From: Alphaproteobacteria bacterium
GTDB taxonomy: Bacteria > Pseudomonadota > Alphaproteobacteria > SP197
Assembly (NCBI GenBank): GCA_965228895.1
Contig: OZ245842.1
Location: forward strand, 352,001 to 416,000
Reading direction: 5' to 3'
DNA length: 64,000 nucleotides
Part shown: piece by piece, positions 1 to 64,000 of the stretch
Position numbering within the stretch: the stretch's first letter is position 1
Layout: each line of letters begins with the position of its first letter
Notes under the pieces: generated by a model
Told to the model about the DNA's origin: nothing
Databases searched by the model: none
Seen by the model: the letters and a program-made list of their open reading frames with translations, nothing else
Translations under genes and position numbers: made by a program

Positions 1-85
1 CTATCTCACCTGTTCTTTGGCTGACGTATCACGTAAGGACGATCCGAGCCGGACTCGTTGATCGAGGGGCGCATCTTTTGCGCCG

Positions 86-1279
86 TCATCGTGCCCGTAG
101 CTCGGCTCCCGTCGCCTCGACAACCATTTTCTGAAAGTGATGTACCGCACCTTCCCAGTAGGGTGAGAATCGCGGTCCAATACCCAGCTCGTCGCGTAGG
201 ACATTGTTTGCCTGAACACCATGAATGAATTTTAGGTCCTGGCTCGCGACAAAGACGAGACCGTCGACAAGTTCGCGCCGCGCAGTCTCCAGGTCCGACG
301 TCATGGCCTCTTCACCGCAGAAATAGTGGTGAAATCCAAGAAAGGTCTTGTCGGGCCCATCTGGAGAAAAGACCGTCATAACCACATGGTCGGGCTTCAC
401 GACCATGATCGCGGTTGGGAAGATATTGATGATATCGATAAAGCTACCTCCCGACTCGCCATTACCTGCCCTGCGCGGTAAACCCGGCATTTGCCCTTTG
501 ATGGACGGCGCTTCGACGTCGTCAACGTCAATGTCGAGCGTATTGCGTGTCGCCGCAAAACAGTTCGCATGGGTCGAGATTTCTACGCTTTGCCCATTGA
601 CGCCAACCATCAGTTCGGGATGGCCGAATGGGAGATGATAGTCTTCCATAGCACCCTCGATGGACACCTTCCAATTCCCTGGGTAGCTGCCTTGCCACAT
701 GCCGCCATGGCGAAGATTGGTCATGTCATAGTCGTGAAGATAGCTCTCGACAGGCGAGATATGATCCTCGAACGCCGGCGCCCTACCATCAAGATTCACA
801 AAAATGTAGTCGAGCCAGTGTGCCGAGCGTACCTCTACCAGTGATAGATCTTCTCTGCGAATTCCCTTGGAGGTACCAACTTTCGGCCCGCCAATGTTTG
901 GGGTGGTCACGAGTCTGCCATCGAGATCATAGGTCCATCCGTGCCAAGGGCAGTGGATCTTTCCACTGCTCTTACACGGCTCGCTAACGAGTTTGGTGCA
1001 GCGATGGCGGCAGACGTTGTGGAACACCTTGATGGATCCATTCTTCGTACGCGAAACGAGTAGAGGCCGACCGGCGAGGTCGACCGGCAACATATCTCCG
1101 GGATCGGGAACTTGAGCGCCAACACCGATCGCGCACCAGCTCCGGGGAAACAAATCCCGCTGCTCGAGCGAATAGAACTCCGCACCATAGGCACGGCCGG
1201 GCAATCCAACTGCCGATTCGATCGGTTGGAAAAGGACGTTGAGATCCTCGCTGCTCAGAAAATCGTTGAGACAGACCAT
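86..1279 (-). CDS. Rieske non-heme iron oxygenase alpha subunit (choline-monooxygenase-like), R1
   Basis: Rieske motif CRH...CPWH; catalytic NWK...EDYHLPFGH; C-terminal FSPYWE..VHHF; start moved to ATG 1279. Confidence 0.9.
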   Translation of the reverse strand: MVCLNDFLSSEDLNVLFQPIESAVGLPGRAYGAEFYSLEQRDLFPRSWCAIGVGAQVPDPGDMLPVDLAGRPLLVSRTKNGSIKVFHNVCRHRCTKLVSEPCKSSGKIHCPWHGWTYDLDGRLVTTPNIGGPKVGTSKGIRREDLSLVEVRSAHWLDYIFVNLDGRAPAFEDHISPVESYLHDYDMTNLRHGGMWQGSYPGNWKVSIEGAMEDYHLPFGHPELMVGVNGQSVEISTHANCFAATRNTLDIDVDDVEAPSIKGQMPGLPRRAGNGESGGSFIDIINIFPTAIMVVKPDHVVMTVFSPDGPDKTFLGFHHYFCGEEAMTSDLETARRELVDGLVFVASQDLKFIHGVQANNVLRDELGIGPRFSPYWEGAVHHFQKMVVEATGAELRAR

Positions 1280-1394
1280 CGGAGTTCCTTTCAAAGAGCT
1301 GGAATTGATAGAAACCGAGTAACAGCTCGATATTCGATCTTTGTTTTTGAATTGTCAAATCGATACCGTGAGACCGAATGCAATGGCACGCGGA

Positions 1395-1905
1395 CTAGGT
1401 CGGGGACTCATAGACACCGAGCCTTAGGCCGATGGAGTGAGTCTGGCGAATGCGAGATATCGGGCGACAAGCTTGTCGTGCCGGTTGGCAACGCGGTGAC
1501 ACGACTTGATCTTGTTGAAGAACCGTTCAATCAGGCTGCAATCCCTGCAACAGCTAGAAACTGAAGCGTACTGGGATCTTTCGGTTGCGTCCTGGCGGGA
1601 TATTGGCCCATGCGCGCCTTTGGGCGACAAAGGCCCTGATCCAGTGCACGTCGCAGACGCCAGCGTACCGCCAGCGAACGAAGAGAGTGCAGCAGGTAGC
1701 GTCAGGATCGAACTGATGGGCAAATCGCGCCATGGTGCACCGGATCGTAGAGCCCGGAAGATGCCGTTGAGAACACGCCGGTCATCGACGCGAGGCGAGC
1801 CACGCGGCTTGTTAGGCAAGGTGTATTGGAGGAACGCCCAATCTCGATTTGTCGGGGGCATAGCGCGTGGATCGGGCTCCCTTTTTATGAAGCTTGAATC
1901 ACGCG
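1395..1905 (-). pseudogene. IS5-family transposase remnant, internally deleted
   Basis: N-terminal PNKPRG.PRVDDRRVLNGIF..LRSGAPWRDLP joined to C-terminal LIERFFNKIK...RVA.R.DKL; central DDE region absent; ends approximate. Confidence 0.8.
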
Positions 1906-2038
1906 AGCGTCAATTGCCGCAAGCCACAAGTCGATGTTGCGAAGACACCACGAAGCGGACTCAGTGGCAGTCCAGATGGATGCTGCAATTTTATACCCAA
2001 GCAAACAATGCCGGAAATGACTCCCGCCGCGCCTTGTC

Positions 2039-2896
2039 TCAATCATTGCGAAGGCGCTCCGGATAGCGTCCAAAATACTCCTCCAGCGTGTAGGGACGGC
2101 GTCCGGTCGTGCGCTCCACGGTGTCGCTGACCTCCGCGACCTCGCCTTTTGCGATCGCCAGGTAGGAACCGATCCAGGCGTCGATTTGGTAGGGTTTCGC
2201 ACCCATGGCGACAAACCGTTCTCGGGCCTTGCCCGAGCTCTCTTCCACATATCGGAAAGTGCGATCAGATATCGCTGAAAGACGGGCGCATGCTGCGGCC
2301 AGTCCGACAGCCTCGGGTCCGGTCACATCGAGGGTCTGGTTCTCGTGGCGTCCTTCCGCCAAGATCGTGGCTACCGTCTGCGCCACGTCCTCGCGTGAGA
2401 CCCATGCGACCTTTCCGTCGCCAGCATGTCCACGAATCTCGCCGTCATTCCCGGCCATGCCGATCAGCAGGTCCTGATAGAAGCTGTCGCGCAGCAGAGT
2501 GTAGCGCAGACCGGAGGCCCTCAGATGTTCTTCGGTCTGCCAATGGTCCACGGAATAGGGAAAGGCCGAGTCCGGGGACGCGCCCTGGAACGAGAGATAC
2601 ACAATTGCCTGGACTCCGACTTCCCGTGCTGCATCGATCGCGTTCATGTGCAATCGCGCCCGTTCGCCGACAGCACCATAGACGGAGGCGATGAATGCGG
2701 TATGGCAGCCCTCCATCGCGGTGCGCAGCGTGTCCGGCCGGCCATAGTCGGCCTGAACCACTTCCGCGCTTGCAAGGGGCGGCACCCGATCGGGCGAACG
2801 TGCAGCGAGTCTGAGATCCGCCTCGCGCTCGGCCATCAGGTCTGCCACCCTCCGGCCGATATGTCCGGTTGCTCCTGTGACGAGGATCATGCGCAT
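2039..2896 (-). CDS. NmrA-like NAD(P)H-binding atypical SDR oxidoreductase
   Basis: ILVTGATGHIG Rossmann motif; divergent from an Rrf2 regulator. Confidence 0.88.
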   Translation of the reverse strand: MRMILVTGATGHIGRRVADLMAEREADLRLAARSPDRVPPLASAEVVQADYGRPDTLRTAMEGCHTAFIASVYGAVGERARLHMNAIDAAREVGVQAIVYLSFQGASPDSAFPYSVDHWQTEEHLRASGLRYTLLRDSFYQDLLIGMAGNDGEIRGHAGDGKVAWVSREDVAQTVATILAEGRHENQTLDVTGPEAVGLAAACARLSAISDRTFRYVEESSGKARERFVAMGAKPYQIDAWIGSYLAIAKGEVAEVSDTVERTTGRRPYTLEEYFGRYPERLRND

Positions 2897-2921
2897 CTCC
2901 TATCTTCTTTCCACACTGTCT

Positions 2922-2946
2922 ATATGTTACCATCATAGTTACATAT
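2922..2946. promoter_or_regulatory. Putative Rrf2 operator
   Basis: Near-palindrome ATATGTTAC-CATCATA-GTTACATAT (TGTTA-N9-TTACA) between the divergent genes. Confidence 0.6.
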
Positions 2947-2958
2947 TGGAGAAGGCCA

Positions 2959-3381
2959 ATCAACACCCGCTTTTCCGTCAGCGTGCACATTCTCACATTT
3001 CTTGCGACGCTCGAGGGTCAGCCCGCCTCGTCGGATCTAATCGCATCCAGTGTCGGGACCAATCCCGCCCTGATCCGGCGGCTCTTGGCAGCCTTGACCA
3101 AGGCCGGCCTGACGAAATCACAGATGGGGGCAGGCGGGGGCGCTTATCTTGCGCGCCCGCCAGAAACCATCACGTTGAAAGATATCTTTGACACGACGCA
3201 GTCCCTGAACGCTCTCATCCCGCTGCATTCCGGACCCAATCCGGCCTGCCCGGTCGGCCGCAATATCTCAGCCGTGTTGAGCGATGAAACCGAAGCGGCG
3301 CGAGACGCTCTGGTTGCGCGCCTTGCCAAGACAAGCATCGCAGATCTCGCCGGGCGGATCGGTCAAGCAAACTCGGCTTGA
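2959..3381 (+). CDS. Rrf2-family transcriptional regulator (single-Cys, YwnA/SifR-like)
   Basis: NTRFSVSVHIL, SVGTNPALIRR, GGAYLARPPETITL, PNPACPVG; family-typical start falls on ATC 2959 (ORF track uses GTG 2983). Confidence 0.88.
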   Translation: MNTRFSVSVHILTFLATLEGQPASSDLIASSVGTNPALIRRLLAALTKAGLTKSQMGAGGGAYLARPPETITLKDIFDTTQSLNALIPLHSGPNPACPVGRNISAVLSDETEAARDALVARLAKTSIADLAGRIGQANSA

Positions 3382-3852
3382 AGGCCTATTGGCCAGGCGA
3401 GGATCATCCCTTGGCAAATCTGAGACCCGTATAGCCGCTCCTGCTAAGTCGACGACGCAACCAGGTGCAGTAGCCCGCTGGATCAGCCTCTCGGCTGACG
3501 AAAAAACGCCCTACTTCTGGTCGGGAAAGCCATCTCGATGTTGTGTCGTCGGCAGCCGCGCCTACCCAGAATTGTAGCCAGCGCTGTATCGATGTTTGCC
3601 CTTAAGTAACGATGTCTGGTCTTACACATGGCTGACGTCTGGTCCCATCAGTTGCTGCATAAATCTTTGCATCAAGTTTTGTAGATATGTATTTTATTGC
3701 CAACTATGTATGCATTTTCGTGCTAGCCGACTCCGGTCGAACCTTGGCACGTCGCAGTTGATCTCTTGAAAATTTCGGTAACGCGCGGCGGCCGACACGG
3801 TTAGCGGTGGGGCACTTGTACAAAAAGTGGAAGAGCAAAAGGGGGAAGATCC

Positions 3853-4809
3853 ATGAAACGGACAAGTTTCGTTGCCGGTGTGGCGATGTTGGCTGTCATG
3901 TCCACTGGTCCGGCTATAGCTGCTGATGTTGTCATTGGTGTGCCCAACTGGCCGACGGTCAATGCGACGGCCCACATCCTCAAACACGTCATTGAGGACA
4001 ATCTCGGATTGGAGGTCGAGCTACAGAATGGTGCGAACCCGATCATCTTTGAGGGTATGGACAAAGGGGCCATTCATGTACACCCCGAAGTCTGGCTTCC
4101 GAACCAGCAGAACCTCTACGAAGAGTATGTGACCGAGCGCGGGACCGTCGTTGGAACTGACAACGTCGTGCCCGCCGTTCAGGGCATATGTGTGCCGGAA
4201 GCGTTCGCCGCGGCGCACGATTTGAATGCGGTCGAGGACATCACGAACCCCGACATCTCGCCGCTGTTTGATTCCAATGGCGATGGCCGTGGCGAGTTCT
4301 GGATCGGTGCACCCGGCTGGGCGTCGACGAATATCGAACGTGTCCGGGCGAAGTCCTATGGTTATGATCAGGTCTTTGATCTGTCTGAGATTGACGAGAC
4401 GCTTGCCTATGCGGATCTTGGTCAGGCCGTTAGTGCCGGGGAGGGGTGGATCGGATTCTGTTATTCCCCGCACTATGTGCTGACACTCTACGATATCCGT
4501 ATGCTCGAAGAGCCGGAGCACGACCCGTCTAAGTGGACCATCGTTCAACCAACTGACGATTCGAACTGGCTAGAAAACTCAGAGGCCGGGGTGGCTTGGC
4601 CAGAGGCCTACGCAAGTCTGTACTATGCCAAGGCCATCGGTGAAGAGTACCCCGACGTCAAGGCGCTTCTCGACAATGTCGATCTGACAGCTCAGGATTT
4701 GAGCGATATGGCCTACGCGCTCGTTATTGAAAACGAAGATCCTGAAGAATTTGCCGAGAAGTGGACCTCAGAGAACGATGATCGTGTGCTCGGGTGGCTT
4801 GGAAACTGA
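3853..4809 (+). CDS. Glycine betaine/quaternary amine ABC substrate-binding protein (OpuAC/ProX family)
   Basis: Signal peptide; PEVWLPN, GAPGWAS, YSPHY motifs. Confidence 0.85.
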   Translation: MKRTSFVAGVAMLAVMSTGPAIAADVVIGVPNWPTVNATAHILKHVIEDNLGLEVELQNGANPIIFEGMDKGAIHVHPEVWLPNQQNLYEEYVTERGTVVGTDNVVPAVQGICVPEAFAAAHDLNAVEDITNPDISPLFDSNGDGRGEFWIGAPGWASTNIERVRAKSYGYDQVFDLSEIDETLAYADLGQAVSAGEGWIGFCYSPHYVLTLYDIRMLEEPEHDPSKWTIVQPTDDSNWLENSEAGVAWPEAYASLYYAKAIGEEYPDVKALLDNVDLTAQDLSDMAYALVIENEDPEEFAEKWTSENDDRVLGWLGN

Positions 4810-5174
4810 TGGGTTCAACAACGGTTTCGAGGCAAGTGTTGGTGTCCGGTTTCGTTTGAGTTCGCTCGCACACCAGAATCATCCTCTTTGGCCGTAACCT
4901 GATCGTGCAGCGAAAGTCACACAAGTCAGGTGAAGAGCTAGTTCATATTGAAGGCCGCCTCGCGGGGCCGGCCGGCATTAGCGACGGTGCGAATAAGGTG
5001 TGCCGAATGAGGGCCGCAGTGAGTCATAGATGTGCTCCTCTAGTTCAAGGCGCGCTTGCTTGACCAAACCGGCGGGCGCACTCGCAGAGGGTGGAATGAC
5101 TCGCGCAAAACTGCACAGGAGGCGAGTTTACGTTGTGCAACAACGGCTGAGGAAGTTCTCTATTCGATATCGAA

Positions 5175-6098
5175 TCACCGCTCTCCGAGGAAGCCGCGTT
5201 CATGAATCAACGTGACGAGTTCGTCAACGGAGGTCTGCAGAGACTTGTTGACGGTACTCAGTTGTGCGGCCGCGCGTTCGTAAAGCGCCTCCCGGCTCTT
5301 CAGGATCGACTTGAGTTGACTCATTGCCTCAGGGTTGCCCGACATCGGCCGCGTATCGCCCTGGGCAAGCACTCGTGCCATGTGTTCGTCTGGGCTAGCC
5401 TTGATCCAAATGGTATGGAAGTTCGCCAAAAGTGTCCGGTAGGTGTCCGGCTCTGATACGATACCACCGGCAACAGCGAGGATGAGGCAATCGTGCGTAG
5501 CAATGACCCGGCCAACTTCCTGTGCTTCAAGCGTTCGAAATCCCTCCTGTCCGTAAAACGCGATTACCTCGGAAATGGGCATTCCGGAGTGTTCCTCGAT
5601 CTCACGGTTCAGTTCGACGAAGGGAACGTCCAGTATCTGTCCGGCCATCGCACCCAAAGTCGATTTGCCGGCCCCGCGAAGTCCAATGAGGCAAACGCGA
5701 TGGGCGCGGAGGCGTTCTGGCGGTAGGGGACTAAGGATCTCCATCGCCCTTTGCCGTGTTTCAGTGGTCGAAGAGCGAAAGAGGTCTGCTGCGCGAACGA
5801 CTTCTGACGTCCAGGGATCGTCTTCGCCGACGAACCATTCGATTCTAAGGTCGAGTGCAATGGCGACGCGCTGCAGAAGACCGATCGAAATGTTCCCCTT
5901 GCCAGCTTCGAGTTGCGCAAGATACCGCGGCGACACACCGGAGATTTCTGACACTACGCGACGCGGCATGCCCTTTAGTTCGCGCGCTTTTCGAACCCTC
6001 TCACCGACGCGTGAAATCAACGCTCGGACTTCCGTCTCTACATCATCTTCTGGTCTGGAGACGGTTGCCTCGCCTCGAAAACTCGCAACCTCGGTCAT
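5175..6098 (-). CDS. boxR: Benzoyl-CoA-responsive regulator (XRE HTH plus shikimate-kinase-like domain)
   Basis: SGVSPRYLAQLEAGKGNIS HTH; LIGLRGAGKSTLG P-loop; adjacent to boxABC. Confidence 0.9.
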   Translation of the reverse strand: MTEVASFRGEATVSRPEDDVETEVRALISRVGERVRKARELKGMPRRVVSEISGVSPRYLAQLEAGKGNISIGLLQRVAIALDLRIEWFVGEDDPWTSEVVRAADLFRSSTTETRQRAMEILSPLPPERLRAHRVCLIGLRGAGKSTLGAMAGQILDVPFVELNREIEEHSGMPISEVIAFYGQEGFRTLEAQEVGRVIATHDCLILAVAGGIVSEPDTYRTLLANFHTIWIKASPDEHMARVLAQGDTRPMSGNPEAMSQLKSILKSREALYERAAAQLSTVNKSLQTSVDELVTLIHERGFLGER

Positions 6099-6111
6099 TT
6101 GTGAACCTTGA

Positions 6112-6125
6112 TGAAATATATTGCA
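6112..6125. promoter_or_regulatory. Putative BoxR operator
   Basis: TGAA-ATATAT-TGCA upstream of boxR; resembles the TGCA-N6-TGCA BzdR/BoxR-type box. Confidence 0.55.
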
Positions 6126-6406
6126 GATACTTAGAATATGGGTCGAATTTTGCAATGTTTTTCGGCCAATGTGCCGAAGTGATCATCAGGCTCTTATCCT
6201 GCAGAAACCAGCCGAGCTGTTACGAGCTCGCGTAGATGTCTGAGAATGGAAGGCCCGGTGAGGCAGGTGAACTCAACGACAACAAAGGCAGAGTTGCATT
6301 GGTTCAGTGATAACGGAATGGGCGGGCCATCCGAGTCAGAGACTGCAAGCATTCATTGCGACGTTGCAATTTCCTTCAGCGACTCTCACCTGACATTCTA
6401 ACACCA

Positions 6407-7594
6407 CTAGTACGTCTCAACGTGGTAGCGACCATCCTCACGCATGACATCTCGGTTGGCTGCCCAAGAAATGCCCATGCCTTCCGTGATGTTCGCAAAA
6501 GCACTCTCGACACCTTCCTCCATTTCCCGAAGGCCACAAACGTAGATATGCGTCTTCGGATCGGCGAGCATCTCAGCGATGGCGTCTTGCTCCAACATCA
6601 TACGATCCTGGACGTATTCCTTCTGTGCGCCGGGTATTCGGCTGAACACAATGTTCTTCTTAAGAATGTCATCCGGGACTTTTTTCAGCGGGCGGAAGTA
6701 GGGTAGCTCGTCCGGAGTCCGCGCCCCGAAGAACAACACCATGTCGCCGGACGAATTGGCGGCTGTGCGCTGGCGACGCATAGTGAAGGCACGAAATGGC
6801 GCGGAGCCAGTGCCCGTACAGATCATTAGAAGCCTTGCCGACGGGTCGTCGGGCATCAGGAAAGTGGAACCGAACGGGCCGATGACCTGTACCTCGTCGC
6901 CCTCTACAAGATCGCAAAGATAGTTTGAGCAGACTCCGTCGGGTTCCCGCCCTACCGTGAGAGAAACATTGTTGTGGTTCGTGCGTTCGCCGTCGCGAGG
7001 GCTAGCTACCGAGTAAAGCCGGGGTAGGTGCGGTTTTCCCGTGGTATCGGAGCCCGGCGCAATGACGCCGACCGACTGGCCTTCCAGGACAGGGAAGGAC
7101 TGGTCGCCAAACTCGAGAATGATATGGCGAACATCCCTCTCCGATTCTTCCGACGTCAGTCGATAGATTCCCTGAACCTTCGCGGTCGCCGGCTTCGCCA
7201 GATTGTACAGGTTGACCGAAGGTTCGCTGGCTGTGGTTGGTGCCTTGCTCGTTCCACCGGCGCCCTTATGCGCGTTTTCCAGCATCTCGGCCATCGCTTC
7301 GTCGAGCGCCCGAATGCCACCGTTGCCGCTGTCCTTGAGTTCCGCCTGAGCTGGAAGTTCACCCCAGGAATACTGTTCCTCGAGAGAGTAAGGCACCATG
7401 ACCGTGCGCCATTCGTCGATTGATCCTGTTGGGCAAACGGGAATGCAGCTCATGCAGAAGTTACACACTGATTGATCGATTACGACGTTGTCTTCGTTGT
7501 GTTGGATGGCCTGGATTGGGCAGGTCATCTCGCACGTGTAGCACCTTATGCAAACTTCTGGGTCAATCAGGTGCTGTTTCAGAAGCTTGCTCAT
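6407..7594 (-). CDS. boxA: Benzoyl-CoA 2,3-epoxidase reductase subunit
   Basis: KQHLIDPEVCIRCYTCE ferredoxin domain; RLYSVASPR FAD motif; CTGTGSAPFR; terminal YHVETY. Confidence 0.95.
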   Translation of the reverse strand: MSKLLKQHLIDPEVCIRCYTCEMTCPIQAIQHNEDNVVIDQSVCNFCMSCIPVCPTGSIDEWRTVMVPYSLEEQYSWGELPAQAELKDSGNGGIRALDEAMAEMLENAHKGAGGTSKAPTTASEPSVNLYNLAKPATAKVQGIYRLTSEESERDVRHIILEFGDQSFPVLEGQSVGVIAPGSDTTGKPHLPRLYSVASPRDGERTNHNNVSLTVGREPDGVCSNYLCDLVEGDEVQVIGPFGSTFLMPDDPSARLLMICTGTGSAPFRAFTMRRQRTAANSSGDMVLFFGARTPDELPYFRPLKKVPDDILKKNIVFSRIPGAQKEYVQDRMMLEQDAIAEMLADPKTHIYVCGLREMEEGVESAFANITEGMGISWAANRDVMREDGRYHVETY

Positions 7595-7737
7595 GGAGTT
7601 CCTCCCGTGCATGTCGCAGTGTTCGACAAGAATCTAACGTCCCGACGCATCGTGTTGAAGGACGGTGGCCATCGACTTTTTCGGGGCTACGTATGCTGCG
7701 TCGGTCCGCCATTACTTTCGTGCCAGCTCAAGGGCGC

Positions 7738-9189
7738 TCATGCAGCGTGTAGCTTTACGTACTCAAAGTCGCCAGGCTTGTTGTCGATACTGACCTTCGG
7801 CGGCGCAATCCAGCCCGCGTACTCACCAATCTCAGTGACCGGAACCATCAGGGACTGGATGAAATCGCCATCAGCTTTCGATGGCAGCCAGTCCTTGACG
7901 CCAGCATCATACTCTGCGCCGGTGACAATGTTCCCGCTGGGATCAAACAGGTCTTGTGAGAACACACCGATCTTCCGGTTAAATGACTCGTGGGGTAGCT
8001 CCAACTGAAACTGGATTCCCGACTTCTTAATCAAGTTGTTCCATCGACCAACACCGCCTGTGGCGTCGCGAATGTAGTCGTCACGAAGACGCATGTTAAT
8101 TGCTGTCAGAGCCGGCACGTCTTTCTGAATCAGCTTACCGTCCTCCAGATCCCAGACGCGATACGTGTCATTCGTGAGCTTGTGATCATCATCAATACGG
8201 TGCTCCATGAAACGCCCCTTGATGCCAGCGTTGAATGCGTTCGCCGCGTTGGTTGAGACTTCTTGGCCAAACAAATCGAGACTGAGCGTGAAATGAAGAT
8301 TCAGCTTCTTTTGTATGGTCGGTAGATCGATAACACCGAGTCCACGAATTCGGTCGACGTCGTAAGGATCCTCTATACGGTTGTCATTCATGACCTGACA
8401 TGTGCGTTCGACCGTACGACCGACTCCGGTTTCCCCAACGAACATATGGTGCGCTTCCTCGGTCAGCATGAAGCGGCAGCTTCGCGATAGCGGGTCAAAG
8501 CCGGACTGGGCAAGGCTCTCGAGCTGCATCTTCCCATCACGATCGGTGAAATAGGTGAACATGAAGAACGACAACCAGTCTGGTGTTTCTTCGTTGAAGG
8601 CGCCCAGTAGGCGAGGCACCTCTTCAGAACCCGATCGACGACGCAACAGGTCGTCGGCCTCTTCGCGGCCATCAACACCGAAGTACTTATGCAGCAGATA
8701 AACCATGGCCCACAGGTGACGGCCCTCTTCGACATTGATTTGAAACAGGTTGCGCATGTCGTAGAGCGACGGGGCAGTCATGCCCAGAAAGCGCTGCTGC
8801 TCAACAGACGCGGGCTCCGTGTCGCCTTGAATCACGATAAGCCGTTTTAGCACACTTCGGTATTCGCCCGGGACTTCTTGCCAGGCGAGTTGGCCCGCAT
8901 GTTCGCCACAAGGGATGGTTCGATCCTCGACCTGAGGCGCAAGGAGAATACCCCATCGGTATTCAGGCATCTTAACGTAGTCGAACTTCGCCCATCCCTT
9001 TGGATCGACGGAGACCGCAGTTCGTAGATAGACCTCGGACCTTTGGAATCGCTCGGGGATCAGGTCGCTCCACCATTTTATGTAGCGGGGGTGCCACTTC
9101 TCAAGTGCCTTAAGGACACGGCGATCCGAAGACAGACCGACGTTGTTTGGAATTTGCGTGTCATATCGGACGTTCGTGCTGTCGGGCAT
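7738..9189 (-). CDS. boxB: Benzoyl-CoA 2,3-epoxidase diiron subunit
   Basis: IPNNVGL, QGDTEPASVEQQR, EEGRH and EEAHH diiron motifs; start taken at ATG 9189. Confidence 0.95.
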   Translation of the reverse strand: MPDSTNVRYDTQIPNNVGLSSDRRVLKALEKWHPRYIKWWSDLIPERFQRSEVYLRTAVSVDPKGWAKFDYVKMPEYRWGILLAPQVEDRTIPCGEHAGQLAWQEVPGEYRSVLKRLIVIQGDTEPASVEQQRFLGMTAPSLYDMRNLFQINVEEGRHLWAMVYLLHKYFGVDGREEADDLLRRRSGSEEVPRLLGAFNEETPDWLSFFMFTYFTDRDGKMQLESLAQSGFDPLSRSCRFMLTEEAHHMFVGETGVGRTVERTCQVMNDNRIEDPYDVDRIRGLGVIDLPTIQKKLNLHFTLSLDLFGQEVSTNAANAFNAGIKGRFMEHRIDDDHKLTNDTYRVWDLEDGKLIQKDVPALTAINMRLRDDYIRDATGGVGRWNNLIKKSGIQFQLELPHESFNRKIGVFSQDLFDPSGNIVTGAEYDAGVKDWLPSKADGDFIQSLMVPVTEIGEYAGWIAPPKVSIDNKPGDFEYVKLHAA

Positions 9190-9209
9190 TGTTTGAAGAC
9201 TCCTGAGGC

Positions 9210-10862
9210 TCAAACGCGTTGGATGTTGTACTCGCCACGGACGCCGGTGCCGTAACGCTGCAAAGCACCATTTTCGCCGACGGCATTGGGGCGCTGAAAA
9301 ATCCAGTTCTGCCAAGCGGTAAGGCGTCCGAAGATCTTGGTTTCCATGGTTTCGGGCCCGGCGAACCGCAGATTTGCTTCCAATCCGGACATTGCATCGG
9401 GACTGAACGAGGCGCGCTCTTCCATAAAAATCCGGACTTCGTTTTCCCAGTCGACATCATCCAGGGCGAACGTGACCAGGCCGAGTTCCAATGCTCTGGC
9501 CGCATCTAGCTTCTCGCCAATCGTGCCCTTGAGTGCTTCGACCCTCTCGGGCTCGCCGAGAAACCGAGTTTGCAGTCGGGTAAGGCCGTTGCTCGCTGCA
9601 AACTCGCCGAAGTTTGCATCGCTGAGGCCGATCTGCGCCGGCGTGCGGTTGTCGCCTTCGAAGTCACCCTCCATCATGTAGGTGCGGTCTACGCCCCACA
9701 GGATTTCAGCCAGCCCGCCCGCGAAGCACGATCCATTCTCGACCAGGGCAACCAGAGAACGCGACGTCACATCGATCCGCTTAAGTACGCGCTTCCAGTA
9801 GGCCATGATTTCGTTGGCCAACCAGTGTCCCTTGTTGGCGACGAGAGAAGCTTCGTGGGCTAGTACGGCATCCGGATCGCCCTGGCTGCGGAAGACGATG
9901 AGGCCGAGTTCCGTCTCGTTTAGGCGGAGATGGAGAATTGCGTCGTCGAGCTCACGAGCTAATCGAAGCAAGTAGAATGCGTCGCCCAGCGCAACGAGGT
10001 CGTCCGATGAGCCCGGTGGATCGTTATCAGGGCCACTGATGTTGATTGTCGCCTTTTGTCCTTTGCGATCGACGACCACATCGGCAAGTGAGTACGCCAC
10101 AGAGCCATCTTCACCAAATATTCGAGAGATTGGCCCGAGCGATATTCCCTTCTCCGCCTTCTTCGGAATGCTGGCCGCAAATTCTCTCGCGCGGGCGTTG
10201 ACGAACTGGTCAAACTTGAAGCTTGGGATCAGCTCGTCGACGAGGCGCCATTCAACCGCGCGCTTGCCTCTCACACCCTCTTCGGTTGAACAGAAGATGT
10301 CAGCGAGGTCGCGGCGTACCATTCGCTTGTCCGTGACTCTGGTAAGCCCGCCCGTGCCGGGAAGGACTGCCAAAAGCGGCACCTCGGGCAGCGCCACGGC
10401 AGAAGATCCATCATCGGTCAGCATAATGTGGTTGCAGGCCAACGCGAGCTCGTACCCGCCGCCAGCACATGTACCCTTTACGGCTGCAATGTATTTCTGA
10501 CCGGACTCGACTTCGGCTGCCTCGAGCGTATTTCGGGTTTCATTGGTGAACTTGCAGAAGTTGACCTTGTCCGCATGGGACGCACGACCCAGCATCCGAA
10601 TGTTGGCGCCAGCGCAAAAAACATTGTCCTTCCCCGAACGCAAGACGACGACCTTTACCTCGGGATGCTCGAACTGTAGCCGCTGAACAACATCCGCGAG
10701 TTCGATATCGACACCAAGGTCATACGAATTGAGCTTTAACTGATACCCATCAGACAAACCGCCCTTCTCGTCGACATCCATGTACAAGTTGGCGATGTCG
10801 CCGCTGTAGTCGACGCGCCAATGACGATAGCGGGACGGGTTAGTCTGAAAATCGATCATCAT
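9210..10862 (-). CDS. boxC: 2,3-epoxybenzoyl-CoA dihydrolase
   Basis: LKLNSYDLGVDIEL; crotonase fold; FGRLTAWQNWIFQRPNA. Confidence 0.95.
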   Translation of the reverse strand: MMIDFQTNPSRYRHWRVDYSGDIANLYMDVDEKGGLSDGYQLKLNSYDLGVDIELADVVQRLQFEHPEVKVVVLRSGKDNVFCAGANIRMLGRASHADKVNFCKFTNETRNTLEAAEVESGQKYIAAVKGTCAGGGYELALACNHIMLTDDGSSAVALPEVPLLAVLPGTGGLTRVTDKRMVRRDLADIFCSTEEGVRGKRAVEWRLVDELIPSFKFDQFVNARAREFAASIPKKAEKGISLGPISRIFGEDGSVAYSLADVVVDRKGQKATINISGPDNDPPGSSDDLVALGDAFYLLRLARELDDAILHLRLNETELGLIVFRSQGDPDAVLAHEASLVANKGHWLANEIMAYWKRVLKRIDVTSRSLVALVENGSCFAGGLAEILWGVDRTYMMEGDFEGDNRTPAQIGLSDANFGEFAASNGLTRLQTRFLGEPERVEALKGTIGEKLDAARALELGLVTFALDDVDWENEVRIFMEERASFSPDAMSGLEANLRFAGPETMETKIFGRLTAWQNWIFQRPNAVGENGALQRYGTGVRGEYNIQRV

Positions 10863-10911
10863 GAACTCCGGCCGGTCTTGCTCGCTGCTCGACTCTCACA
10901 TTCTATGGATG

Positions 10912-11025
10912 TGCAGTATAATACACTATCATCATGATGTACACCTTTCTGTGATAAACTTCTTAAGTTATTTCAGACTATTACATCGAATGAGAGATTT
11001 TCTAAGACTTGTGAATTTTATTGCA
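10912..11025. promoter_or_regulatory. AT-rich boxC promoter region with two putative BoxR boxes
   Basis: TGCA-GTATAA-TACA (10912-10925) and TGAA-TTTTAT-TGCA (11012-11025). Confidence 0.55.
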
Positions 11026-11462
11026 AAAATCCGAAGCTAGCCGCTCAGCTTCGATCTGGTTCATCCAATCTGTCAGGTCGAGGACTCCGTGCAGCCCCAA
11101 CAATGCCGACGTGACAGAACCTTGAGTACGTTCTGGAAGCCGAGGTTCGTCGCAAGCCGTTCTGGTCAAAACTCGGCAGCGACACCGGACTTTAGGTTAT
11201 TCAAACAGATCGACATGGGGGCGTGGCGTGCGCCCTAAGATGCAGAGGCAATGAGTAGTTGCCCAGTTGTTGTGTCGGACATACTTGCAATGACGGTTCC
11301 ACGACGTCCTCAGACCAGCGCGTCAGGATCCCTAGTATCGCGTTACCCAGCATGCGGGCGTAGAGGTTGGAGAAACCCGCACGTCCGTCACTCCTCACGC
11401 AGCTTGTTTACGCGACCTGTTCACCCGCGGTCAGTCCGTTTCCCTTGATCAGTCAGTGCCCA

Positions 11463-12995
11463 TTACGCGGGCGTGCGAAGCTTGAAACGCTGAATCTTGC
11501 CTGTCGCCGTTTTCGGCAGTTCATCAACGACTTCAATCCAGCGCGGGTACTTCCATTTGCCAATGCTGTCTTTGACAAACTCTTTAAGATCGCCCAGAGA
11601 CACCTCCGTTGGTTCGCCTTTGAGCACCACGAACGCTTTCGGTTTCTCGAGACCATCCTCGTCACGTTTAGCAACAACTGCAGCTTCCAGTACGTCCGGA
11701 TGACCAACTAAAGTCTGTTCGATCTCGAACGGCGACACCCAGATCCCTGACACTTTGAACATGTCGTCAGTGCGACCGCAAAACACCAAACGACCTCCTT
11801 CGATAAGCTCGTACTTATCGCCGGTACGCGTCCATGATCCCTCGAACGTTAAGCGGCTCTTCTCGCGCTGGTTCCAATACCCATCGGCCGCTGAGTCGCC
11901 GTGGACGAGCAGCTCGCCAATCTTACCGGTCGTGACCTCGTTGTCGTTGTCGTCGACAAGCCGCAGTGTGTAACCAGGAACTGCCACGCCCGATGTTCCG
12001 TAGACAACGTCGCCTGGCGCATTCGAGAGAAAGATGTGAAGCATCTCGGTCGAACCGACACCATCGAGAATGTCGACTCCTAAGAGTGCATGCCACTTCC
12101 TGCCCAGTTCTGACGGCAGCGCCTCGCCAGCTGAAATGCAGAGTCGAAGCATCGCGACCCTCGGCGGGCCAACTTCCTCCCAGTAGTGCAAGGCCGCCGC
12201 ATAAAGAGTTGGTACGCCGCAGAATATGGTCGGATTGTCATTCTGGAGTATCTGTGAAACGACTTCCGGCGTGGGACGGCCGCCAAACAAGATGGCGGTC
12301 GCTCCGACCGACAGAGGGAACGTCATTGCGTTGCCTAGACCGTACGCGAAGAACAATTTGGCGACGGAGAAAACCACGTCGTCTTCTCGAATACTCAGAA
12401 TTTTTGCACCATAGGTGTCGGCCGTGAACTTTAGGCTCCCGTGCACGTGGCGTACACCCTTTGGACGTCCGGTTGAGCCGGAGGAATAGAGCCAAAATGC
12501 GGTCTCATCGCGAGCAACCTCAACAGCATCGCGCGGTTCGGATCCTTTCATGAAGGCATCGAACGTGATGCCCTCGGGCGCAGTTTCACCGATTACGACA
12601 ACTTGGCGAAGGAAGGGATTTTGTCGCAGTAAAGGCGCAATCTTCTCGAAGAGTTCCTTTGATACAAACAGGCATGATGCGCGGCTATCGTTTAGGATTT
12701 CGTTGTAGAGGGCGGTCGACAGAAGTGTGTTGAGCGGGATTGGTACGACGCCCGCCTTGAGCGCACCCCAGAAGATTATTGGGAACTCGATTTGATCGAG
12801 GACGAGCATGAGTGCGCGTTCCTCTCGCCGAGTTCCGCCCTTCAGCAGTCCGTCTGCAACGCGTCCAGTTGCTGAACTCAGATCTGAATAGCTGATAGAT
12901 CGCCTTTTACCGACCACCTCGCGAAACGCCGTCTTGTTCTCACGACCTTCGGTCACGTGCCGGTCGACGAAATAGAGAGCGGCATTCTCGTTCAA
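11463..12995 (-). CDS. bclA: Benzoate-CoA ligase
   Basis: FWLYSSGSTGRPKG, AKLFFAYGLGN, DGVGSTEMLHIFLSN, LPKTATGKIQRF; TTG start after GGGAGGGAG. Confidence 0.92.
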   Translation of the reverse strand: MNENAALYFVDRHVTEGRENKTAFREVVGKRRSISYSDLSSATGRVADGLLKGGTRREERALMLVLDQIEFPIIFWGALKAGVVPIPLNTLLSTALYNEILNDSRASCLFVSKELFEKIAPLLRQNPFLRQVVVIGETAPEGITFDAFMKGSEPRDAVEVARDETAFWLYSSGSTGRPKGVRHVHGSLKFTADTYGAKILSIREDDVVFSVAKLFFAYGLGNAMTFPLSVGATAILFGGRPTPEVVSQILQNDNPTIFCGVPTLYAAALHYWEEVGPPRVAMLRLCISAGEALPSELGRKWHALLGVDILDGVGSTEMLHIFLSNAPGDVVYGTSGVAVPGYTLRLVDDNDNEVTTGKIGELLVHGDSAADGYWNQREKSRLTFEGSWTRTGDKYELIEGGRLVFCGRTDDMFKVSGIWVSPFEIEQTLVGHPDVLEAAVVAKRDEDGLEKPKAFVVLKGEPTEVSLGDLKEFVKDSIGKWKYPRWIEVVDELPKTATGKIQRFKLRTPA

Positions 12996-13163
12996 CTATG
13001 CTCCCTCCCCATATTCAGTCCCGTCTTCTGTCGCAGCGGCAATTGCCATGCGTTCCGCCCGATTTCCTGTGGAGTCAACTGCGCATGCGGCACTAGGAAA
13101 TGGGCTTTGGCATTGTTGTAAGGCAATGACCATCGACGCTCAGCGACTGGGTGGCATGACAAT

Positions 13164-14297
13164 CTACCCAGCGGCCAACTGTGGTGATGTCTGTGTTTGT
13201 TCCAGGTATGATCGATAGGACTGGCAGATAAGACCATTGACAAATAGGACCGGCTGTTCACGGGCTGGTAGCAAGCGGCTGCGATCTAGAACGCCTGTGC
13301 GCAACCCTTTTTGCTGAATTGCCGTCGCATCACCGTCTTCAATGAAGGTCTGTTCGTAAAGAGCGATCCACGCCTCAACCGTCGCTTCATCGGACCCCTC
13401 TTCCATGAAGTAATGGATGGTTTGACAAACGCTTTCGGAACCTGTCGGGCGCATTTGGGTGGCGATCATCAGGTCGTCGTGCTGCAACAAGACAAGGCCT
13501 GGAAAAATGCTTAGTGAACGAAAATTGTCAGCGCGCAGCGCTGTTTTGCTCGGCCCTTCGCGAGGGGGATAACGCGAAGCCATGAAGCGCGAACAGTATC
13601 GCGTGTTGATCTTATTGATATCGGCTTCAAACGCTGCCGCAAACGAGCTGGGATGAATGTTGTTGCAGTGATAACACTCGACAAAATTGTCGTACCAGAG
13701 TTTCCAGTTCGAGCAAACGTCGTGCCTGCATTCCCGCACGAATTTGTAGCGCGCTAGATCCAGGTCCATACCTATTCTTTCTGCTTCTGCGGCCATGTCT
13801 GGGAAGAATTCCAAAATTGGCTTAGCATTTGGATCAGCATTGACGAACACCCACGGTCCCAATTGGTCAATCGCAACCGGCAAAAGGCCGAGCTGATTCA
13901 CTGGAAAATCATCTTCGGCATCACTTCCAGGTGCATTGGCAAGCTGGCCATTGAGCCTGTAGGACCAGGCGTGATAGCGACATACGAGTCGCTTGCATTT
14001 CTTTGTGTTCTTCTCTGCCACCTGATAGCCGCGATGGCGGCAGACGTTGACGAACGCATGCAGCTTGCCGTCGTCGCCGCGAGTGGCGACCACGGGTACG
14101 TCGCCAGCGTAGCCAACCATTACATCACCGGGATCCGACAACTCTGACAGCGGCCCGATGTACTGCCAGTTGCGCCGATAGACCGATTTCAGATCCAAAT
14201 CGTAGATTGCCGGATCAAAGTAGAAGTGCGCTGGCAGGCCCCAAGACTGTTCGAGCTTAACTTGAATGTCGTCTATATCGATCAAGTTGGTGTGCAT
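13164..14297 (-). CDS. Rieske oxygenase alpha subunit (ECYHC type, CntA/GbcA/Stc2-like), R2
   Basis: CRHRG...CRYH; NWKLWYDNFVECYHCNNIH. Confidence 0.9.
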   Translation of the reverse strand: MHTNLIDIDDIQVKLEQSWGLPAHFYFDPAIYDLDLKSVYRRNWQYIGPLSELSDPGDVMVGYAGDVPVVATRGDDGKLHAFVNVCRHRGYQVAEKNTKKCKRLVCRYHAWSYRLNGQLANAPGSDAEDDFPVNQLGLLPVAIDQLGPWVFVNADPNAKPILEFFPDMAAEAERIGMDLDLARYKFVRECRHDVCSNWKLWYDNFVECYHCNNIHPSSFAAAFEADINKINTRYCSRFMASRYPPREGPSKTALRADNFRSLSIFPGLVLLQHDDLMIATQMRPTGSESVCQTIHYFMEEGSDEATVEAWIALYEQTFIEDGDATAIQQKGLRTGVLDRSRLLPAREQPVLFVNGLICQSYRSYLEQTQTSPQLAAG

Positions 14298-14359
14298 TTC
14301 AGCCTCCAAAGCCGTTAGTTCCCGCTGCGCTCATACATCAAGCTAACAGGCCGTGTTGT

Positions 14360-14392
14360 GGCGTTATAATGCATGTTCTGCGACATAGTGCA
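14360..14392. promoter_or_regulatory. Two putative BoxR-type boxes upstream of Rieske R2
   Basis: GGCG-TTATAA-TGCA (14360-14373) and TGCG-ACATAG-TGCA (14379-14392). Confidence 0.45.
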
Positions 14393-14596
14393 ACAGTAGA
14401 CTCATCAAGCTGTAGTATGTCGGCAGCGATTTCACGCTGTTCCATCAAACCGAGGGCTTTGCTTCGTGAAGCACCTACACTGGAGGAAGAGATCTTCGAC
14501 GTTCCGGAGCCGCAAGGCTGCGTTGGTGTCACGAGCTCCCTCACGAGCCAAGAGATGATCTTGCTGCGGGCCTAGAGCAGTAATCGTCGCTGCGTC

Positions 14597-14700
14597 TACT
14601 CGAAGCCGGGAAATCTGCTGATCTTCCCCGCCTAGTGCTGCCACCTCGTTCAGCCAGTTTCGCGGTATGGCGAGGAGTTTGTGTCGTCTTCAATGCGACC
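14597..14700 (+). pseudogene. Fragment of a putative 2OG-Fe(II) oxygenase (TIGR02466-like)
   Basis: KPGNLLIFPA*CCHLVQP, then frameshifted FRG and VCVVFNA; matches PG.L..FP.WL.H.V.P...FN with TAG where Trp is expected. Confidence 0.4.
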
Positions 14701-14727
14701 GTTTCGCACCGCCAGACATCCCGCACC

Positions 14728-14755
14728 ATTTTCCATAATGCAGAATATGGAACTT
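14728..14755 (-). other. dif-like XerC/D recombination site 1
   Basis: Minus strand AAGTTCCATAT-TCTGCA-TTATGGAAAAT (11-6-11). Confidence 0.65.
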
Positions 14756-15074
14756 ACGACTGTAGGCGGAGAGCCAATAGGTCAGTGTCCATCCTAGCTG
14801 ACGAAGTCATCAGAGATGAGAATAGGACGTGCGCCTCGTGATATTGATTCCACTTTGTTCGGGCGGAGATACCGATAACCTCTGACTCTTGTAGGAGTCC
14901 TAGCGCTCACCATTGTTAGGCAACCTGTCCCAATCGAACACTCTATCTGCCGATCGAGCCTTGACAGGCAGACCGGTCAGCCGGTGATCGGTTGTCATGT
15001 AGAATGTCCTGCGAACGATGTTGTCGTGTCTGTTTCGTTGCCTGGTGCGTGGACCAGCGACCGAAACGGGCCTG

Positions 15075-15385
15075 AGGGGATGTGCATTCGAGGTCGGCCG
15101 ATTGCGCCACAATCGCCTTGGCAAAACGGATACGTTGAACGTGTCATCGGGTCGATTCGACGCGATCTACTGAACCACTTTGTCGACGTAAACGAAGGAC
15201 ACCTCAGAAAACTGTTTCGCCGTAATGCCGACTACTAACAGCGGCTTTCGTACCAGTCTTGGATTGGCGAAAGACACCCCAGACTATCGACCCATTCAAT
15301 CGATTTGAAAGACCTCGTCACAGCAGTTCCTGGTGGCCTGCACCACGCCTAGTTGCGGATGGAGTAAACAGTAGGGACAGGTACT
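15075..15385 (+). pseudogene. Integrase-core (rve) IS transposase C-terminal remnant
   Basis: RPIAPQSPWQNGYVERVIGSIRRD, premature stop, then LAKDTP and GGLHH-like pieces. Confidence 0.8.
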
Positions 15386-15493
15386 AGCAACGCCTGACCT
15401 TGTCCTATGTCAGTTGAAAGAGCGCCCTATCTTCCGCCTTGCAAAACCGCAAACCTCGAGAACGTCGCGCACCACCTCCAGCATACTCGCACG

Positions 15494-16042
15494 TCAGCGT
15501 TGAGTCTTTGCGGTCAGATTTCCGCTTAACGGAACACCGTGCGCAACAGTCATCGCGTTCGGACTGAAGTTAACCGCCGCTTCCTGAATCTCCGCGAGTA
15601 ACTCGTCGTCGGCATCTGCGTCGACGACAATGTGATACTCCATGCCCAACATCTTTATCTCTGCGTCATCGCGCAGGTTCATGAAGCCTGCTAGATCGAG
15701 ACTTCCTCGCACGGTCACCTCGAGCGACCTGATCTCGACATTTTTGACAGACGCGTTGACGACGAAACCGACCATGATGCAGGCGCCGACACCCGACATC
15801 AGGTACTCCTGCGGCGTCGGTCCTTCGGAGTCGCCCAGCAGTTGGGGCGGCTCATCGACAACCCACGTAAACGGTCGAGGGATGATGTCGCTCCCGACCT
15901 TCATGTCGAGCGTCTTGACGTTGGCGCGCACACCCTGGTCCCAATCCAACGACACGCCATACTCGGCAATACCGTTGGCGGGATTCTGCCTGATGCTGTC
16001 CATGGCTTCGAAAAGCGATTTGGTGTCTACGTGGTTGAGCAT
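15494..16042 (-). CDS. OsmC-family protein
   Basis: DEPPQLLG..GPTPQEYL...GAC; second Cys position reads SPN. Confidence 0.85.
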   Translation of the reverse strand: MLNHVDTKSLFEAMDSIRQNPANGIAEYGVSLDWDQGVRANVKTLDMKVGSDIIPRPFTWVVDEPPQLLGDSEGPTPQEYLMSGVGACIMVGFVVNASVKNVEIRSLEVTVRGSLDLAGFMNLRDDAEIKMLGMEYHIVVDADADDELLAEIQEAAVNFSPNAMTVAHGVPLSGNLTAKTQR

Positions 16043-16082
16043 GATTCACTCCTATGACTCAGTTCAATGACCCTTGGACCAT

Positions 16083-16613
16083 TCAGGATTCGGAAGGTGG
16101 TGCCGGATACCACGATTCAGGTTCGGGAAACTCGAATCCGTCCGGAATAGTAAATGTCTCGATCGTCGTGCTGATCGCGTCTTCGGTCCCGAAGTAGGCC
16201 CACGGTATCTCGCCCTTCAACGACCCCGACTGGATCACGTCAAAGCCCCGGTCCTTGTACCCCGCAAGTCTCTCTTGCCAACTCAGGCCCGCACAATCGA
16301 CGGCGACGTGATGGATCCCTTCGCCATGGTCGTTGAGGAACTCGTGGTAGATCGTCCGCCCATGAAGCGGCTCAACCACCTCCCACATCATTTTTCCCGA
16401 GAAGGCGATGCAGAGTTTCATCGCAAAGTCTTCCGGCGCGCCCCGGTACATGAGATCGGTGTTGTTCTGTTTGTCGTATGTGTAGATTCGCCACGGTCCT
16501 ACGCCGAGCCGTGTCATGCCTTCGAGTGTTCGAAGATGATCGCGCGTTACGATGCAGACCTGGATCGTCTCGCCCAGAATGTTCGTCGGCATCAGGTTGG
16601 TGTCGTTGTTCAT
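16083..16613 (-). CDS. VOC-family protein (methylmalonyl-CoA epimerase/glyoxalase-like)
   Basis: GVGPW, WEVVEPLHG, EFLNDHGEGIHHVA; start taken at ATG 16613. Confidence 0.85.
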   Translation of the reverse strand: MNNDTNLMPTNILGETIQVCIVTRDHLRTLEGMTRLGVGPWRIYTYDKQNNTDLMYRGAPEDFAMKLCIAFSGKMMWEVVEPLHGRTIYHEFLNDHGEGIHHVAVDCAGLSWQERLAGYKDRGFDVIQSGSLKGEIPWAYFGTEDAISTTIETFTIPDGFEFPEPESWYPAPPSES

Positions 16614-16642
16614 CGTTTTGCCTCTCCTACGTTCGGCCTTGA

Positions 16643-17419
16643 TCACCAGGCCGTATAGCCGCCGTCGACGTGAAGGATCGTACCGGTGCAATAGCTTGAT
16701 GCGTCACTCGACAAGAACAGAACGGCGGAGGCGATCTCACGGGGTTCCGCTAAACGCCCCAAGGGCGTCATATCGACCCAGCGGTCAAACCAATCGGGGT
16801 TCTCTTCCTTCAACGGCAAGACCATGTCGGTCCCGACATATCCTGGCGCGACGGCATTGACCCGAACGTTGTCGGGCGCCAGCGCGCATGCGAGCGACTT
16901 CGTCAGCAGGTGTATGGCGCCCTTGCTGGCAATGTAGGGTACAGAGTTCTGTGGTCGAGAGGCGACGGTCCCGAGAATTGACCCGATGTTGACAATGCAA
17001 CCGCTTTTGCGCGCCGACATGTGCCGTCCGAAGGCCCGCGCACACCAGAAGGCTGCGTCGACATTTACGCTCATGGTGAGGTTCCATTCGTCGTCCGAGG
17101 TCGCCAGTGGGTCGGGAACGAACGCTACGCCGGCATTGTTGACCAAGATATCGACAGGACCTTCGTATGTGATTACCTCGTCTGCGACTTCTGTCACAAT
17201 CGAGGAATCCGTCACATTGACCCGGCGGCTCGTCGCCTCATATCCGGCATCGCGTAACTCAGCGACGGCCGCCATGCCGCTATCGGACTCCTTCTCGAGG
17301 ATCACGATCTTGGCGCCGGCCTCGGCGAGAGCTTGGCAAATCTCGCGTCCAATACCCCGACCGCCGCCGGTCACGACGGCGCGGCGATCGGTGAGACGGA
17401 AACCCTCCAGATACGACAT
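16643..17419 (-). CDS. Classical SDR oxidoreductase
   Basis: TGGGRGIG, NNAG, YIASK. Confidence 0.92.
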   Translation of the reverse strand: MSYLEGFRLTDRRAVVTGGGRGIGREICQALAEAGAKIVILEKESDSGMAAVAELRDAGYEATSRRVNVTDSSIVTEVADEVITYEGPVDILVNNAGVAFVPDPLATSDDEWNLTMSVNVDAAFWCARAFGRHMSARKSGCIVNIGSILGTVASRPQNSVPYIASKGAIHLLTKSLACALAPDNVRVNAVAPGYVGTDMVLPLKEENPDWFDRWVDMTPLGRLAEPREIASAVLFLSSDASSYCTGTILHVDGGYTAW

Positions 17420-17799
17420 CGCAGTATTCTCTACCTTCTCTGCGCGTTCTCACGACGAACAACTGTCTATGCCGCAGTGAAAGCTTGGCCGGATCCGCCG
17501 GTGGCAGGCTTCCGACTTATGCGCAGTTACGATAGGGCCTCCAAACAACGTTACAAAGGAAATTTCTGTTCATCAGATAAAATTATTGCCTAACAGAACT
17601 TTGATGTCCCATAATCTGTGGCATTTGAGACAAGGGGCTACAGGTCTTTGCCCGACCGGAGGTGTTCGTGCGGAACGCCCCCAGCGGAGCAGATAAAATG
17701 GTCTGCGAGGCAGAAACACATGCTGGCGCCGCGACGTTCGTGTTGCGGGGTTTCGACTTCAGCCAACCTTGAATCGATCGATTGGGGGTGCTGAAGTTG

Positions 17800-18236
17800 A
17801 TAATCGAAAGCACCATGCAGTCCGCCCGGCTGGACGTTGCGCGTCTGCTTCGATTGGCGCCGAACGGACGGGCGTCATACAGCATCACAAGATGGCGAAA
17901 CGGAGAGCCGGACACCGTTGGCTATGCCGCGGTGGTGTCCCGTGCCGCCAAGTCGCCGTCTGCGATGCGCGCGGCCGGCATCAGTTCCGGTGATGCGGTC
18001 GGGTCTTTCTGCTCAGCGGCGCTTGAACATGTCGAGTCAGCCTGCGGTATGGGCTTCGGGTGGCTTCAACCAAAGGTGATGGACTACCGCACGATGGCGT
18101 TTCCGTCGGTGAGATTCAGATCAGTGGCGCTTGGATGACAGCGTCTTACTTGGCGAGTTCATCCGATGAGCAGTCTGACAACCACTGACCAAGAACTGGT
18201 GGCACTGGTCCGAGCAGTCCGACTGGGCAAGTGACA
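17800..18236 (+). pseudogene. Possible N-terminal remnant of a fatty-acid-CoA ligase (FadD14/DmdB-like)
   Basis: ESTMQSARLDVARLLR...GYAAVVSRAAK..SAMRAAGISSGDAV..F....EH resembles the AMP-binding enzyme N-terminus; rest missing; lies upstream of an enoyl-CoA hydratase. Confidence 0.4.
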
Positions 18237-18282
18237 TTGACGAATCGAAGCAAGGCTATCGAACTGGAGAAGGACGAAAAAA

Positions 18283-19098
18283 ATGGGTGTCGCCGAAACT
18301 GAAGTGAAAAACAGTGTTGGTTGGATCACGATCAACCGTCCGAAGAAAGTCAATGCGCTCTCGTCCGAAACAGTCGGTGCCTTGAGGGAGGCCGTCGAGT
18401 CGTTCGAGGCTGACGAAGACGTCCGCGTCATTGTGCTGCGCGGCGCCGGCGACAATTTTTCCGTTGGCTACGACATCACCGAGGAGGTCGAGGCCGGTTT
18501 GTCCAAGCCCGAGGATTGGCACGGCGCGCTTTCTAACAATGTCGGGCTTTCCATGGCAGTTTGGTCGTCGACCAAACCTACCATCGCCGCCGTTGACGGA
18601 TGGTGTCTAGCGGGTGCCTGCGAGTTGGCGATGGCTTGTGATCTGATCGTTGCAAGCGACCGGGCAAAATTCGGAGAACCGGAGATACGATTTGGTTCGG
18701 GTCCGGTTACGTTGCTGATGCCCTTCGTGCTGGGCCAGAAAAAGACGATGGAATTGCTGCTAACCGGCGACACGATAGGTGCGGATGACGCGGAACGCTT
18801 CGGACTGATCAACAACGTGGTGTCGCCCGAAGCGTTGTTTGACACGGCCCAGGCGCTGGCAGAGAAAATCGCGCTTACGCCTTTGATCACGCTTCGCCTG
18901 ACCAAAATAGCGCTGACCCGGGCCTATGAGGCCATGGGACTCCGCAATGCCGTTAACGTCAACTTGGACTTGGCGGCGACGTTGAACGCTGCCGAGTCGC
19001 CCGAGAAGACACAGTTTGTGGATCTGGTTCGCTCCGAAGGTCTCCGCAAGGCCCTCGACTTTCGCGATCAGCGGTACGGTGCGCTTACAGAGGAGTAA
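18283..19098 (+). CDS. Enoyl-CoA hydratase/isomerase family protein
   Basis: NRPKKVNALS, FSVGYDI, AGACELAMACD, FGEPE. Confidence 0.92.
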   Translation: MGVAETEVKNSVGWITINRPKKVNALSSETVGALREAVESFEADEDVRVIVLRGAGDNFSVGYDITEEVEAGLSKPEDWHGALSNNVGLSMAVWSSTKPTIAAVDGWCLAGACELAMACDLIVASDRAKFGEPEIRFGSGPVTLLMPFVLGQKKTMELLLTGDTIGADDAERFGLINNVVSPEALFDTAQALAEKIALTPLITLRLTKIALTRAYEAMGLRNAVNVNLDLAATLNAAESPEKTQFVDLVRSEGLRKALDFRDQRYGALTEE

Positions 19099-19117
19099 CC
19101 GGGCGCGCTCGCGACAA

Positions 19118-19897
19118 TCAGTATGTCGCGTATCCACCATCGACATTGATTGACTGACCAACGATGTGCGGAGACGTCGCAAGAAAGACCACGAGTTCGC
19201 CCATATCCTCGGGCGTTTGCGGCTCGCCTTGGGGAAGCAGTGTTTCAATAAACCGCTCCCAGGCGTCATCGACGGTCTCGCCGTCGTTCCGCCACCGCGA
19301 TGCCAGGCCGTCATCGCTCATCCACATGGCCGTGCCCACCAAGCCCGGGCAGATCGCATTGATGCGAACACCTTTTCGGGCAAACTCCTTGGCGATCGAG
19401 TTGGTAAAGCCAACAACCGCGAACTTCGAGGCGCAGTAGTGTGAAAGCCCCGGAAACCCGATCTTGCCGGCGACGGAAGCGATATTGACGATGGCGCCGC
19501 CGCTCCGCGCCGACATCAATGCGGCCTCGGCCTTGCAACACAGATAGACGCTCTTGACGTTCACCGTCATGACGCGGTCCCACTCCGTCTCTTCCAGATC
19601 GCCGAGCTCGACCGCACCGACAACGCCGGCATTGTTCACGGCAATGTCGAGCTCGCCGAACTCGTCCAACGCCTTCTGCAACATGGTGTCGACCTGGCTG
19701 GCGCTGGTGACGTCGGCGTTGACGGCAACGGCCTGCGCGCCCGACGCTGAAAGATCCTTCGCCGTACTCTCCGCGGCGGCGCCATCGATGTCGGCAATGA
19801 CAACCTTCGCCCCTTCGCGCGCCAGGCACTCGGCAATACCCTTGCCGATTCCCCGACCAGCACCGGTAACCAACGCGACCCTGCCTTTCAGTTTCAT
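19118..19897 (-). CDS. SDR oxidoreductase, acetoin/butanediol dehydrogenase-like
   Basis: TGAGRGIG, YCASKFAV, ICPGLVGTAMW. Confidence 0.88.
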   Translation of the reverse strand: MKLKGRVALVTGAGRGIGKGIAECLAREGAKVVIADIDGAAAESTAKDLSASGAQAVAVNADVTSASQVDTMLQKALDEFGELDIAVNNAGVVGAVELGDLEETEWDRVMTVNVKSVYLCCKAEAALMSARSGGAIVNIASVAGKIGFPGLSHYCASKFAVVGFTNSIAKEFARKGVRINAICPGLVGTAMWMSDDGLASRWRNDGETVDDAWERFIETLLPQGEPQTPEDMGELVVFLATSPHIVGQSINVDGGYATY

Positions 19898-20299
19898 CTT
19901 CTACCCTCCCGTTTGTCCGTCATGTGGCGTTGCCGTCCAGGTGAGAAGCGTGCGCTATCGACGGCTATCAAGACCATCCCCGCTTTCACCGATGCAGCGG
20001 ACGACAAATGACGTCGCGCGACATCTGGCGAGCCGCGGGAGATGGTTTCGGTGAGTTTTCATAAGTGAGAAAACATTCCGTTTGTCAAGATTGGTAAGGG
20101 AGCCCTTGATCTTCGATCTGAAGACGTTTCGACGTGCAACTTGACCCACTCCACAGTCGCGGTAGTATCGTCTAGTAAATAAAAATATCGCTCACCGAAA
20201 TGACTGTGTTCGACGACGACTTCTTTGGACGAACAAAACGTGGGACAAAAACCCATGGATCGAAGGAAGAGTCATTTCCAACCTGATGGGAGAAAATCA

Positions 20300-21355
20300 A
20301 TGTCTGAAGAACGGCGAGAAGCTCAGGAAGTTGAAGCTGGTGAAATCGACCTAACCCGGCGCATGCTGCTTGGGAGCGGTGCCGCGCTTGGCGCCGCAGC
20401 CGCGGTCGGCGTGCCAAACTTTGCGTGGGCATCCGATAAGGATCCAAAGGATTTTCGTTTCGGCGTTTCGATTCCGTTCAGCGGACTTGACGCTTATCAA
20501 CATCTGATCCAAGGCTACGAGGCTGCCGTCAACGATCTGGGTGGCGACGTGACGATCGTTGAAGCCAACTATGACATCAAGAAACAGGCTGACCAGATTG
20601 CAACGATGGTTGCGTCCGGTGTCGATGCGGTCTGTGTCCTGCCGATCGATCCGGCGGGCATCTCAACCGCTGTGCAGGCGGCCGTCGAGTCCGGCACGCC
20701 GGTCTTCTCGACCAACTCGTATGTGCCGTACGCGACGACGGCCTCGACGTCGATCCACGACGGCTACGGCATGGGCGCGGCAACTGCGCGGTACCTCGTC
20801 AATCGTCTCGGCGGCCAAGGTAAGATCGGTATCATCACGTTGCCACTCAACGAAGGTTGGGCGACGCGTACGATGGGAATGGAGTTCGTCGTTCAGCAGT
20901 ATCCGGATATCGAGATCGTCACAGAGTGGCCGTTCGACGCGACACTAAAGGTCACCGCCCGCGAAGCGGTCGACAATATGCTGACAGCACATCCCGAGTT
21001 GAACGCCATATGGGCGTCATGGGACGGCGCAGCGATCGAAGCCACACTGGCCATGCGTTCGGCGGGACGCGACGATATGTTCGTGACCGGAAACGACGGC
21101 GGCCGCCAGGCATTCGAATACATCCAGGGGAATACGCAGTTCGAGTACACGGTGGTCCAGAGTTTCTTCCAGGAGTCGTATCACAGTATCTACTTCGCCC
21201 ACGAAGTTCTGCAGGGGCGACCTGCGCCGCGTATCGTCATCAACAAGACTTACGGTTGCGGACGAGAGGACTTGGAAGGCGTCGATCTGGATTCGATTGC
21301 CGACTACGATCGCTTCGGTCGCGCCGAGGAGATCGGTTGGGAACGGGTCGCTTAG
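20300..21355 (+). CDS. Sugar ABC (CUT2/RbsB-like) substrate-binding protein with Tat signal
   Basis: TRRMLLGSGAA twin-arginine leader; periplasmic binding fold motifs; ATG 20300 after GGGAGA. Confidence 0.85.
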   Translation: MSEERREAQEVEAGEIDLTRRMLLGSGAALGAAAAVGVPNFAWASDKDPKDFRFGVSIPFSGLDAYQHLIQGYEAAVNDLGGDVTIVEANYDIKKQADQIATMVASGVDAVCVLPIDPAGISTAVQAAVESGTPVFSTNSYVPYATTASTSIHDGYGMGAATARYLVNRLGGQGKIGIITLPLNEGWATRTMGMEFVVQQYPDIEIVTEWPFDATLKVTAREAVDNMLTAHPELNAIWASWDGAAIEATLAMRSAGRDDMFVTGNDGGRQAFEYIQGNTQFEYTVVQSFFQESYHSIYFAHEVLQGRPAPRIVINKTYGCGREDLEGVDLDSIADYDRFGRAEEIGWERVA

Positions 21356-21526
21356 CCTTGGCTCACTGATGTTCGGCCAGCCTGTGCCGCAATTCCCAGG
21401 TTGCGCTCGGCTGGCCGGGCACCAACGGCTCGAGATGGTCTTTTGTCCGCCGATGGCGCGGTGCGGCCAATGCGTCGCACCAACCTCGGCGCTGTAACTA
21501 TCACTTCACTCCTCTACTGTTGCCCC

Positions 21527-23041
21527 ATGACAGACGTTCTCAACATGACGGGCATGACCAAGCACTTCGGGTCAGTCGCCGCGCTTAGCAATGTTGACTT
21601 CTCGGTCGCCCCTGGGGAGATCCACGCGCTTTTGGGCGTCAACGGCGCCGGCAAGTCGACACTCGTCAAAATCATCTCCGGACTCTACGCCGCCGATGAA
21701 GGAGACATCCGGATCGACGGTGAGCTTAAGAGTATTCATTCACCTCGCGATGCAATTGACTGCGGGATCGCGTCGGTCCAACAACACCCGGAACTCGTCG
21801 GTAGTCTCTCTGGCTACGAGAACATCTTTCTGGGGCAGGAAGCCGACGATGGCGGTTTGTTCAGAAAGGTGAACCGGCAATCGATGAAAGCGCGGGCAGA
21901 GAAGCTGCTCGAGCGATTCCCGATTCCGATTGATCTGTCGACCAAACTCGAGGACATGGAGAGTGTCGAACGTGAAACCGTTGCCATTCTCCATGCGCTC
22001 AAACAAGAGCACACAAAACTGCTGATTCTCGACGAGCCGACATCGACATTGACGCAGACAGAGGCGAACAAGCTGTTCGACGTGATGCGGGCGCTCAAGC
22101 AGTCGGGAATCGGCATAATCTACATTACGCACCGACTGGAAGAGATTCGAGAGATCGCGGACAGGGTCACGATATTCCGTGACGGCAGGAGCGTTGCCGT
22201 GCTGGATGCCGGCGTCGAATCACTCGACGAAGCGGCTATCTCACGGCACATGCTGCAAGAGGAACTGGAAGAGCTGTTTCCTGCCAAAGGTGCCGCTGTC
22301 GGCGAAGACGAACCGCCTTTGTTGGAGGCGATCGATCTGGGAGTCGACGGCGCCTTTAACAACGTGAACCTGACGCTTAGGCGCGGCGAGATCGTTGGCG
22401 GCTTCGGTCTTGTCGGCTCTGGCGTCGAGGCCGTCGCAATGACGTTGTTCGGCGCCGTGCGGCCCACATCCGGCGAGATCAAAATCAAGGGCGAGACGGC
22501 GAACCTCAAAGGTCCGCGAGACGCACTAAGGAAGGGTATCTTTCTTGTCCCCGGCGATCGCAAGGCCGAGGGATTGACCCTGACAAAGACCATCACCTTC
22601 AACGTCACTCTCGCCAATCTTCAGCGCGCAACCTACCTCGGCGGGCTGTTGCGTCGTCGTCGCAATGTAGAGGACGTTGCCGGCATCTTGGAGGCGCTTG
22701 ATCTGCGTCCGCCGCAACTCTGGCGCCGGGCGTCGGAGTTCAGCGGTGGCAATCAGCAGAAGGTTGTTCTTGCGAAGGGCCTGTTCCGGAAGGCCGAGAT
22801 CTATGTCTTTGTCGAACCGACGGTCGGGGTCGACATCGGCGCACGCTCGAAGCTTTATGCCTTGATGCGCGAGCTGAGCAAGGAAGCCGCCGTTTTGATT
22901 TTGTCTTCGGATGTTGATGAAGTCTTCGGCGTCGCGGACAGCATTTTCGCGCTCTACCGGGGGCGGACGTCAATTCCGCAGTCCCGAGGCTCGTCTCGGG
23001 AAGCCCTGCTCTCAGGTGGTCTGATGGGTAGCATGCAATGA
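21527..23041 (+). CDS. Sugar ABC ATP-binding protein (RbsA-like)
   Basis: GVNGAGKST, LDEPT, FSGGNQQKV. Confidence 0.92.
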   Translation: MTDVLNMTGMTKHFGSVAALSNVDFSVAPGEIHALLGVNGAGKSTLVKIISGLYAADEGDIRIDGELKSIHSPRDAIDCGIASVQQHPELVGSLSGYENIFLGQEADDGGLFRKVNRQSMKARAEKLLERFPIPIDLSTKLEDMESVERETVAILHALKQEHTKLLILDEPTSTLTQTEANKLFDVMRALKQSGIGIIYITHRLEEIREIADRVTIFRDGRSVAVLDAGVESLDEAAISRHMLQEELEELFPAKGAAVGEDEPPLLEAIDLGVDGAFNNVNLTLRRGEIVGGFGLVGSGVEAVAMTLFGAVRPTSGEIKIKGETANLKGPRDALRKGIFLVPGDRKAEGLTLTKTITFNVTLANLQRATYLGGLLRRRRNVEDVAGILEALDLRPPQLWRRASEFSGGNQQKVVLAKGLFRKAEIYVFVEPTVGVDIGARSKLYALMRELSKEAAVLILSSDVDEVFGVADSIFALYRGRTSIPQSRGSSREALLSGGLMGSMQ

Positions 23042-24039
23042 GTATCGAGGCGATCCGTCCCTTGCTGTATCGGACCTTGGCGTTCATCGCCATCGCCGTC
23101 GTTATCGCGCTAGTTTTCCAGTACTTCACACCCAACTATCTCTCGACTCGAAACATCTCCGCGATCTTCAAGCACATGTCGGTCAATGCTATCACGGCGG
23201 TTGGCCTGACTTTCGTGATCGTGCTGAGGCGCTTCGACCTGTCGCTCGCCGGTGTGGCCTCGTTTAGCGCCATGTCGCTGGGTTTCGCAATCGAACAGAC
23301 CAACAGTCTGGTTGCGTCGATCGCATACTGCGTTGCTGTGGGTGCGACCTGCGGCGTCATCAGCGGCGTACTAATCGGCCGGCTACGGATGCCGGATGTG
23401 GTGACGACGATTGCGATTGGCTCGATCGCTTTCGGTATGGGTTTCGTCTATAGCGGTGGCCGGCAATTCTCGAGAAACTTCTTCTCGTCAGGCATTCTGG
23501 ATATCAACGATGGCCACCTTGCGTTCCTGCCGATGCCGGTCGTCATTATGTTGGTCACCGTTATCGTCGCATTTGTCGCGTTGCATATGTCGCGGTTTGG
23601 CCAGTCGTTCTATGCGGTCGGCGAAAACCCGGTATCAGCGCGCCTTTCCGGTATTCCCATTCGCGCCTATGTCATAACCGGTTTCGTCATTTGCGGGGCG
23701 CTTGTTGGTGTATCGATGATCCTCAATGTGGCGGCTCTGGGGGCCGCCTATGTGAATACGGGAAACCGGATTCTGCTTCCGTCCTACACAGCCGTCTATC
23801 TGGGCGCCGCGATGTTCGGTGCTCCGACCGTGCTTGCGTCTCTTGCCGGCGCGCTACTGATGGCCATGCTGCTTAACGGATTCACAGTCGTCGGCATTCC
23901 GTTCTATTACAGCGACGCCGTCGTCAGCTTCATCTTGATAGCGGCGATTGCCATCTTCAGCCCGCAATCGCTGTCGTGGTTTGCCAAATCGTTCCGTTTA
24001 GTCAGGTCGCGAACGGACCTCGCGCGGGGGCCGGACTGA
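23038..24039 (+). CDS. Sugar ABC permease (RbsC-like)
   Basis: Hydrophobic; FDLS, YAVGENPVSARLSGI. Confidence 0.9.
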   Translation: MSIEAIRPLLYRTLAFIAIAVVIALVFQYFTPNYLSTRNISAIFKHMSVNAITAVGLTFVIVLRRFDLSLAGVASFSAMSLGFAIEQTNSLVASIAYCVAVGATCGVISGVLIGRLRMPDVVTTIAIGSIAFGMGFVYSGGRQFSRNFFSSGILDINDGHLAFLPMPVVIMLVTVIVAFVALHMSRFGQSFYAVGENPVSARLSGIPIRAYVITGFVICGALVGVSMILNVAALGAAYVNTGNRILLPSYTAVYLGAAMFGAPTVLASLAGALLMAMLLNGFTVVGIPFYYSDAVVSFILIAAIAIFSPQSLSWFAKSFRLVRSRTDLARGPD

Positions 24040-25019
24040 TGTCGAGCGCCGGCAACGTCGTTGCGAACGGCAGACGCAATGTAGGGAACCTGGTCGTTTC
24101 GTTCGGCTTGATCGGTGTTCTCTTTCTGGTTGTCGTCGGGGTGTCCGTGGTGGCGCCGGCATTCTTGTCGATCGACAACATTGCAAACACCGTGCGCTCC
24201 GCCAGCGTAGCCGGGCTCATGTTCCTTGGTTTGACATGGGTCTTCGCCGTCGGCGAGATCGATGTCAGTTTTGTCGCGATCGCGGCGCTGACAAACATGA
24301 TCGCCGCGGGCTTGGTCGCGGGAGGGCATGCGTCTTGGGATGTCGCGTTGCTGGTCGGCTTTGCGGCTGGCATCGTCTTCGGCATCGTCAATGGAGTCTT
24401 GATCGCCTATCTCGGGCTCCCGTCACTCGTCACGACGATCGCCGTTGGCGGCATCGCCGGTGCGTTCGCCAATTCGATCGGAGAGGGATACTCCATTGCG
24501 ATCCCGGCCGCGGAGCACCTGAAGTTCATCACCGAAACGACTCTCGGACCTATTCCCCTATTGGCGCCGGTTTGCGGCGCCGCGTTCCTGGTGGCCTGGT
24601 ATGTGCAAGAGCGGCTGACGATTGGTCACTACATCTATGCAATTGCCGAGAACCGCGAAGCCGTGGTCGAGGCCGGTGTGCCGGTCAAGAAGATCGTCTG
24701 CCTTTTGTTCGTGTTTTCAGCCATGTGCGCCAGCTTGGGAGGTGTTCTGTTGACGTTGGAGTTGACGTCCGGTCAACCCTCGATCGCGGCATCGTTCTTT
24801 CTCGAAGGACTCACGGCAGTATTGTTGGGCGGAGCCATGCTGAAACTCGGTAAGCCCAACGTGATTGGAACATTGGTGAGTGTCTTGATACTCGCGACGC
24901 TAGTCCGCGGCGGTGCGTTGCTGGGTTTGCAGGATTCTTGGCTCCAGATATTCAAAGGCGTCCTGTTGATTTCGGGAGTCATGACGATCATCTGGATTAA
25001 TCACAAAAGTAAACAGTGA
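24039..25019 (+). CDS. Sugar ABC permease (RbsC-like)
   Basis: GEIDVS, AVLLGG; ATG overlaps the upstream stop. Confidence 0.9.
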   Translation: MSSAGNVVANGRRNVGNLVVSFGLIGVLFLVVVGVSVVAPAFLSIDNIANTVRSASVAGLMFLGLTWVFAVGEIDVSFVAIAALTNMIAAGLVAGGHASWDVALLVGFAAGIVFGIVNGVLIAYLGLPSLVTTIAVGGIAGAFANSIGEGYSIAIPAAEHLKFITETTLGPIPLLAPVCGAAFLVAWYVQERLTIGHYIYAIAENREAVVEAGVPVKKIVCLLFVFSAMCASLGGVLLTLELTSGQPSIAASFFLEGLTAVLLGGAMLKLGKPNVIGTLVSVLILATLVRGGALLGLQDSWLQIFKGVLLISGVMTIIWINHKSKQ

Positions 25020-25095
25020 AGCCGCAACACAATACAAAGAGCGTTCCGTTAGAGAACTACAACTATGCATTTCAGGCTGATCGATTGTATGAATA

Positions 25096-25890
25096 ATGGA
25101 TGAGCTATCTGACAACAAGAGTGTGCTGAACAAGGTCGCGAGCATTCTTGACGCTTTCGGTCAGCCGCCGCATAAGTTCACGTTCACGGATGTCTACGAG
25201 CAGACCGATATTTCAAAGGCCAGCATTCATCGATTGATGGGCCAGCTCGTCGATGCCGGCTTCCTGGAGAAGAGTGGTACCGGTAAGACTTACCAGTTGG
25301 GTAGACGTCTCAACCGCTTGCTGCATTTCAATGCCTCTGGCGCGCTGCTTGAACCGATGTTCAACACCGAACTTCAGTCGGTGGCCGATGCCCTGGGTGA
25401 AGCGGCGTTCGCTGCTCGATTGAGTGGAAACGAAGTCGAACTCTTCGAGGTGTGTGGCCCATCCGCGAAGAACAGCTCCTATCTGCATCCCGGTCTCGGC
25501 ATTCGCCCGATTCACGCATGCTCGTCCGCGAAGTGCATTCTCGCCTATCAAGACGAGGAAGAGATCACGCGTTTGCTTGAGACCAATCTTGCCAAAATCG
25601 CGACAACCGCTAAGCGGACCAAGAAGGATCTACAGAGTGAGTTACTGGAGATTCGGCGAGTTGGATTTGCCGTGTGTGATGAGGAATTGGAGGAGGCCGT
25701 GTACTCCATTGCGTTCCCCATCATGCTTCAGGAGGCGGGCGTCATGTATTCTATCGGCATTGCCGCACCCAAAAGCCGGATCTCCGATGCGACTCTGACA
25801 GTAGTCCGGGATCGGCTGTCGTTAGCTGCCAGCCAAATCGGCAGCTTGCTGGGAACCAGCGTCGAACCTGTGGCAGCACCGCAGGATTGA
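25096..25890 (+). CDS. IclR-family transcriptional regulator
   Basis: HTH SKASIHRLM; PIHACSSAKCILA; GFAVCDEE. Confidence 0.9.
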   Translation: MDELSDNKSVLNKVASILDAFGQPPHKFTFTDVYEQTDISKASIHRLMGQLVDAGFLEKSGTGKTYQLGRRLNRLLHFNASGALLEPMFNTELQSVADALGEAAFAARLSGNEVELFEVCGPSAKNSSYLHPGLGIRPIHACSSAKCILAYQDEEEITRLLETNLAKIATTAKRTKKDLQSELLEIRRVGFAVCDEELEEAVYSIAFPIMLQEAGVMYSIGIAAPKSRISDATLTVVRDRLSLAASQIGSLLGTSVEPVAAPQD

Positions 25891-26089
25891 GCTGAGCAGT
25901 AGTATAGTTGAACGAAGGGCCAACCTCGCGCTGCGAGATAAGTCCGGGCAAAGAGCGTGCTAAAAATCTCGCTGATTGGGATTTTTGCTTTCTGAACGGG
26001 ACTTTATTCTTCTCTGTAAGGCCGATCTTCGATACCCTCTGACAAAACGGCAGGAATGGCTGGCCCGCCACAACGATGGGAGGTGCTCA

Positions 26090-27064
26090 ATGACAAGCGG
26101 TCTGCAAATGTCGCGTGACCAACTGGAAGACGCTTACGAGCGCATGATCACCATGCGGGAGTTTGACGAGCGCATGCGCGAGGAATTCGCCGCCGGGAGC
26201 ATTCCAGGGTTTGTCCACCTTTATTGCGGCGAGGAGGCTTCTGGCGTCGGGGTGTGCCTGGCATTGGGTGACAAGGACGTCATCTCGTCGACGCACCGCG
26301 GCCACGGACATTGCATCGCCAAGGGCTGCGACGTCGGCGGCATGGTCAAAGAAATCATGGGGCGACGCGATGGTTTGTGCGGTGGCAAAGGTGGTTCGAT
26401 GCACATTGCCGACCTGGCGAAGGGAATGCTCGGCGCGAACGGGATTGTCGGTGCCGGTGGGCCATTGGCCTGCGGGGCTGCACTAACTGCAAAGGCCCAG
26501 GGCACGGGCGGCGTGTCGGTTTGTTTCTACGGAGACGGCGCGTCGAACCAAGGCGCCATACTTGAGAGCTACAACCTGGCCAAGATATGGAATCTGCCGG
26601 TGATCTTCATCTGTGAGGACAATGGTTATGCGGAAGCGACAGCGTCCACTTGGTCGGTATCAGGTTCACAGGTCAGACGAGCCGACGCCTTTGATATGCC
26701 GGCCAAGGAAGTCGATGGCAGAGACTTCTTCGCCGTTTTCGAAGCTGCATCCGAGATGATCGAGCGAGCCCGTGCGGGCAATGGACCTTCGCTGCTTCAC
26801 GTCAAGCTCGACAGGTACTATGGCCACTACGAGGGCGATGCGCAAACCTATCGCGGCGAGGAAGAGGTCGAGGACGCTCGGGCGCAAGATCCGTTGCAGG
26901 CATTTCGCGACCGCGTGATGGAGACATCCTTGTTGGATGCAGAAACACTCGCATCCATTGACGCAAAAGTCAGTTCACTTCTCGAAGAAGCGATCGCGGC
27001 GGCGAAAGAGAGCCCCATGCCGACGGAAGCCGATCTGTTGACAGACGTCTACTCGGCGTACTGA
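26090..27064 (+). CDS. acoA: Acetoin dehydrogenase-type TPP-dependent E1 alpha
   Basis: IPGFVHLY, STHRGHGH, GKGGSMH, GDGASNQG. Confidence 0.85.
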   Translation: MTSGLQMSRDQLEDAYERMITMREFDERMREEFAAGSIPGFVHLYCGEEASGVGVCLALGDKDVISSTHRGHGHCIAKGCDVGGMVKEIMGRRDGLCGGKGGSMHIADLAKGMLGANGIVGAGGPLACGAALTAKAQGTGGVSVCFYGDGASNQGAILESYNLAKIWNLPVIFICEDNGYAEATASTWSVSGSQVRRADAFDMPAKEVDGRDFFAVFEAASEMIERARAGNGPSLLHVKLDRYYGHYEGDAQTYRGEEEVEDARAQDPLQAFRDRVMETSLLDAETLASIDAKVSSLLEEAIAAAKESPMPTEADLLTDVYSAY

Positions 27065-27082
27065 GCGGGAGGGACGAATCGG

Positions 27083-28105
27083 ATGCCAGTCATCAGTTTC
27101 AGGCAAGCAATCAACGATGCGCTCAGCGGTGAGATGGAGCGGGACCCCACCGTGATCGTCATGGGAGAGGACATCTCAGGCGGCACGGGCGCCGCCGGTG
27201 AACAGGATGCCTGGGGTGGACCAATGGGTGTCACCAAGGGGTTGTACACGAAGTTTGGTCCCGACCGGGTTATGGACACGCACCTTGCAGAAATGTCGTT
27301 CGTTGGCGCGGCAGTCGGTGCCGCGGCAACGGGTATGCGGCCGGTCGTGGAGTTGATGTTTGTCGATTTCATTGGCGTCTGTCTGGACCAGCTCCTTAAT
27401 CAGGCTGCGAAGTTCCGTTACATGTTCGGAGGAAAGGCAACCACCCCGCTTGTCGTCCGCACGATGTACGGCGCGGGTCTCAACGCGGCCGCGCAGCATT
27501 CGCAATCGCTCTATCCGTTGGTCACGCACATTCCCGGTTTGAAGACGGTGATCCCGTCCGGGCCCTACGATGCCAAGGGTCTGCTTCTGCAAGCCATCCG
27601 GGACAATGATCCCGTCATCTTCTTCGAGCATAAGGCGATGTACGAAATGGAGGAGGACGTACCCGACGAGCCCTATGTCATCTCCTTCGGCGAGGCCAAT
27701 GTCGCGCGAGAGGGCGACGACGCTACAATTGTTGCCTTTGGTCGTATGGTCTCGATGGCGCATGAAGCAGCCGACATCCTGGCAAAGGACGGGATTGAAT
27801 GCACCATCGTCGATCCAAGGACGAGTTCCCCGCTCGATGAGGAATGCATCATCGAAACCGTCGAGGAAACCGGGCGGCTCGTTGTCGTTGACGAGAGCAA
27901 TCCGCGCTGTTCGCTGGCAACGGACATCGTCTCGCTTGTGACGACAAATGCGTTCTCCGCACTAAAAGGCCCGCCGCAGGTGGTGACCGCACCTCACTGT
28001 CCGGTTCCGTTCTCACCGACACTGGAGCAAGCCTACATTCCCTCGCCCGAGAAGATCGTTGCGGCGGTGCGGCGAACCATGGGGAAGGAAGGAGACGCCG
28101 CGTAA
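27083..28105 (+). CDS. acoB: Acetoin dehydrogenase-type E1 beta
   Basis: DAWGGPMGVTKGL, ELMFVDF, NQAAKFRYMFGG, AAQHSQ. Confidence 0.85.
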   Translation: MPVISFRQAINDALSGEMERDPTVIVMGEDISGGTGAAGEQDAWGGPMGVTKGLYTKFGPDRVMDTHLAEMSFVGAAVGAAATGMRPVVELMFVDFIGVCLDQLLNQAAKFRYMFGGKATTPLVVRTMYGAGLNAAAQHSQSLYPLVTHIPGLKTVIPSGPYDAKGLLLQAIRDNDPVIFFEHKAMYEMEEDVPDEPYVISFGEANVAREGDDATIVAFGRMVSMAHEAADILAKDGIECTIVDPRTSSPLDEECIIETVEETGRLVVVDESNPRCSLATDIVSLVTTNAFSALKGPPQVVTAPHCPVPFSPTLEQAYIPSPEKIVAAVRRTMGKEGDAA

Positions 28106-28168
28106 GCGGATCCTCGCCGTCACCGAACCACTCGTTAGATCAACGTCTAGACTCCGAGGAATCCGACC

Positions 28169-29290
28169 ATGGGTGAGATCTTGCCGATAACAATGCCGAA
28201 ATGGGGGCTCGCGATGGATGAGGGCATTGTCGCGATGTGGTCTGCCGAAGAGGGCGACGAGATTGCCACCGGCCAGGAGATTCTGGATATCGAGACATCG
28301 AAGGTCGCGAATGCTTACGAAAGCCCAGTCAGCGGAACGTTACGGCGAAAGGTGGCTGCTGAGGGCGATGTCTTACCTGTCGGCGGGCTAATCGGCGTTG
28401 TCGCTGGCGCGGATGTTCCGGATGGCGACATCGATGCGTTCATCGAGGCGTTCAACGAGAGTTTCGTTCCGCCCGAAAGCTCATCGGACACGACCTCGTC
28501 TGCGGACGCCATCGAGGTCGATGGCCGACGCATCGTCTACCAGATGGCCGGCCCCAACCAAGACGAGGCGATCATCTTCGTCCATGGCTTCGGTTCGGAC
28601 CACAAGTCCTGGCTCATGAATCAGGCGGAGCTGGCCGACTTGATAGCGACATTCGCGGTCGACCTTCCTGGCCACGGGGCATCGGAGAAAGCGATTGAGG
28701 ACGCGTCGGCCGATAGTCTTGCGGACACGGTCGCATCATTCGTCAGCACCATGGAACTTGGCCCCGTTCACTTGGTTGGACATTCTCTCGGCGCAGCCGT
28801 CGTATCGATTGTCGCACACAAGATGCCGGATTCAGTGCGCTCTCTATCGCTGATCGCGCCGGCGGGTCTCGGCGGCACGATTTCGGGCGAGTTTCTCGAC
28901 GGTTTCCTCACCCAAACTCGCGCGAAGAAACTGCGCGCTACACTTGACATGCTGGTTGCGGACCCTGGCCTCATCTCGGCGGAAATGGTTGAGGAGATCG
29001 TGAAGTTCAAGCGCCTGGACGGGGCGCAATCGGCGATCGAAGCTGTCCGGAATGCCAACTTTCCGAGTGATACACAAACTGTCGATGTTGCAGACATTCT
29101 GAAAGCACTGGAGATTCCGATTACAATCATCATCGGCTCAGAAGACCGGATCATTCAGCATGATCCGACTTTCCTACGCGACCTCGGGACCCTGATCGAG
29201 ATCAAAGGAGCGGGTCACATCCCTCACATGGAAAAGGCGGTAGAGGTAAACACGGCGCTCTACGATTTTATCAGTGCCAACATCTCGTAG
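28169..29290 (+). CDS. acoC: Acetoin dehydrogenase E2 (lipoyl domain plus alpha/beta hydrolase)
   Basis: MPKWGL...IETSKV lipoyl Lys; HGFG, GHSLG, GAGH. Confidence 0.85.
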   Translation: MGEILPITMPKWGLAMDEGIVAMWSAEEGDEIATGQEILDIETSKVANAYESPVSGTLRRKVAAEGDVLPVGGLIGVVAGADVPDGDIDAFIEAFNESFVPPESSSDTTSSADAIEVDGRRIVYQMAGPNQDEAIIFVHGFGSDHKSWLMNQAELADLIATFAVDLPGHGASEKAIEDASADSLADTVASFVSTMELGPVHLVGHSLGAAVVSIVAHKMPDSVRSLSLIAPAGLGGTISGEFLDGFLTQTRAKKLRATLDMLVADPGLISAEMVEEIVKFKRLDGAQSAIEAVRNANFPSDTQTVDVADILKALEIPITIIIGSEDRIIQHDPTFLRDLGTLIEIKGAGHIPHMEKAVEVNTALYDFISANIS

Positions 29291-29585
29291 CTGGTAAGTC
29301 TTCAAGAAGTCCCTCTGCCTTCTCAAAAACTAGATTCCATCGAAATCTGTTGGGGGTTTGACTGCGGGCCGTCAATCTCGATTGCACGATCATCCCCGGT
29401 GTCATTGTCAGAGCAAACCGGATTACGACGGGTTGAAGTGATCCATAACATCCGGCAACTCACGTTCCATTTTGATTCTTCAACACCTGATCCGGGGCGC
29501 TCGAATAGTAGAAATTAGAATGGCAGGCCAAGATGATTGAGGGCCCGCGCATTTTGCTAGGCGGCTTTCGCTGTTCCGGCGAGAA

Positions 29586-29797
29586 GTTTCCCTGATCCAC
29601 TGCGGAATTTCCCTGTTCGGCCCAACAATTTCCCTGTTCCGTCGCGTAGGGAAATTGTCTCTAAGATGTTGAAAACACTGCAAGAATTGGGACGAAGGAC
29701 TCAGAACTTGGCGAAATTCGATGATATTCCCTGTATTTTCCCTGTTAACAGGGAAATCACCGCAGAGACGGGTTCGCAGCAGACTGCCTGCACCACC
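29586..29797 (+). repeat. TTCCCTG-box element, copy A, abutting dif-like site 2
   Basis: TTCCCTG at 29588, 29609, 29630; TTCCCTGTTCCGTCGCGTAGGGAA; palindrome TTTCCCTGTTAACAGGGAAA; homologous to 47565-47779. Confidence 0.85.
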
Positions 29798-29825
29798 ATT
29801 TTCCATAATGCAGACTATGACGCTG
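29798..29825 (-). other. dif-like XerC/D recombination site 2
   Basis: Minus strand CAGCGTCATAG-TCTGCA-TTATGGAAAAT. Confidence 0.6.
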
Positions 29826-30055
29826 ACTGTGATCGATACGATAGCGAAGAGCAGCCAATCGGGTACGATCCCGTGTGCCCCTTGGCCCTGTCTTTTGGGC
29901 AGCTTGATGGTCCAGGCGGCATTGGCATCCATGGACGTTGCTTGTTATCTCGCTTGTAGAGTTCGAGCATCTTTGGACTTTTCGGTGCAGAGGCCGTGGT
30001 TCCAATCTTGATGGTTCCGCGCCGTTGCCGCCGTTGATCAACCCTTTGGGTCGAT

Positions 30056-30826
30056 CTACTTGGTCGGCTTATCACCGACGGGGAGGGGGCGGCCGGCACA
30101 GACGTCCACATAGCGGGTGACGGCGCCTTCCATGCCGTAGATCAAGGCATCCGCCGTCAGGCAGTGACCGATTGACACTTCCAGGAGGTTTGGCAGGGCG
30201 GCGACCAGAGGCGGGAGGTTGTCGAGTGTCAGATCGTGACCGGCGTTCAGGCCAAGTTCCTGGGCCGCCGCAGCCTGGCCGGTGGCAATGACACGATCGA
30301 ACTCCCTGCGCCGAATATCCGCCTCCAAGGCGCCGCCATAGGGGCCGGTGTAGATTTCGATGCGGTCGGCGCCGACCTCGCGGGCCAGGGTCGCAGCGCT
30401 TGGGTCAGGGTCGACGAATATAGAGACACGCATGCCGCCGTCTATGAGGCGCGCGATGATGTCGGTTAGAAAGCTCCGATGATAGCTGATATCCCACCCG
30501 TGGTCGGAGGTTGCCTGGCGGATGTCGTCCGGTACCAAGGTCACCTGATTGGGGCGAACGCGTTCGACGAGTTCGATGAAGCGGGCGTCCGGGTTTCCCT
30601 CGATGTTAAATTCCCGATCGGGAAAGTCGGCTTCGATCATGTCGGCGAGTTGTGTGACATCAGATCGGCGGATGTGACGCTCGTCCGGCCGAGGGTGAAC
30701 GGTAATCCCCGCTGCCCCCGCCGAAAGTGCTGTCCGTGACAGGTCGACGACCGAGGGCCACGGCAGGTTCCGTCTGTTCCGTAGCTGTGCGATGGCATTG
30801 ACGTTGGCCGATAGGGATACTGGCAT
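30056..30826 (-). CDS. pdxJ: Pyridoxine 5'-phosphate synthase
   Basis: GITVHPRPDERHIR, EFNIEGNP, QVTLVPD, TSDHGW, LNAGHDL, EVSIGH. Confidence 0.95.
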   Translation of the reverse strand: MPVSLSANVNAIAQLRNRRNLPWPSVVDLSRTALSAGAAGITVHPRPDERHIRRSDVTQLADMIEADFPDREFNIEGNPDARFIELVERVRPNQVTLVPDDIRQATSDHGWDISYHRSFLTDIIARLIDGGMRVSIFVDPDPSAATLAREVGADRIEIYTGPYGGALEADIRRREFDRVIATGQAAAAQELGLNAGHDLTLDNLPPLVAALPNLLEVSIGHCLTADALIYGMEGAVTRYVDVCAGRPLPVGDKPTK

Positions 30827-31034
30827 CGAATTTCCTCGCCGGAAGTAACAGGAAAGGATTGGCGTATGGCATTCAAACTTTACTCGTTCGCAACTCGTAG
30901 CATTGTCATGGTCCGGTCAGCTGGAATGCGTCAAATACGGAGCGGGCTATGAGTTCGATAATTGTCGCCGCTTCAGTCTATCCAAGATCACATTGTCGAC
31001 GTACGGATCTTCATTTCGAACCTGATCGGCTTCG

Positions 31035-31062
31035 TTTTTCCATAATGTAGATTATGGGATCA
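31035..31062 (-). other. dif-like XerC/D recombination site 3
   Basis: Minus strand TGATCCCATAA-TCTACA-TTATGGAAAAA. Confidence 0.7.
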
Positions 31063-31150
31063 CACGCTGCGCCACCTTATGGACTCCGTGGCGTCGTGCT
31101 TTTTTGTCGCTCTGCGCACGCGTTCCGGCCTCAACGTTCGGTCTGACCGT

Positions 31151-31504
31151 TCAGGCCATGCCGTGGAGATCACGCCAGTTGACGGGATAGACAACAATGA
31201 CCGCTTTTGCCCAGGTTGCGCGGTAGACCATCCACGTGCCTTCCGGTAGCCATATGCCGTCGCCCGGCAAAAGGTCGAACGTCCCTTCCTTCGTCTCCAG
31301 ATTGAGTTCACCTTCGAGCACATAGATGTACTCGTCATAGAGAACGGTCCACTCCATATCGCAGTTCTCGAACGTACCGACGGCGGCGCCGAAGCTCTCG
31401 CTCTCGTTCTTTGATACGTCGCGTGCAACATAGATGGCACCGGGGTCACCGCCTATCTGCTCGAAAACGCGGTCCTTTGATTTGACGTAGCGGATACCGG
31501 ACAT
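31151..31504 (-). CDS. Cupin (EutQ-like) protein
   Basis: WTVLYDEYIYVLEGEL, PGDGIWLPEG, YPVNW; start taken at ATG 31504. Confidence 0.8.
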   Translation of the reverse strand: MSGIRYVKSKDRVFEQIGGDPGAIYVARDVSKNESESFGAAVGTFENCDMEWTVLYDEYIYVLEGELNLETKEGTFDLLPGDGIWLPEGTWMVYRATWAKAVIVVYPVNWRDLHGMA

Positions 31505-31521
31505 GGTTGTCTTCCTCTCGC

Positions 31522-32385
31522 TCAATACGGCTTGTCGCCGTTGATGGTGACGCGCCACATCAGCCGGCTCTCGTTCGGGTAGTCGTTGGCGGCGTAGTGC
31601 TGGGTGCAGCGGTTGTCCCAGAAGACGAGTGCGCCTTCGCTCCAGCGCACCCTGCAGGTGAACTCCGGCCGCACCATGTGCCGGTAGAGGAAGTCGAGGA
31701 TCGGCGCGGCTTCGTCGGATGTCATGCCGTCGATGCCACAGGTGAAATACTCGTTGACGAAGAGCGCCTTGCGCCCGGTCTCCGGATGGGTGCGCACCAG
31801 GGGATGGACGACCTTGTCCGGCGCCTCGGCAAAGGCGGCATCGCGGCCGTGCCCCTGAAACGCCGTGTGCTCGCCGCGCAAGCCGTCGAGTGTGCGGCGC
31901 ATCGTCGGCGAGAGGCTCTCGTAAGCGAGGTACATGTTGGCGAATAGCGTATCGCCGCCATAGGTCGGAATGGTTTTGGCGTAGAGAAGAGAGCCCAAGG
32001 ACGGGCGCTCCTCCCAGGTGATGTCGCTGTGCCAACGTCCGGCGAAGCGCGCCTCCTCGTTTTCTTCCGACCTGATCTGCATGATCTCCGGATGGCTTTC
32101 GAGGCCGGCCACGAACGGGTTGACGTGGAGATCGCCAAAGGTCCGGCCTAGGGCAACCAGCTCCTCCGGTCCGAGCTGTTGATCGCGAAAAACCAGAACC
32201 AGGTGATGAAGCAGCGCTTGGCGCAGCGCGCTTTTCATGTCGTCGGCGAGCGGCTTGGCGAGGTCGACGTCGTCGATCTCCGCGCCCAGTCCGCCGGTCA
32301 TAGGCCGAACGGAAAAGAGGCCGTGCTTCGGTGTGACGGCCTGATCGTCATGGGAAAGCGGCGGCAGATAGTCGAAGGCGGTCAT
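31522..32385 (-). CDS. TauD/TfdA-family 2-oxoglutarate-dependent dioxygenase
   Basis: WHSD, GGDTLFANMY, HPLVRTHPETGRKAL, WDNRCTQH. Confidence 0.92.
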   Translation of the reverse strand: MTAFDYLPPLSHDDQAVTPKHGLFSVRPMTGGLGAEIDDVDLAKPLADDMKSALRQALLHHLVLVFRDQQLGPEELVALGRTFGDLHVNPFVAGLESHPEIMQIRSEENEEARFAGRWHSDITWEERPSLGSLLYAKTIPTYGGDTLFANMYLAYESLSPTMRRTLDGLRGEHTAFQGHGRDAAFAEAPDKVVHPLVRTHPETGRKALFVNEYFTCGIDGMTSDEAAPILDFLYRHMVRPEFTCRVRWSEGALVFWDNRCTQHYAANDYPNESRLMWRVTINGDKPY

Positions 32386-32399
32386 GGCTCGGCCCTCCG

Positions 32400-33626
32400 T
32401 CAGCGGCCGTTGGTAAAGGCGCCTTCGCCGCGCACGGCATCGGCGACCTGTTTGTGAAAGTGGACGGTGCCGATGTCCCAATACGGCGCCAGGCGTCCGC
32501 CGTCATACGCATCGCAATGGCGGCCCTCCTGTAGGCGGCGGCAAATGTCTTCGTCCTCGAAGTTGAGGTTCGCCCAGTCGTCGTAAAGCGTCTGGCGGGC
32601 ATCCGCGAAGGCCGGCGCTTCAGCACCATCGCCGGCGAAATAGAACCACATGTGCATGTTGGTTTCGCCCGCCGAGACCGGTTCGAACAAGACGAGCTGC
32701 ACGTTGGCGGGGTAGATGTTGATGGCGGTATTGGGGAACAGCACGCTGTAGACCATCTTGCTGTGTAGCTGGTTGGGCAGGCCGTGGGGTTTCGGCAAGC
32801 CGACGCCGGACTTGTTGCCGAGCTGTCCATCGTCGACATCCTTGAACCAGTACTCCGTCGAGAGATGGCGCCCGGCGATGTCCATCGGCCGGCGCGACGC
32901 TTCGTCCCACGACATCGCGTCGTGCAGTGCCGGATGCACCTTAAAGACGTGGTAGTTGTCGCAGTAGTTCTCGACAGCGAGTTTCCAGTTGCAGCTGAAC
33001 GAAAATGTCATGCGGTGGGCGCAGCGAAAGGCGTCGAGGTCGTAACCGTCGAACCGGTCGGCGCCGCCTGTGATGTAGTCTTCGAATGCGGGTGCCTTGC
33101 CGTCCAGGTTGACGAAGATCCAGTCGTGCCACACCGCCGTGCGCACGGGAAACAGGCAAGGCCGCTCGCCGCCGGCGTTACGGCCGTCATTGTGTTTGTC
33201 CGGGCCGTCATAGTTCGGGCGGTTCCTGAGCTCGCCGTCCATGCCGAAGGTCCAGGCATGATAGGGGCAGGTCATGACCGGTTGCCGGGTCACCGACTCG
33301 GTCAGGAGCCGCGCACCACGATGGGGGCAGACGTTGTGGAAGGCGTGGATCTCGCCGTCCTGGGCGTGGCTCACAATGAGTGATCGGCCGGCGACATCGA
33401 CCGGGCGCGCGTCGCCCTTGTTGGCGATATCGCTGACAAGGCCGGCGAGGAGCCAGCTGCGTGGAAAGAGCGTTTTGCGCTCCAGTTCAAAGAACGCTTC
33501 GGAGGTGAAGGCTTCGTTGGGCAGGCCGCGCGTTTCTTCCGTCGGCTTGCCGAAGCCGGCCATCAGCTCGTCCGTCAGAACGGCGTGGGCGTCGCCGTTT
33601 GCGCCATTAGCTCCGTTGAATGTCAT
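32400..33626 (-). CDS. Rieske oxygenase alpha subunit, R3
   Basis: CPHRG...CPYH; NWKLAVENYCDNYHVFKVH; YDGGRLAPYWD. Confidence 0.9.
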   Translation of the reverse strand: MTFNGANGANGDAHAVLTDELMAGFGKPTEETRGLPNEAFTSEAFFELERKTLFPRSWLLAGLVSDIANKGDARPVDVAGRSLIVSHAQDGEIHAFHNVCPHRGARLLTESVTRQPVMTCPYHAWTFGMDGELRNRPNYDGPDKHNDGRNAGGERPCLFPVRTAVWHDWIFVNLDGKAPAFEDYITGGADRFDGYDLDAFRCAHRMTFSFSCNWKLAVENYCDNYHVFKVHPALHDAMSWDEASRRPMDIAGRHLSTEYWFKDVDDGQLGNKSGVGLPKPHGLPNQLHSKMVYSVLFPNTAINIYPANVQLVLFEPVSAGETNMHMWFYFAGDGAEAPAFADARQTLYDDWANLNFEDEDICRRLQEGRHCDAYDGGRLAPYWDIGTVHFHKQVADAVRGEGAFTNGR

Positions 33627-33661
33627 ATTCAGCTCTCCTGCTCGAAGGCCACGGCCGCTGG

Positions 33662-35740
33662 TCACGGCATGGCGAACGTTTCCGTCAGTTCGACGAGTTC
33701 GCGGTTGAACGGGATGGCATCGCCCAAGGGTTCGCCGAGATCCCGGGCGAAGCGGTGACCGCTGTAGACAGCCGCCGCGATCGTGCCCGGGGCCAAGCCA
33801 TCGCCAATTCGGGTGACGCGGCGTATGCCCGCATCCTTAAGCGCGACGTCGTCGGCCATGAGATTGTGGTAGAGACCATCGTTGGCCAGTGGTGCGGTGA
33901 CCAGCACCGCATGGCCGCAGGCCCGCTCAAACGACTGGCCGCCGAAGATCGGCTTGATCGAGACCGATCCATCGCCGACCTCCGTCACCGCGTGCTTGGC
34001 CAGGACCTCGATGCCCGCATCGTGCATGCGCGTCTGGATGCGGCCAAGCTCCAGGGTGTACTGGGTCCATGTGGAGACATAGGCGCCGGTCGTCACCAGG
34101 GTGACGTCACGGCCATCGGCAGCGAGTTTCTCCGCGATGACGCCGCCCAGATAGTAGTGGTCGTCGTCAAACACGATGACGGGTCCCTCGACCGTGGCGC
34201 CGTCCATGATGTCATCGGGGGTCAGCACGCGTTGGGCGTTTTCGACCGCGCCCGGCATCGGGAACTCGTGATGGCGGCCGCCGCCGTCGCGCCGCCATGT
34301 CGCGCCGGTCGCCGTGGCGACCAGGGAGCAGCCGGTTTCGCGGACTTGGTCGGCATCGAGGCGGCTGTCCATGAAGACCTCGACATTCGGCATCTTCTGG
34401 ATCTGGCCGACGCGCCAGTCGCGCACGCGGCCCCAGGCGGACAGGCCGGGCAGGCGGCTCTCGCGCGCCGACCGGCCGCCGAGTTCGGTGCCGGCCTCCG
34501 CCAGCATGACGTCATAGCCGCGCTGGCCGAGGGCGCGGGCGGCTTCCAGGCCCGCCGGTCCTGCGCCGACCACCAGAACACGGTCGTCGGTGTCTTTCGA
34601 TGCGATGCGTTCGGGGTGCCAGCCCTTGCGCCATTCCTCGCCCTTGGTCGGGTTCTGGGTGCAGCGCATGGGCACGCCCAGATTGTCGCTGGCGACGCAG
34701 ATGTTGCAGCCGATGCACTCGCGAATGTCGTCGATGCGGCCCTCCTCGATCTTCTTGGGCAGGAAAGGATCGGCGATCGACGGGCGTGCGGCGCCGATCA
34801 TGTCGAGCACGCCCTTCTTAATCAGGCTGACCATGCGGTCGGGCGACGTGTAACGACCGACGCCGACCACAGGTTTCGACGTCAGCTGTTTGACGAACTT
34901 GATGTAGGGCTCCTGGAAACCCTCTTCGGCGAAGCGCGAGGTGATGGAGTCGTTATCCCAATCACTACAGTTGACGTCCCAGAGATCGGGCAACTCGCCC
35001 AACATCTCGATGACCTCCTGGCCCTCGCGTTCGGCCAGCATCCCCTTGTCGCCGAGCAGTTCGTCGACGGCAAGGCGCACGACCACGCCCATGGTGTCGC
35101 CGACCGCCTCCTTGGTGTCTTCGATGACTTCACGGAGCAGGCGCGCACGGTTCTCCATCGAACCGCCGTATTCGTCCGTGCGTTGATTGTGGCGCGGCGA
35201 CAGGAAGTGCATGGCCAGCGACAGGTCGTGGCCGGCATAGACGCAGACGATGTCGAAGCCTGCTTTCTTGGCGTTGAGCGCGGCATTGCGGTGCCAGCGC
35301 CGGTAGTCCGCGATGTCCTGCTTGTCCATGGCGCGGGCATGCACGGGATTGATGCCGAGCGCGGGCTTGGCCGAGGGCGCCATCGGCACCTCGCGGCTGG
35401 TCAGGTTTTGGGCGTGATAGCCCATGTGAGTCAGTTCGACACCGGCCAGGCTACCGTGCTCGTGCACCAGATCGGTCATGCGCGCCAGCGTCGGAATGTC
35501 ACGCTCGTCCCACAGGCGGATCTCGCGGCTGGTCTCCGTCGTCGGGTGGATGTCGCATTGCTCGGTGCACAGGACCGCCCAGCCGCCTTCCGCCTTGACC
35601 CCGCGCATCACCGCCATCGCTGTCGGGTGGTTGCGACCCATGCCATTGCAGTGGGGCACCTGATAGAAGCGGTTCCTCGCCGTCACCGGCCCGATCTGGA
35701 CGGGCTCGAACAGGACGTCGTAACGGGGATCACGGCTCAT
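33662..35740 (-). CDS. Trimethylamine/histamine dehydrogenase-family iron-sulfur flavoprotein
   Basis: NRFYQVPHCNGMG (cysteinyl-FMN Cys), VYAGH, ECIGCNICV...CTQN 4Fe-4S, GAGPAG; start taken at ATG 35740. Confidence 0.9.
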   Translation of the reverse strand: MSRDPRYDVLFEPVQIGPVTARNRFYQVPHCNGMGRNHPTAMAVMRGVKAEGGWAVLCTEQCDIHPTTETSREIRLWDERDIPTLARMTDLVHEHGSLAGVELTHMGYHAQNLTSREVPMAPSAKPALGINPVHARAMDKQDIADYRRWHRNAALNAKKAGFDIVCVYAGHDLSLAMHFLSPRHNQRTDEYGGSMENRARLLREVIEDTKEAVGDTMGVVVRLAVDELLGDKGMLAEREGQEVIEMLGELPDLWDVNCSDWDNDSITSRFAEEGFQEPYIKFVKQLTSKPVVGVGRYTSPDRMVSLIKKGVLDMIGAARPSIADPFLPKKIEEGRIDDIRECIGCNICVASDNLGVPMRCTQNPTKGEEWRKGWHPERIASKDTDDRVLVVGAGPAGLEAARALGQRGYDVMLAEAGTELGGRSARESRLPGLSAWGRVRDWRVGQIQKMPNVEVFMDSRLDADQVRETGCSLVATATGATWRRDGGGRHHEFPMPGAVENAQRVLTPDDIMDGATVEGPVIVFDDDHYYLGGVIAEKLAADGRDVTLVTTGAYVSTWTQYTLELGRIQTRMHDAGIEVLAKHAVTEVGDGSVSIKPIFGGQSFERACGHAVLVTAPLANDGLYHNLMADDVALKDAGIRRVTRIGDGLAPGTIAAAVYSGHRFARDLGEPLGDAIPFNRELVELTETFAMP

Positions 35741-35797
35741 GATGCGGTCGTATCCTTCCTTGGGCACGCCATCGGACGGTCTGGCGCCCAAATGCGC

Positions 35798-35814
35798 GTG
35801 AAATTTTGGTTCAA
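35798..35814. promoter_or_regulatory. TGAA-N7-TTCA putative operator
   Basis: GTGAA-ATTTTGG-TTCAA in a divergent promoter; same motif at 40349 and 40474. Confidence 0.5.
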
Positions 35815-35859
35815 TTGTTTCATGATGTCGAGTGAACGTTGTAACTACAGGAGACGACC

Positions 35860-36636
35860 ATGGCCCAGCCAGCCGTTGCGATCCACAAGGACAAGGCGAT
35901 GGATGCAGAGCGCAACCTGCGCATCGATCTCGCGGCCGCCTTCCGCCTGGCCGACCGGTTTGGCTGGTCCGAGCTGGTGTGGAACCATATGACCGCACGT
36001 TCGCCCGACAATCCCGGCCATTTTCTGATTAATCCCATGGGCGTGCGCTGGGACGAGATCACCGCCTCCATGCTGGTCAAGGTCGACATCGACGGCAATG
36101 TCATCGAAGGCGACGGCCTGGTGCCGAAGGCCGGCTTTGTCATCCACAGCGGCATCTTCGAGGCCCGCCCCGACATCAACGCCGTCGTCCACACCCACAC
36201 CAATGACGGCATCGCCGTCACGGCCCTGGAAGACGGGTTGCAGCCGATCTGTATGGAGGCGCTCTATTTCTACGACAACGCCGGCTACCATGACTTCGAA
36301 GGCACCAGCATGGATCTCGATGAACGAACGCGGCTCGCGAAGAGTCTGGGCGCCAACGAGGCGCTGATCCTCAGAAACCATGGGCTGCTGACCGTTGGGT
36401 CGTCCGTCGGCGAAGCCTTCACCTTGATGTACTGGCTGGAACGCGCTTGCGAAGTGCAGATGAAGGTGATGGCGAGCAACGCGGCCTGGCGGCCGGTTCC
36501 GAAGGCGATGTGCGAACACTACGCGCAACAGGAAACCGAACCGCGCGACATCACCGAGGACTTTCGTCCCGGCGTCCACGAATGGCCGGCCCTGGTGCGA
36601 CTCCTGGATCGAGACGATCCGTCCTATCGCGACTAG
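35860..36636 (+). CDS. Class II aldolase/adducin-family protein
   Basis: NHMTAR, GFVIHS, VVHTH, LILRNHG. Confidence 0.9.
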   Translation: MAQPAVAIHKDKAMDAERNLRIDLAAAFRLADRFGWSELVWNHMTARSPDNPGHFLINPMGVRWDEITASMLVKVDIDGNVIEGDGLVPKAGFVIHSGIFEARPDINAVVHTHTNDGIAVTALEDGLQPICMEALYFYDNAGYHDFEGTSMDLDERTRLAKSLGANEALILRNHGLLTVGSSVGEAFTLMYWLERACEVQMKVMASNAAWRPVPKAMCEHYAQQETEPRDITEDFRPGVHEWPALVRLLDRDDPSYRD

Positions 36637-37463
36637 CTCGCCGCATCGGCACCGGTTCGGTCAATCTGGTCAGCGCCCAGTTCACGTGTCATCTCAACGA
36701 GTCGGGGGCCGATCTGCTCGCGCATGGTCGACTCGCTGAGAACGAAGGACGGCGCACCGCAGTTGAGCGCCAGTGGTGTTCCGCCGGGAAACCGCAACGG
36801 TACGGCGACGGCGTGGATTTCCGGACGCCAGTCGCCCAAAGAGATGCAGAAGCCGTCGCGTTGCACACTCTCGTTCGCTGCCGTGATGCCGCGCTCGATC
36901 TTGCGTGTCAGAACGCCTTCTGACTGCAGCGTCGTCATGGTGCGGGCCAACGCATCCGTATCGAGCGCGGCCAGATAGGCCCGGCCCATGGCGGTGCGCT
37001 CCATCGGCATCTGGGAACCGAAGGAAAACTTGAGCACCAGCGCGCCCGAACCGGGCACGTGCTCGACATACGTCATCTTGGCGCCGGCCGGCGCGGCAAT
37101 CGCCACCGATGCGCCGGACTGTTCGGCCAGCTCACGCATCAGCGGCCGGGCCCGTTCGCGGATGCTGAGCGTCGACAGCAGGGGTGCGGCCAAGGCGATC
37201 AGGCCGGCGGCGAGGCTATAGGTCCCGGTGCGCTCGGCGTAAGTCAGGTATCCAAGGCGCGTCAGCGTGTTGGTCAGGCGTGAGACCGTCGGTTTTGAAA
37301 GCCCGGTCCGCTCGACGATCTCCGTGTTGCTGAGGTCTGCATCGGCCTCACCGAACGCGCGCAGGATATCGAAGCCGCGCTCCAGCGCGACAACGTATTG
37401 CGGATCGCGGCCCTTCGCCGCGCTCTCGGCCGGTTCGCTCGAATAGTCCCGTCGTCTGCTCAC
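36633..37463 (-). CDS. IclR-family transcriptional regulator
   Basis: ALERGFDIL, TGLSKPTVSRLT, TAMGRAYL. Confidence 0.92.
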   Translation of the reverse strand: MSRRRDYSSEPAESAAKGRDPQYVVALERGFDILRAFGEADADLSNTEIVERTGLSKPTVSRLTNTLTRLGYLTYAERTGTYSLAAGLIALAAPLLSTLSIRERARPLMRELAEQSGASVAIAAPAGAKMTYVEHVPGSGALVLKFSFGSQMPMERTAMGRAYLAALDTDALARTMTTLQSEGVLTRKIERGITAANESVQRDGFCISLGDWRPEIHAVAVPLRFPGGTPLALNCGAPSFVLSESTMREQIGPRLVEMTRELGADQIDRTGADAAS

Positions 37464-37540
37464 GTCATAAACGTCCCCAAGAATCCTGCCAATTGAACCA
37501 GACTCGGCCGAAGAAATCTTGTGAAACTAAATTTTGCTTT

Positions 37541-37556
37541 ATTTCTGAAGTGAAAT
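37541..37556. promoter_or_regulatory. Putative IclR operator
   Basis: Inverted repeat ATTTC-TGAAGT-GAAAT between the iclR gene and the SBP gene. Confidence 0.45.
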
Positions 37557-37610
37557 CTAGAATCATAATTTTCAAACCGGTGTGCCGGTCAATCATCGAG
37601 GGAGGACAAG

Positions 37611-38606
37611 ATGGTCATGCAAGGGGCAAGGAACTGGTTGACGAGCGCGGCTATGGCGCTCGCGTTGGGCGTTTCGGCGCCGGCGGCTCTGGCCGAGGCG
37701 CCGGAATCCGACGAAACCATCAAGCTCGGCGTCAACGAGTGGACGACGCAACAGGTCATCACGCGTGTCGCCCACCAGCTCCTGGAGGAGATGGGCTACA
37801 ACGTCGAATCGGTCACCATCGGCTATTACCCGCAGGTCGAGGCGATGGTTCAGAACGACATTACGGCAACGCTGGAGCTATGGCCCAACAACATTGGCGA
37901 GGGCATTTATGAGGCGCTCGACAACGGCGAACTCGTTCACTTGGGCAACCACGACATCGAAGGCGGCGGCCAGTACTACTATCCCGCCTACATGGAGGAG
38001 CAATGTCCGGGCCTGCCCGATTACAACGCGCTGAAGAACTGCATCGACCTCTTCGTGTCGCCGGATACCGCGCCGTCGGGCCGCTTTGTTGGTTATCCTG
38101 CCGACTGGGGCCAGGTGTTCTATGAAGAGCGGTTCGAGGCGCTGGGTCTGGATCTGGTTCCGATTGCTGCCGGCGGCGAAGGCGCGCTGATTGCGGAGAT
38201 GAAAAGCGCATGGGAGCGCCAGGCGCCGCTCCTGATTCACTTCTGGACCCCGCACTGGGTCTTCAGCGAGTACGACTACAGAGTTCTCGAGATGCCGCTC
38301 GACGACTCGATCACCTACGAAAACTGCTTCAACGACCCGGCCTGGGGGCCGAATCCCGACATGACCCATGACTGCGGCCAGGCACCGCAAAAGGGTATCT
38401 TCAAAGCGGCCAATCCCGGCATCGACGAGACATGGCCGGCCGCCGCGGAGCTGCTGCGGCAACTTTCCTTCACCAACGAGGACGCCACATGGATGCTGGT
38501 CGAGGTCGATCAGGGCGGCCTGAGTCAGGATGAGGCTGCCGCCAAGTGGATCGAAGAGAACCGGGACAAGGTCAACGGCTGGATGGACGCGGCCGCCGGT
38601 TCGTGA
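37611..38606 (+). CDS. Betaine/TMAO-type ABC substrate-binding protein (OpuAC family)
   Basis: Signal peptide; NEWTTQ, LELW, YPADWG, FWTPHW. Confidence 0.85.
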   Translation: MVMQGARNWLTSAAMALALGVSAPAALAEAPESDETIKLGVNEWTTQQVITRVAHQLLEEMGYNVESVTIGYYPQVEAMVQNDITATLELWPNNIGEGIYEALDNGELVHLGNHDIEGGGQYYYPAYMEEQCPGLPDYNALKNCIDLFVSPDTAPSGRFVGYPADWGQVFYEERFEALGLDLVPIAAGGEGALIAEMKSAWERQAPLLIHFWTPHWVFSEYDYRVLEMPLDDSITYENCFNDPAWGPNPDMTHDCGQAPQKGIFKAANPGIDETWPAAAELLRQLSFTNEDATWMLVEVDQGGLSQDEAAAKWIEENRDKVNGWMDAAAGS

Positions 38607-38639
38607 CCACCGGCACGAAGGTCACCGTCGTTCATTTCT

Positions 38640-38671
38640 GGAGCGGCCCGTTGGGGCCGCTCCCTTTATTT
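38640..38671 (+). terminator. Rho-independent terminator
   Basis: GGAGCGGCCC-GTTG-GGGCCGCTCC followed by CTTTATTT. Confidence 0.75.
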
Positions 38672-38696
38672 GGCGTTAGATCCGCAGTTGGGGCGA

Positions 38697-39086
38697 TCAG
38701 CCTGGGTCGAGCTTCGGCGCTGCCGCCTTGCAATAGGCCATCTTGCGGATGAGCTTGTCACCGCGGAAATGGAGGAGGTCGAGGCCGCGCAGCTTCACAG
38801 GCTTGCCGTCGACCTCCATGTTGAGCGTCCAGCTCGCCATCACCTTGTCGGTCTCCGGCTCGGCGAAGAAGTCCTCATCGTCGAACCGGATCGCGCCACG
38901 GTCGCCACAGACCAGGGGCACAAAGGCGTCGCGAATCGCGGAGGGTCCGCTGTGGCTGCCGCCGTTGGAGTCTTCGTAAACGGCGTCCTCGGCAAAGAAC
39001 GATGCCACGCTGTCGATGTCCTGGCGGTTGAACGCGTCGACGAACTGCTTCGTCAAGTCCTCAAGTTCCGTGCGGCGATTTGCCAT
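38697..39086 (-). CDS. SnoaL/NTF2-like protein
   Basis: FVDAFNRQD, FAEDAVY, RGLDLLHFRGDKLIRK. Confidence 0.85.
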   Translation of the reverse strand: MANRRTELEDLTKQFVDAFNRQDIDSVASFFAEDAVYEDSNGGSHSGPSAIRDAFVPLVCGDRGAIRFDDEDFFAEPETDKVMASWTLNMEVDGKPVKLRGLDLLHFRGDKLIRKMAYCKAAAPKLDPG

Positions 39087-39175
39087 GAGCGCCTCCCTCT
39101 CTGTCGTGTCGTTCGTGTCGTGCAATGGGCGCGCCGAGCGCCGCCTGGCACGTTAGCCTGACGTCCCGTTGCCAC

Positions 39176-40294
39176 TCAACTGGCCAATGCTTCCTTGTAG
39201 TGCCGCCACGTGATCGCGTTGAAGTGCTGCGTGGCCTCCTCGCGGGCGTGGACGTAGCGGTTGTAGGGCTGACGCGCGGTCCTGATGTTCGCGTACTGAT
39301 CGGCGGTGATCTCGTTGTCTTCTCGGTAGGTCTGGTCCCAAAGCTCTATCCAGGCATCGACTCTGTCCGGATCGCTGTCGCGGTCGCCCAGATAATGGGT
39401 GACGTGCTGCGTGAGCCCGGGCGCGACGGGCACCATGCCGGTCATGTGAAGGAGGTCGTCGTGTTCGATCAGCACGATGCCGGGAAACACCTGGTAGGAC
39501 CGGAATGTCTGGCTGGTGAGCTGGTTGCTAACGACCTTCGGTTGGGGTTTCCAAGTATTGGTCATGAAGCCGTCGCCGTAGATGGCGTCGGTATCCTCCG
39601 GCGCGGAGCGAAAGGCAGCACCGAAGGACTCGCCGTGAATGTTGGGGCAGTGGTAGCACTCCGTGCCGTTGTCGTACCAGAGCTTCCAGTTTGTCCCGAT
39701 CTCGTAGGTGATCTCCTTACGCATGACATAGCGGTCGGGGTCGGGGCAGAAGTCCTGACCGTCATAGACATCGGCAAAGGCCGAATGACTCTCTCGGAAC
39801 GGGCGAGCGTCGGCGTCCGGATTGACCACGATCGCCGGTCCGAACTGTTCGACGGCAACGGGCATGAGCGAGAGTTTGCTGCGACAGAATCCGGCCTCAG
39901 CTTCGGCGTCTGGTGCGTTGGCCAGTGTGCCGTCCAGATTGTAGGACCAGCCGTGATAGCGGCAGACGAGCCTCAGGCATTTCGACCGGTCATGCTCGGC
40001 CACCGTATAGCCGCGATGGCGGCAGACGTTGAGGAAGGCGCGTAGTTCGCCTTCGCGGTCACGCGTGACGACGATTGGGTACTTGCCCATCTGGCGCACG
40101 ACCACATCGCCGGGTTCGGCGAGTTTGTGGACTGGGCCAAAGTAGAGCCAGTTCTTAGAAAAAATGGCCTCCATCTCGAAGTCGTAGATGGCGGGGTCCC
40201 AGTAGAACCGGGTCGGCAGGCTCCAGTTGGCAGCCAGGCGCGCGTCGACCTCGGCGACATCAATGTCCAAGTTCTGGGCTGCGTTCGCGACCAT
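39176..40294 (-). CDS. Rieske oxygenase alpha subunit (ECYHC type), R4
   Basis: CRHRG...CRYH; NWKLWYDNGTECYHCPNIH; paralog of R2. Confidence 0.9.
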   Translation of the reverse strand: MVANAAQNLDIDVAEVDARLAANWSLPTRFYWDPAIYDFEMEAIFSKNWLYFGPVHKLAEPGDVVVRQMGKYPIVVTRDREGELRAFLNVCRHRGYTVAEHDRSKCLRLVCRYHGWSYNLDGTLANAPDAEAEAGFCRSKLSLMPVAVEQFGPAIVVNPDADARPFRESHSAFADVYDGQDFCPDPDRYVMRKEITYEIGTNWKLWYDNGTECYHCPNIHGESFGAAFRSAPEDTDAIYGDGFMTNTWKPQPKVVSNQLTSQTFRSYQVFPGIVLIEHDDLLHMTGMVPVAPGLTQHVTHYLGDRDSDPDRVDAWIELWDQTYREDNEITADQYANIRTARQPYNRYVHAREEATQHFNAITWRHYKEALAS

Positions 40295-40348
40295 AGCCGG
40301 ACCTCCCTTCAGGTTTGTCGGAACAGCCTAATCCTCACTATGAAAATT

Positions 40349-40490
40349 GTGAACCATATTTTCACGAAGAGTTTCCGACCATCAGATTCCATGTGATATT
40401 CGGCTCGTTTTCCGGATGTTCAGGGCATCCGCAGCGTGAGCGGCCATGGCCGGAGTGGCGGATTTCGCATTGTGTGAAATGAAATTTCAT
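40349..40490. promoter_or_regulatory. Divergent promoter with two TGAA-N7-TTCA boxes
   Basis: GTGAA-CCATATT-TTCAC (40349-40365) and GTGAA-ATGAAAT-TTCAT (40474-40490). Confidence 0.55.
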
Positions 40491-40510
40491 GGAATGCTTT
40501 TCACGATGAC

Positions 40511-41710
40511 ATGCAAGACGAACCCATGAAGGTCGACTTGACCAGCGGAAGTGCGCGTATTCGCGAGCTCTTGGGCGAGCCCGCGCTTGAGCGGCTCCAT
40601 GCGGATGTCGCTGGCGGCAGCGGTTTGCCCAACCTGGCCTACATCAGCGCCGAATGGCTCGACCTGGAGCGGCGGCACTTGATGTTTCCGTTGTGGATGC
40701 TGGCGGGCTTTGAAAGCCAGATCCCCGACATCGGCGATGCGCTGCCGGTGACCGTTGCCGGTTGCCCCATCGTGCTGCTGCGTCAGCACGACGGCGGCAT
40801 TCGTGCCTTCCACAACGTCTGCCGCCATCGCGGTGCGGTCATCGTGACAGAACCCTGCCGGGGGCTCGCCGCATTGACCTGCCCCTATCATGCCTGGGCC
40901 TATGGCCTGGACGGCACGATCCGCACACGGCCGCACTTCCATGGCGGTGGCCAGCACGACGTGACAAAAAAGAACAACGGCCGCGCCAACCTCGTCGAGG
41001 TTCGCTGCGACACATGGCGCGGTGTCCTCTTCGTTAACATTGACGGCAACGCGCCATCTCTTGCCGATCACATGGCGCCGATCGACAACCATCTGGACGG
41101 CTGGGCGCCGCAGCCGCTCGCTTATGGCGGCTCGCTGACCTACGACATCGCAGCGAACTGGAAACACGTTCACGAGAACTTTGTCGACGTCTACCACAAG
41201 TTTGCCATCCATCCGGAGCTCTGCGCCTTCGCGCCCTTGGAAAACAGCAATCCCATGGTGCCGATCGCCGATCACATCCTGAAAACATGGCATCTGATCG
41301 CCGAACCCCATGAGGGCCGCGGCAAGGGTCTGCCTTTCTTGCCGGGCTTGCCGGATGTCCTGCATCGCGAAGGCCGCATGTTCACCATGATACCTACGTG
41401 TGACATCAATCTGTGGCCCGACCACATCGCCTTCCTGGTTGCCGAGCCCACGGGACCCGGCACGGCGCGCGAAACCATTCACATTCTGTTCAGCGAAGAG
41501 GCCATGTCGGGGCAATTCGACGACGCGCGACAGAAGGTGATGGACACATGGGACGCACTCAATCGCCAGGACATTGCGCCGCTTGAGTCCATGCAACGCG
41601 GACGCGCCTCGCCGGGCTTCGACGGCGGCAGCCTGTCGCCGTTTTGGGATTCCGGCACCCAGTATCTCGCGTGCCAGATCGCATCGTTGATGGTTGGGAC
41701 GAAGGCATGA
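40511..41710 (+). CDS. Rieske oxygenase alpha subunit, R5
   Basis: CRHRG...CPYH; ENFVDVYHKFAIH; FDGGSLSPFWD. Confidence 0.9.
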   Translation: MQDEPMKVDLTSGSARIRELLGEPALERLHADVAGGSGLPNLAYISAEWLDLERRHLMFPLWMLAGFESQIPDIGDALPVTVAGCPIVLLRQHDGGIRAFHNVCRHRGAVIVTEPCRGLAALTCPYHAWAYGLDGTIRTRPHFHGGGQHDVTKKNNGRANLVEVRCDTWRGVLFVNIDGNAPSLADHMAPIDNHLDGWAPQPLAYGGSLTYDIAANWKHVHENFVDVYHKFAIHPELCAFAPLENSNPMVPIADHILKTWHLIAEPHEGRGKGLPFLPGLPDVLHREGRMFTMIPTCDINLWPDHIAFLVAEPTGPGTARETIHILFSEEAMSGQFDDARQKVMDTWDALNRQDIAPLESMQRGRASPGFDGGSLSPFWDSGTQYLACQIASLMVGTKA

Positions 41711-42852
41711 ATGTTGACGATATCTTCGACGCGCGTTTTCGCGAACGGCTGGCGAAGCCGGCCGGTGAGGGCGGTACGTGCCTTCCCAATGTTTGCTACA
41801 CAAACCGTGACTGGCTGGAACTCGAGAACGAACGACTGTTTGCGCGCACCTGGATCTACGCCGGTTGCCTCGATCAGATTTCGAAACCCGGCGATGTTCT
41901 GCCGCTGACCATCGCCGGCAAGCCAATCGTGCTGGTTCACGATCGTAGCGGCGAGATACGCGCGTTTCACAACGTTTGCCGGCATCGCGGTGCGCTCATC
42001 GTGGACGAGCCGTGCCGGGGCAAGACGGTTCTGACCTGTCCCTATCACGCCTGGTCCTACGGTCTGGACGGCAAGCTGCGAAGCCGGCCTCACTTCGGCG
42101 GCGCCGACAACCACGATCGTCCATCGAACGGCGGTGGACCCGATCTGGTGCCGATCCGCATGGCGCGCTGGTTTCGCTTTTTCTTCGTCAATCTCGACGG
42201 CCAGGCGCGAGATTTCGATGACTTCATGGCACCGCTGGCGCGTCGGCTGCCCCATCACGACTTCGACGCGCTGCGCCTCGGCAAGACGCTGGTCTGGGAG
42301 TTCCGTGCCAACTGGAAGATCGTCTTCGAGAACTACTTCGACAACTATCATGTCGGCACGATCCACCCGCGCCTCGACGCCTTTTTGCCCATGACACAGC
42401 GCCGGCCGTTCGAACCGGATGGGCCGCTGCTGCAGTTCGAAGCCTTGTTCGACGATCCGGAGGCAGGCCGGGGGGTTGGGTTGCCATACTATCCGGGCGT
42501 GCCGCCGGAACTCGCGCACTTTGAAGCCGGCTATCATCTCTTCCCCAGCGTCTGCTTTCAGATTTGGCCCGATCAGCTGACGGTCTTTCAGGTATTCCCC
42601 ATGGCGCACGACCACACGATTGAGCATCTGCACATCTTCTTTATCGGAGAAGGCGCCGCTGACCCCGCCTATGGGGCGGCCCGCCAAAGCGTTTACGACA
42701 TGTGGGACGAACTGAACCGCGAGGATATCAACGCCATTGAATGGATGCAGAAGGGCCGCATGTCGCCCGCCTTCGATGGCGGTCGTCTGTCCGGCTATTG
42801 GGACCCCGCCCTGCAGCACTTTGCCCGGCTGACCGTGGATTTGATGTCGTGA
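41707..42852 (+). CDS. Rieske oxygenase alpha subunit, R6
   Basis: CRHRG...CPYH; ENYFDNYHVGTIH; FDGGRLSGYWD; ATGA overlap with R5. Confidence 0.9.
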   Translation: MNVDDIFDARFRERLAKPAGEGGTCLPNVCYTNRDWLELENERLFARTWIYAGCLDQISKPGDVLPLTIAGKPIVLVHDRSGEIRAFHNVCRHRGALIVDEPCRGKTVLTCPYHAWSYGLDGKLRSRPHFGGADNHDRPSNGGGPDLVPIRMARWFRFFFVNLDGQARDFDDFMAPLARRLPHHDFDALRLGKTLVWEFRANWKIVFENYFDNYHVGTIHPRLDAFLPMTQRRPFEPDGPLLQFEALFDDPEAGRGVGLPYYPGVPPELAHFEAGYHLFPSVCFQIWPDQLTVFQVFPMAHDHTIEHLHIFFIGEGAADPAYGAARQSVYDMWDELNREDINAIEWMQKGRMSPAFDGGRLSGYWDPALQHFARLTVDLMS

Positions 42853-44813
42853 GCCACCCGCAGTTCCCGCATCTCTTCTCGCCCATCGAGATACGCGGTC
42901 GCGAGATCAAGAACCGGGTCTTCGTGCCCGGCCACAACACCGCATTGTCGGAAGGTGGCAAGATAGGCGACGCCATGATCGCCTATCACGAGGCGCGCAT
43001 GAAAGGCGGCGTCGGCATGATCATGACCGAGGTCCACTGTGTGCATCCAACCTACATGCCGCCGGGTCGTGCTTGGGCGACAAACGATGAGTGCCTGCCT
43101 GGACTGCGCCGTCTCGCCTTGAAGGGGCGTGACCATGGAGTCAGGATCATCGGTCAGGTGTTCCACCCCGGCCGCGTCGCGGCCGCTTCCGTCGACGGCA
43201 CCAAGATGGTGGCCTACGCGCCGTCGGAAGTGCCTGATGAGATGTACAAGACCGTGCCGACACCGCTTACCTGCGATCTTATCCGCGAGATCGTGGCGGC
43301 CCATGGCGACGGCGCCGCGCGCATGGCCGAGGCAGGATTGGATGGTGTCGAAATCATCTCCAGCATGGGCTATCTGGCCTCCCAATTCATCAATCCCCGT
43401 CTCAACCGACGTGACGACAAGTATGGCGGGTCGTTCGAAAACCGCATGCGTTTCGTGCGTGAGGTCGCCGCCGACATCCGCGCCAAGATCGGCGGCGACA
43501 TGATCCTGGGCCTGCGTATCTCCGCCGACGAGATGGACGAGGAAGGGCTCACCATCGAGGAGTCCCGCGAGGCCTGTGCCGCGCTCGATGCCGATGGCGT
43601 GCTCGACTACCTCAATATTGTTTTGGGCTCGACCGCGACTTACACGGGCTGGCAGCACATCATCCCGCACATGCAGTACGATGCCGGCTACACCGGCAAG
43701 AAGTCCGGCGCGCTCAAGGAAGCCGTCAAACGCGTCCCCGTCATGATCGCCGGCCGCATCAACCAGCCGCAAATCGCCGAACAGATTCTGGCCGAAGGCC
43801 AGGCCGATATGATCGGCATCGTGCGCGGCCATATCGCCGATCCCGACCTGGTGAGAAAAGCCAGTGAAGGACGCGTCGACGACATCCGCGCATGCATCGC
43901 ATGCGACCAGGCATGCATCGGTCACAGGCTCAAGGGTTTCCCGATCTCCTGCATCCAGTTCCCGGAGACCGGCCGCGAACTCTGCTTTGCCGCCAAACCC
44001 AGAGTCGACAGACAGCGCAAGGTGCTGGTGGTCGGCGGCGGGCCGGCGGGCATGAAGGCCGCCGCCGTCGCCGCCGAGCGTGGCCATAGCGTGACATTGA
44101 TGGAGAAGGCGACCCAACTGGGTGGCCAGGCGCTTGTTGCGCAGCTTCTGCCGGGACGCGCCGAGTTCGGCGGTATCGTCACCAACCTCCAGCGGGAGTG
44201 CGAGAGCCACGGCGTCGAGATCCGCCGTGGCGTCAACGTGACGAAGGAGATGGTCAAGGCCGAAGCGCCCGATGTGGTGATCGCCGCGACCGGCGCGACA
44301 GAGCGGCGCCCCGAATTGGAAGGCCTGGATGGCGCGCATGTGGTTGGCGCCTGGGGCGTCGCGCAGGGCACCGCCAATGTGGGTGGCAAGGTCGTGGTCT
44401 ATGACTGGCACGCGAACTGGATCGGGCTTGGCGTTGCCGAAAAACTGGCACGCGACGGCTGTTCGGTTCGGCTTTGCGTCAACGGGCCGATGCCCGGCGA
44501 ACACCTGCCGATGATGGTGCGTGACGGCTGGATGGGCCAGCTCCACAAGTTCGGCGTCGAGGTCATTCCCTATGCCCGGCTCTACGGCGCCGACGACACA
44601 AGCGTCTTCATGCAGCACGTCACGAGCGGCGAGCCGATCATCTGCGATGATGTCGAGACCCTGGTGCTCGCCACGCCGCATAAACGCGAGGCCGGACTGT
44701 GGGAATCACTTCATGACAGCGACTTGGAACTTCATCTGATCGGCGACGCATTGGCGCCACGTACTGCCGAAGAGGCGGTGTTGGAAGGCTTGCGTGCCGG
44801 ATTCGCGGTCTAG
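42849..44813 (+). CDS. OYE-family Fe-S flavoprotein (StcD/HpbA/DgcA-like)
   Basis: FHPGR, RDDKYGGSFENR, CIACDQACIGH...CIQ, GGGPAG; GTGA overlap with R6. Confidence 0.88.
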   Translation: MSHPQFPHLFSPIEIRGREIKNRVFVPGHNTALSEGGKIGDAMIAYHEARMKGGVGMIMTEVHCVHPTYMPPGRAWATNDECLPGLRRLALKGRDHGVRIIGQVFHPGRVAAASVDGTKMVAYAPSEVPDEMYKTVPTPLTCDLIREIVAAHGDGAARMAEAGLDGVEIISSMGYLASQFINPRLNRRDDKYGGSFENRMRFVREVAADIRAKIGGDMILGLRISADEMDEEGLTIEESREACAALDADGVLDYLNIVLGSTATYTGWQHIIPHMQYDAGYTGKKSGALKEAVKRVPVMIAGRINQPQIAEQILAEGQADMIGIVRGHIADPDLVRKASEGRVDDIRACIACDQACIGHRLKGFPISCIQFPETGRELCFAAKPRVDRQRKVLVVGGGPAGMKAAAVAAERGHSVTLMEKATQLGGQALVAQLLPGRAEFGGIVTNLQRECESHGVEIRRGVNVTKEMVKAEAPDVVIAATGATERRPELEGLDGAHVVGAWGVAQGTANVGGKVVVYDWHANWIGLGVAEKLARDGCSVRLCVNGPMPGEHLPMMVRDGWMGQLHKFGVEVIPYARLYGADDTSVFMQHVTSGEPIICDDVETLVLATPHKREAGLWESLHDSDLELHLIGDALAPRTAEEAVLEGLRAGFAV

Positions 44814-44831
44814 CCTCAAGGGCCGCGGCTG

Positions 44832-46796
44832 ATGACCGCGTTCCCCCATCTCTTCGATCCGCTCGAGATCCGCGGCCTCGATCTCAAGAACCGCATCGCC
44901 TTTGGTCCCCATGGCACCAGCCAGGGACGTACACCAGAGACGTTGCCGGACCTTGTCGCCTACCACGAAGCGCGGGCGAAGGGTGGTGTCGGTCTGATCA
45001 TTACCGAAGCCCATACGGTTCATGAAAGTTATGAGGTCCGCCACAGCCTGCTGGCTGTCAGCGACGATGACGCCATCCCCGAACTGCGTGCGATTGCCGA
45101 TGTCGCGCACAAGCATGGCGCGCGCATGTTCGGCCAGCTTTTTCACCCCGGCCGCGCCGTCGCCAACAGAAAGAATGGCGCTCTGCTGGCCGCCTACGCG
45201 CCCTCGGAGATCCCCGACGAACGCCATCACGTCATGCCTGCACCGATGTCTGAGATCATGATCCGCGATGTCATCCGTGCCTATGGCGCCGGCGCACGCC
45301 GTATGGCGGAAGCGGGCCTCGACGGTATCGAATACATGGTGTCGATGGGGTATCTGCCGGCGCAGTTCGTCAACCCGCGCGCCAACCAGAGAACCGATGC
45401 GTATGGCGGCAGCTTTGAGAACCGGTTGCGGTTTCTCACCGAATCACTCGCCGCCGTTCGCGATTCGGTCGGCGACGAAATCGTGGTCGGCATACGAATC
45501 TCCGTCGACGAGCTCGATCACGGTGGCCTCTCACCCGACGAGAGCATCGCCGTTTCCAAGGCGCTCGGTGACGCCGGGTTGATCGACTATGTCAACGTCA
45601 TCGGCGGGTCGGGCGCCTCGGTTGGCGGCGCCGTTCATATCGTACCGCCGATGTTTGTCGATCAGGCCTACCTGGCCGATGACGCGGCACGGCTGAAACA
45701 GACTGTCGGTCTGCCGACCTTGCTGGGCGGGCGCATCAACCAGCCGCAGTCAGCGGAGCAGGTCGTGGCGTCGGGCCAGGCCGACATGGTCTGCCTCGTG
45801 CGGGCCCTTATCTGCGATCCGTTCTTTGCGGCGAAGGCGGGGCGTGGCGAGGCCGATGACATCCGCGCCTGCATCGGCTGCAACCAGGCCTGCATCGGAC
45901 ACCGGCACATGGGCGCGATCGTCTCGTGTATCCAGCACCCGGAGACAGGCCGTGAGCGCACGTTTCCGCACGACAAGTCGAAAGCGGCGGCGTCACGTCG
46001 GATTATGGTCGTTGGCGGCGGTCCCGGCGGCATGAAGGCTGCCGCCATCGCGGCGGAACGTGGGCATGACGTCGCGCTTTATGAGAAGGCAGACCAGCTC
46101 GGCGGGCAGGCTCTGTTGGCACAGATGTTGCCGGAGCGCGTGGAGTTCGGCGGTATCGTCACCAACCTTACGCGCGAAATGGATCGCTGCGGCGTCGCCG
46201 TCAACAAGGGCGTGACGGTCGATGCCGCGATGGTTGAACGCGAGGCGCCTGATGCCGTCATCGTGGCAACCGGCGCGACGCCCTACCTTCCCAAGCTGGA
46301 GGGGCTGGACGAGACCCACGCGGTCGACGCCTGGTCCGTGATCAAGGGCGAAGCCAATGTGGGCGGACGCGTCGTCATCGCCGACTGGCGTTGCGATTGG
46401 GTTGGTATGGGTGTGGCGGAGATGCTGGCCCGCAACGGCTGCCATGTGCGCCTCTATTGCCAGGGCGTCATGCCCGGACAAAACCTGCAGGCCTATCTGC
46501 GCGATCACTGGATAGGGGTCCTGGACAGCCTGGGTGTTGAGACCAGGGCCTACGTGCGTTTGTTCGGCGCCGCCGTCGACAGCGTCTACTTTCAACACAT
46601 GACCAACGGCGAGGCAATTGTCGCCGACGACGTCGAGACCCTGGTCCTGGCGCAAGGCCACAGACGGGAGGCGGTGTTGGCCGAGACACTGGCGCAGTTC
46701 TGGGCCGGCGAGTTGCATGTTATCGGCGATGCGCTGTCCCCGCGCACGGCAGAAGAGGCGGTTATGGAGGGGCTTCAGGCAGCCATGGTGCTCTAA
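44832..46796 (+). CDS. OYE-family Fe-S flavoprotein (StcD/HpbA/DgcA-like), second paralog
   Basis: FHPGR, RTDAYGGSFENR, CIGCNQACIGH...CIQHPETGRE, GGGPGG. Confidence 0.88.
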   Translation: MTAFPHLFDPLEIRGLDLKNRIAFGPHGTSQGRTPETLPDLVAYHEARAKGGVGLIITEAHTVHESYEVRHSLLAVSDDDAIPELRAIADVAHKHGARMFGQLFHPGRAVANRKNGALLAAYAPSEIPDERHHVMPAPMSEIMIRDVIRAYGAGARRMAEAGLDGIEYMVSMGYLPAQFVNPRANQRTDAYGGSFENRLRFLTESLAAVRDSVGDEIVVGIRISVDELDHGGLSPDESIAVSKALGDAGLIDYVNVIGGSGASVGGAVHIVPPMFVDQAYLADDAARLKQTVGLPTLLGGRINQPQSAEQVVASGQADMVCLVRALICDPFFAAKAGRGEADDIRACIGCNQACIGHRHMGAIVSCIQHPETGRERTFPHDKSKAAASRRIMVVGGGPGGMKAAAIAAERGHDVALYEKADQLGGQALLAQMLPERVEFGGIVTNLTREMDRCGVAVNKGVTVDAAMVEREAPDAVIVATGATPYLPKLEGLDETHAVDAWSVIKGEANVGGRVVIADWRCDWVGMGVAEMLARNGCHVRLYCQGVMPGQNLQAYLRDHWIGVLDSLGVETRAYVRLFGAAVDSVYFQHMTNGEAIVADDVETLVLAQGHRREAVLAETLAQFWAGELHVIGDALSPRTAEEAVMEGLQAAMVL

Positions 46797-46870
46797 CCGC
46801 TTTTTGATTTCGGTATAGCTCAGCCCTACGATGGCGACAGTACTGATCGCAGGCCTTGAGGAGTAACAAC

Positions 46871-47494
46871 TTGGCAGCCAAAGCAGCCGTTCTGCCTGAG
46901 GAAACACAAGGCGCGCTGACCTTAGGCGCGGAGATCCGCGCCTTGCGTAAGGTGAAGGGTCTGACGCTGACCGATCTGGCAGAGAAGACTGGCAAATCAA
47001 TTGGGTATCTAAGTCAGGTCGAACGCGACATCACCAAACCGAACGTCAAGGTTTTGCAGGAAATCGCCGATGCGTTGGGCGTCGACAACGGCTGGTTCTA
47101 TCCGCCCGGGGAGAGCGCGGACCCACGTGAGAAAAGGTTCATTGTGCGCGCCCGCAACCGGCGCCAGCTTTCGTATTCGCGCCTCGGTCAGGCCGATTAT
47201 CTCGGCATGAGCGACTATTTGCTGTCGTCAAATCTGGAAGGGCAGCTTGTCATTGGCATCAGCACGCTCCACCCCGGCTGTTCGTCCGGCGATGACGGTT
47301 ACAGCCACGACGGTGAAGAAGCGGGCTATGTCATGGAGGGCCGCCTCGAGCTGACGATTGATGGCGAGACCTTCACGCTGGAAGCGGGCGACAGCTATTC
47401 GTTTCCCAGCCACCACAGTCACCGGTTTCACAATCCGACGTCGCAGAACACGGTCTTCCTGTGGGCCAATACGCCGATCTCGTTTCACTACTGA
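46871..47494 (+). CDS. XRE HTH plus cupin transcriptional regulator
   Basis: SIGYLSQVERD HTH; HDGEEAGYV...H.F.N cupin; TTG after GAGGAG. Confidence 0.9.
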   Translation: MAAKAAVLPEETQGALTLGAEIRALRKVKGLTLTDLAEKTGKSIGYLSQVERDITKPNVKVLQEIADALGVDNGWFYPPGESADPREKRFIVRARNRRQLSYSRLGQADYLGMSDYLLSSNLEGQLVIGISTLHPGCSSGDDGYSHDGEEAGYVMEGRLELTIDGETFTLEAGDSYSFPSHHSHRFHNPTSQNTVFLWANTPISFHY

Positions 47495-47564
47495 TTGACA
47501 CGTGCTGTGTCGACACGCCGACACTTGCGTAGGCCATCATGGCAATCGCCTGATTCATCGTTTG

Positions 47565-47779
47565 AATTCCCTGATGCGGCGGAAGATTTCCCAGTTGTAT
47601 CGAGAAAATTCCCTGTTCCGTCGCGTAGGGAATTCGCCGCTAACGTGCTGAAATTGCTGGGGGAACTTCACCAGAAAGCTGGATTTTGGACGGAATACGA
47701 TGAATTTCCCTGTATTTTCCCTGTTAACAGGGAAATCGCGGCAGAGACAGGTTCGCTCGAGACTGCCCGCACCACGACC
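47565..47779 (+). repeat. TTCCCTG-box element, copy B, abutting dif-like site 4
   Basis: TTCCC(T/A)G at 47567, 47588, 47609; same TTCCCTGTTCCGTCGCGTAGGGAA block and TTTCCCTGTTAACAGGGAAA palindrome as copy A. Confidence 0.85.
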
Positions 47780-47807
47780 ATATTCCATAATGCAGATTAT
47801 GAACTCC
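47780..47807 (-). other. dif-like XerC/D recombination site 4
   Basis: Minus strand GGAGTTCATAA-TCTGCA-TTATGGAATAT. Confidence 0.7.
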
Positions 47808-48013
47808 TTGGCCTGAGCGTGCAGCTGACGGTCCAAGGCATTCTAGTCTTTTCGTCCAGAGACGATTTCTCCGGTGCAGGTTCAAATCAGCCCGCATCCG
47901 AACACGATGCCAGACCGGTGTACAAGCGGTCGAATGGCAACGTCGGCTTCGGGCCCAAGTTGCCGACTTGCTGCATCGTGCCGGATGTCTGGACGCAGAT
48001 GTCGTCGAAGTGG

Positions 48014-48922
48014 CTAACCTCTACGCGGTCTCCTGAGATCGTCGTTCAGCATGTCAATGAAGCGGCGGACCCGCGGCTCCAACAGGCGTTTGTGGGGGTA
48101 AAGCGCGATGATGGGTACCGTGCCGAAATCGACCTGCGGCAGAACATGTTCAAGTCGACCATCTGCCATGTCCGTGCTCACCAAAAGCCGCGGCAACAAT
48201 GCAATTCCAAGCCCGGCCAGAGCAGCTTCGCGCAGGGCTTCGGCACTATCAAGGCGGAGGCGAACACGCCCTTGGACGCGGGCCCAACTGCCATCCACCT
48301 CCTTAAGGTACCAGCCTTGCCTATCCCCTCGACTTGCAAACTGAAGCAGCTCGTGAACACCTAGTTGTTCTGCTGTCAAAGGCCTATCGGATCCCGAAAA
48401 ATAGGCTGGGGCCGCGCAAAGAAGCGCTACGTCGACCAAAAGCGTTCGCGTTATGAAGCTTTGGTCAGGTGAGCGCACACCGATACGGATCGCCAGGTCG
48501 AAGCCTTTCTCTATGATGTTGTCGACCCGGTCCGAGAAACTCATCTCGATCTGAGTTTCGGGCCAGCGCTCTAGAAATCGGCGAACAGTCGGCAGCAGCA
48601 GTCTGCGTCCAAGGGCGTCAGGCGCAGTGACTCGCAGCGTCCCGCGAGGGACACCGCGGTTACCCGCGATACTATTGTCAACGTCCTCAATCGCCGCGCG
48701 GATGGCCAGACCATGTTCGTAAAGGCGCTGGCCTTCCTCCGTCAGGTCAAGCGCGCGGGTGGTGCGGTTTAGGAGCCGCGCGCCGTAACCGTCCTCCAGC
48801 CGCGCAATCGCCTTTCCTGCAGTCGAGCGCGACAAGCCGAACGCCTTGCCGCCGGCGACGAAACTTCCGCTTTCGACAACTGAAAGGAACACGAGGATAT
48901 CGTTCACCTTCGATCCGATCAT
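48014..48922 (-). CDS. LysR-family transcriptional regulator (CrgA-like)
   Basis: GSFVAGG...LLNRTTRALDLTEEG; FDLAIR. Confidence 0.92.
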   Translation of the reverse strand: MIGSKVNDILVFLSVVESGSFVAGGKAFGLSRSTAGKAIARLEDGYGARLLNRTTRALDLTEEGQRLYEHGLAIRAAIEDVDNSIAGNRGVPRGTLRVTAPDALGRRLLLPTVRRFLERWPETQIEMSFSDRVDNIIEKGFDLAIRIGVRSPDQSFITRTLLVDVALLCAAPAYFSGSDRPLTAEQLGVHELLQFASRGDRQGWYLKEVDGSWARVQGRVRLRLDSAEALREAALAGLGIALLPRLLVSTDMADGRLEHVLPQVDFGTVPIIALYPHKRLLEPRVRRFIDMLNDDLRRPRRG

Positions 48923-49024
48923 GGCACCCTCTTTGTGGACTGTTAATCGCTTCTATCACGAAACCAATTCGTCAATTGTTATCGCTATATGTGCTGACAT
49001 GACAGTTGATGAAAGGAGAGAGAC

Positions 49025-49432
49025 ATGTCCGCTTCAGTTGTTCGCATGAATCCGAAGACCCTGCCTGATACCGGCAAAGTCGGATACTCGCAGATCTCCA
49101 TCGCACAACCCGGGCGCTTAGCCTTCGTGTCCGGCCAGGTGGCCTGGCCCGACGAGGGCGGCGATGTTCCCGGATCGTTGGCCGAGCAGACCGCTATTGT
49201 GATCAAAAACCTGAATGGTGCTTTGGATGCCCTTGAGGCTACCCCTGACGACATTGTCCAGATGCGCGTCTATGTGACCGACTTGCGGTCCGAGACACGA
49301 GAGATCGCAATGACAGAGATCTTGCGCTTTCTCGAGGGCGCACAGCCCAGTCTCACAGGCATTGGCGTCGCCGCTCTGGCAGCACCTGACCTTCAGATCG
49401 AAGTTGAAATGGTGGTGCAGGTCGCAGCCTGA
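49025..49432 (+). CDS. RidA/YjgF-family protein
   Basis: GYSQ, FVSGQV, IGVAALAAPDLQIEVE. Confidence 0.88.
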   Translation: MSASVVRMNPKTLPDTGKVGYSQISIAQPGRLAFVSGQVAWPDEGGDVPGSLAEQTAIVIKNLNGALDALEATPDDIVQMRVYVTDLRSETREIAMTEILRFLEGAQPSLTGIGVAALAAPDLQIEVEMVVQVAA

Positions 49433-49592
49433 CACCGATCGAGGAGGGCACAATGACGACTGCACCCTCCAAACTCGACCTTGTTCGAAGCCGACGTGAC
49501 GGGCTGGTGACCATCGCTGCCACTTAAGCTGCCGCCACACTCCCGGACACGGCTTCACTCAAACTGAACCTGACCTGAAAGGGCCTGCTGAA

Positions 49593-50423
49593 ATGTCTAG
49601 CATCACCACCACCGACGGAACTGAAATCTTCTATAAGGACTGGGGTCCGAAGGACGCTCAACCCATCGTGTTCCACCACGGCTGGCCGCTAAGCAGCGAT
49701 GACTGGGACAACCAGATGCTGTTCTTCGTTTCAAAAGGCCACCGCGTCATTGCCCATGACCGTCGCGGGCATGGGCGGTCGAGCCAGACCGACGTCGGCC
49801 ATGGCATGGAGACCTATGCCGCGGACGTGACCGAACTTGTCATGGAACTGGATCTGACAAACGCGGTTCACATCGGCCACTCGACGGGTGGCGGTGAAGT
49901 CGCGCGGTACGTGGCCCGGGCGCAACCCGGTCGTGTTGCCAAAGCAGCACTGCTTGGGGCGATCCCGCCCTTGATGCTGAAGACCGACGCAAACCCCAAC
50001 GGCATTCCGATGGAGATTTTTGACGGCTTCCGCACCGCACTTGCGGCAAACCGATCGCAGTTCTTCCTCGATGTTCCGTCGGGGCCCTTCTTCGGCTTCA
50101 ACCGCGAAGGCTCTGAGATTAGCCAGGGTTTGATCCAGAACTGGTGGCGCCAGGGCATGATGGGTAGTGCCTCCGCACAATATCAGTGCATCGCTGTGTT
50201 CTCGGAAACCGACCAGACCGCGGACCTCAAAGCGATCAACGTTCCGGTTCTCGTGATGCATGGCGAAGATGACCAGGTCGTGCCCATTGCGAACTCTGCG
50301 CTCAAGGCGGTCAAGCTGCTGAAGAACGGGACGTTGAAGACCTATGATGGCTTGTCACACGGTTTCTTCGCGACGCATCCTGATGAGGTCAACGCCGATC
50401 TGCTGGACTTTGTTGAGAGCTGA
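49593..50423 (+). CDS. Non-heme haloperoxidase/arylesterase (alpha/beta hydrolase)
   Basis: FYKDWG, HHGWPLSSDDW, DRRGHGRS, GHSTGG, DDQVVP. Confidence 0.92.
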   Translation: MSSITTTDGTEIFYKDWGPKDAQPIVFHHGWPLSSDDWDNQMLFFVSKGHRVIAHDRRGHGRSSQTDVGHGMETYAADVTELVMELDLTNAVHIGHSTGGGEVARYVARAQPGRVAKAALLGAIPPLMLKTDANPNGIPMEIFDGFRTALAANRSQFFLDVPSGPFFGFNREGSEISQGLIQNWWRQGMMGSASAQYQCIAVFSETDQTADLKAINVPVLVMHGEDDQVVPIANSALKAVKLLKNGTLKTYDGLSHGFFATHPDEVNADLLDFVES

Positions 50424-50639
50424 CAAAAACCAAATTGCCGGGCAGGAAGGATAGCCGGGCAATGCAACCGTTCGGATTGGAAACCCTCGAGGCAAGACGG
50501 CCATCACCTTACTTCGGCGTATTGTTTGGTCCCATACCGATGCCTACGAAACGGTTCTCTCCCGAACTTGCCGTTGTTCGAAACGCCGCCTGCTCGTAGT
50601 GATGGTGGCGAGCCAGCGATCTAAATTTGCACCGTGTGT

Positions 50640-50667
50640 ATTTTCCGTAATGCAGATTATGGGGCCG
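50640..50667 (-). other. dif-like XerC/D recombination site 5
   Basis: Minus strand CGGCCCCATAA-TCTGCA-TTACGGAAAAT. Confidence 0.65.
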
Positions 50668-50847
50668 GCAAGATGTCCGAATGGCGACGAAGAGCGGACA
50701 TGGCGCTTCGCGGTGCCCTGTGTCCGCTGATAGCTAGGAACAGACATTAAGTAATGTCTGCATTGGGCAACAACAAAGACATGCCAGCTCTTCCCACGAA
50801 CAACTCCGTCCGCCGATTGAGACCTGACCTGCAGTTTGGTCGGTCGA

Positions 50848-53046
50848 CTAGAGGGGAGGCACCGGCCGCACGCTAACCGGTATGTTGCCCATGCGAGGCT
50901 GACCGGTGTAGCGGTCGACGCCGTCGTCGACACGGAGCAAGCGACCAGAATTCGTGCCGCGTTCGCGGACCTGCTCGTCCTGTTCGTCTGGCAGGCCGCC
51001 ATAAGTTGGCGCCATGGATACGACGCCGGCCCGAAGACTTTCATCAGGTTGCACGATGCTCCGGATCGACCCGTACTCGGAGTGGATCTCGACCAAATCA
51101 CCTGCGGAGAGACCTGCGCGATCGAGATCGTTGGGGTGCATGAAGGCCGGGTTGTAGGGCCATTTGCGCCGCAGCCCATGGAGGTCCTGACCATTCGAGT
51201 TGTAGGTACGGATTAAACGTCCGTTGATGAGGCGATAGGGATAGCGCTCGTCTACCTCGCCGTGATCGGTTTCTACGAAACAGGCCGCTGCTTGCGCAAG
51301 ATCCGCCAACATTTCGGAGTTGGCCGCGTCAAGACGCTCGGTCCAGCCGGCCTCGCGGCCCGTCACCACCATCGACTCGTTGCGGAAGATGGCACCGTGG
51401 GGATGTTTCTTGACTTCGGCGAGCGGTATTCGCGCATCACGCGTCAGAATCTCGAAGAGCGTGTCGGTGCTCGGTCGCGACACCATGTCGAGATCGACCT
51501 TGCCGCCTGTGGAGGTTGTCCCCGGCGCGGCTGCCGGTTCGATTGCGAGGCCGAGGCCCATGCGCTGCGCCAGGGCATAGAAGAACTCCCAGTCCTCAAT
51601 GACGTCCGCGCCTTCGGGAGGCTTGACGAGTGGCGGCGTGTACTGCGCGTAGGCGTCCTTGTACCCCATTCCGGCGGCGTAGAAGCTGAACAGCTCCTGG
51701 GACAAGGTCATGCCCGCCATCTCAAGCGGAAGCTTCGGTGCAATGACATAGTCTGCAAGACGCGCCGTTGCGGAGAACTTGATGTCGATCTGCACCAGCA
51801 GATCGAGTGCCTTGAGTGCACGTACGTTGAGGTCTTGATCGGGAATGGTCAGGGCAGGGTTGCCGGCGACACTGAGGAGGGCGCGAACCTGCCCGTCTCC
51901 CTCAAGCAGGATTTCCTCTGCAAGGGCAGAGGCCTGCAGCCCGCCGTCGCAATTAGCGATATCGCGCACCCGGAGTTGCGGGCCATAACCGTAGCCGCGG
52001 CGGTGCGGCGCTTCCGCCTGTGCGACCGCGGAAAAAGGAGCCGTCAGGGTTCCGGTATGCGTCACGGGATCGCCCGCACGGCTCCACTGCCCGCAGACCG
52101 TGTTGAGGGCGAGGACCAAATACTCAAAGAGCGTGCCCTGACCGTTGAAGCTGGGAGCCGTACCGGCGGTGGCGACGCCGCAGCCCGCAGCAAAAGTCCG
52201 CGCTGCCTCCACCAGATCGGCGACCGGAACACCCGCCCGCTTCGCGACCAACTCGGGCTCGTAGTGCGCCACAGCCGCCCGCAGCGCCTCGAGGCCCGTC
52301 ACGTTTTCTTCGACAAAGTCCGCGTCGTGCAATTCTTCGCGCAGGATCACGTTCAGCATCGCCGCGACCAGGGAGAGGTCGTGGCCAGGCCGGCACTGCA
52401 GATGGATATGCGCGCGTCGAGCCGTCTCGGTCCGGCGCGGATCGATCACGATGAGACGCATTCCCCGGGCGATGGCGGCGGTCAGTTCGCGGCCCGGATT
52501 CGCGATCGGCAGACCCATCTGGAAGGAGACGAGCGGGTTGGCGCCGATCAGGAGGGTCACGTCCCGTGTCTCGAAGGCCGGCGGCGGCGCCTGCCAACGT
52601 CCATGCAGCGCCTGGGCGACGGCCTTGCCCGGCTGGTCGATGGAGTTCGCATCGAACACCAGTGAAGCTCCTATTGCCTCCATGAAGGCGAGTGCGACCG
52701 GCACGGTCGCGGGGTTCACGATGCTGTAGGTGCCCCGATAAAGCGCCACCGAGCGCGGCCCGTGCTCAGCCACGATCTCGCTCAGTCGCCCGGCGATTTC
52801 ATCGACCGCGTCGGAAAACGGTATCGGGCGGAATGTGCCGTCTGGCTTCCGCTTCTGGCTTTGAAGTAGCCGCTCGGGGTGATCCCACTGTTCGGGCACG
52901 TGCTGCCCCTTGATGCAGCAGAAACCCGCATAGGCCGGGTTATCGCGATCGCCACGAACCTTCACCGGGCGTCCGTTCTCGAGCTCCACCAGAACGCCGC
53001 AGCCATTGTCGCAGAAACGACACATCATAGGTTTCGTGGTTCTCAT
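50848..53046 (-). CDS. Molybdopterin (DMSO reductase family) oxidoreductase, cytoplasmic
   Basis: CRFCDNGCG...CIKG 4Fe-4S; GANP, VIDPRRTETA; C-terminal MHPND molydop-binding domain. Confidence 0.9.
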   Translation of the reverse strand: MRTTKPMMCRFCDNGCGVLVELENGRPVKVRGDRDNPAYAGFCCIKGQHVPEQWDHPERLLQSQKRKPDGTFRPIPFSDAVDEIAGRLSEIVAEHGPRSVALYRGTYSIVNPATVPVALAFMEAIGASLVFDANSIDQPGKAVAQALHGRWQAPPPAFETRDVTLLIGANPLVSFQMGLPIANPGRELTAAIARGMRLIVIDPRRTETARRAHIHLQCRPGHDLSLVAAMLNVILREELHDADFVEENVTGLEALRAAVAHYEPELVAKRAGVPVADLVEAARTFAAGCGVATAGTAPSFNGQGTLFEYLVLALNTVCGQWSRAGDPVTHTGTLTAPFSAVAQAEAPHRRGYGYGPQLRVRDIANCDGGLQASALAEEILLEGDGQVRALLSVAGNPALTIPDQDLNVRALKALDLLVQIDIKFSATARLADYVIAPKLPLEMAGMTLSQELFSFYAAGMGYKDAYAQYTPPLVKPPEGADVIEDWEFFYALAQRMGLGLAIEPAAAPGTTSTGGKVDLDMVSRPSTDTLFEILTRDARIPLAEVKKHPHGAIFRNESMVVTGREAGWTERLDAANSEMLADLAQAAACFVETDHGEVDERYPYRLINGRLIRTYNSNGQDLHGLRRKWPYNPAFMHPNDLDRAGLSAGDLVEIHSEYGSIRSIVQPDESLRAGVVSMAPTYGGLPDEQDEQVRERGTNSGRLLRVDDGVDRYTGQPRMGNIPVSVRPVPPL

Positions 53047-53313
53047 GAATGTCCTCCGCGGACGACCAATGCCGTTTGCTCTCGCGATGACGGCTGTAGA
53101 ATCTAACGTGAGTGTTTTCGGGTGCTAAGCGTTCTCAAGCGCACAGGACGGTTCCGACAATCAATGATGCCGAACGTGCGGGTTTGTGTTGCTTCACCCA
53201 AGAGGTTCAACGATCGGCATCGCCAGGGCTGCGGCGTTTCCTCGCCCTGTCGCCTTTCCCAAACCTCAGGATGGACCACGTCATCGGGCGAGGATCGCGC
53301 CATCAGATCAGTT

Positions 53314-53739
53314 TCAATAGAATCGACCTTCGACCCAGCTGGTCTCGTAGATCGTATAGACCTTTCGGAACACCTCATGGATTTCCCAGATCATGTCGGA
53401 CTCGGCGGGAACGAAAAAATGGTCGCCGACCGTCAGGTTCATCGCCACACCGGTGTTCGCGTCCGTAAGCGTCGCGCTGCCTTTAACGACGTGGGCGAAC
53501 TCGCTTCCGGGATAGACAACCTTGAACTTTCCAACCGGGCACTCCCACACCCCCGCGCTATAAAGCTGTGTCGGATCGCGAAAGAACACGGTCCCGCGGT
53601 GGTCGTTGGGATTGCCGGCGAGGATATCCTCCGGCGGGAAGTCGGGCCAGGGCTCAAGGGGAATGTTCGCGAGATCCCGGTCGAGCACGGTTGCGGTGTA
53701 CGAACCCATTGGTGTTTGAACAGCGAGAGCATCGCTCAT
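53314..53739 (-). CDS. Cupin (DUF861-like) protein
   Basis: GVWECPVG, EFAHVVKG, WEIHEVFRKVY. Confidence 0.85.
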   Translation of the reverse strand: MSDALAVQTPMGSYTATVLDRDLANIPLEPWPDFPPEDILAGNPNDHRGTVFFRDPTQLYSAGVWECPVGKFKVVYPGSEFAHVVKGSATLTDANTGVAMNLTVGDHFFVPAESDMIWEIHEVFRKVYTIYETSWVEGRFY

Positions 53740-53768
53740 GATAACTCCTTTCGTTTGACGTCAAACGT

Positions 53769-54899
53769 TCAACCGGCGAGCTGGACCTCTTCATACATCT
53801 TGATGTAGCGGTTCAGGACATCGGGCGGCCACGACTGCCACGGCAGTGCCTTGGCCAGGAATTCCGCGATATCACCGTCAAGGCCCATCGCCTTGAGTAT
53901 CGCCGGATCGACGATGTCGTAGGTCAGGAGGTTCGCGTGGCCGTAGCCGTAGACCTCGATCAGAAACTTGCCGGCTTCGGGTGAATTCCAGGCGTTGATG
54001 AAGTCATAGGCGGCCTGTTCATCACCTTTCCCGTTCGTGGTCATGACAAGCCCACAGGCCCAGGAAATGATCCCACCCTTGGGGTTCAGCATGTACTCGA
54101 CGGGAACGCCGGCCTCCTGGAGACGATAGACCGGCCCGCTCCAGAAGTAAGAGGCGACAACCTCGCCGGACGACATCATGGCCTCGCCGTCCGTCTCGAC
54201 CGTCCAGTAGGAACGCAGCAGCGCCTTCTGGCGCAGCAGGACCTCTTTCATCTGCTCAACCTGCTCGTTGGTGACGTCGGTCGTATCGCGAATACCGAGA
54301 ATCATCGCGGCGAAAGCGACCGCCGCATCGACGGAGTCCCACATCGACAGGCGCCCAGCATGGGATTCGTCAAGCAGAAGCTCCCACGATTTTTCTTCGG
54401 CATAGGCCGGGTCGATCACGTCCGTGCGATAGGCAATCGAGTGGGTACCCCAGTCGTTGGCCACAAAAATCGGTTGTCCGTCCGCCATCGTTCCCGGCAC
54501 ATCCCGAAGCGCCGGGATCAAATCGTCCCAGTACTGCAACCGTGATGTGTCGATCTTGTTGATGACGTCGGCGTCGTACCAGCGCTGAACGACGGTGTTG
54601 CAGGGATGAGCGACATCGGCAGCATAACCCTGGCGCAGCTTGGTGAGAGCCTCCTCCTCGTGGGCAAAAAATGTGACATCGGGCGAGCCGCCGTATTTCT
54701 CCACGTATGCCGGATGCAGTTCGGGAATCTCGTAGCCGGCCCAGGTAAAATAGGTGATCTCCTCAGCACTGCGCGCCAGGCCGGGAACCAGTGGCACGGC
54801 GACGGAAGCGAGCCCGAGCGATGCGAGATAACGGTTAAAGGCGCGACGGTCGGTTCGCGACGCGCGGATGAGATCGTGAAGTCTGCTGCTGTCCACCAA
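53769..54899 (-). CDS. Polyamine-type (PotD/PotF) ABC substrate-binding protein, Tat-like leader
   Basis: DRRAF leader; FTWAGYE, DWG, AYDFINAW. Confidence 0.85.
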   Translation of the reverse strand: MVDSSRLHDLIRASRTDRRAFNRYLASLGLASVAVPLVPGLARSAEEITYFTWAGYEIPELHPAYVEKYGGSPDVTFFAHEEEALTKLRQGYAADVAHPCNTVVQRWYDADVINKIDTSRLQYWDDLIPALRDVPGTMADGQPIFVANDWGTHSIAYRTDVIDPAYAEEKSWELLLDESHAGRLSMWDSVDAAVAFAAMILGIRDTTDVTNEQVEQMKEVLLRQKALLRSYWTVETDGEAMMSSGEVVASYFWSGPVYRLQEAGVPVEYMLNPKGGIISWACGLVMTTNGKGDEQAAYDFINAWNSPEAGKFLIEVYGYGHANLLTYDIVDPAILKAMGLDGDIAEFLAKALPWQSWPPDVLNRYIKMYEEVQLAG

Positions 54900-54985
54900 T
54901 CGGGTCCTCCCTAAACCGTAGAGCGATCGACGTGGGTGCGATCGTTTCGCGCAGCGTTGCCAATGTGGCGACTTACGTCAATAAT

Positions 54986-55003
54986 TATTTATCAAAATAA
55001 ATA
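54986..55003. promoter_or_regulatory. Putative TetR/BetI operator
   Basis: Inverted repeat TATTTAT-CAAA-ATAAATA in the divergent intergenic region. Confidence 0.55.
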
Positions 55004-55174
55004 GTTACTGATAAGCCATATATTGCAATGTGTTGACGGCATCGTGATCGGCATCCATGATCCCTGGCTTGGTCGCTATGACGTGATCAAGCTCGACGGC
55101 TGCAAGGTTTGACGATCCGTCGCGACGGCTTTGATGTGCCGGAAAAGATCGGAATTTTGGTGCTGGGAAAGCCA

Positions 55175-55909
55175 ATGGGAACGAGCAAACGTGTTGGACG
55201 GCGCGTAGAACAAGTCCAAGTCGCCTTGTCGCGAGGCAAGTCGCATTCGTGCGACAAGGCAGTGCGATGGCAACGCAAGTCACGGGCCGACCGACGGCAG
55301 AGTCTTATCGACGCGACGATCAGGGTTATCGCCGCATACGGTATCAGCGATTGCAGCCTTGAGCGGGTCGCTGCAGCCGCGGGCGTATCACATGGTCTGA
55401 TCCGGCACTATTTCGGCGGTAAGGGCGCGCTGCTTGTGGCCGCCTATCAGGAGCTTGCTGATACGTTCCTGGCGACGCTCGATGAGGCCGTTCGCGCGTG
55501 CGACGGCGACGCCATGGCTTGCCTGGATGCCTATGTCGAGGTTGTCCATGATCCATTTGTCGTCAGCGAAGACCATGCGCTCTCCTGGTTTGGCCTGTGG
55601 TACGAGGCGCGCAGCAATCCCGAAGTTCATGCCATCAACAGGGAGTTCCAGGCCCAGTACCTCGACTACATAGAGAATCTCGTACGGATGGCCGCGACAG
55701 AGCGAGGCATCGATGTCGATGTCCAACTCGTCGCGCGGGGCTTGGTCGCACTGACAGATGGTCTGTGGCAGGAACTCATGATCGACCACACGGCATTTGG
55801 CACGCAGGTCGCCAAGGAGGTCTGCGATGATTATCTGGCCCGCCATTTCGATCCGGGCTGCAAGGCTAAATCGCGGTCGTTGGCAGGGTCGGCGAGCGTA
55901 AGCCGATGA
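55175..55909 (+). CDS. TetR-family regulator with BetI-type C-terminus
   Basis: RRQSLIDAT...VAAAAGVSHGLIRHYFGGK; ALTDGLW; start uncertain. Confidence 0.85.
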   Translation: MGTSKRVGRRVEQVQVALSRGKSHSCDKAVRWQRKSRADRRQSLIDATIRVIAAYGISDCSLERVAAAAGVSHGLIRHYFGGKGALLVAAYQELADTFLATLDEAVRACDGDAMACLDAYVEVVHDPFVVSEDHALSWFGLWYEARSNPEVHAINREFQAQYLDYIENLVRMAATERGIDVDVQLVARGLVALTDGLWQELMIDHTAFGTQVAKEVCDDYLARHFDPGCKAKSRSLAGSASVSR

Positions 55910-55967
55910 CAGCGCTGTCGTTCAAGCGCCACCGGTTCTCACCCACCAACGAGAGAGAGTAGGCACC

Positions 55968-57200
55968 ATGAACGTCATCTCCTGCGGCCCGCGCACCGAT
56001 GACATCTGGCGCACCGTGTCCGACGAGGTTCTGGAGCGGCTGGGCCGCGACACCGCCGAAGCCCGCGGCCTGCCCAACGCCGCCTTCACGGACGCCGACT
56101 TTCTTGAACTGGAGAAGAAGCGTCTGTTCGCGCGCAGTTGGGTCTTTGCCGCCCCGGCGAGCCTGATACCGGGTCACGGCGACGTCCTGCCGCTCAGGAT
56201 CGCCGGTCGGCCCGTGATCCTCGTGCGTGACGGCGACGGTACGGTCCGCGCATTCCACAACGTCTGTCCGCACCGTGGCACCCGTCTCGTGACCGAGGGG
56301 AAGCGCGGTAAGGCGGTGCTTACCTGTCCCTACCACGCGTGGTCCTTCGGCCTAGACGGCACGCTTAATGGCCGTCCACACTATCACGGTCCCAACCAGC
56401 ACGAGACCGGACCCGCCAACGAAGCGGGTCAGCCCTGCCTGTTCGAGATCCGCAGCGCGACATGGCACGACTGGGTTTTCGTGAATCTCGACGGCGAGGC
56501 CGAGCCGTTCGAGTCCTTTATCGCTCCAGTCGAACAGCAGTTCGAGGGATACGACCTCTCCACCTTTCGCCGCGAAGAGCGCGAAATGCGGTTCGAGTTC
56601 GCGAGCAACTGGAAACTCGTTGCCGAGAACTACTGCGACTTCTACCACGTGTTTTCCGTTCATCCCGCGCTTGACGCTGCCATGTCGCCGCAGATGCGGC
56701 GGGCGATGTGGCCGGGCGGCTGCCACATGTTCAACGGCTACAGCTTCGAGGGCAGCGGCATCACCATCGAAGACGAAGCCCTGAATCTGCCCAAGCAGCC
56801 CGGTCTTCCGCCGGACCGAACCAGCAGCATGGTCTTCGGCCTGGTCTTCCCCAATGTCGCGATTAACGTCTACCCTGAGAGCCTGCAGTTCTCGCTGTTC
56901 GAGCCGGCCGGAGTCGACCGCACGATCATGCGCATGTGGTTCTATTACGTGGCAGATGCGGCAGAACATCCCGACTTCGCTGCAGCCCGCGACCGCGTCT
57001 ACAACGAATGGGCAGCGCTGAACGCTGAGGACGAGGGTATCTGCCGGCAGCTTCAGGAAGGCCGCGCATGCGAGGCCTATGATGGCGGCCGGATGGCACC
57101 CTACTGGGACAGCGGAACGATCCATTTCCACAAGCAGATTGCACTCGCGATCCGTCATGAGGGCGCATTTTCTGCGGCAACGTCCACAGGCGATCGGTGA
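55968..57200 (+). CDS. Rieske oxygenase alpha subunit, R7
   Basis: CPHRG...CPYH; ENYCDFYHVFSVH; YDGGRMAPYWD; paralog of R3. Confidence 0.9.
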   Translation: MNVISCGPRTDDIWRTVSDEVLERLGRDTAEARGLPNAAFTDADFLELEKKRLFARSWVFAAPASLIPGHGDVLPLRIAGRPVILVRDGDGTVRAFHNVCPHRGTRLVTEGKRGKAVLTCPYHAWSFGLDGTLNGRPHYHGPNQHETGPANEAGQPCLFEIRSATWHDWVFVNLDGEAEPFESFIAPVEQQFEGYDLSTFRREEREMRFEFASNWKLVAENYCDFYHVFSVHPALDAAMSPQMRRAMWPGGCHMFNGYSFEGSGITIEDEALNLPKQPGLPPDRTSSMVFGLVFPNVAINVYPESLQFSLFEPAGVDRTIMRMWFYYVADAAEHPDFAAARDRVYNEWAALNAEDEGICRQLQEGRACEAYDGGRMAPYWDSGTIHFHKQIALAIRHEGAFSAATSTGDR

Positions 57201-57366
57201 GCCTCCGGGAGCGTTGACGTCTTTGTGAGCGTCGGCGGTCCCGTTCTCGGAGCGGCTGACCAAATATGGACGGTAATGTTAGAACGCCAATCCGACGGAT
57301 CAGCGCTGAGAACCTCTCATCGCGCGCGCCGCGCCGACCCGGCGCGGGCCGCCGGCCCGAACCCGC

Positions 57367-57789
57367 TCAACCGGCCGTGTACGGTGCAACCTCATTGTCG
57401 CGTTGAGGCAGACCGTCCGTAATCTCGTAGTAGCAGCCTTTGCTGCTCGCATAGGCGTGATTGGTCATGTAGAGGGAGTTGGGCTCGTCAACCGATGCTG
57501 CCAAGAGCGCCAAAAAATCGTCGTCGTTGCTTCGCCAGAACAGGGTCGAACCGCAAACCGAGCAAAATCCGCGCTCACCGGCATCAGTCGCACTGAACCA
57601 TGACACGGATTCCGCACCTTCGATCTCTGTTCGGCTGGTCCTGCCATCGACAAAAGCGTAGCGGTGGCCGGATTGCTTCCGGCACTGTGAACAATGGCAT
57701 TCGATTACCTGAGGCCGAACGCCGGCGGCGCGGTAACGCACAGCACCGCAGTAACAGCCTCCGGTCACCTTACATGTCGATTTTTCCAT
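57367..57789 (-). CDS. GFA (CENP-V/Gfa) family protein
   Basis: GGCYCGAVRY, CHCSQCRK, RGFCSVCGS. Confidence 0.88.
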   Translation of the reverse strand: MEKSTCKVTGGCYCGAVRYRAAGVRPQVIECHCSQCRKQSGHRYAFVDGRTSRTEIEGAESVSWFSATDAGERGFCSVCGSTLFWRSNDDDFLALLAASVDEPNSLYMTNHAYASSKGCYYEITDGLPQRDNEVAPYTAG

Positions 57790-58055
57790 CTGGTCTCCTT
57801 GTCGCTCGATTTGGCATTGTGCGAACGCAGTTACAGCAACATCGACGATCCGCGTTCTGCTATGCATGTCGAACGTTGCGATCTGCACGTCCTTCAACTC
57901 ATTGGCTTTTGGCTGTGGCCTTAGCGGATTGCTGATATGACCGAGGTTGCGATTCCGCTTACGTCGATACCTTTCAGTGTTGCACAGCCATTACATCGCC
58001 TGCAAAGATCGGTGGGACTGACCACAGGCAGCACAGCATTGCAGCTAGCCGACAA

Positions 58056-59009
58056 ATGACAGTAGCGAATGACACCGTCCATTGTGGAGGTTGCCTTTGT
58101 GGTGCCATGCGCTATTCCGCAACTTTCGGCGCTTCCAAGACGGCCGCCCATTGCCATTGCGACATGTGCCGCAAGGTGTCTGGTGGCACATTCACAACGT
58201 GGGTCGAGTTTCAGGCCGAGACGTTTAGGATCACCAACGGCGATCCTGTCCGATTTCGGTCCTCCGATCTTGCAGAGCGAATGTTCTGTGGGCGCTGCGG
58301 GTGCCAGCTGACGTTTCACGCGGTGGGTGATCCCAAGGGTCCACCCGGATCGATTTGGATCACGCTTGGCAGCCTTGACAGGCCAGACGCGATTGAACCC
58401 ACTCAGCAAATATTCACAGATAACCAACTCCCTTGGCTGCACCTCAGTGATGCTTTGCCGCAGTGGTCAACGCAGATGCCCTGGATTAGAACGGACGAAG
58501 AGTTACCTCATCAGACAACATCAAACGCAGAAACAACTCACCCCCATGCTGCATCTCGAATGCAGAGCGAAACGCGTGGGGGCGGGTGCCTTTGTGGTTC
58601 AATACGTTACCGCTACGCTTGCGGCGGTACCGAGCGCACCGGTCATTGCCACTGCCACATGTGCCGAAAGTCGACGGGCGCGACACTGGTCAGCTGGACC
58701 TATGTCCCGTCAAAGAGCTTTGATTTTGTCAAAGGTAAACCAACGCGTACTCGGTCATCGCGACTAGCAGAGCGAACATTTTGCGGAACATGCGGCTGCC
58801 ACTTTACGGTTCAGGCAATGAGTGAATCAGACGCCGCTGCGGATGACCTGCGGATCAGTGTTGGTAGTCACGATCGGCCGCAAGACCTCCACCCTTCATT
58901 TCATATGTTTACCAATGAAAAGCTGACCTGTAACCGAACTGATGACGGCCTGAACCGCTGGCCGAATGAGCCTGCCAATCTTTACACGCGAGACGACCAT
59001 GTAAACTGA
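58056..59009 (+). CDS. Protein with two tandem GFA domains
   Basis: GGCLCG..RY / HCHC.MCRK / FCG.CG motif set occurs twice. Confidence 0.85.
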   Translation: MTVANDTVHCGGCLCGAMRYSATFGASKTAAHCHCDMCRKVSGGTFTTWVEFQAETFRITNGDPVRFRSSDLAERMFCGRCGCQLTFHAVGDPKGPPGSIWITLGSLDRPDAIEPTQQIFTDNQLPWLHLSDALPQWSTQMPWIRTDEELPHQTTSNAETTHPHAASRMQSETRGGGCLCGSIRYRYACGGTERTGHCHCHMCRKSTGATLVSWTYVPSKSFDFVKGKPTRTRSSRLAERTFCGTCGCHFTVQAMSESDAAADDLRISVGSHDRPQDLHPSFHMFTNEKLTCNRTDDGLNRWPNEPANLYTRDDHVN

Positions 59010-59119
59010 GATCAAATCGAGAAATGACGTCGAGACGGCCGCTTTGTCCGCGATCCTCGTCGGTCGCGTCGACCCTAGATCTCCGTCCGACCGGCAGTCG
59101 AAACATCAAGGAAGCAGGA

Positions 59120-59941
59120 ATGCCCATGTCCGATCAACCCCACGATAACGAGTACGACGACAACGTGGTCGCATCGCTCCAACTAATCTATGGCGATGGC
59201 TTTATCGCGCCGGGTGGACCGGAGGAAGTTCCTAACATCGTCAAAGGTATCGACCTGAAAGGTAAACTCGTGCTCGATATCGGCTGTGGCATCGGTGGTA
59301 TCGACGTCCTGCTAGCGCGCGACTACGGCTGTGATGTTATTGGCCTTGATGTTGAGGCCCCCTTACTTGGCAGCGCACGCGAGCGCGCGGCATCAAGCGG
59401 CTTGAGCGATCGCATTGAGTTCCGCCTGGTCGAGCCTGGCCCCCTGCCGCTTGATGACCAATGTGTTGATGTTGTCTTCAGCAAAGATGCGTGGATACAT
59501 GTCTCTGACAAACAAGCGCTTCTTTCTGATGTCTATCGCGTACTGCGGCCCGGCGGCTGGGTTCTGGCTGCCGATTGGTGCTGTGGCCCTGATCCCTTTA
59601 GCGCCGACATGGAGTACTTCTTCGAGCTTGAAGGCTTGACCTATCACATGGTGACTCTTGACTACTACGGCAGTGCACTACGCGATTGTGGCTTCGTCGA
59701 CGTTGAATTGAGAGACATTACAGATCGGTTCAAATCTCTGTCGCAGGGTCAGTATGATCGTATTACTGGGCCGTTGGACGGCCGACTGCGCGAGTTGTTA
59801 GGTGACAAAGGCGCCGAGAGAATTGTCGAAAACTGGCGCCAACTCTTTGTCGTCATCGACAACGGCGAGCTGCGGCCAGGGCATATGCGAGCCCGCAAGC
59901 CCGTTCTTTCGCAACAATCAGTGTCCCTGGGATCAGGGTGA
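59120..59941 (+). CDS. SAM-dependent methyltransferase (phosphoethanolamine/sarcosine N-methyltransferase-like)
   Basis: LIYGDGFIAPGG, VLDIGCGIGG, FSKDA, RVLRPGG. Confidence 0.85.
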   Translation: MPMSDQPHDNEYDDNVVASLQLIYGDGFIAPGGPEEVPNIVKGIDLKGKLVLDIGCGIGGIDVLLARDYGCDVIGLDVEAPLLGSARERAASSGLSDRIEFRLVEPGPLPLDDQCVDVVFSKDAWIHVSDKQALLSDVYRVLRPGGWVLAADWCCGPDPFSADMEYFFELEGLTYHMVTLDYYGSALRDCGFVDVELRDITDRFKSLSQGQYDRITGPLDGRLRELLGDKGAERIVENWRQLFVVIDNGELRPGHMRARKPVLSQQSVSLGSG

Positions 59942-59962
59942 TCAGCGCGCCGTGACAGTGCG

Positions 59963-61402
59963 TCAGGCAGTAGAAACGTGAATCGCCGGCACACGATCAC
60001 GCCAAGGCTTGGCTTCCTCCAGGTTCTTGGCCAAGGCGAGGAGAACATCGTCCTCACCGAGGCGGCTGACAAACTGGACACCTATGGGAAGGCCATGCTG
60101 AGATGTACATAGCGGCAGGGAGATCGCCGGCTGGCCCGTCGCGTTGAACAGTGCCGTGAAGGTTTCGTGGGGCCCCAACTGGTCGAACATCGTATCCACA
60201 GTCGCGTCAGGTACGTCCGGATCGTACGTGCCGAGTGTCTTTGGTGCGATCGTACATGTCGGCGTCAACAGGACATCGTGGTCCTTAAGGAAAGAACTGG
60301 CTCGGCGTGCGGCGAGATCATAGTGCGCGATTGCGTCGATGAATTGCACTGCCGAGACTTCGCGCCCTGCGACATAGGTGGCCCAGGTCGTGGTCTGGAG
60401 GTTGTGTTCGCTTGGTTTGCGTCCGGTGGCGCGGGCGATGTGCGTGACACCGTGCGCCGTGTAGGCAGACCAGATGAGCTTCTGCGCCGCCAGATAAGGT
60501 TCGTAGTCGATTCTCGGCGCCACTTCGTCGACCAAATGGCCGAGATCGGCGCATAGCTCGGCCACCATGCGCACGGCGTCAGCAACGTCGCCGTCGACGG
60601 GAAGACCGGACCATGCCGTCGTCGTGAAGCCGATGCGCAAGCGCGATGGAGGACGTTCGATTGCCTTGGCATAGGCGTTCGCCGGCGCCGCAATCTCGTA
60701 GGGGTCGCCCAAATCGGGTCCGGCGACCGCGTCAAGCAGCACGGCGCAATCGCGCACGGATCGCGTCAGTGCAAAGCTCGACACCAGGCCGCTGAAGGAG
60801 TCGGCGTCGCCCGGCGCTGTGACGCGGCCGCGCGTCGGCTTGAGGCCTACCAGACCGCAGAACGAGGCGGGCATCCTGATGGAGCCGCCACCATCGCTGC
60901 CGCTAGCGATGGGTACTGCGCCGGCGGCGACAATCGCGGCGCTGCCGCCACTGGAGCCGGCCGCCGAACAGGTGAGGTCCCATGGATTGCACGTACGCCC
61001 GGTCAGGCGGTTCTCAGTCGCGGCGGCGATGGCCAGTTCTGACGTCGTCGTCCGTCCCAGGTTCACCAGACCCACCGCCCTGAAGCGTTGCATGAGGGTT
61101 GTGTCCTGGTCGGCCCGCAGGCCCTCGGCCAGTTCGCATCCCATTTCCGCGAGAACACCCGCTTCCGCCGGAAAATCCTTCACGAGCATGGGTACACCAC
61201 GAAATGGCCCCTTCGGTGGAGCGTTCACCGCTGCGGTTTCGAGACGATCGGCAAATGTCTCGATGACGGCATTCAGTTGCGGATTGACGCGTTCGATGGC
61301 TGACAGTGCGAGTTCGCACAGCTCCAGCGATGTGACCTCCTTGCTGCGAGTAAGCTCAGCCAAGGCCAAACCATCTAAGCGTGCATATTCCTCAGGACTC
61401 AT
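59963..61402 (-). CDS. Amidase signature family enzyme
   Basis: GVPMLVKD, GSSGGSAA, SDGGGSIRMPASFCGLVGLKP; start taken at ATG 61402. Confidence 0.92.
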   Translation of the reverse strand: MSPEEYARLDGLALAELTRSKEVTSLELCELALSAIERVNPQLNAVIETFADRLETAAVNAPPKGPFRGVPMLVKDFPAEAGVLAEMGCELAEGLRADQDTTLMQRFRAVGLVNLGRTTTSELAIAAATENRLTGRTCNPWDLTCSAAGSSGGSAAIVAAGAVPIASGSDGGGSIRMPASFCGLVGLKPTRGRVTAPGDADSFSGLVSSFALTRSVRDCAVLLDAVAGPDLGDPYEIAAPANAYAKAIERPPSRLRIGFTTTAWSGLPVDGDVADAVRMVAELCADLGHLVDEVAPRIDYEPYLAAQKLIWSAYTAHGVTHIARATGRKPSEHNLQTTTWATYVAGREVSAVQFIDAIAHYDLAARRASSFLKDHDVLLTPTCTIAPKTLGTYDPDVPDATVDTMFDQLGPHETFTALFNATGQPAISLPLCTSQHGLPIGVQFVSRLGEDDVLLALAKNLEEAKPWRDRVPAIHVSTA

Positions 61403-61704
61403 GACAAACGCTTCCGGTCCCTGACGTGAAGGCATGCAAGAGGCGGCCAATCTTGGCGCCAGGTACACTGTAACACTGAATACTCGGCGGGTAGGTCGGC
61501 TAAGTCGATGGCCGCATGTATTGGTCCCAATGTTGGATCATGCAGCGCGTGTATGACTTCGGTGCCTTGCCTTGCCGGTTGGCTATCGCCTAGGCTCTCG
61601 TGAGAGCTACGGAAACGTAGCGGATCCACGAGATCCCATTGTGGCGATCGGGGCATAGGTTCTGATCTCGACAGGCGAGATGGGTGCGTGGTTGGGGGGC
61701 GATC

Positions 61705-62622
61705 TTGAGTCAAGTCTCGACAGTTCATTCCGCGTCGACCAGGACATTCATCTGGGTCTGCATGGGCCCCGTTATCGTCTTCCTGATCATTGTCGCGGTA
61801 GCGCCCGTCACGCTCGCCATCATCGACAGCTTCCGTGAATTATCGCTGACGTCGATCACCAAGCGCGGTCAGTTTGTCGGCCTCGACAACTACCGTGACC
61901 TCATTGGATCGGACGGCAGCTTTTATGAGTCGGTCGCCCATACCGCGATCTTCATGATCGTTGTCGTGCCGATTGAGTTCGCGCTTGGTTTACTGATAGC
62001 GCTTTGGATCAACCGCGAGTTCGCCGGGCGGCGCCTGGTACTGACGATCCTGATGATACCGACCATGATCGCGCCTGTTGTCGTGGGCATGATCTGGCGG
62101 TTCTTCCTGTTGCCGAGCTTCGGGATCCTGACGGTTTACTTGAATCGCCTGGGTTTTTTCGAAGAGACGAGCGTGTTCTCCGGGCCCGTGACGGCGTTTG
62201 CCGCCTTGATGTTGATCGACATCTGGGAATGGACGCCGTTCATCATGCTGATCATGCTGGCCGGCCTCACAGCGCTGCCCAAGCCGCCTATCGAGGCGGC
62301 AACGATTGATGGCGCGTCGCGCTGGCAGATCTTCCGCCACATCCAGTTCCCGCTGTTGATGCCGCTGATCATCGTCGCCGTTATGTTGCGCGCGATCGAC
62401 GCCAGTAAGATATTCGACACAATCTATGTCCTGACCGGCGGCGGCCCCGGCAACGCGACCGAGGTGATCTCGACATTCGCCTACCGCACGAACTTCGTCC
62501 GTTGGGACCTCGGCTATGGGGCAGCGGTTTGCCTGGTCCTCGCCTTCGCATCCCTAATTGTCGCGGCGATCTTCTTCAAGACCGTGAGCGGCAAATCGGC
62601 GCCGGCGGAGAAGACAACATGA
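61705..62622 (+). CDS. Carbohydrate ABC permease (MalF/UgpA-like)
   Basis: FVGLDNY, DIWEWTPF, EAATIDGA; start uncertain. Confidence 0.88.
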   Translation: MSQVSTVHSASTRTFIWVCMGPVIVFLIIVAVAPVTLAIIDSFRELSLTSITKRGQFVGLDNYRDLIGSDGSFYESVAHTAIFMIVVVPIEFALGLLIALWINREFAGRRLVLTILMIPTMIAPVVVGMIWRFFLLPSFGILTVYLNRLGFFEETSVFSGPVTAFAALMLIDIWEWTPFIMLIMLAGLTALPKPPIEAATIDGASRWQIFRHIQFPLLMPLIIVAVMLRAIDASKIFDTIYVLTGGGPGNATEVISTFAYRTNFVRWDLGYGAAVCLVLAFASLIVAAIFFKTVSGKSAPAEKTT

Positions 62623-63434
62623 CCCGGCGCAGCGTCGTTGGCTTTGCCTTGCCACTCGTCGTCTTGCTGGCGGTGGCCTTGCTGCCTTACATCTGGATGT
62701 TGCTTGCCAGCTTCAAGACGCGCAGTGACCTGATCTCTCCGACACCGAAGTGGATTTTCGATCCGACCGGGATCAATTACGCTGAGATCTACTCCAAGGG
62801 TTTTGACGGGTACCTGCTTAACTCGATCATAATCGGGTTTTCGAGTACCGCGCTGACCGTCGTCATCGGGACCCTGGCGGCCTACGGGTTTTCGCGATTC
62901 AAGATCCCGGCCGGGAATCACTTGTTCTTCTACATCCTGGCGACAAGGCTCGGGCCGCCGGTCGCTTATGCCTTGCCGATGTATCTGATCTTCAACCAGC
63001 TCGGCCTGATCAACACCTATGCCGGTGTCATCATGGCCCATGCCACGTTCAACCTGGTGCTGGTGGTCTGGATGATGCGGTCGTTCTTCGATGACGTGCC
63101 GCGTGAGATCGAGGAAGCCGCGTATCTAGACGGCTGCGGGCACTTCCGTGTGCTCTGGCGGATCACGCTGCCGATGACTTTTCCGGGTCTTGTCGCGGTC
63201 TCAATCTTCGTCTTGATCTTCTCATGGAACGAGCTCTTGTTCGCTCTCATCCTGACCGGCGGCGAAACCCGGCCGCTAACGGTGGTCATTCCGTCACTGG
63301 TTCTCCATACCGGCACGCAGTGGGGTCAGGTCGCGGCGGCGTCTGTTGTTCAGAGCATCCCGGTGCTCGTGTTCATCTTCTTCATTCAAAAGCAACTTGT
63401 TCAGGGACTGACCTTTGGCGCTGTCAAAGGATAG
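62619..63434 (+). CDS. Carbohydrate ABC permease (MalG/UgpE-like)
   Basis: EEAAYLDG, FSWNE, QGLTFGAVKG. Confidence 0.9.
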   Translation: MTRRSVVGFALPLVVLLAVALLPYIWMLLASFKTRSDLISPTPKWIFDPTGINYAEIYSKGFDGYLLNSIIIGFSSTALTVVIGTLAAYGFSRFKIPAGNHLFFYILATRLGPPVAYALPMYLIFNQLGLINTYAGVIMAHATFNLVLVVWMMRSFFDDVPREIEEAAYLDGCGHFRVLWRITLPMTFPGLVAVSIFVLIFSWNELLFALILTGGETRPLTVVIPSLVLHTGTQWGQVAAASVVQSIPVLVFIFFIQKQLVQGLTFGAVKG

Positions 63435-63452
63435 CAGCGACGGCCGGCGGCC

Positions 63453-64000
63453 TCATATCGAACGCAGGCGTTTTCCCGACGCGGCGTCAAACGCCAGAAT
63501 CTTGTCGGGTTTGGCCCGCATGCGGATCCTATCGCCGTAGCGTACGGCATCGTTGCGCGTGACCTTAGCCGTAATCGGTGGGCCTGCAGTCGCCAGTTCC
63601 AGAATCGTATCGGCCCCGAGGTGCTCGACAGCTTCGACGTTGCCCTCGATGGCAATGCCGCCGTCTTCGCCGTCGAGGCTTAGGTGTTCCGGACGTATGC
63701 CAATCACCACGGGACCGCCGGCCGCGGCCGAATGCTCAATGGGAAGGCCGATCTCGAGGTTGCTGGACTTGAACTTCGTTTCGCTGCCGTTCTGTTCGAC
63801 CGTGCCGTCGATCATGTTCATTGTCGGGCTACCGATGAAGCCGGCGACAAACGTGTCATCGGGATCGTCATAGACATCAAGCGGCGTGCCGACCTGCCGG
63901 ATGCCACCCTCGTGCATCACCACGATCCTGTCGCCCATGGTCATCGCCTCGATCTGATCGTGGGTCACGTAAATCATGGTGGTGTCGAGGCGATGGTGGA
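63453..64000 (-). CDS. Carbohydrate ABC ATP-binding protein (MalK/UgpC-like), 5' end outside the window
   Basis: YVTHDQIEAMTMGDRI, FVAGFIGSP, GIRPEH. Confidence 0.9.
   Translation of the reverse strand, partial: HHRLDTTMIYVTHDQIEAMTMGDRIVVMHEGGIRQVGTPLDVYDDPDDTFVAGFIGSPTMNMIDGTVEQNGSETKFKSSNLEIGLPIEHSAAAGGPVVIGIRPEHLSLDGEDGGIAIEGNVEAVEHLGADTILELATAGPPITAKVTRNDAVRYGDRIRMRAKPDKILAFDAASGKRLRSI

Follow-up and report, generated by a model that had tools for sequence, protein, structure and literature searches.

Co-oriented dif-type sites separate integrase-less gene modules in two tRNA-anchored islands of an alphaproteobacterial chromosome

The 64-kb stretch of alphaproteobacterial chromosome analysed here (64,000 nucleotides, hereafter the window) carries groups of catabolic genes, and one short motif recurs between them. 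What is this motif, and could it be the means by which the groups came together? A sequence-only reading had taken it for a dif-like site present five times, at which host XerC/D might accrete or shuffle gene modules. When we ran the 19-mer TTCCATAATGCAGANTATG against the window with up to 3 mismatches, five matches were obtained, all on the + strand (14731, 29801, 31038, 47783 and 50643); the 28-mers of that reading begin 3 nt before these positions. A shuffled window is expected to give 0.04 matches, and five were attained in 0 of 100 shuffles, confirming five 28-bp sites in a single orientation. The core has an 11-6-11 layout, ATTTTCCATAA / TGCAGA / TTATG plus six variable bases, and only the site at 31038 has TGTAGA as its spacer; in a contig of a closely related strain, position 31048 of this core is C, which restores TGCAGA. 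The features of the window are as follows.

1..14727: left part of the window, the distal part of a module that starts at the site at genome position 345,428, outside the window
13164-14309: Rieske oxygenase gene, the last in the module left of core 1
14697-14727 (~35 nt): decayed tRNA-3'-end-like segment without hairpin, left of core 1 (nhmmer model positions 42-99)
14728..14755, + strand: dif-like core 1; XerD-type arm, TGCAGA, ATATGGAACTT; right flank of "type a"
14756..29579: module 1, ~15 kb; OsmC, glyoxalase, two SDRs, enoyl-CoA hydratase, sugar-type ABC transporter, IclR regulator, AcoA/AcoB/AcoC-like proteins
29580..29797, + strand: putative accessory arm of site 2; TCCCTG at 29589, 29610 and 29631 (21-bp phase) and at 29728 and 29739 (11-bp phase), inverted CAGGGA at 29749; after the boxes, a tRNA-3'-end-like segment ending ...CACCACCA
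29798..29825, + strand: dif-like core 2; full, Met-type site
29826..31034: module 2, 1.2 kb; pdxJ alone, minus strand, 30056-30826
31035..31062, + strand: dif-like core 3; core only, spacer TGTAGA
31063..47564: module 3, ~16.7 kb; EutQ-like cupin, TauD, three Rieske oxygenases, OYE-type flavoproteins, class II aldolase, IclR, OpuAC, XRE-cupin
47565..47779, + strand: putative accessory arm of site 4; TCCCTG at 47568, 47610, 47707 and 47718, inverted box at 47728, plus a tRNA-like segment
47780..47807, + strand: dif-like core 4; full, Met-type site
47808..50639: module 4, 2.9 kb; LysR regulator, RidA-family protein, alpha/beta hydrolase
50640..50667, + strand: dif-like core 5; core only, arm ATTTTCCGTAA; right flank of "type b", with hairpin
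50668..64000: right part of the window, the beginning of the next module, which extends to the site at genome position 427,148
50848-53028, minus strand: molybdopterin oxidoreductase gene, opening the module right of core 5

The layout described earlier was reproduced as well. In our ORF-based gene map all five sites are intergenic, three of them (29801, 47783 and 50643) are flanked by convergent genes, and a minus-strand gene lies to the right of each; the intervals of 15,070, 1,237, 16,745 and 2,860 bp and the gene content of all four modules agree with the earlier description. The sites at 29801 and 47783 form the ends of a ~330-bp composite repeat, no relative of which was found in the plasmid and phage collections searched, and the sites gave no match in Rfam.

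If the motif were an operator, it should be scattered over the genome. With the same tolerance of 3 mismatches the genome holds 20 matches, 18 of which fall inside two arrays; dif itself and one dif-like site close to the terminus make up the rest. The larger array has 14 sites on the + strand (345-562 kb), downstream of tRNA-Met, and the smaller has 4 on the minus strand (4.22-4.30 Mb), downstream of tRNA-Ser. The heads of the arrays are:

321,892-321,968, + strand: tRNA-Met
c4,310,749-4,310,838, complement: tRNA-Ser

All 18 sites are intergenic and oriented like the head tRNA, mostly at the 3' ends of genes. The islands extend ~240 kb from tRNA-Met, with the window inside, and ~97 kb from tRNA-Ser, and their GC content is 58-59% against 62.4% for the genome. 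In both, the modules measure 1.2-36 kb, contain 1-15 genes or more on both strands, and many have a regulator of their own (IclR, LysR or XRE). The tRNA-Met locus is a hot spot throughout the family, its downstream neighbours varying widely among the 13 loci examined. The idea of a Xer array keeps its dif-type core; one of the changes it needs is that the arrays are anchored at tRNA-Met and tRNA-Ser.

How closely the core is related to dif can be judged from the host's own copy, which lies between convergent genes at 2,268,582, 88 kb from the cumulative GC-skew maximum (~2.36 Mb) and ~1.9-2.0 Mb from the arrays. Its orthologue is single-copy across the family, with a match in 31 of the 33 genomes scanned. 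The array consensus is identical to host dif in the whole XerD arm (11/11) and in the inner XerC-arm TTATG (5/5), whereas the spacers differ, TGCAGA in the arrays against TATATA in dif. TGCAGA is kept in 15 of the 18 array sites while the outer XerC arm is variable, a pattern that strand exchange in the spacer would predict. The conserved arm also matches at 9 of 11 positions what we take to be the XerD arm of E. coli dif, but its full agreement with host dif carries more weight. Aquamicrobium, Chelativorans and a Hyphomicrobiaceae MAG record each contain one exact copy of the TGCAGA 19-mer, joined to a dif-like XerC arm (TTATGCGA...); in an Azospirillum record the arm joined to it is TTATGTG.... 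Two of these four loci also have a homologue of the gene that neighbours dif in the studied genome. In the four bacteria the TGCAGA core looks like the chromosomal dif, synteny backing two of the cases, and would thus be a natural type of Xer substrate. Judged by its sequence, the motif is a genuine dif-type core.

Which recombinases could act on it? A six-frame PF00589 search that reads through stops gave four matches in the genome, none of them in 322-562 kb or 4.21-4.31 Mb, so the arrays have no tyrosine integrase of their own, as had been supposed. Two of the four are the best matches to the XerC and XerD models (xerC, 852,958-853,848; xerD, 1,050,313-1,051,218; 318 and 324 bits, just below the equivalog cut-offs). 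The integron-integrase models TIGR02249 and NF011946 (cut-offs 265 and 435 bits) matched nothing but XerC and XerD, with scores of 75-121 bits, and a search for a DUF3653 (XafT-like) activator found none. PF00239 also had four genome matches. Two belong to large-serine-recombinase (LSR) elements at the array heads; a further one (4,292,693-4,294,255) lies inside one of the 18 modules and points away from the site. LSR genes (569-577 aa, Resolvase and Recombinase domains) lie within ~0.3 kb of the 3' ends of tRNA-Met, tRNA-Ser(GGA) and tRNA-Ser(CGA). An LSR element occupies the interval between each head tRNA and the first site, those at tRNA-Met and tRNA-Ser(GGA) extend precisely to the first dif-like core of their array, and the modules behind lack an LSR: a canonically placed LSR gene is present in the three tRNA-proximal elements and at 0 of the 18 dif-like junctions. 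The islands are arrays of integrase-less cargo modules with co-oriented 28-bp dif-type copies between them.

The sites differ in what stands beside the core. Ten of the 18 have, on the XerD side, a ~250-bp arm with TCCCTG boxes phased by 21 bp and 11 bp together with a tRNA-3'-end-like segment; the other eight are cores without the arm. The segments terminate in CACC(A/G)CCA, and aragorn called none of them a tRNA. This segment was also found in 30 of 401 sampled genomes of the class, there without a dif-like core. Full sites, hairpin included, come after the 3' end of a co-oriented gene. The left flank may be absent or be a full Met-type or a full Ser-type arm, the right flank is of type a, type b or another type, and left and right types combine freely across the core; each array even contains sites of the other's type, Ser-type behind tRNA-Met and Met-type behind tRNA-Ser. 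It follows from the free combination that the core would be the common recombining part.

We compared the studied genome (G000) with two congeneric genomes (G001 and G002). The order in G002 is tRNA-Met, a core directly behind it, the Rieske module, a site, the module at 451-463 kb, another site and G002-specific modules; two stretches of G000 modules, 345-383 kb and 399.8-451.3 kb, are absent. Module presence and absence are interleaved along the arrays of related genomes and coincide with the sites. This bears out gain and loss of modules at the sites, as the sequence-only reading had proposed, though not its shuffling, as G000 and G002 have their modules in colinear order. Identity between shared modules is 79-84%, which puts their divergence close to that of the flanking core genome (81-90% identity) and marks the arrays as old. 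Much of the variation could have come about by homologous recombination between the ~100-330-bp repeats, with different modules deleted in different genomes. Block 31520-47494 of module 3 was found again in both congeneric genomes in other contexts; its left border does not fall exactly on the core, the distance from the core rightwards to the start of homology being 460 bp in G000, which has an extra cupin gene, and 164 bp in G002, and in G001 neither end of the block shows a recognisable site. Contigs assembled from three related runs break at the repeat.

The reading that we prefer, to which we give a probability of about 0.45, is that these are Xer-exploiting, IMEX-like modules at a secondary, tRNA-linked dif-type site. 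Host Xer enzymes would most likely be the agents of module gain and loss. The observed basis consists of the anatomy of the sites, their identity with dif, arrays free of tyrosine recombinases in a genome that has xerC and xerD, and the module differences at sites; from these we infer Xer binding and catalysis, circular intermediates and a role of the arm. A circular module would carry one dif-type core, in about half of the cases beside the ~250-bp TCCCTG-box arm and the tRNA-3'-end-like segment. Host XerD would bind the conserved arm and XerC the weaker, variable one, and strands would be exchanged in the TGCAGA spacer with a second TGCAGA core already in the array, and the core that adjoins the tRNA on its downstream side would have been the founding one. 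Two direct cores would recombine to excise a module and integration at any core would insert one, giving interleaved gain and loss. Since the array spacer is TGCAGA and that of dif TATATA, productive recombination of the arrays with the terminus would not be expected. The arm may bind an accessory protein and, like the accessory sequences of cer and psi, free the reaction from the need for FtsK. A counterpoint is that the degenerate arm of the array sites is the XerC arm, whereas the FtsK-independent Xer reactions known so far begin with XerC. Further points against this reading are the colinear order and age of the arrays, the Rieske block whose border misses the core and which has no site in G001, the arm's position on the XerD side, the failure to find a XafT-like gene, and the arm and tRNA-like segment that occur elsewhere without a dif-like core.

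The LSR elements suggest another origin, in which the modules are decayed LSR elements stacked at a tRNA, Xer has no role, the arm and tRNA-like segment are the distal (P) end of a widespread LSR family that inserts just behind a ...CCA end of tRNA type, and what looks like a dif core is mere sequence across the LSR crossover. That LSR genes adjoin three tRNA 3' ends in G000 and that two elements stop exactly at the first cores is in keeping with this, as is the occurrence of arm and tRNA-like segment in many Alphaproteobacteria without a dif-like core. The same arrangement, with an LSR gene within 1-1.5 kb after the tRNA-like element, is seen at 5 of 8 such elements in genome G030 and 1 of 1 in G222, an LSR or its remnant accompanies 3 of 20 copies in the class sample, and TTCCCTG boxes stand on both sides of the G030 junctions. 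However, serine integration does not duplicate its target and so would not leave a dif-like core at every junction; with many cores per array, both partners must bring a core, and serine integrases give no such result. Besides, no array junction has the canonical LSR gene (the serine recombinase of the one module is different and points away), the left ends of real LSR elements (ACTAG..., NNAAGTCT...) differ from the core, eight sites are cores without the arm, and the dyad symmetry inside the core and its 16-base identity with dif would go unexplained. We regard LSR accretion as unlikely, yet as a serious rival, since about half of the sites have the arm and segment that elsewhere accompany LSRs.

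Somewhat less probable still is that the islands are relics of tyrosine-integrase elements, inserted serially at the tRNA genes, which left partial-tRNA repeats and lost their integrases, so that the sites are inert scars and present differences arose by homologous recombination or deletion. The tRNA anchors, the tRNA-3'-end-like direct repeats, the low GC, the repeated boxes reminiscent of a lambda-type attP, the colinear order with its old divergence and the many different neighbours at the 13 tRNA-Met loci would all agree with such a history, and the portions of the tycheposon report consulted describe the same mode of island growth (bioRxiv 10.1101/2020.12.28.424599). Against it, the six-frame search through stops found no integrase or remnant in ~340 kb of arrays, conservation is best in 22 bases of the dif-type core including the spacer rather than in the tRNA-like part, and the tRNA-like segment could not restore tRNA-Met after a crossover inside the tRNA. 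Insertion only beside the tRNA also predicts differences concentrated at the head, whereas unique and shared modules are interleaved. Finally, the motif might be no recombination site at all but a regulatory or structural repeat (operator, terminator-like 3' element or REP-like) that is palindromic by chance. The core is indeed an imperfect palindrome, and full sites with their hairpin follow the 3' end of a co-oriented gene. Yet all copies are co-oriented and restricted to two tRNA-anchored islands, most lie between gene ends and not upstream of genes, the spacer is conserved, Rfam gave no match, the arms are identical to those of dif, and the sites coincide with module borders between genomes. 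We consider such a repeat very improbable.

A more specific form of the Xer reading, which we put forward tentatively and hold to be less probable than the IMEX-like one, is that the arrays may represent an undescribed Xer cassette system, in which integrase-less operon modules use host XerC/XerD, a private tRNA-linked TGCAGA site and a ~250-bp arm borrowed from class-wide serine-recombinase elements. If so, a TGCAGA site insulated from the true dif would serve catabolic and other operons as cargo, and the arrays that they form on this alphaproteobacterial chromosome, up to 240 kb long, would be integron-like.

Among known systems, IMEX (CTX-phi, TLC-phi and VGJ-phi of Vibrio, and the gonococcal genetic island) exploit Xer and have no integrase. 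In the descriptions of IMEX consulted, they share with the modules the lack of an own integrase, a site that imitates dif in its 11-6-11 layout, tandem direct sites and one degenerate arm. They differ in lying at chromosomal dif, whereas the present sites are beside tRNA genes with a spacer other than that of host dif, and in carrying phage genomes where catabolic operons are found here; the degenerate XerC arm and, in about half of the sites, the ~250-bp arm with the tRNA-like segment also set the arrays apart. At cer and psi the accessory sequences are situated on the XerC side, where PepA binds together with ArgR or ArcA. Like cer and psi, the full sites combine a Xer core with ~200 bp of one-sided conserved sequence containing phased boxes, here putative protein-binding sites, and as direct repeats they would favour deletion; the array XerD arm TTATGGAAAAT is presumably close to the cer arm. 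In contrast to cer and psi, the arm flanks the XerD side and is limited to 10 of 18 sites, and any protein that binds it is putative. Sedentary chromosomal integrons resemble the islands as long one-directional cargo arrays with a repeated recombination site and gain and loss of cassettes, but here the integrase models revealed no intI, the units comprise several genes on both strands and have their own regulators, and the site is a double-stranded dif-type core. By gene content and strand, the modules are not promoterless co-oriented single-ORF cassettes of the integron type.

The earlier statement that no such case had been described went too far, given the linear chromosomal "dif module islands" of Acinetobacter, whose architecture is different in the sections of the 2026 report consulted (Front Microbiol 2026, PMC12907356). 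According to those sections, they too are linear multi-module chromosomal arrays with 28-bp Xer-type sites away from the main dif, and their modules lack an own recombinase, the mechanism being inferred only, as here (PMC12907356). The pdif sites there alternate between C/D and D/C, and most of the modules are small units (resistance, toxin-antitoxin or IS) common to plasmids (PMC12907356), whereas our arrays have all sites direct (14 + and 4 -) without such alternation, are anchored at tRNA genes and hold catabolic modules of up to 36 kb in an alphaproteobacterial host. Tycheposons, in the portions of their description consulted, likewise arise by serial integration at tRNA genes, with modules separated by partial-tRNA repeats, the newest element beside the tRNA (as the LSR element is here) and nutrient, catabolic and defence genes as cargo (bioRxiv 10.1101/2020.12.28.424599). 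Whereas they encode their own tyrosine or large serine recombinase and have a true partial-tRNA repeat (bioRxiv 10.1101/2020.12.28.424599), the modules described here are, with one exception, without a recombinase, and the repeat conserved between them is a dif-type core.

All five motifs that the sequence-only reading had placed in the window are present, as shown by reading the sequence at each. A 19-mer made up of the conserved arm, the spacer and the inner second arm matched the window five times at three or fewer mismatches, always on the + strand; the chance expectation was 0.04, and none of 100 shuffles gave five. Our own ORF-based gene map agrees with the earlier description: no site falls inside a gene, three of the five separate convergent genes, and the gene to the right is encoded on the minus strand in 5/5 cases; Pfam likewise bore out the described module contents. 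When the scan with the same 19-mer and threshold was extended to the whole genome under study (G000, a single 5.53-Mb contig, 62.4% GC, with the window at 352,001-416,000), as that reading had proposed, 20 matches were obtained, and 18 of them fell into two tRNA-headed clusters, arrays A and B.

Dif-like sites and heading tRNA genes in the genome under study
321,892-321,968, + strand: tRNA-Met, head of array A
345,428-561,841, + strand: array A, 14 matches of the 19-mer, downstream of tRNA-Met
2,268,582 and 2,598,520, - strand: two terminus-near matches of the 19-mer
4,224,340-4,295,113, - strand: array B, 4 matches of the 19-mer, downstream of tRNA-Ser-GGA
complement of 4,310,749-4,310,838, - strand: tRNA-Ser-GGA, head of array B

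Every array site has the orientation of its tRNA, and the GC content of the two arrays (59.4% and 58.4%) is below that of the genome. Allowing four mismatches added six matches, one of which is a palindromic re-reading of the site at 383,038; the other five, all single sites, were taken for chance.

The 28-bp core, with its XerD-type arm, 6-bp spacer and variable XerC-type second arm, is often only part of a longer site. Ten of the 18 array sites are full; the remaining eight consist of the core alone or keep a decayed flank. Left of the core, a full site carries a segment of about 35 nt that ends in CACC(A/G)CCA and resembles a tRNA T-arm plus acceptor 3' strand, together with an arm of about 250 bp. 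In the arm, TCCCTG boxes follow a 21-bp phase at about -212, -191 and -170 and an 11-bp phase at -73 and -62, and inverted box copies include a hairpin with a variable loop. By inspection, the hairpin stem is conserved in sequence and not by covariation. Two types of left junction were found: in the Met type the XerD arm begins at the CCA, and in the Ser type the CCA and the XerD arm are separated by GTCTCC, the 3' trailer of tRNA-Ser-GGA, plus about 10 nt. The types are not confined to their own tRNA, since Ser-type sites occur in the tRNA-Met array (501,920 and 527,048) and a Met-type site in the tRNA-Ser array (4,237,514). The right flanks likewise form two families, type a conserved over about 50-110 nt and type b with a hairpin, and either pairs with any left type, so that only the core is common to all sites.

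Several other identities of the repeat were considered and rejected. It is not protein-coding, because the copies differ by 1-nt indels. As for an operator or small RNA, Rfam gave nothing at the gathering threshold for the window, and 29600-29950 returned only a meaningless hit (E=5.3). Aragorn called no tRNA or tmRNA gene in the window or at 20 class-level loci, and the acceptor piece of the permuted tmRNA, the feature by which G000 was judged an alphaproteobacterium, is unrelated. The 266-bp composite repeat had no match in plasmid or phage collections, and scans of metagenomes with two patterns that run from the tRNA-like end into the core returned 0 stretches each.

The core is closely related to the chromosomal dif. 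The match at 2,268,582 reads ATTTTCCATAA-TATATA-TTATGCGACTT and lies between convergent genes, 88 kb from the cumulative GC-skew maximum (2,356,452). A family-wide pattern scan found a dif match in 31 of 33 genomes, mostly as one site of the form TTCCATAA-TATA[TC][AC]-TTATG; the site at 2,268,582 is therefore the conserved chromosomal dif. The comparison with host dif and GC skew upheld the proposed likeness: the XerD-type arm consensus is identical, and the inner TTATG is shared between dif and the array sites. The spacer of the array sites is TGCAGA in 15/18, as against TATATA in dif, and the outer part of their second arm varies around a weak consensus of its own. Within the family, TGCAGA sites are numerous only in G000 and the congeneric G002.

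A search of a species-representative genome collection for exact copies of the TGCAGA 19-mer returned 14 stretches. Records from Aquamicrobium, Chelativorans and a Hyphomicrobiaceae MAG continue into a dif-like second arm (TTATGCGA...), and an Azospirillum record continues instead with TTATGTG...; two of these four loci also carry a homologue of a gene located 1.6 kb from the G000 dif. Given such arms and neighbours, the TGCAGA core looks, by its sequence, like the ordinary chromosomal dif of other Alphaproteobacteria. One MAG labelled Hyphomicrobiales has four TGCAGA sites, two of them with the tRNA-like flank.

Two further kinds of dif-like site were seen. The second terminus-near match in G000 (2,598,512-2,598,542, - strand) matches the chromosomal dif exactly in both arms but has the spacer TGTAGC; co-oriented with dif at a distance of 330 kb, it is placed on the opposite side of the GC-skew maximum. 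Five relatives (G003, G014, G041, G042 and G045) have, besides the chromosomal dif, near-perfect palindromic sites TT[AG]CATAAT-N5-ATTATG[TC]AA, which may be other Xer sites of plasmids or integrated elements.

The tRNA-like part of the site has a different distribution. The first ~71 nt of the repeat, which end exactly at the CCA, lie at 29728-29800 in the window and comprise two direct TTCCCTGT boxes, a hairpin and the tRNA-3'-end-like tail. This element was found in 7/41 relatives (G000 counted), in 6/33 genomes of the order and in 30/401 genomes sampled across the class (73-92% identity), frequently as multiple copies and at the ends of contigs. It belongs to no Rfam family, and no tRNA was called at the class-level copies. 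In the other genomes no dif-like sequence comes after the CCA, and the arm is both older and more widespread than the core. In genome G030, further boxes reach about 200 bp to the left of the element and inverted ones lie to the right. A large serine recombinase (LSR) gene pointing toward the junction follows the element within 1-1.5 kb at five of the eight copies in G030 and at the only copy in genome G222; among 20 sampled class-level copies, three have an LSR gene or its C-terminal remnant within 3 kb.

In G000 the same LSR arrangement follows three real tRNAs, and the three enzymes (569-577 aa each) share 49-50% identity.

LSR elements adjoining tRNA genes in the genome under study
321,969-345,427: element after tRNA-Met, with LSR, terminase large subunit, DUF5681, ParB-N6-methylase and defence-type cargo
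875,635 onward: element after tRNA-Ser-CGA, with LSR
4,295,132-4,310,748: element after tRNA-Ser-GGA, with LSR, terminase large subunit, DUF5681, ParB-N6-methylase and defence-type cargo

The cargo of the tRNA-Met element includes an OLD-family ATPase/TOPRIM with a UvrD helicase (Gabija-like), a RES toxin domain and a STAND NTPase, and all three elements look like phage-satellite-like defence islands. Those after tRNA-Met and tRNA-Ser-GGA end exactly at the first dif-like core of their arrays and were therefore inserted between the tRNA and the core. A solitary remnant of the tRNA-like segment occurs at 934,746-934,783, 59 kb past tRNA-Ser(CGA) in the downstream direction, with a heavily degenerate dif-like sequence after it; this may be the distal end of a third island (55.1% GC).

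The claim that the arrays have no integrase of their own was borne out: none of the four tyrosine recombinases of G000 is encoded inside them. Two of the four have XerC and XerD as best models, just under the equivalog cut-offs, and the remaining pair are the integrases of islands located at other tRNAs. Array B has one module that carries a different serine recombinase and two ParB-like genes, and a DUF3653/XafT-like activator (PF12375) had no match in the genome. Two tRNA-Thr(CGT) genes, spaced 15.5 kb apart at 5,244,200-5,259,836, lie on either side of a tyrosine integrase gene (5,258,486-5,258,983); this island is of the ordinary tRNA-duplicating kind and has no relation to the dif-like arrays.

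We compared array A with its counterpart in G002. There, a core lies 5 nt after tRNA-Met and is followed by an orthologue of the Rieske module (G000 383,520-399,798, 79-84% identity), a full site, an orthologue of G000 451,292-463,291 (84%), another full site, about four G002-specific modules and an orthologue of G000 514,677-526,763. The G002 array lacks counterparts of what G000 has at 345-383 kb and 399.8-451.3 kb. Thus, of the predicted gain, loss and reordering of modules, unique and shared modules are indeed interleaved, but the shared order is colinear. The flanking core genomic DNA is 81-90% identical, so the shared modules are old, and at 79-84% identity the copies are too diverged for mapping a crossover inside a site. 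The left edge of the Rieske block is off the core because of an extra cupin gene in G000.

The third congeneric genome, G001 (500 contigs), has the same 16-kb Rieske/flavoprotein block, from TauD to XRE-cupin, without a recognisable site on contig C76, between a homologue of the last gene before the G000 site 561,841 and a homologue of DNA at 3.77 Mb in G000, an arrangement that may be a genuine third context or else a mis-join in the MAG. The three genomes thus place one block in three different contexts, and dif-like sites bound it in two. The distal end of array A could not be placed, because the neighbourhood downstream of tRNA-Met differs in every family genome examined and contig C4 of G002 is unrelated over its remaining length. 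In G041, of another genus, degenerate dif-like sequence directly follows tRNA-Met. Among sequencing runs, three contained at least half of the query words, all as contigs; those compared with window 29400-49300 end inside the repeat (29729-29756 and 47708-47733), and one related strain has the same order over 29770-34664. The contig joints had short sides, came from paralogues and neither support nor contradict circles or excision. The Rieske module itself (window 31522-46796) encodes three Rieske oxygenases, TauD, two to three OYE-type flavoprotein oxidoreductases, the flavoprotein having many paralogues in G000, and an OpuAC betaine-binding protein, a content that suggests demethylation of quaternary amines or osmolytes.

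The best candidates for the agents that moved the array modules are the host XerC and XerD, a tentative assignment from sequence to which we give a probability of roughly 45%. It is based on the identity to the host dif arms, on the occurrence of the same core in what appears to be real dif elsewhere and on the private spacer, and also on the flank types, which pair freely on either side of the core, and on the absence of other tyrosine recombinases. If two partners that each bear a core recombine, many cores with the same spacer should accumulate in each array; a serine integrase leaves its target unduplicated, which argues against accretion by such an enzyme. We consider that route unlikely, even with the arm and tRNA-like segment tied to serine recombinases elsewhere, a point that weakens the case for Xer.

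The case is further weakened because the degenerate arm is the XerC arm, and because the array is old and colinear, so that deletion by homologous recombination could partly explain the differences. That the sites are relics of lost integrase elements seems more doubtful still, since classical integrase islands should keep their integrases or remnants of them, and a repeat with no part in recombination is scarcely credible.

If XerC and XerD do move the modules, large catabolic islands would be assembled at tRNA genes by two housekeeping enzymes, with no integrase encoded by the elements; Xer hijacking would reach past phages at dif and the small resistance modules of Acinetobacter, and the private spacer would be a simple rule that keeps module traffic off chromosome dimer resolution. 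The composite site joins two recombination worlds, a Xer core and an arm that is elsewhere paired with large serine recombinases, and so makes it possible to test whether an element family has switched its integration machinery. Should the sites now be inert, they still mark module borders precisely across about 340 kb of acquired DNA. Full-text literature searches returned no description of tRNA-anchored arrays of dif-like sites or of such a composite site. The nearest described systems are IMEX, the chromosomal dif module islands of Acinetobacter in a 2026 report (PMC12907356) and the tycheposons (bioRxiv 10.1101/2020.12.28.424599).
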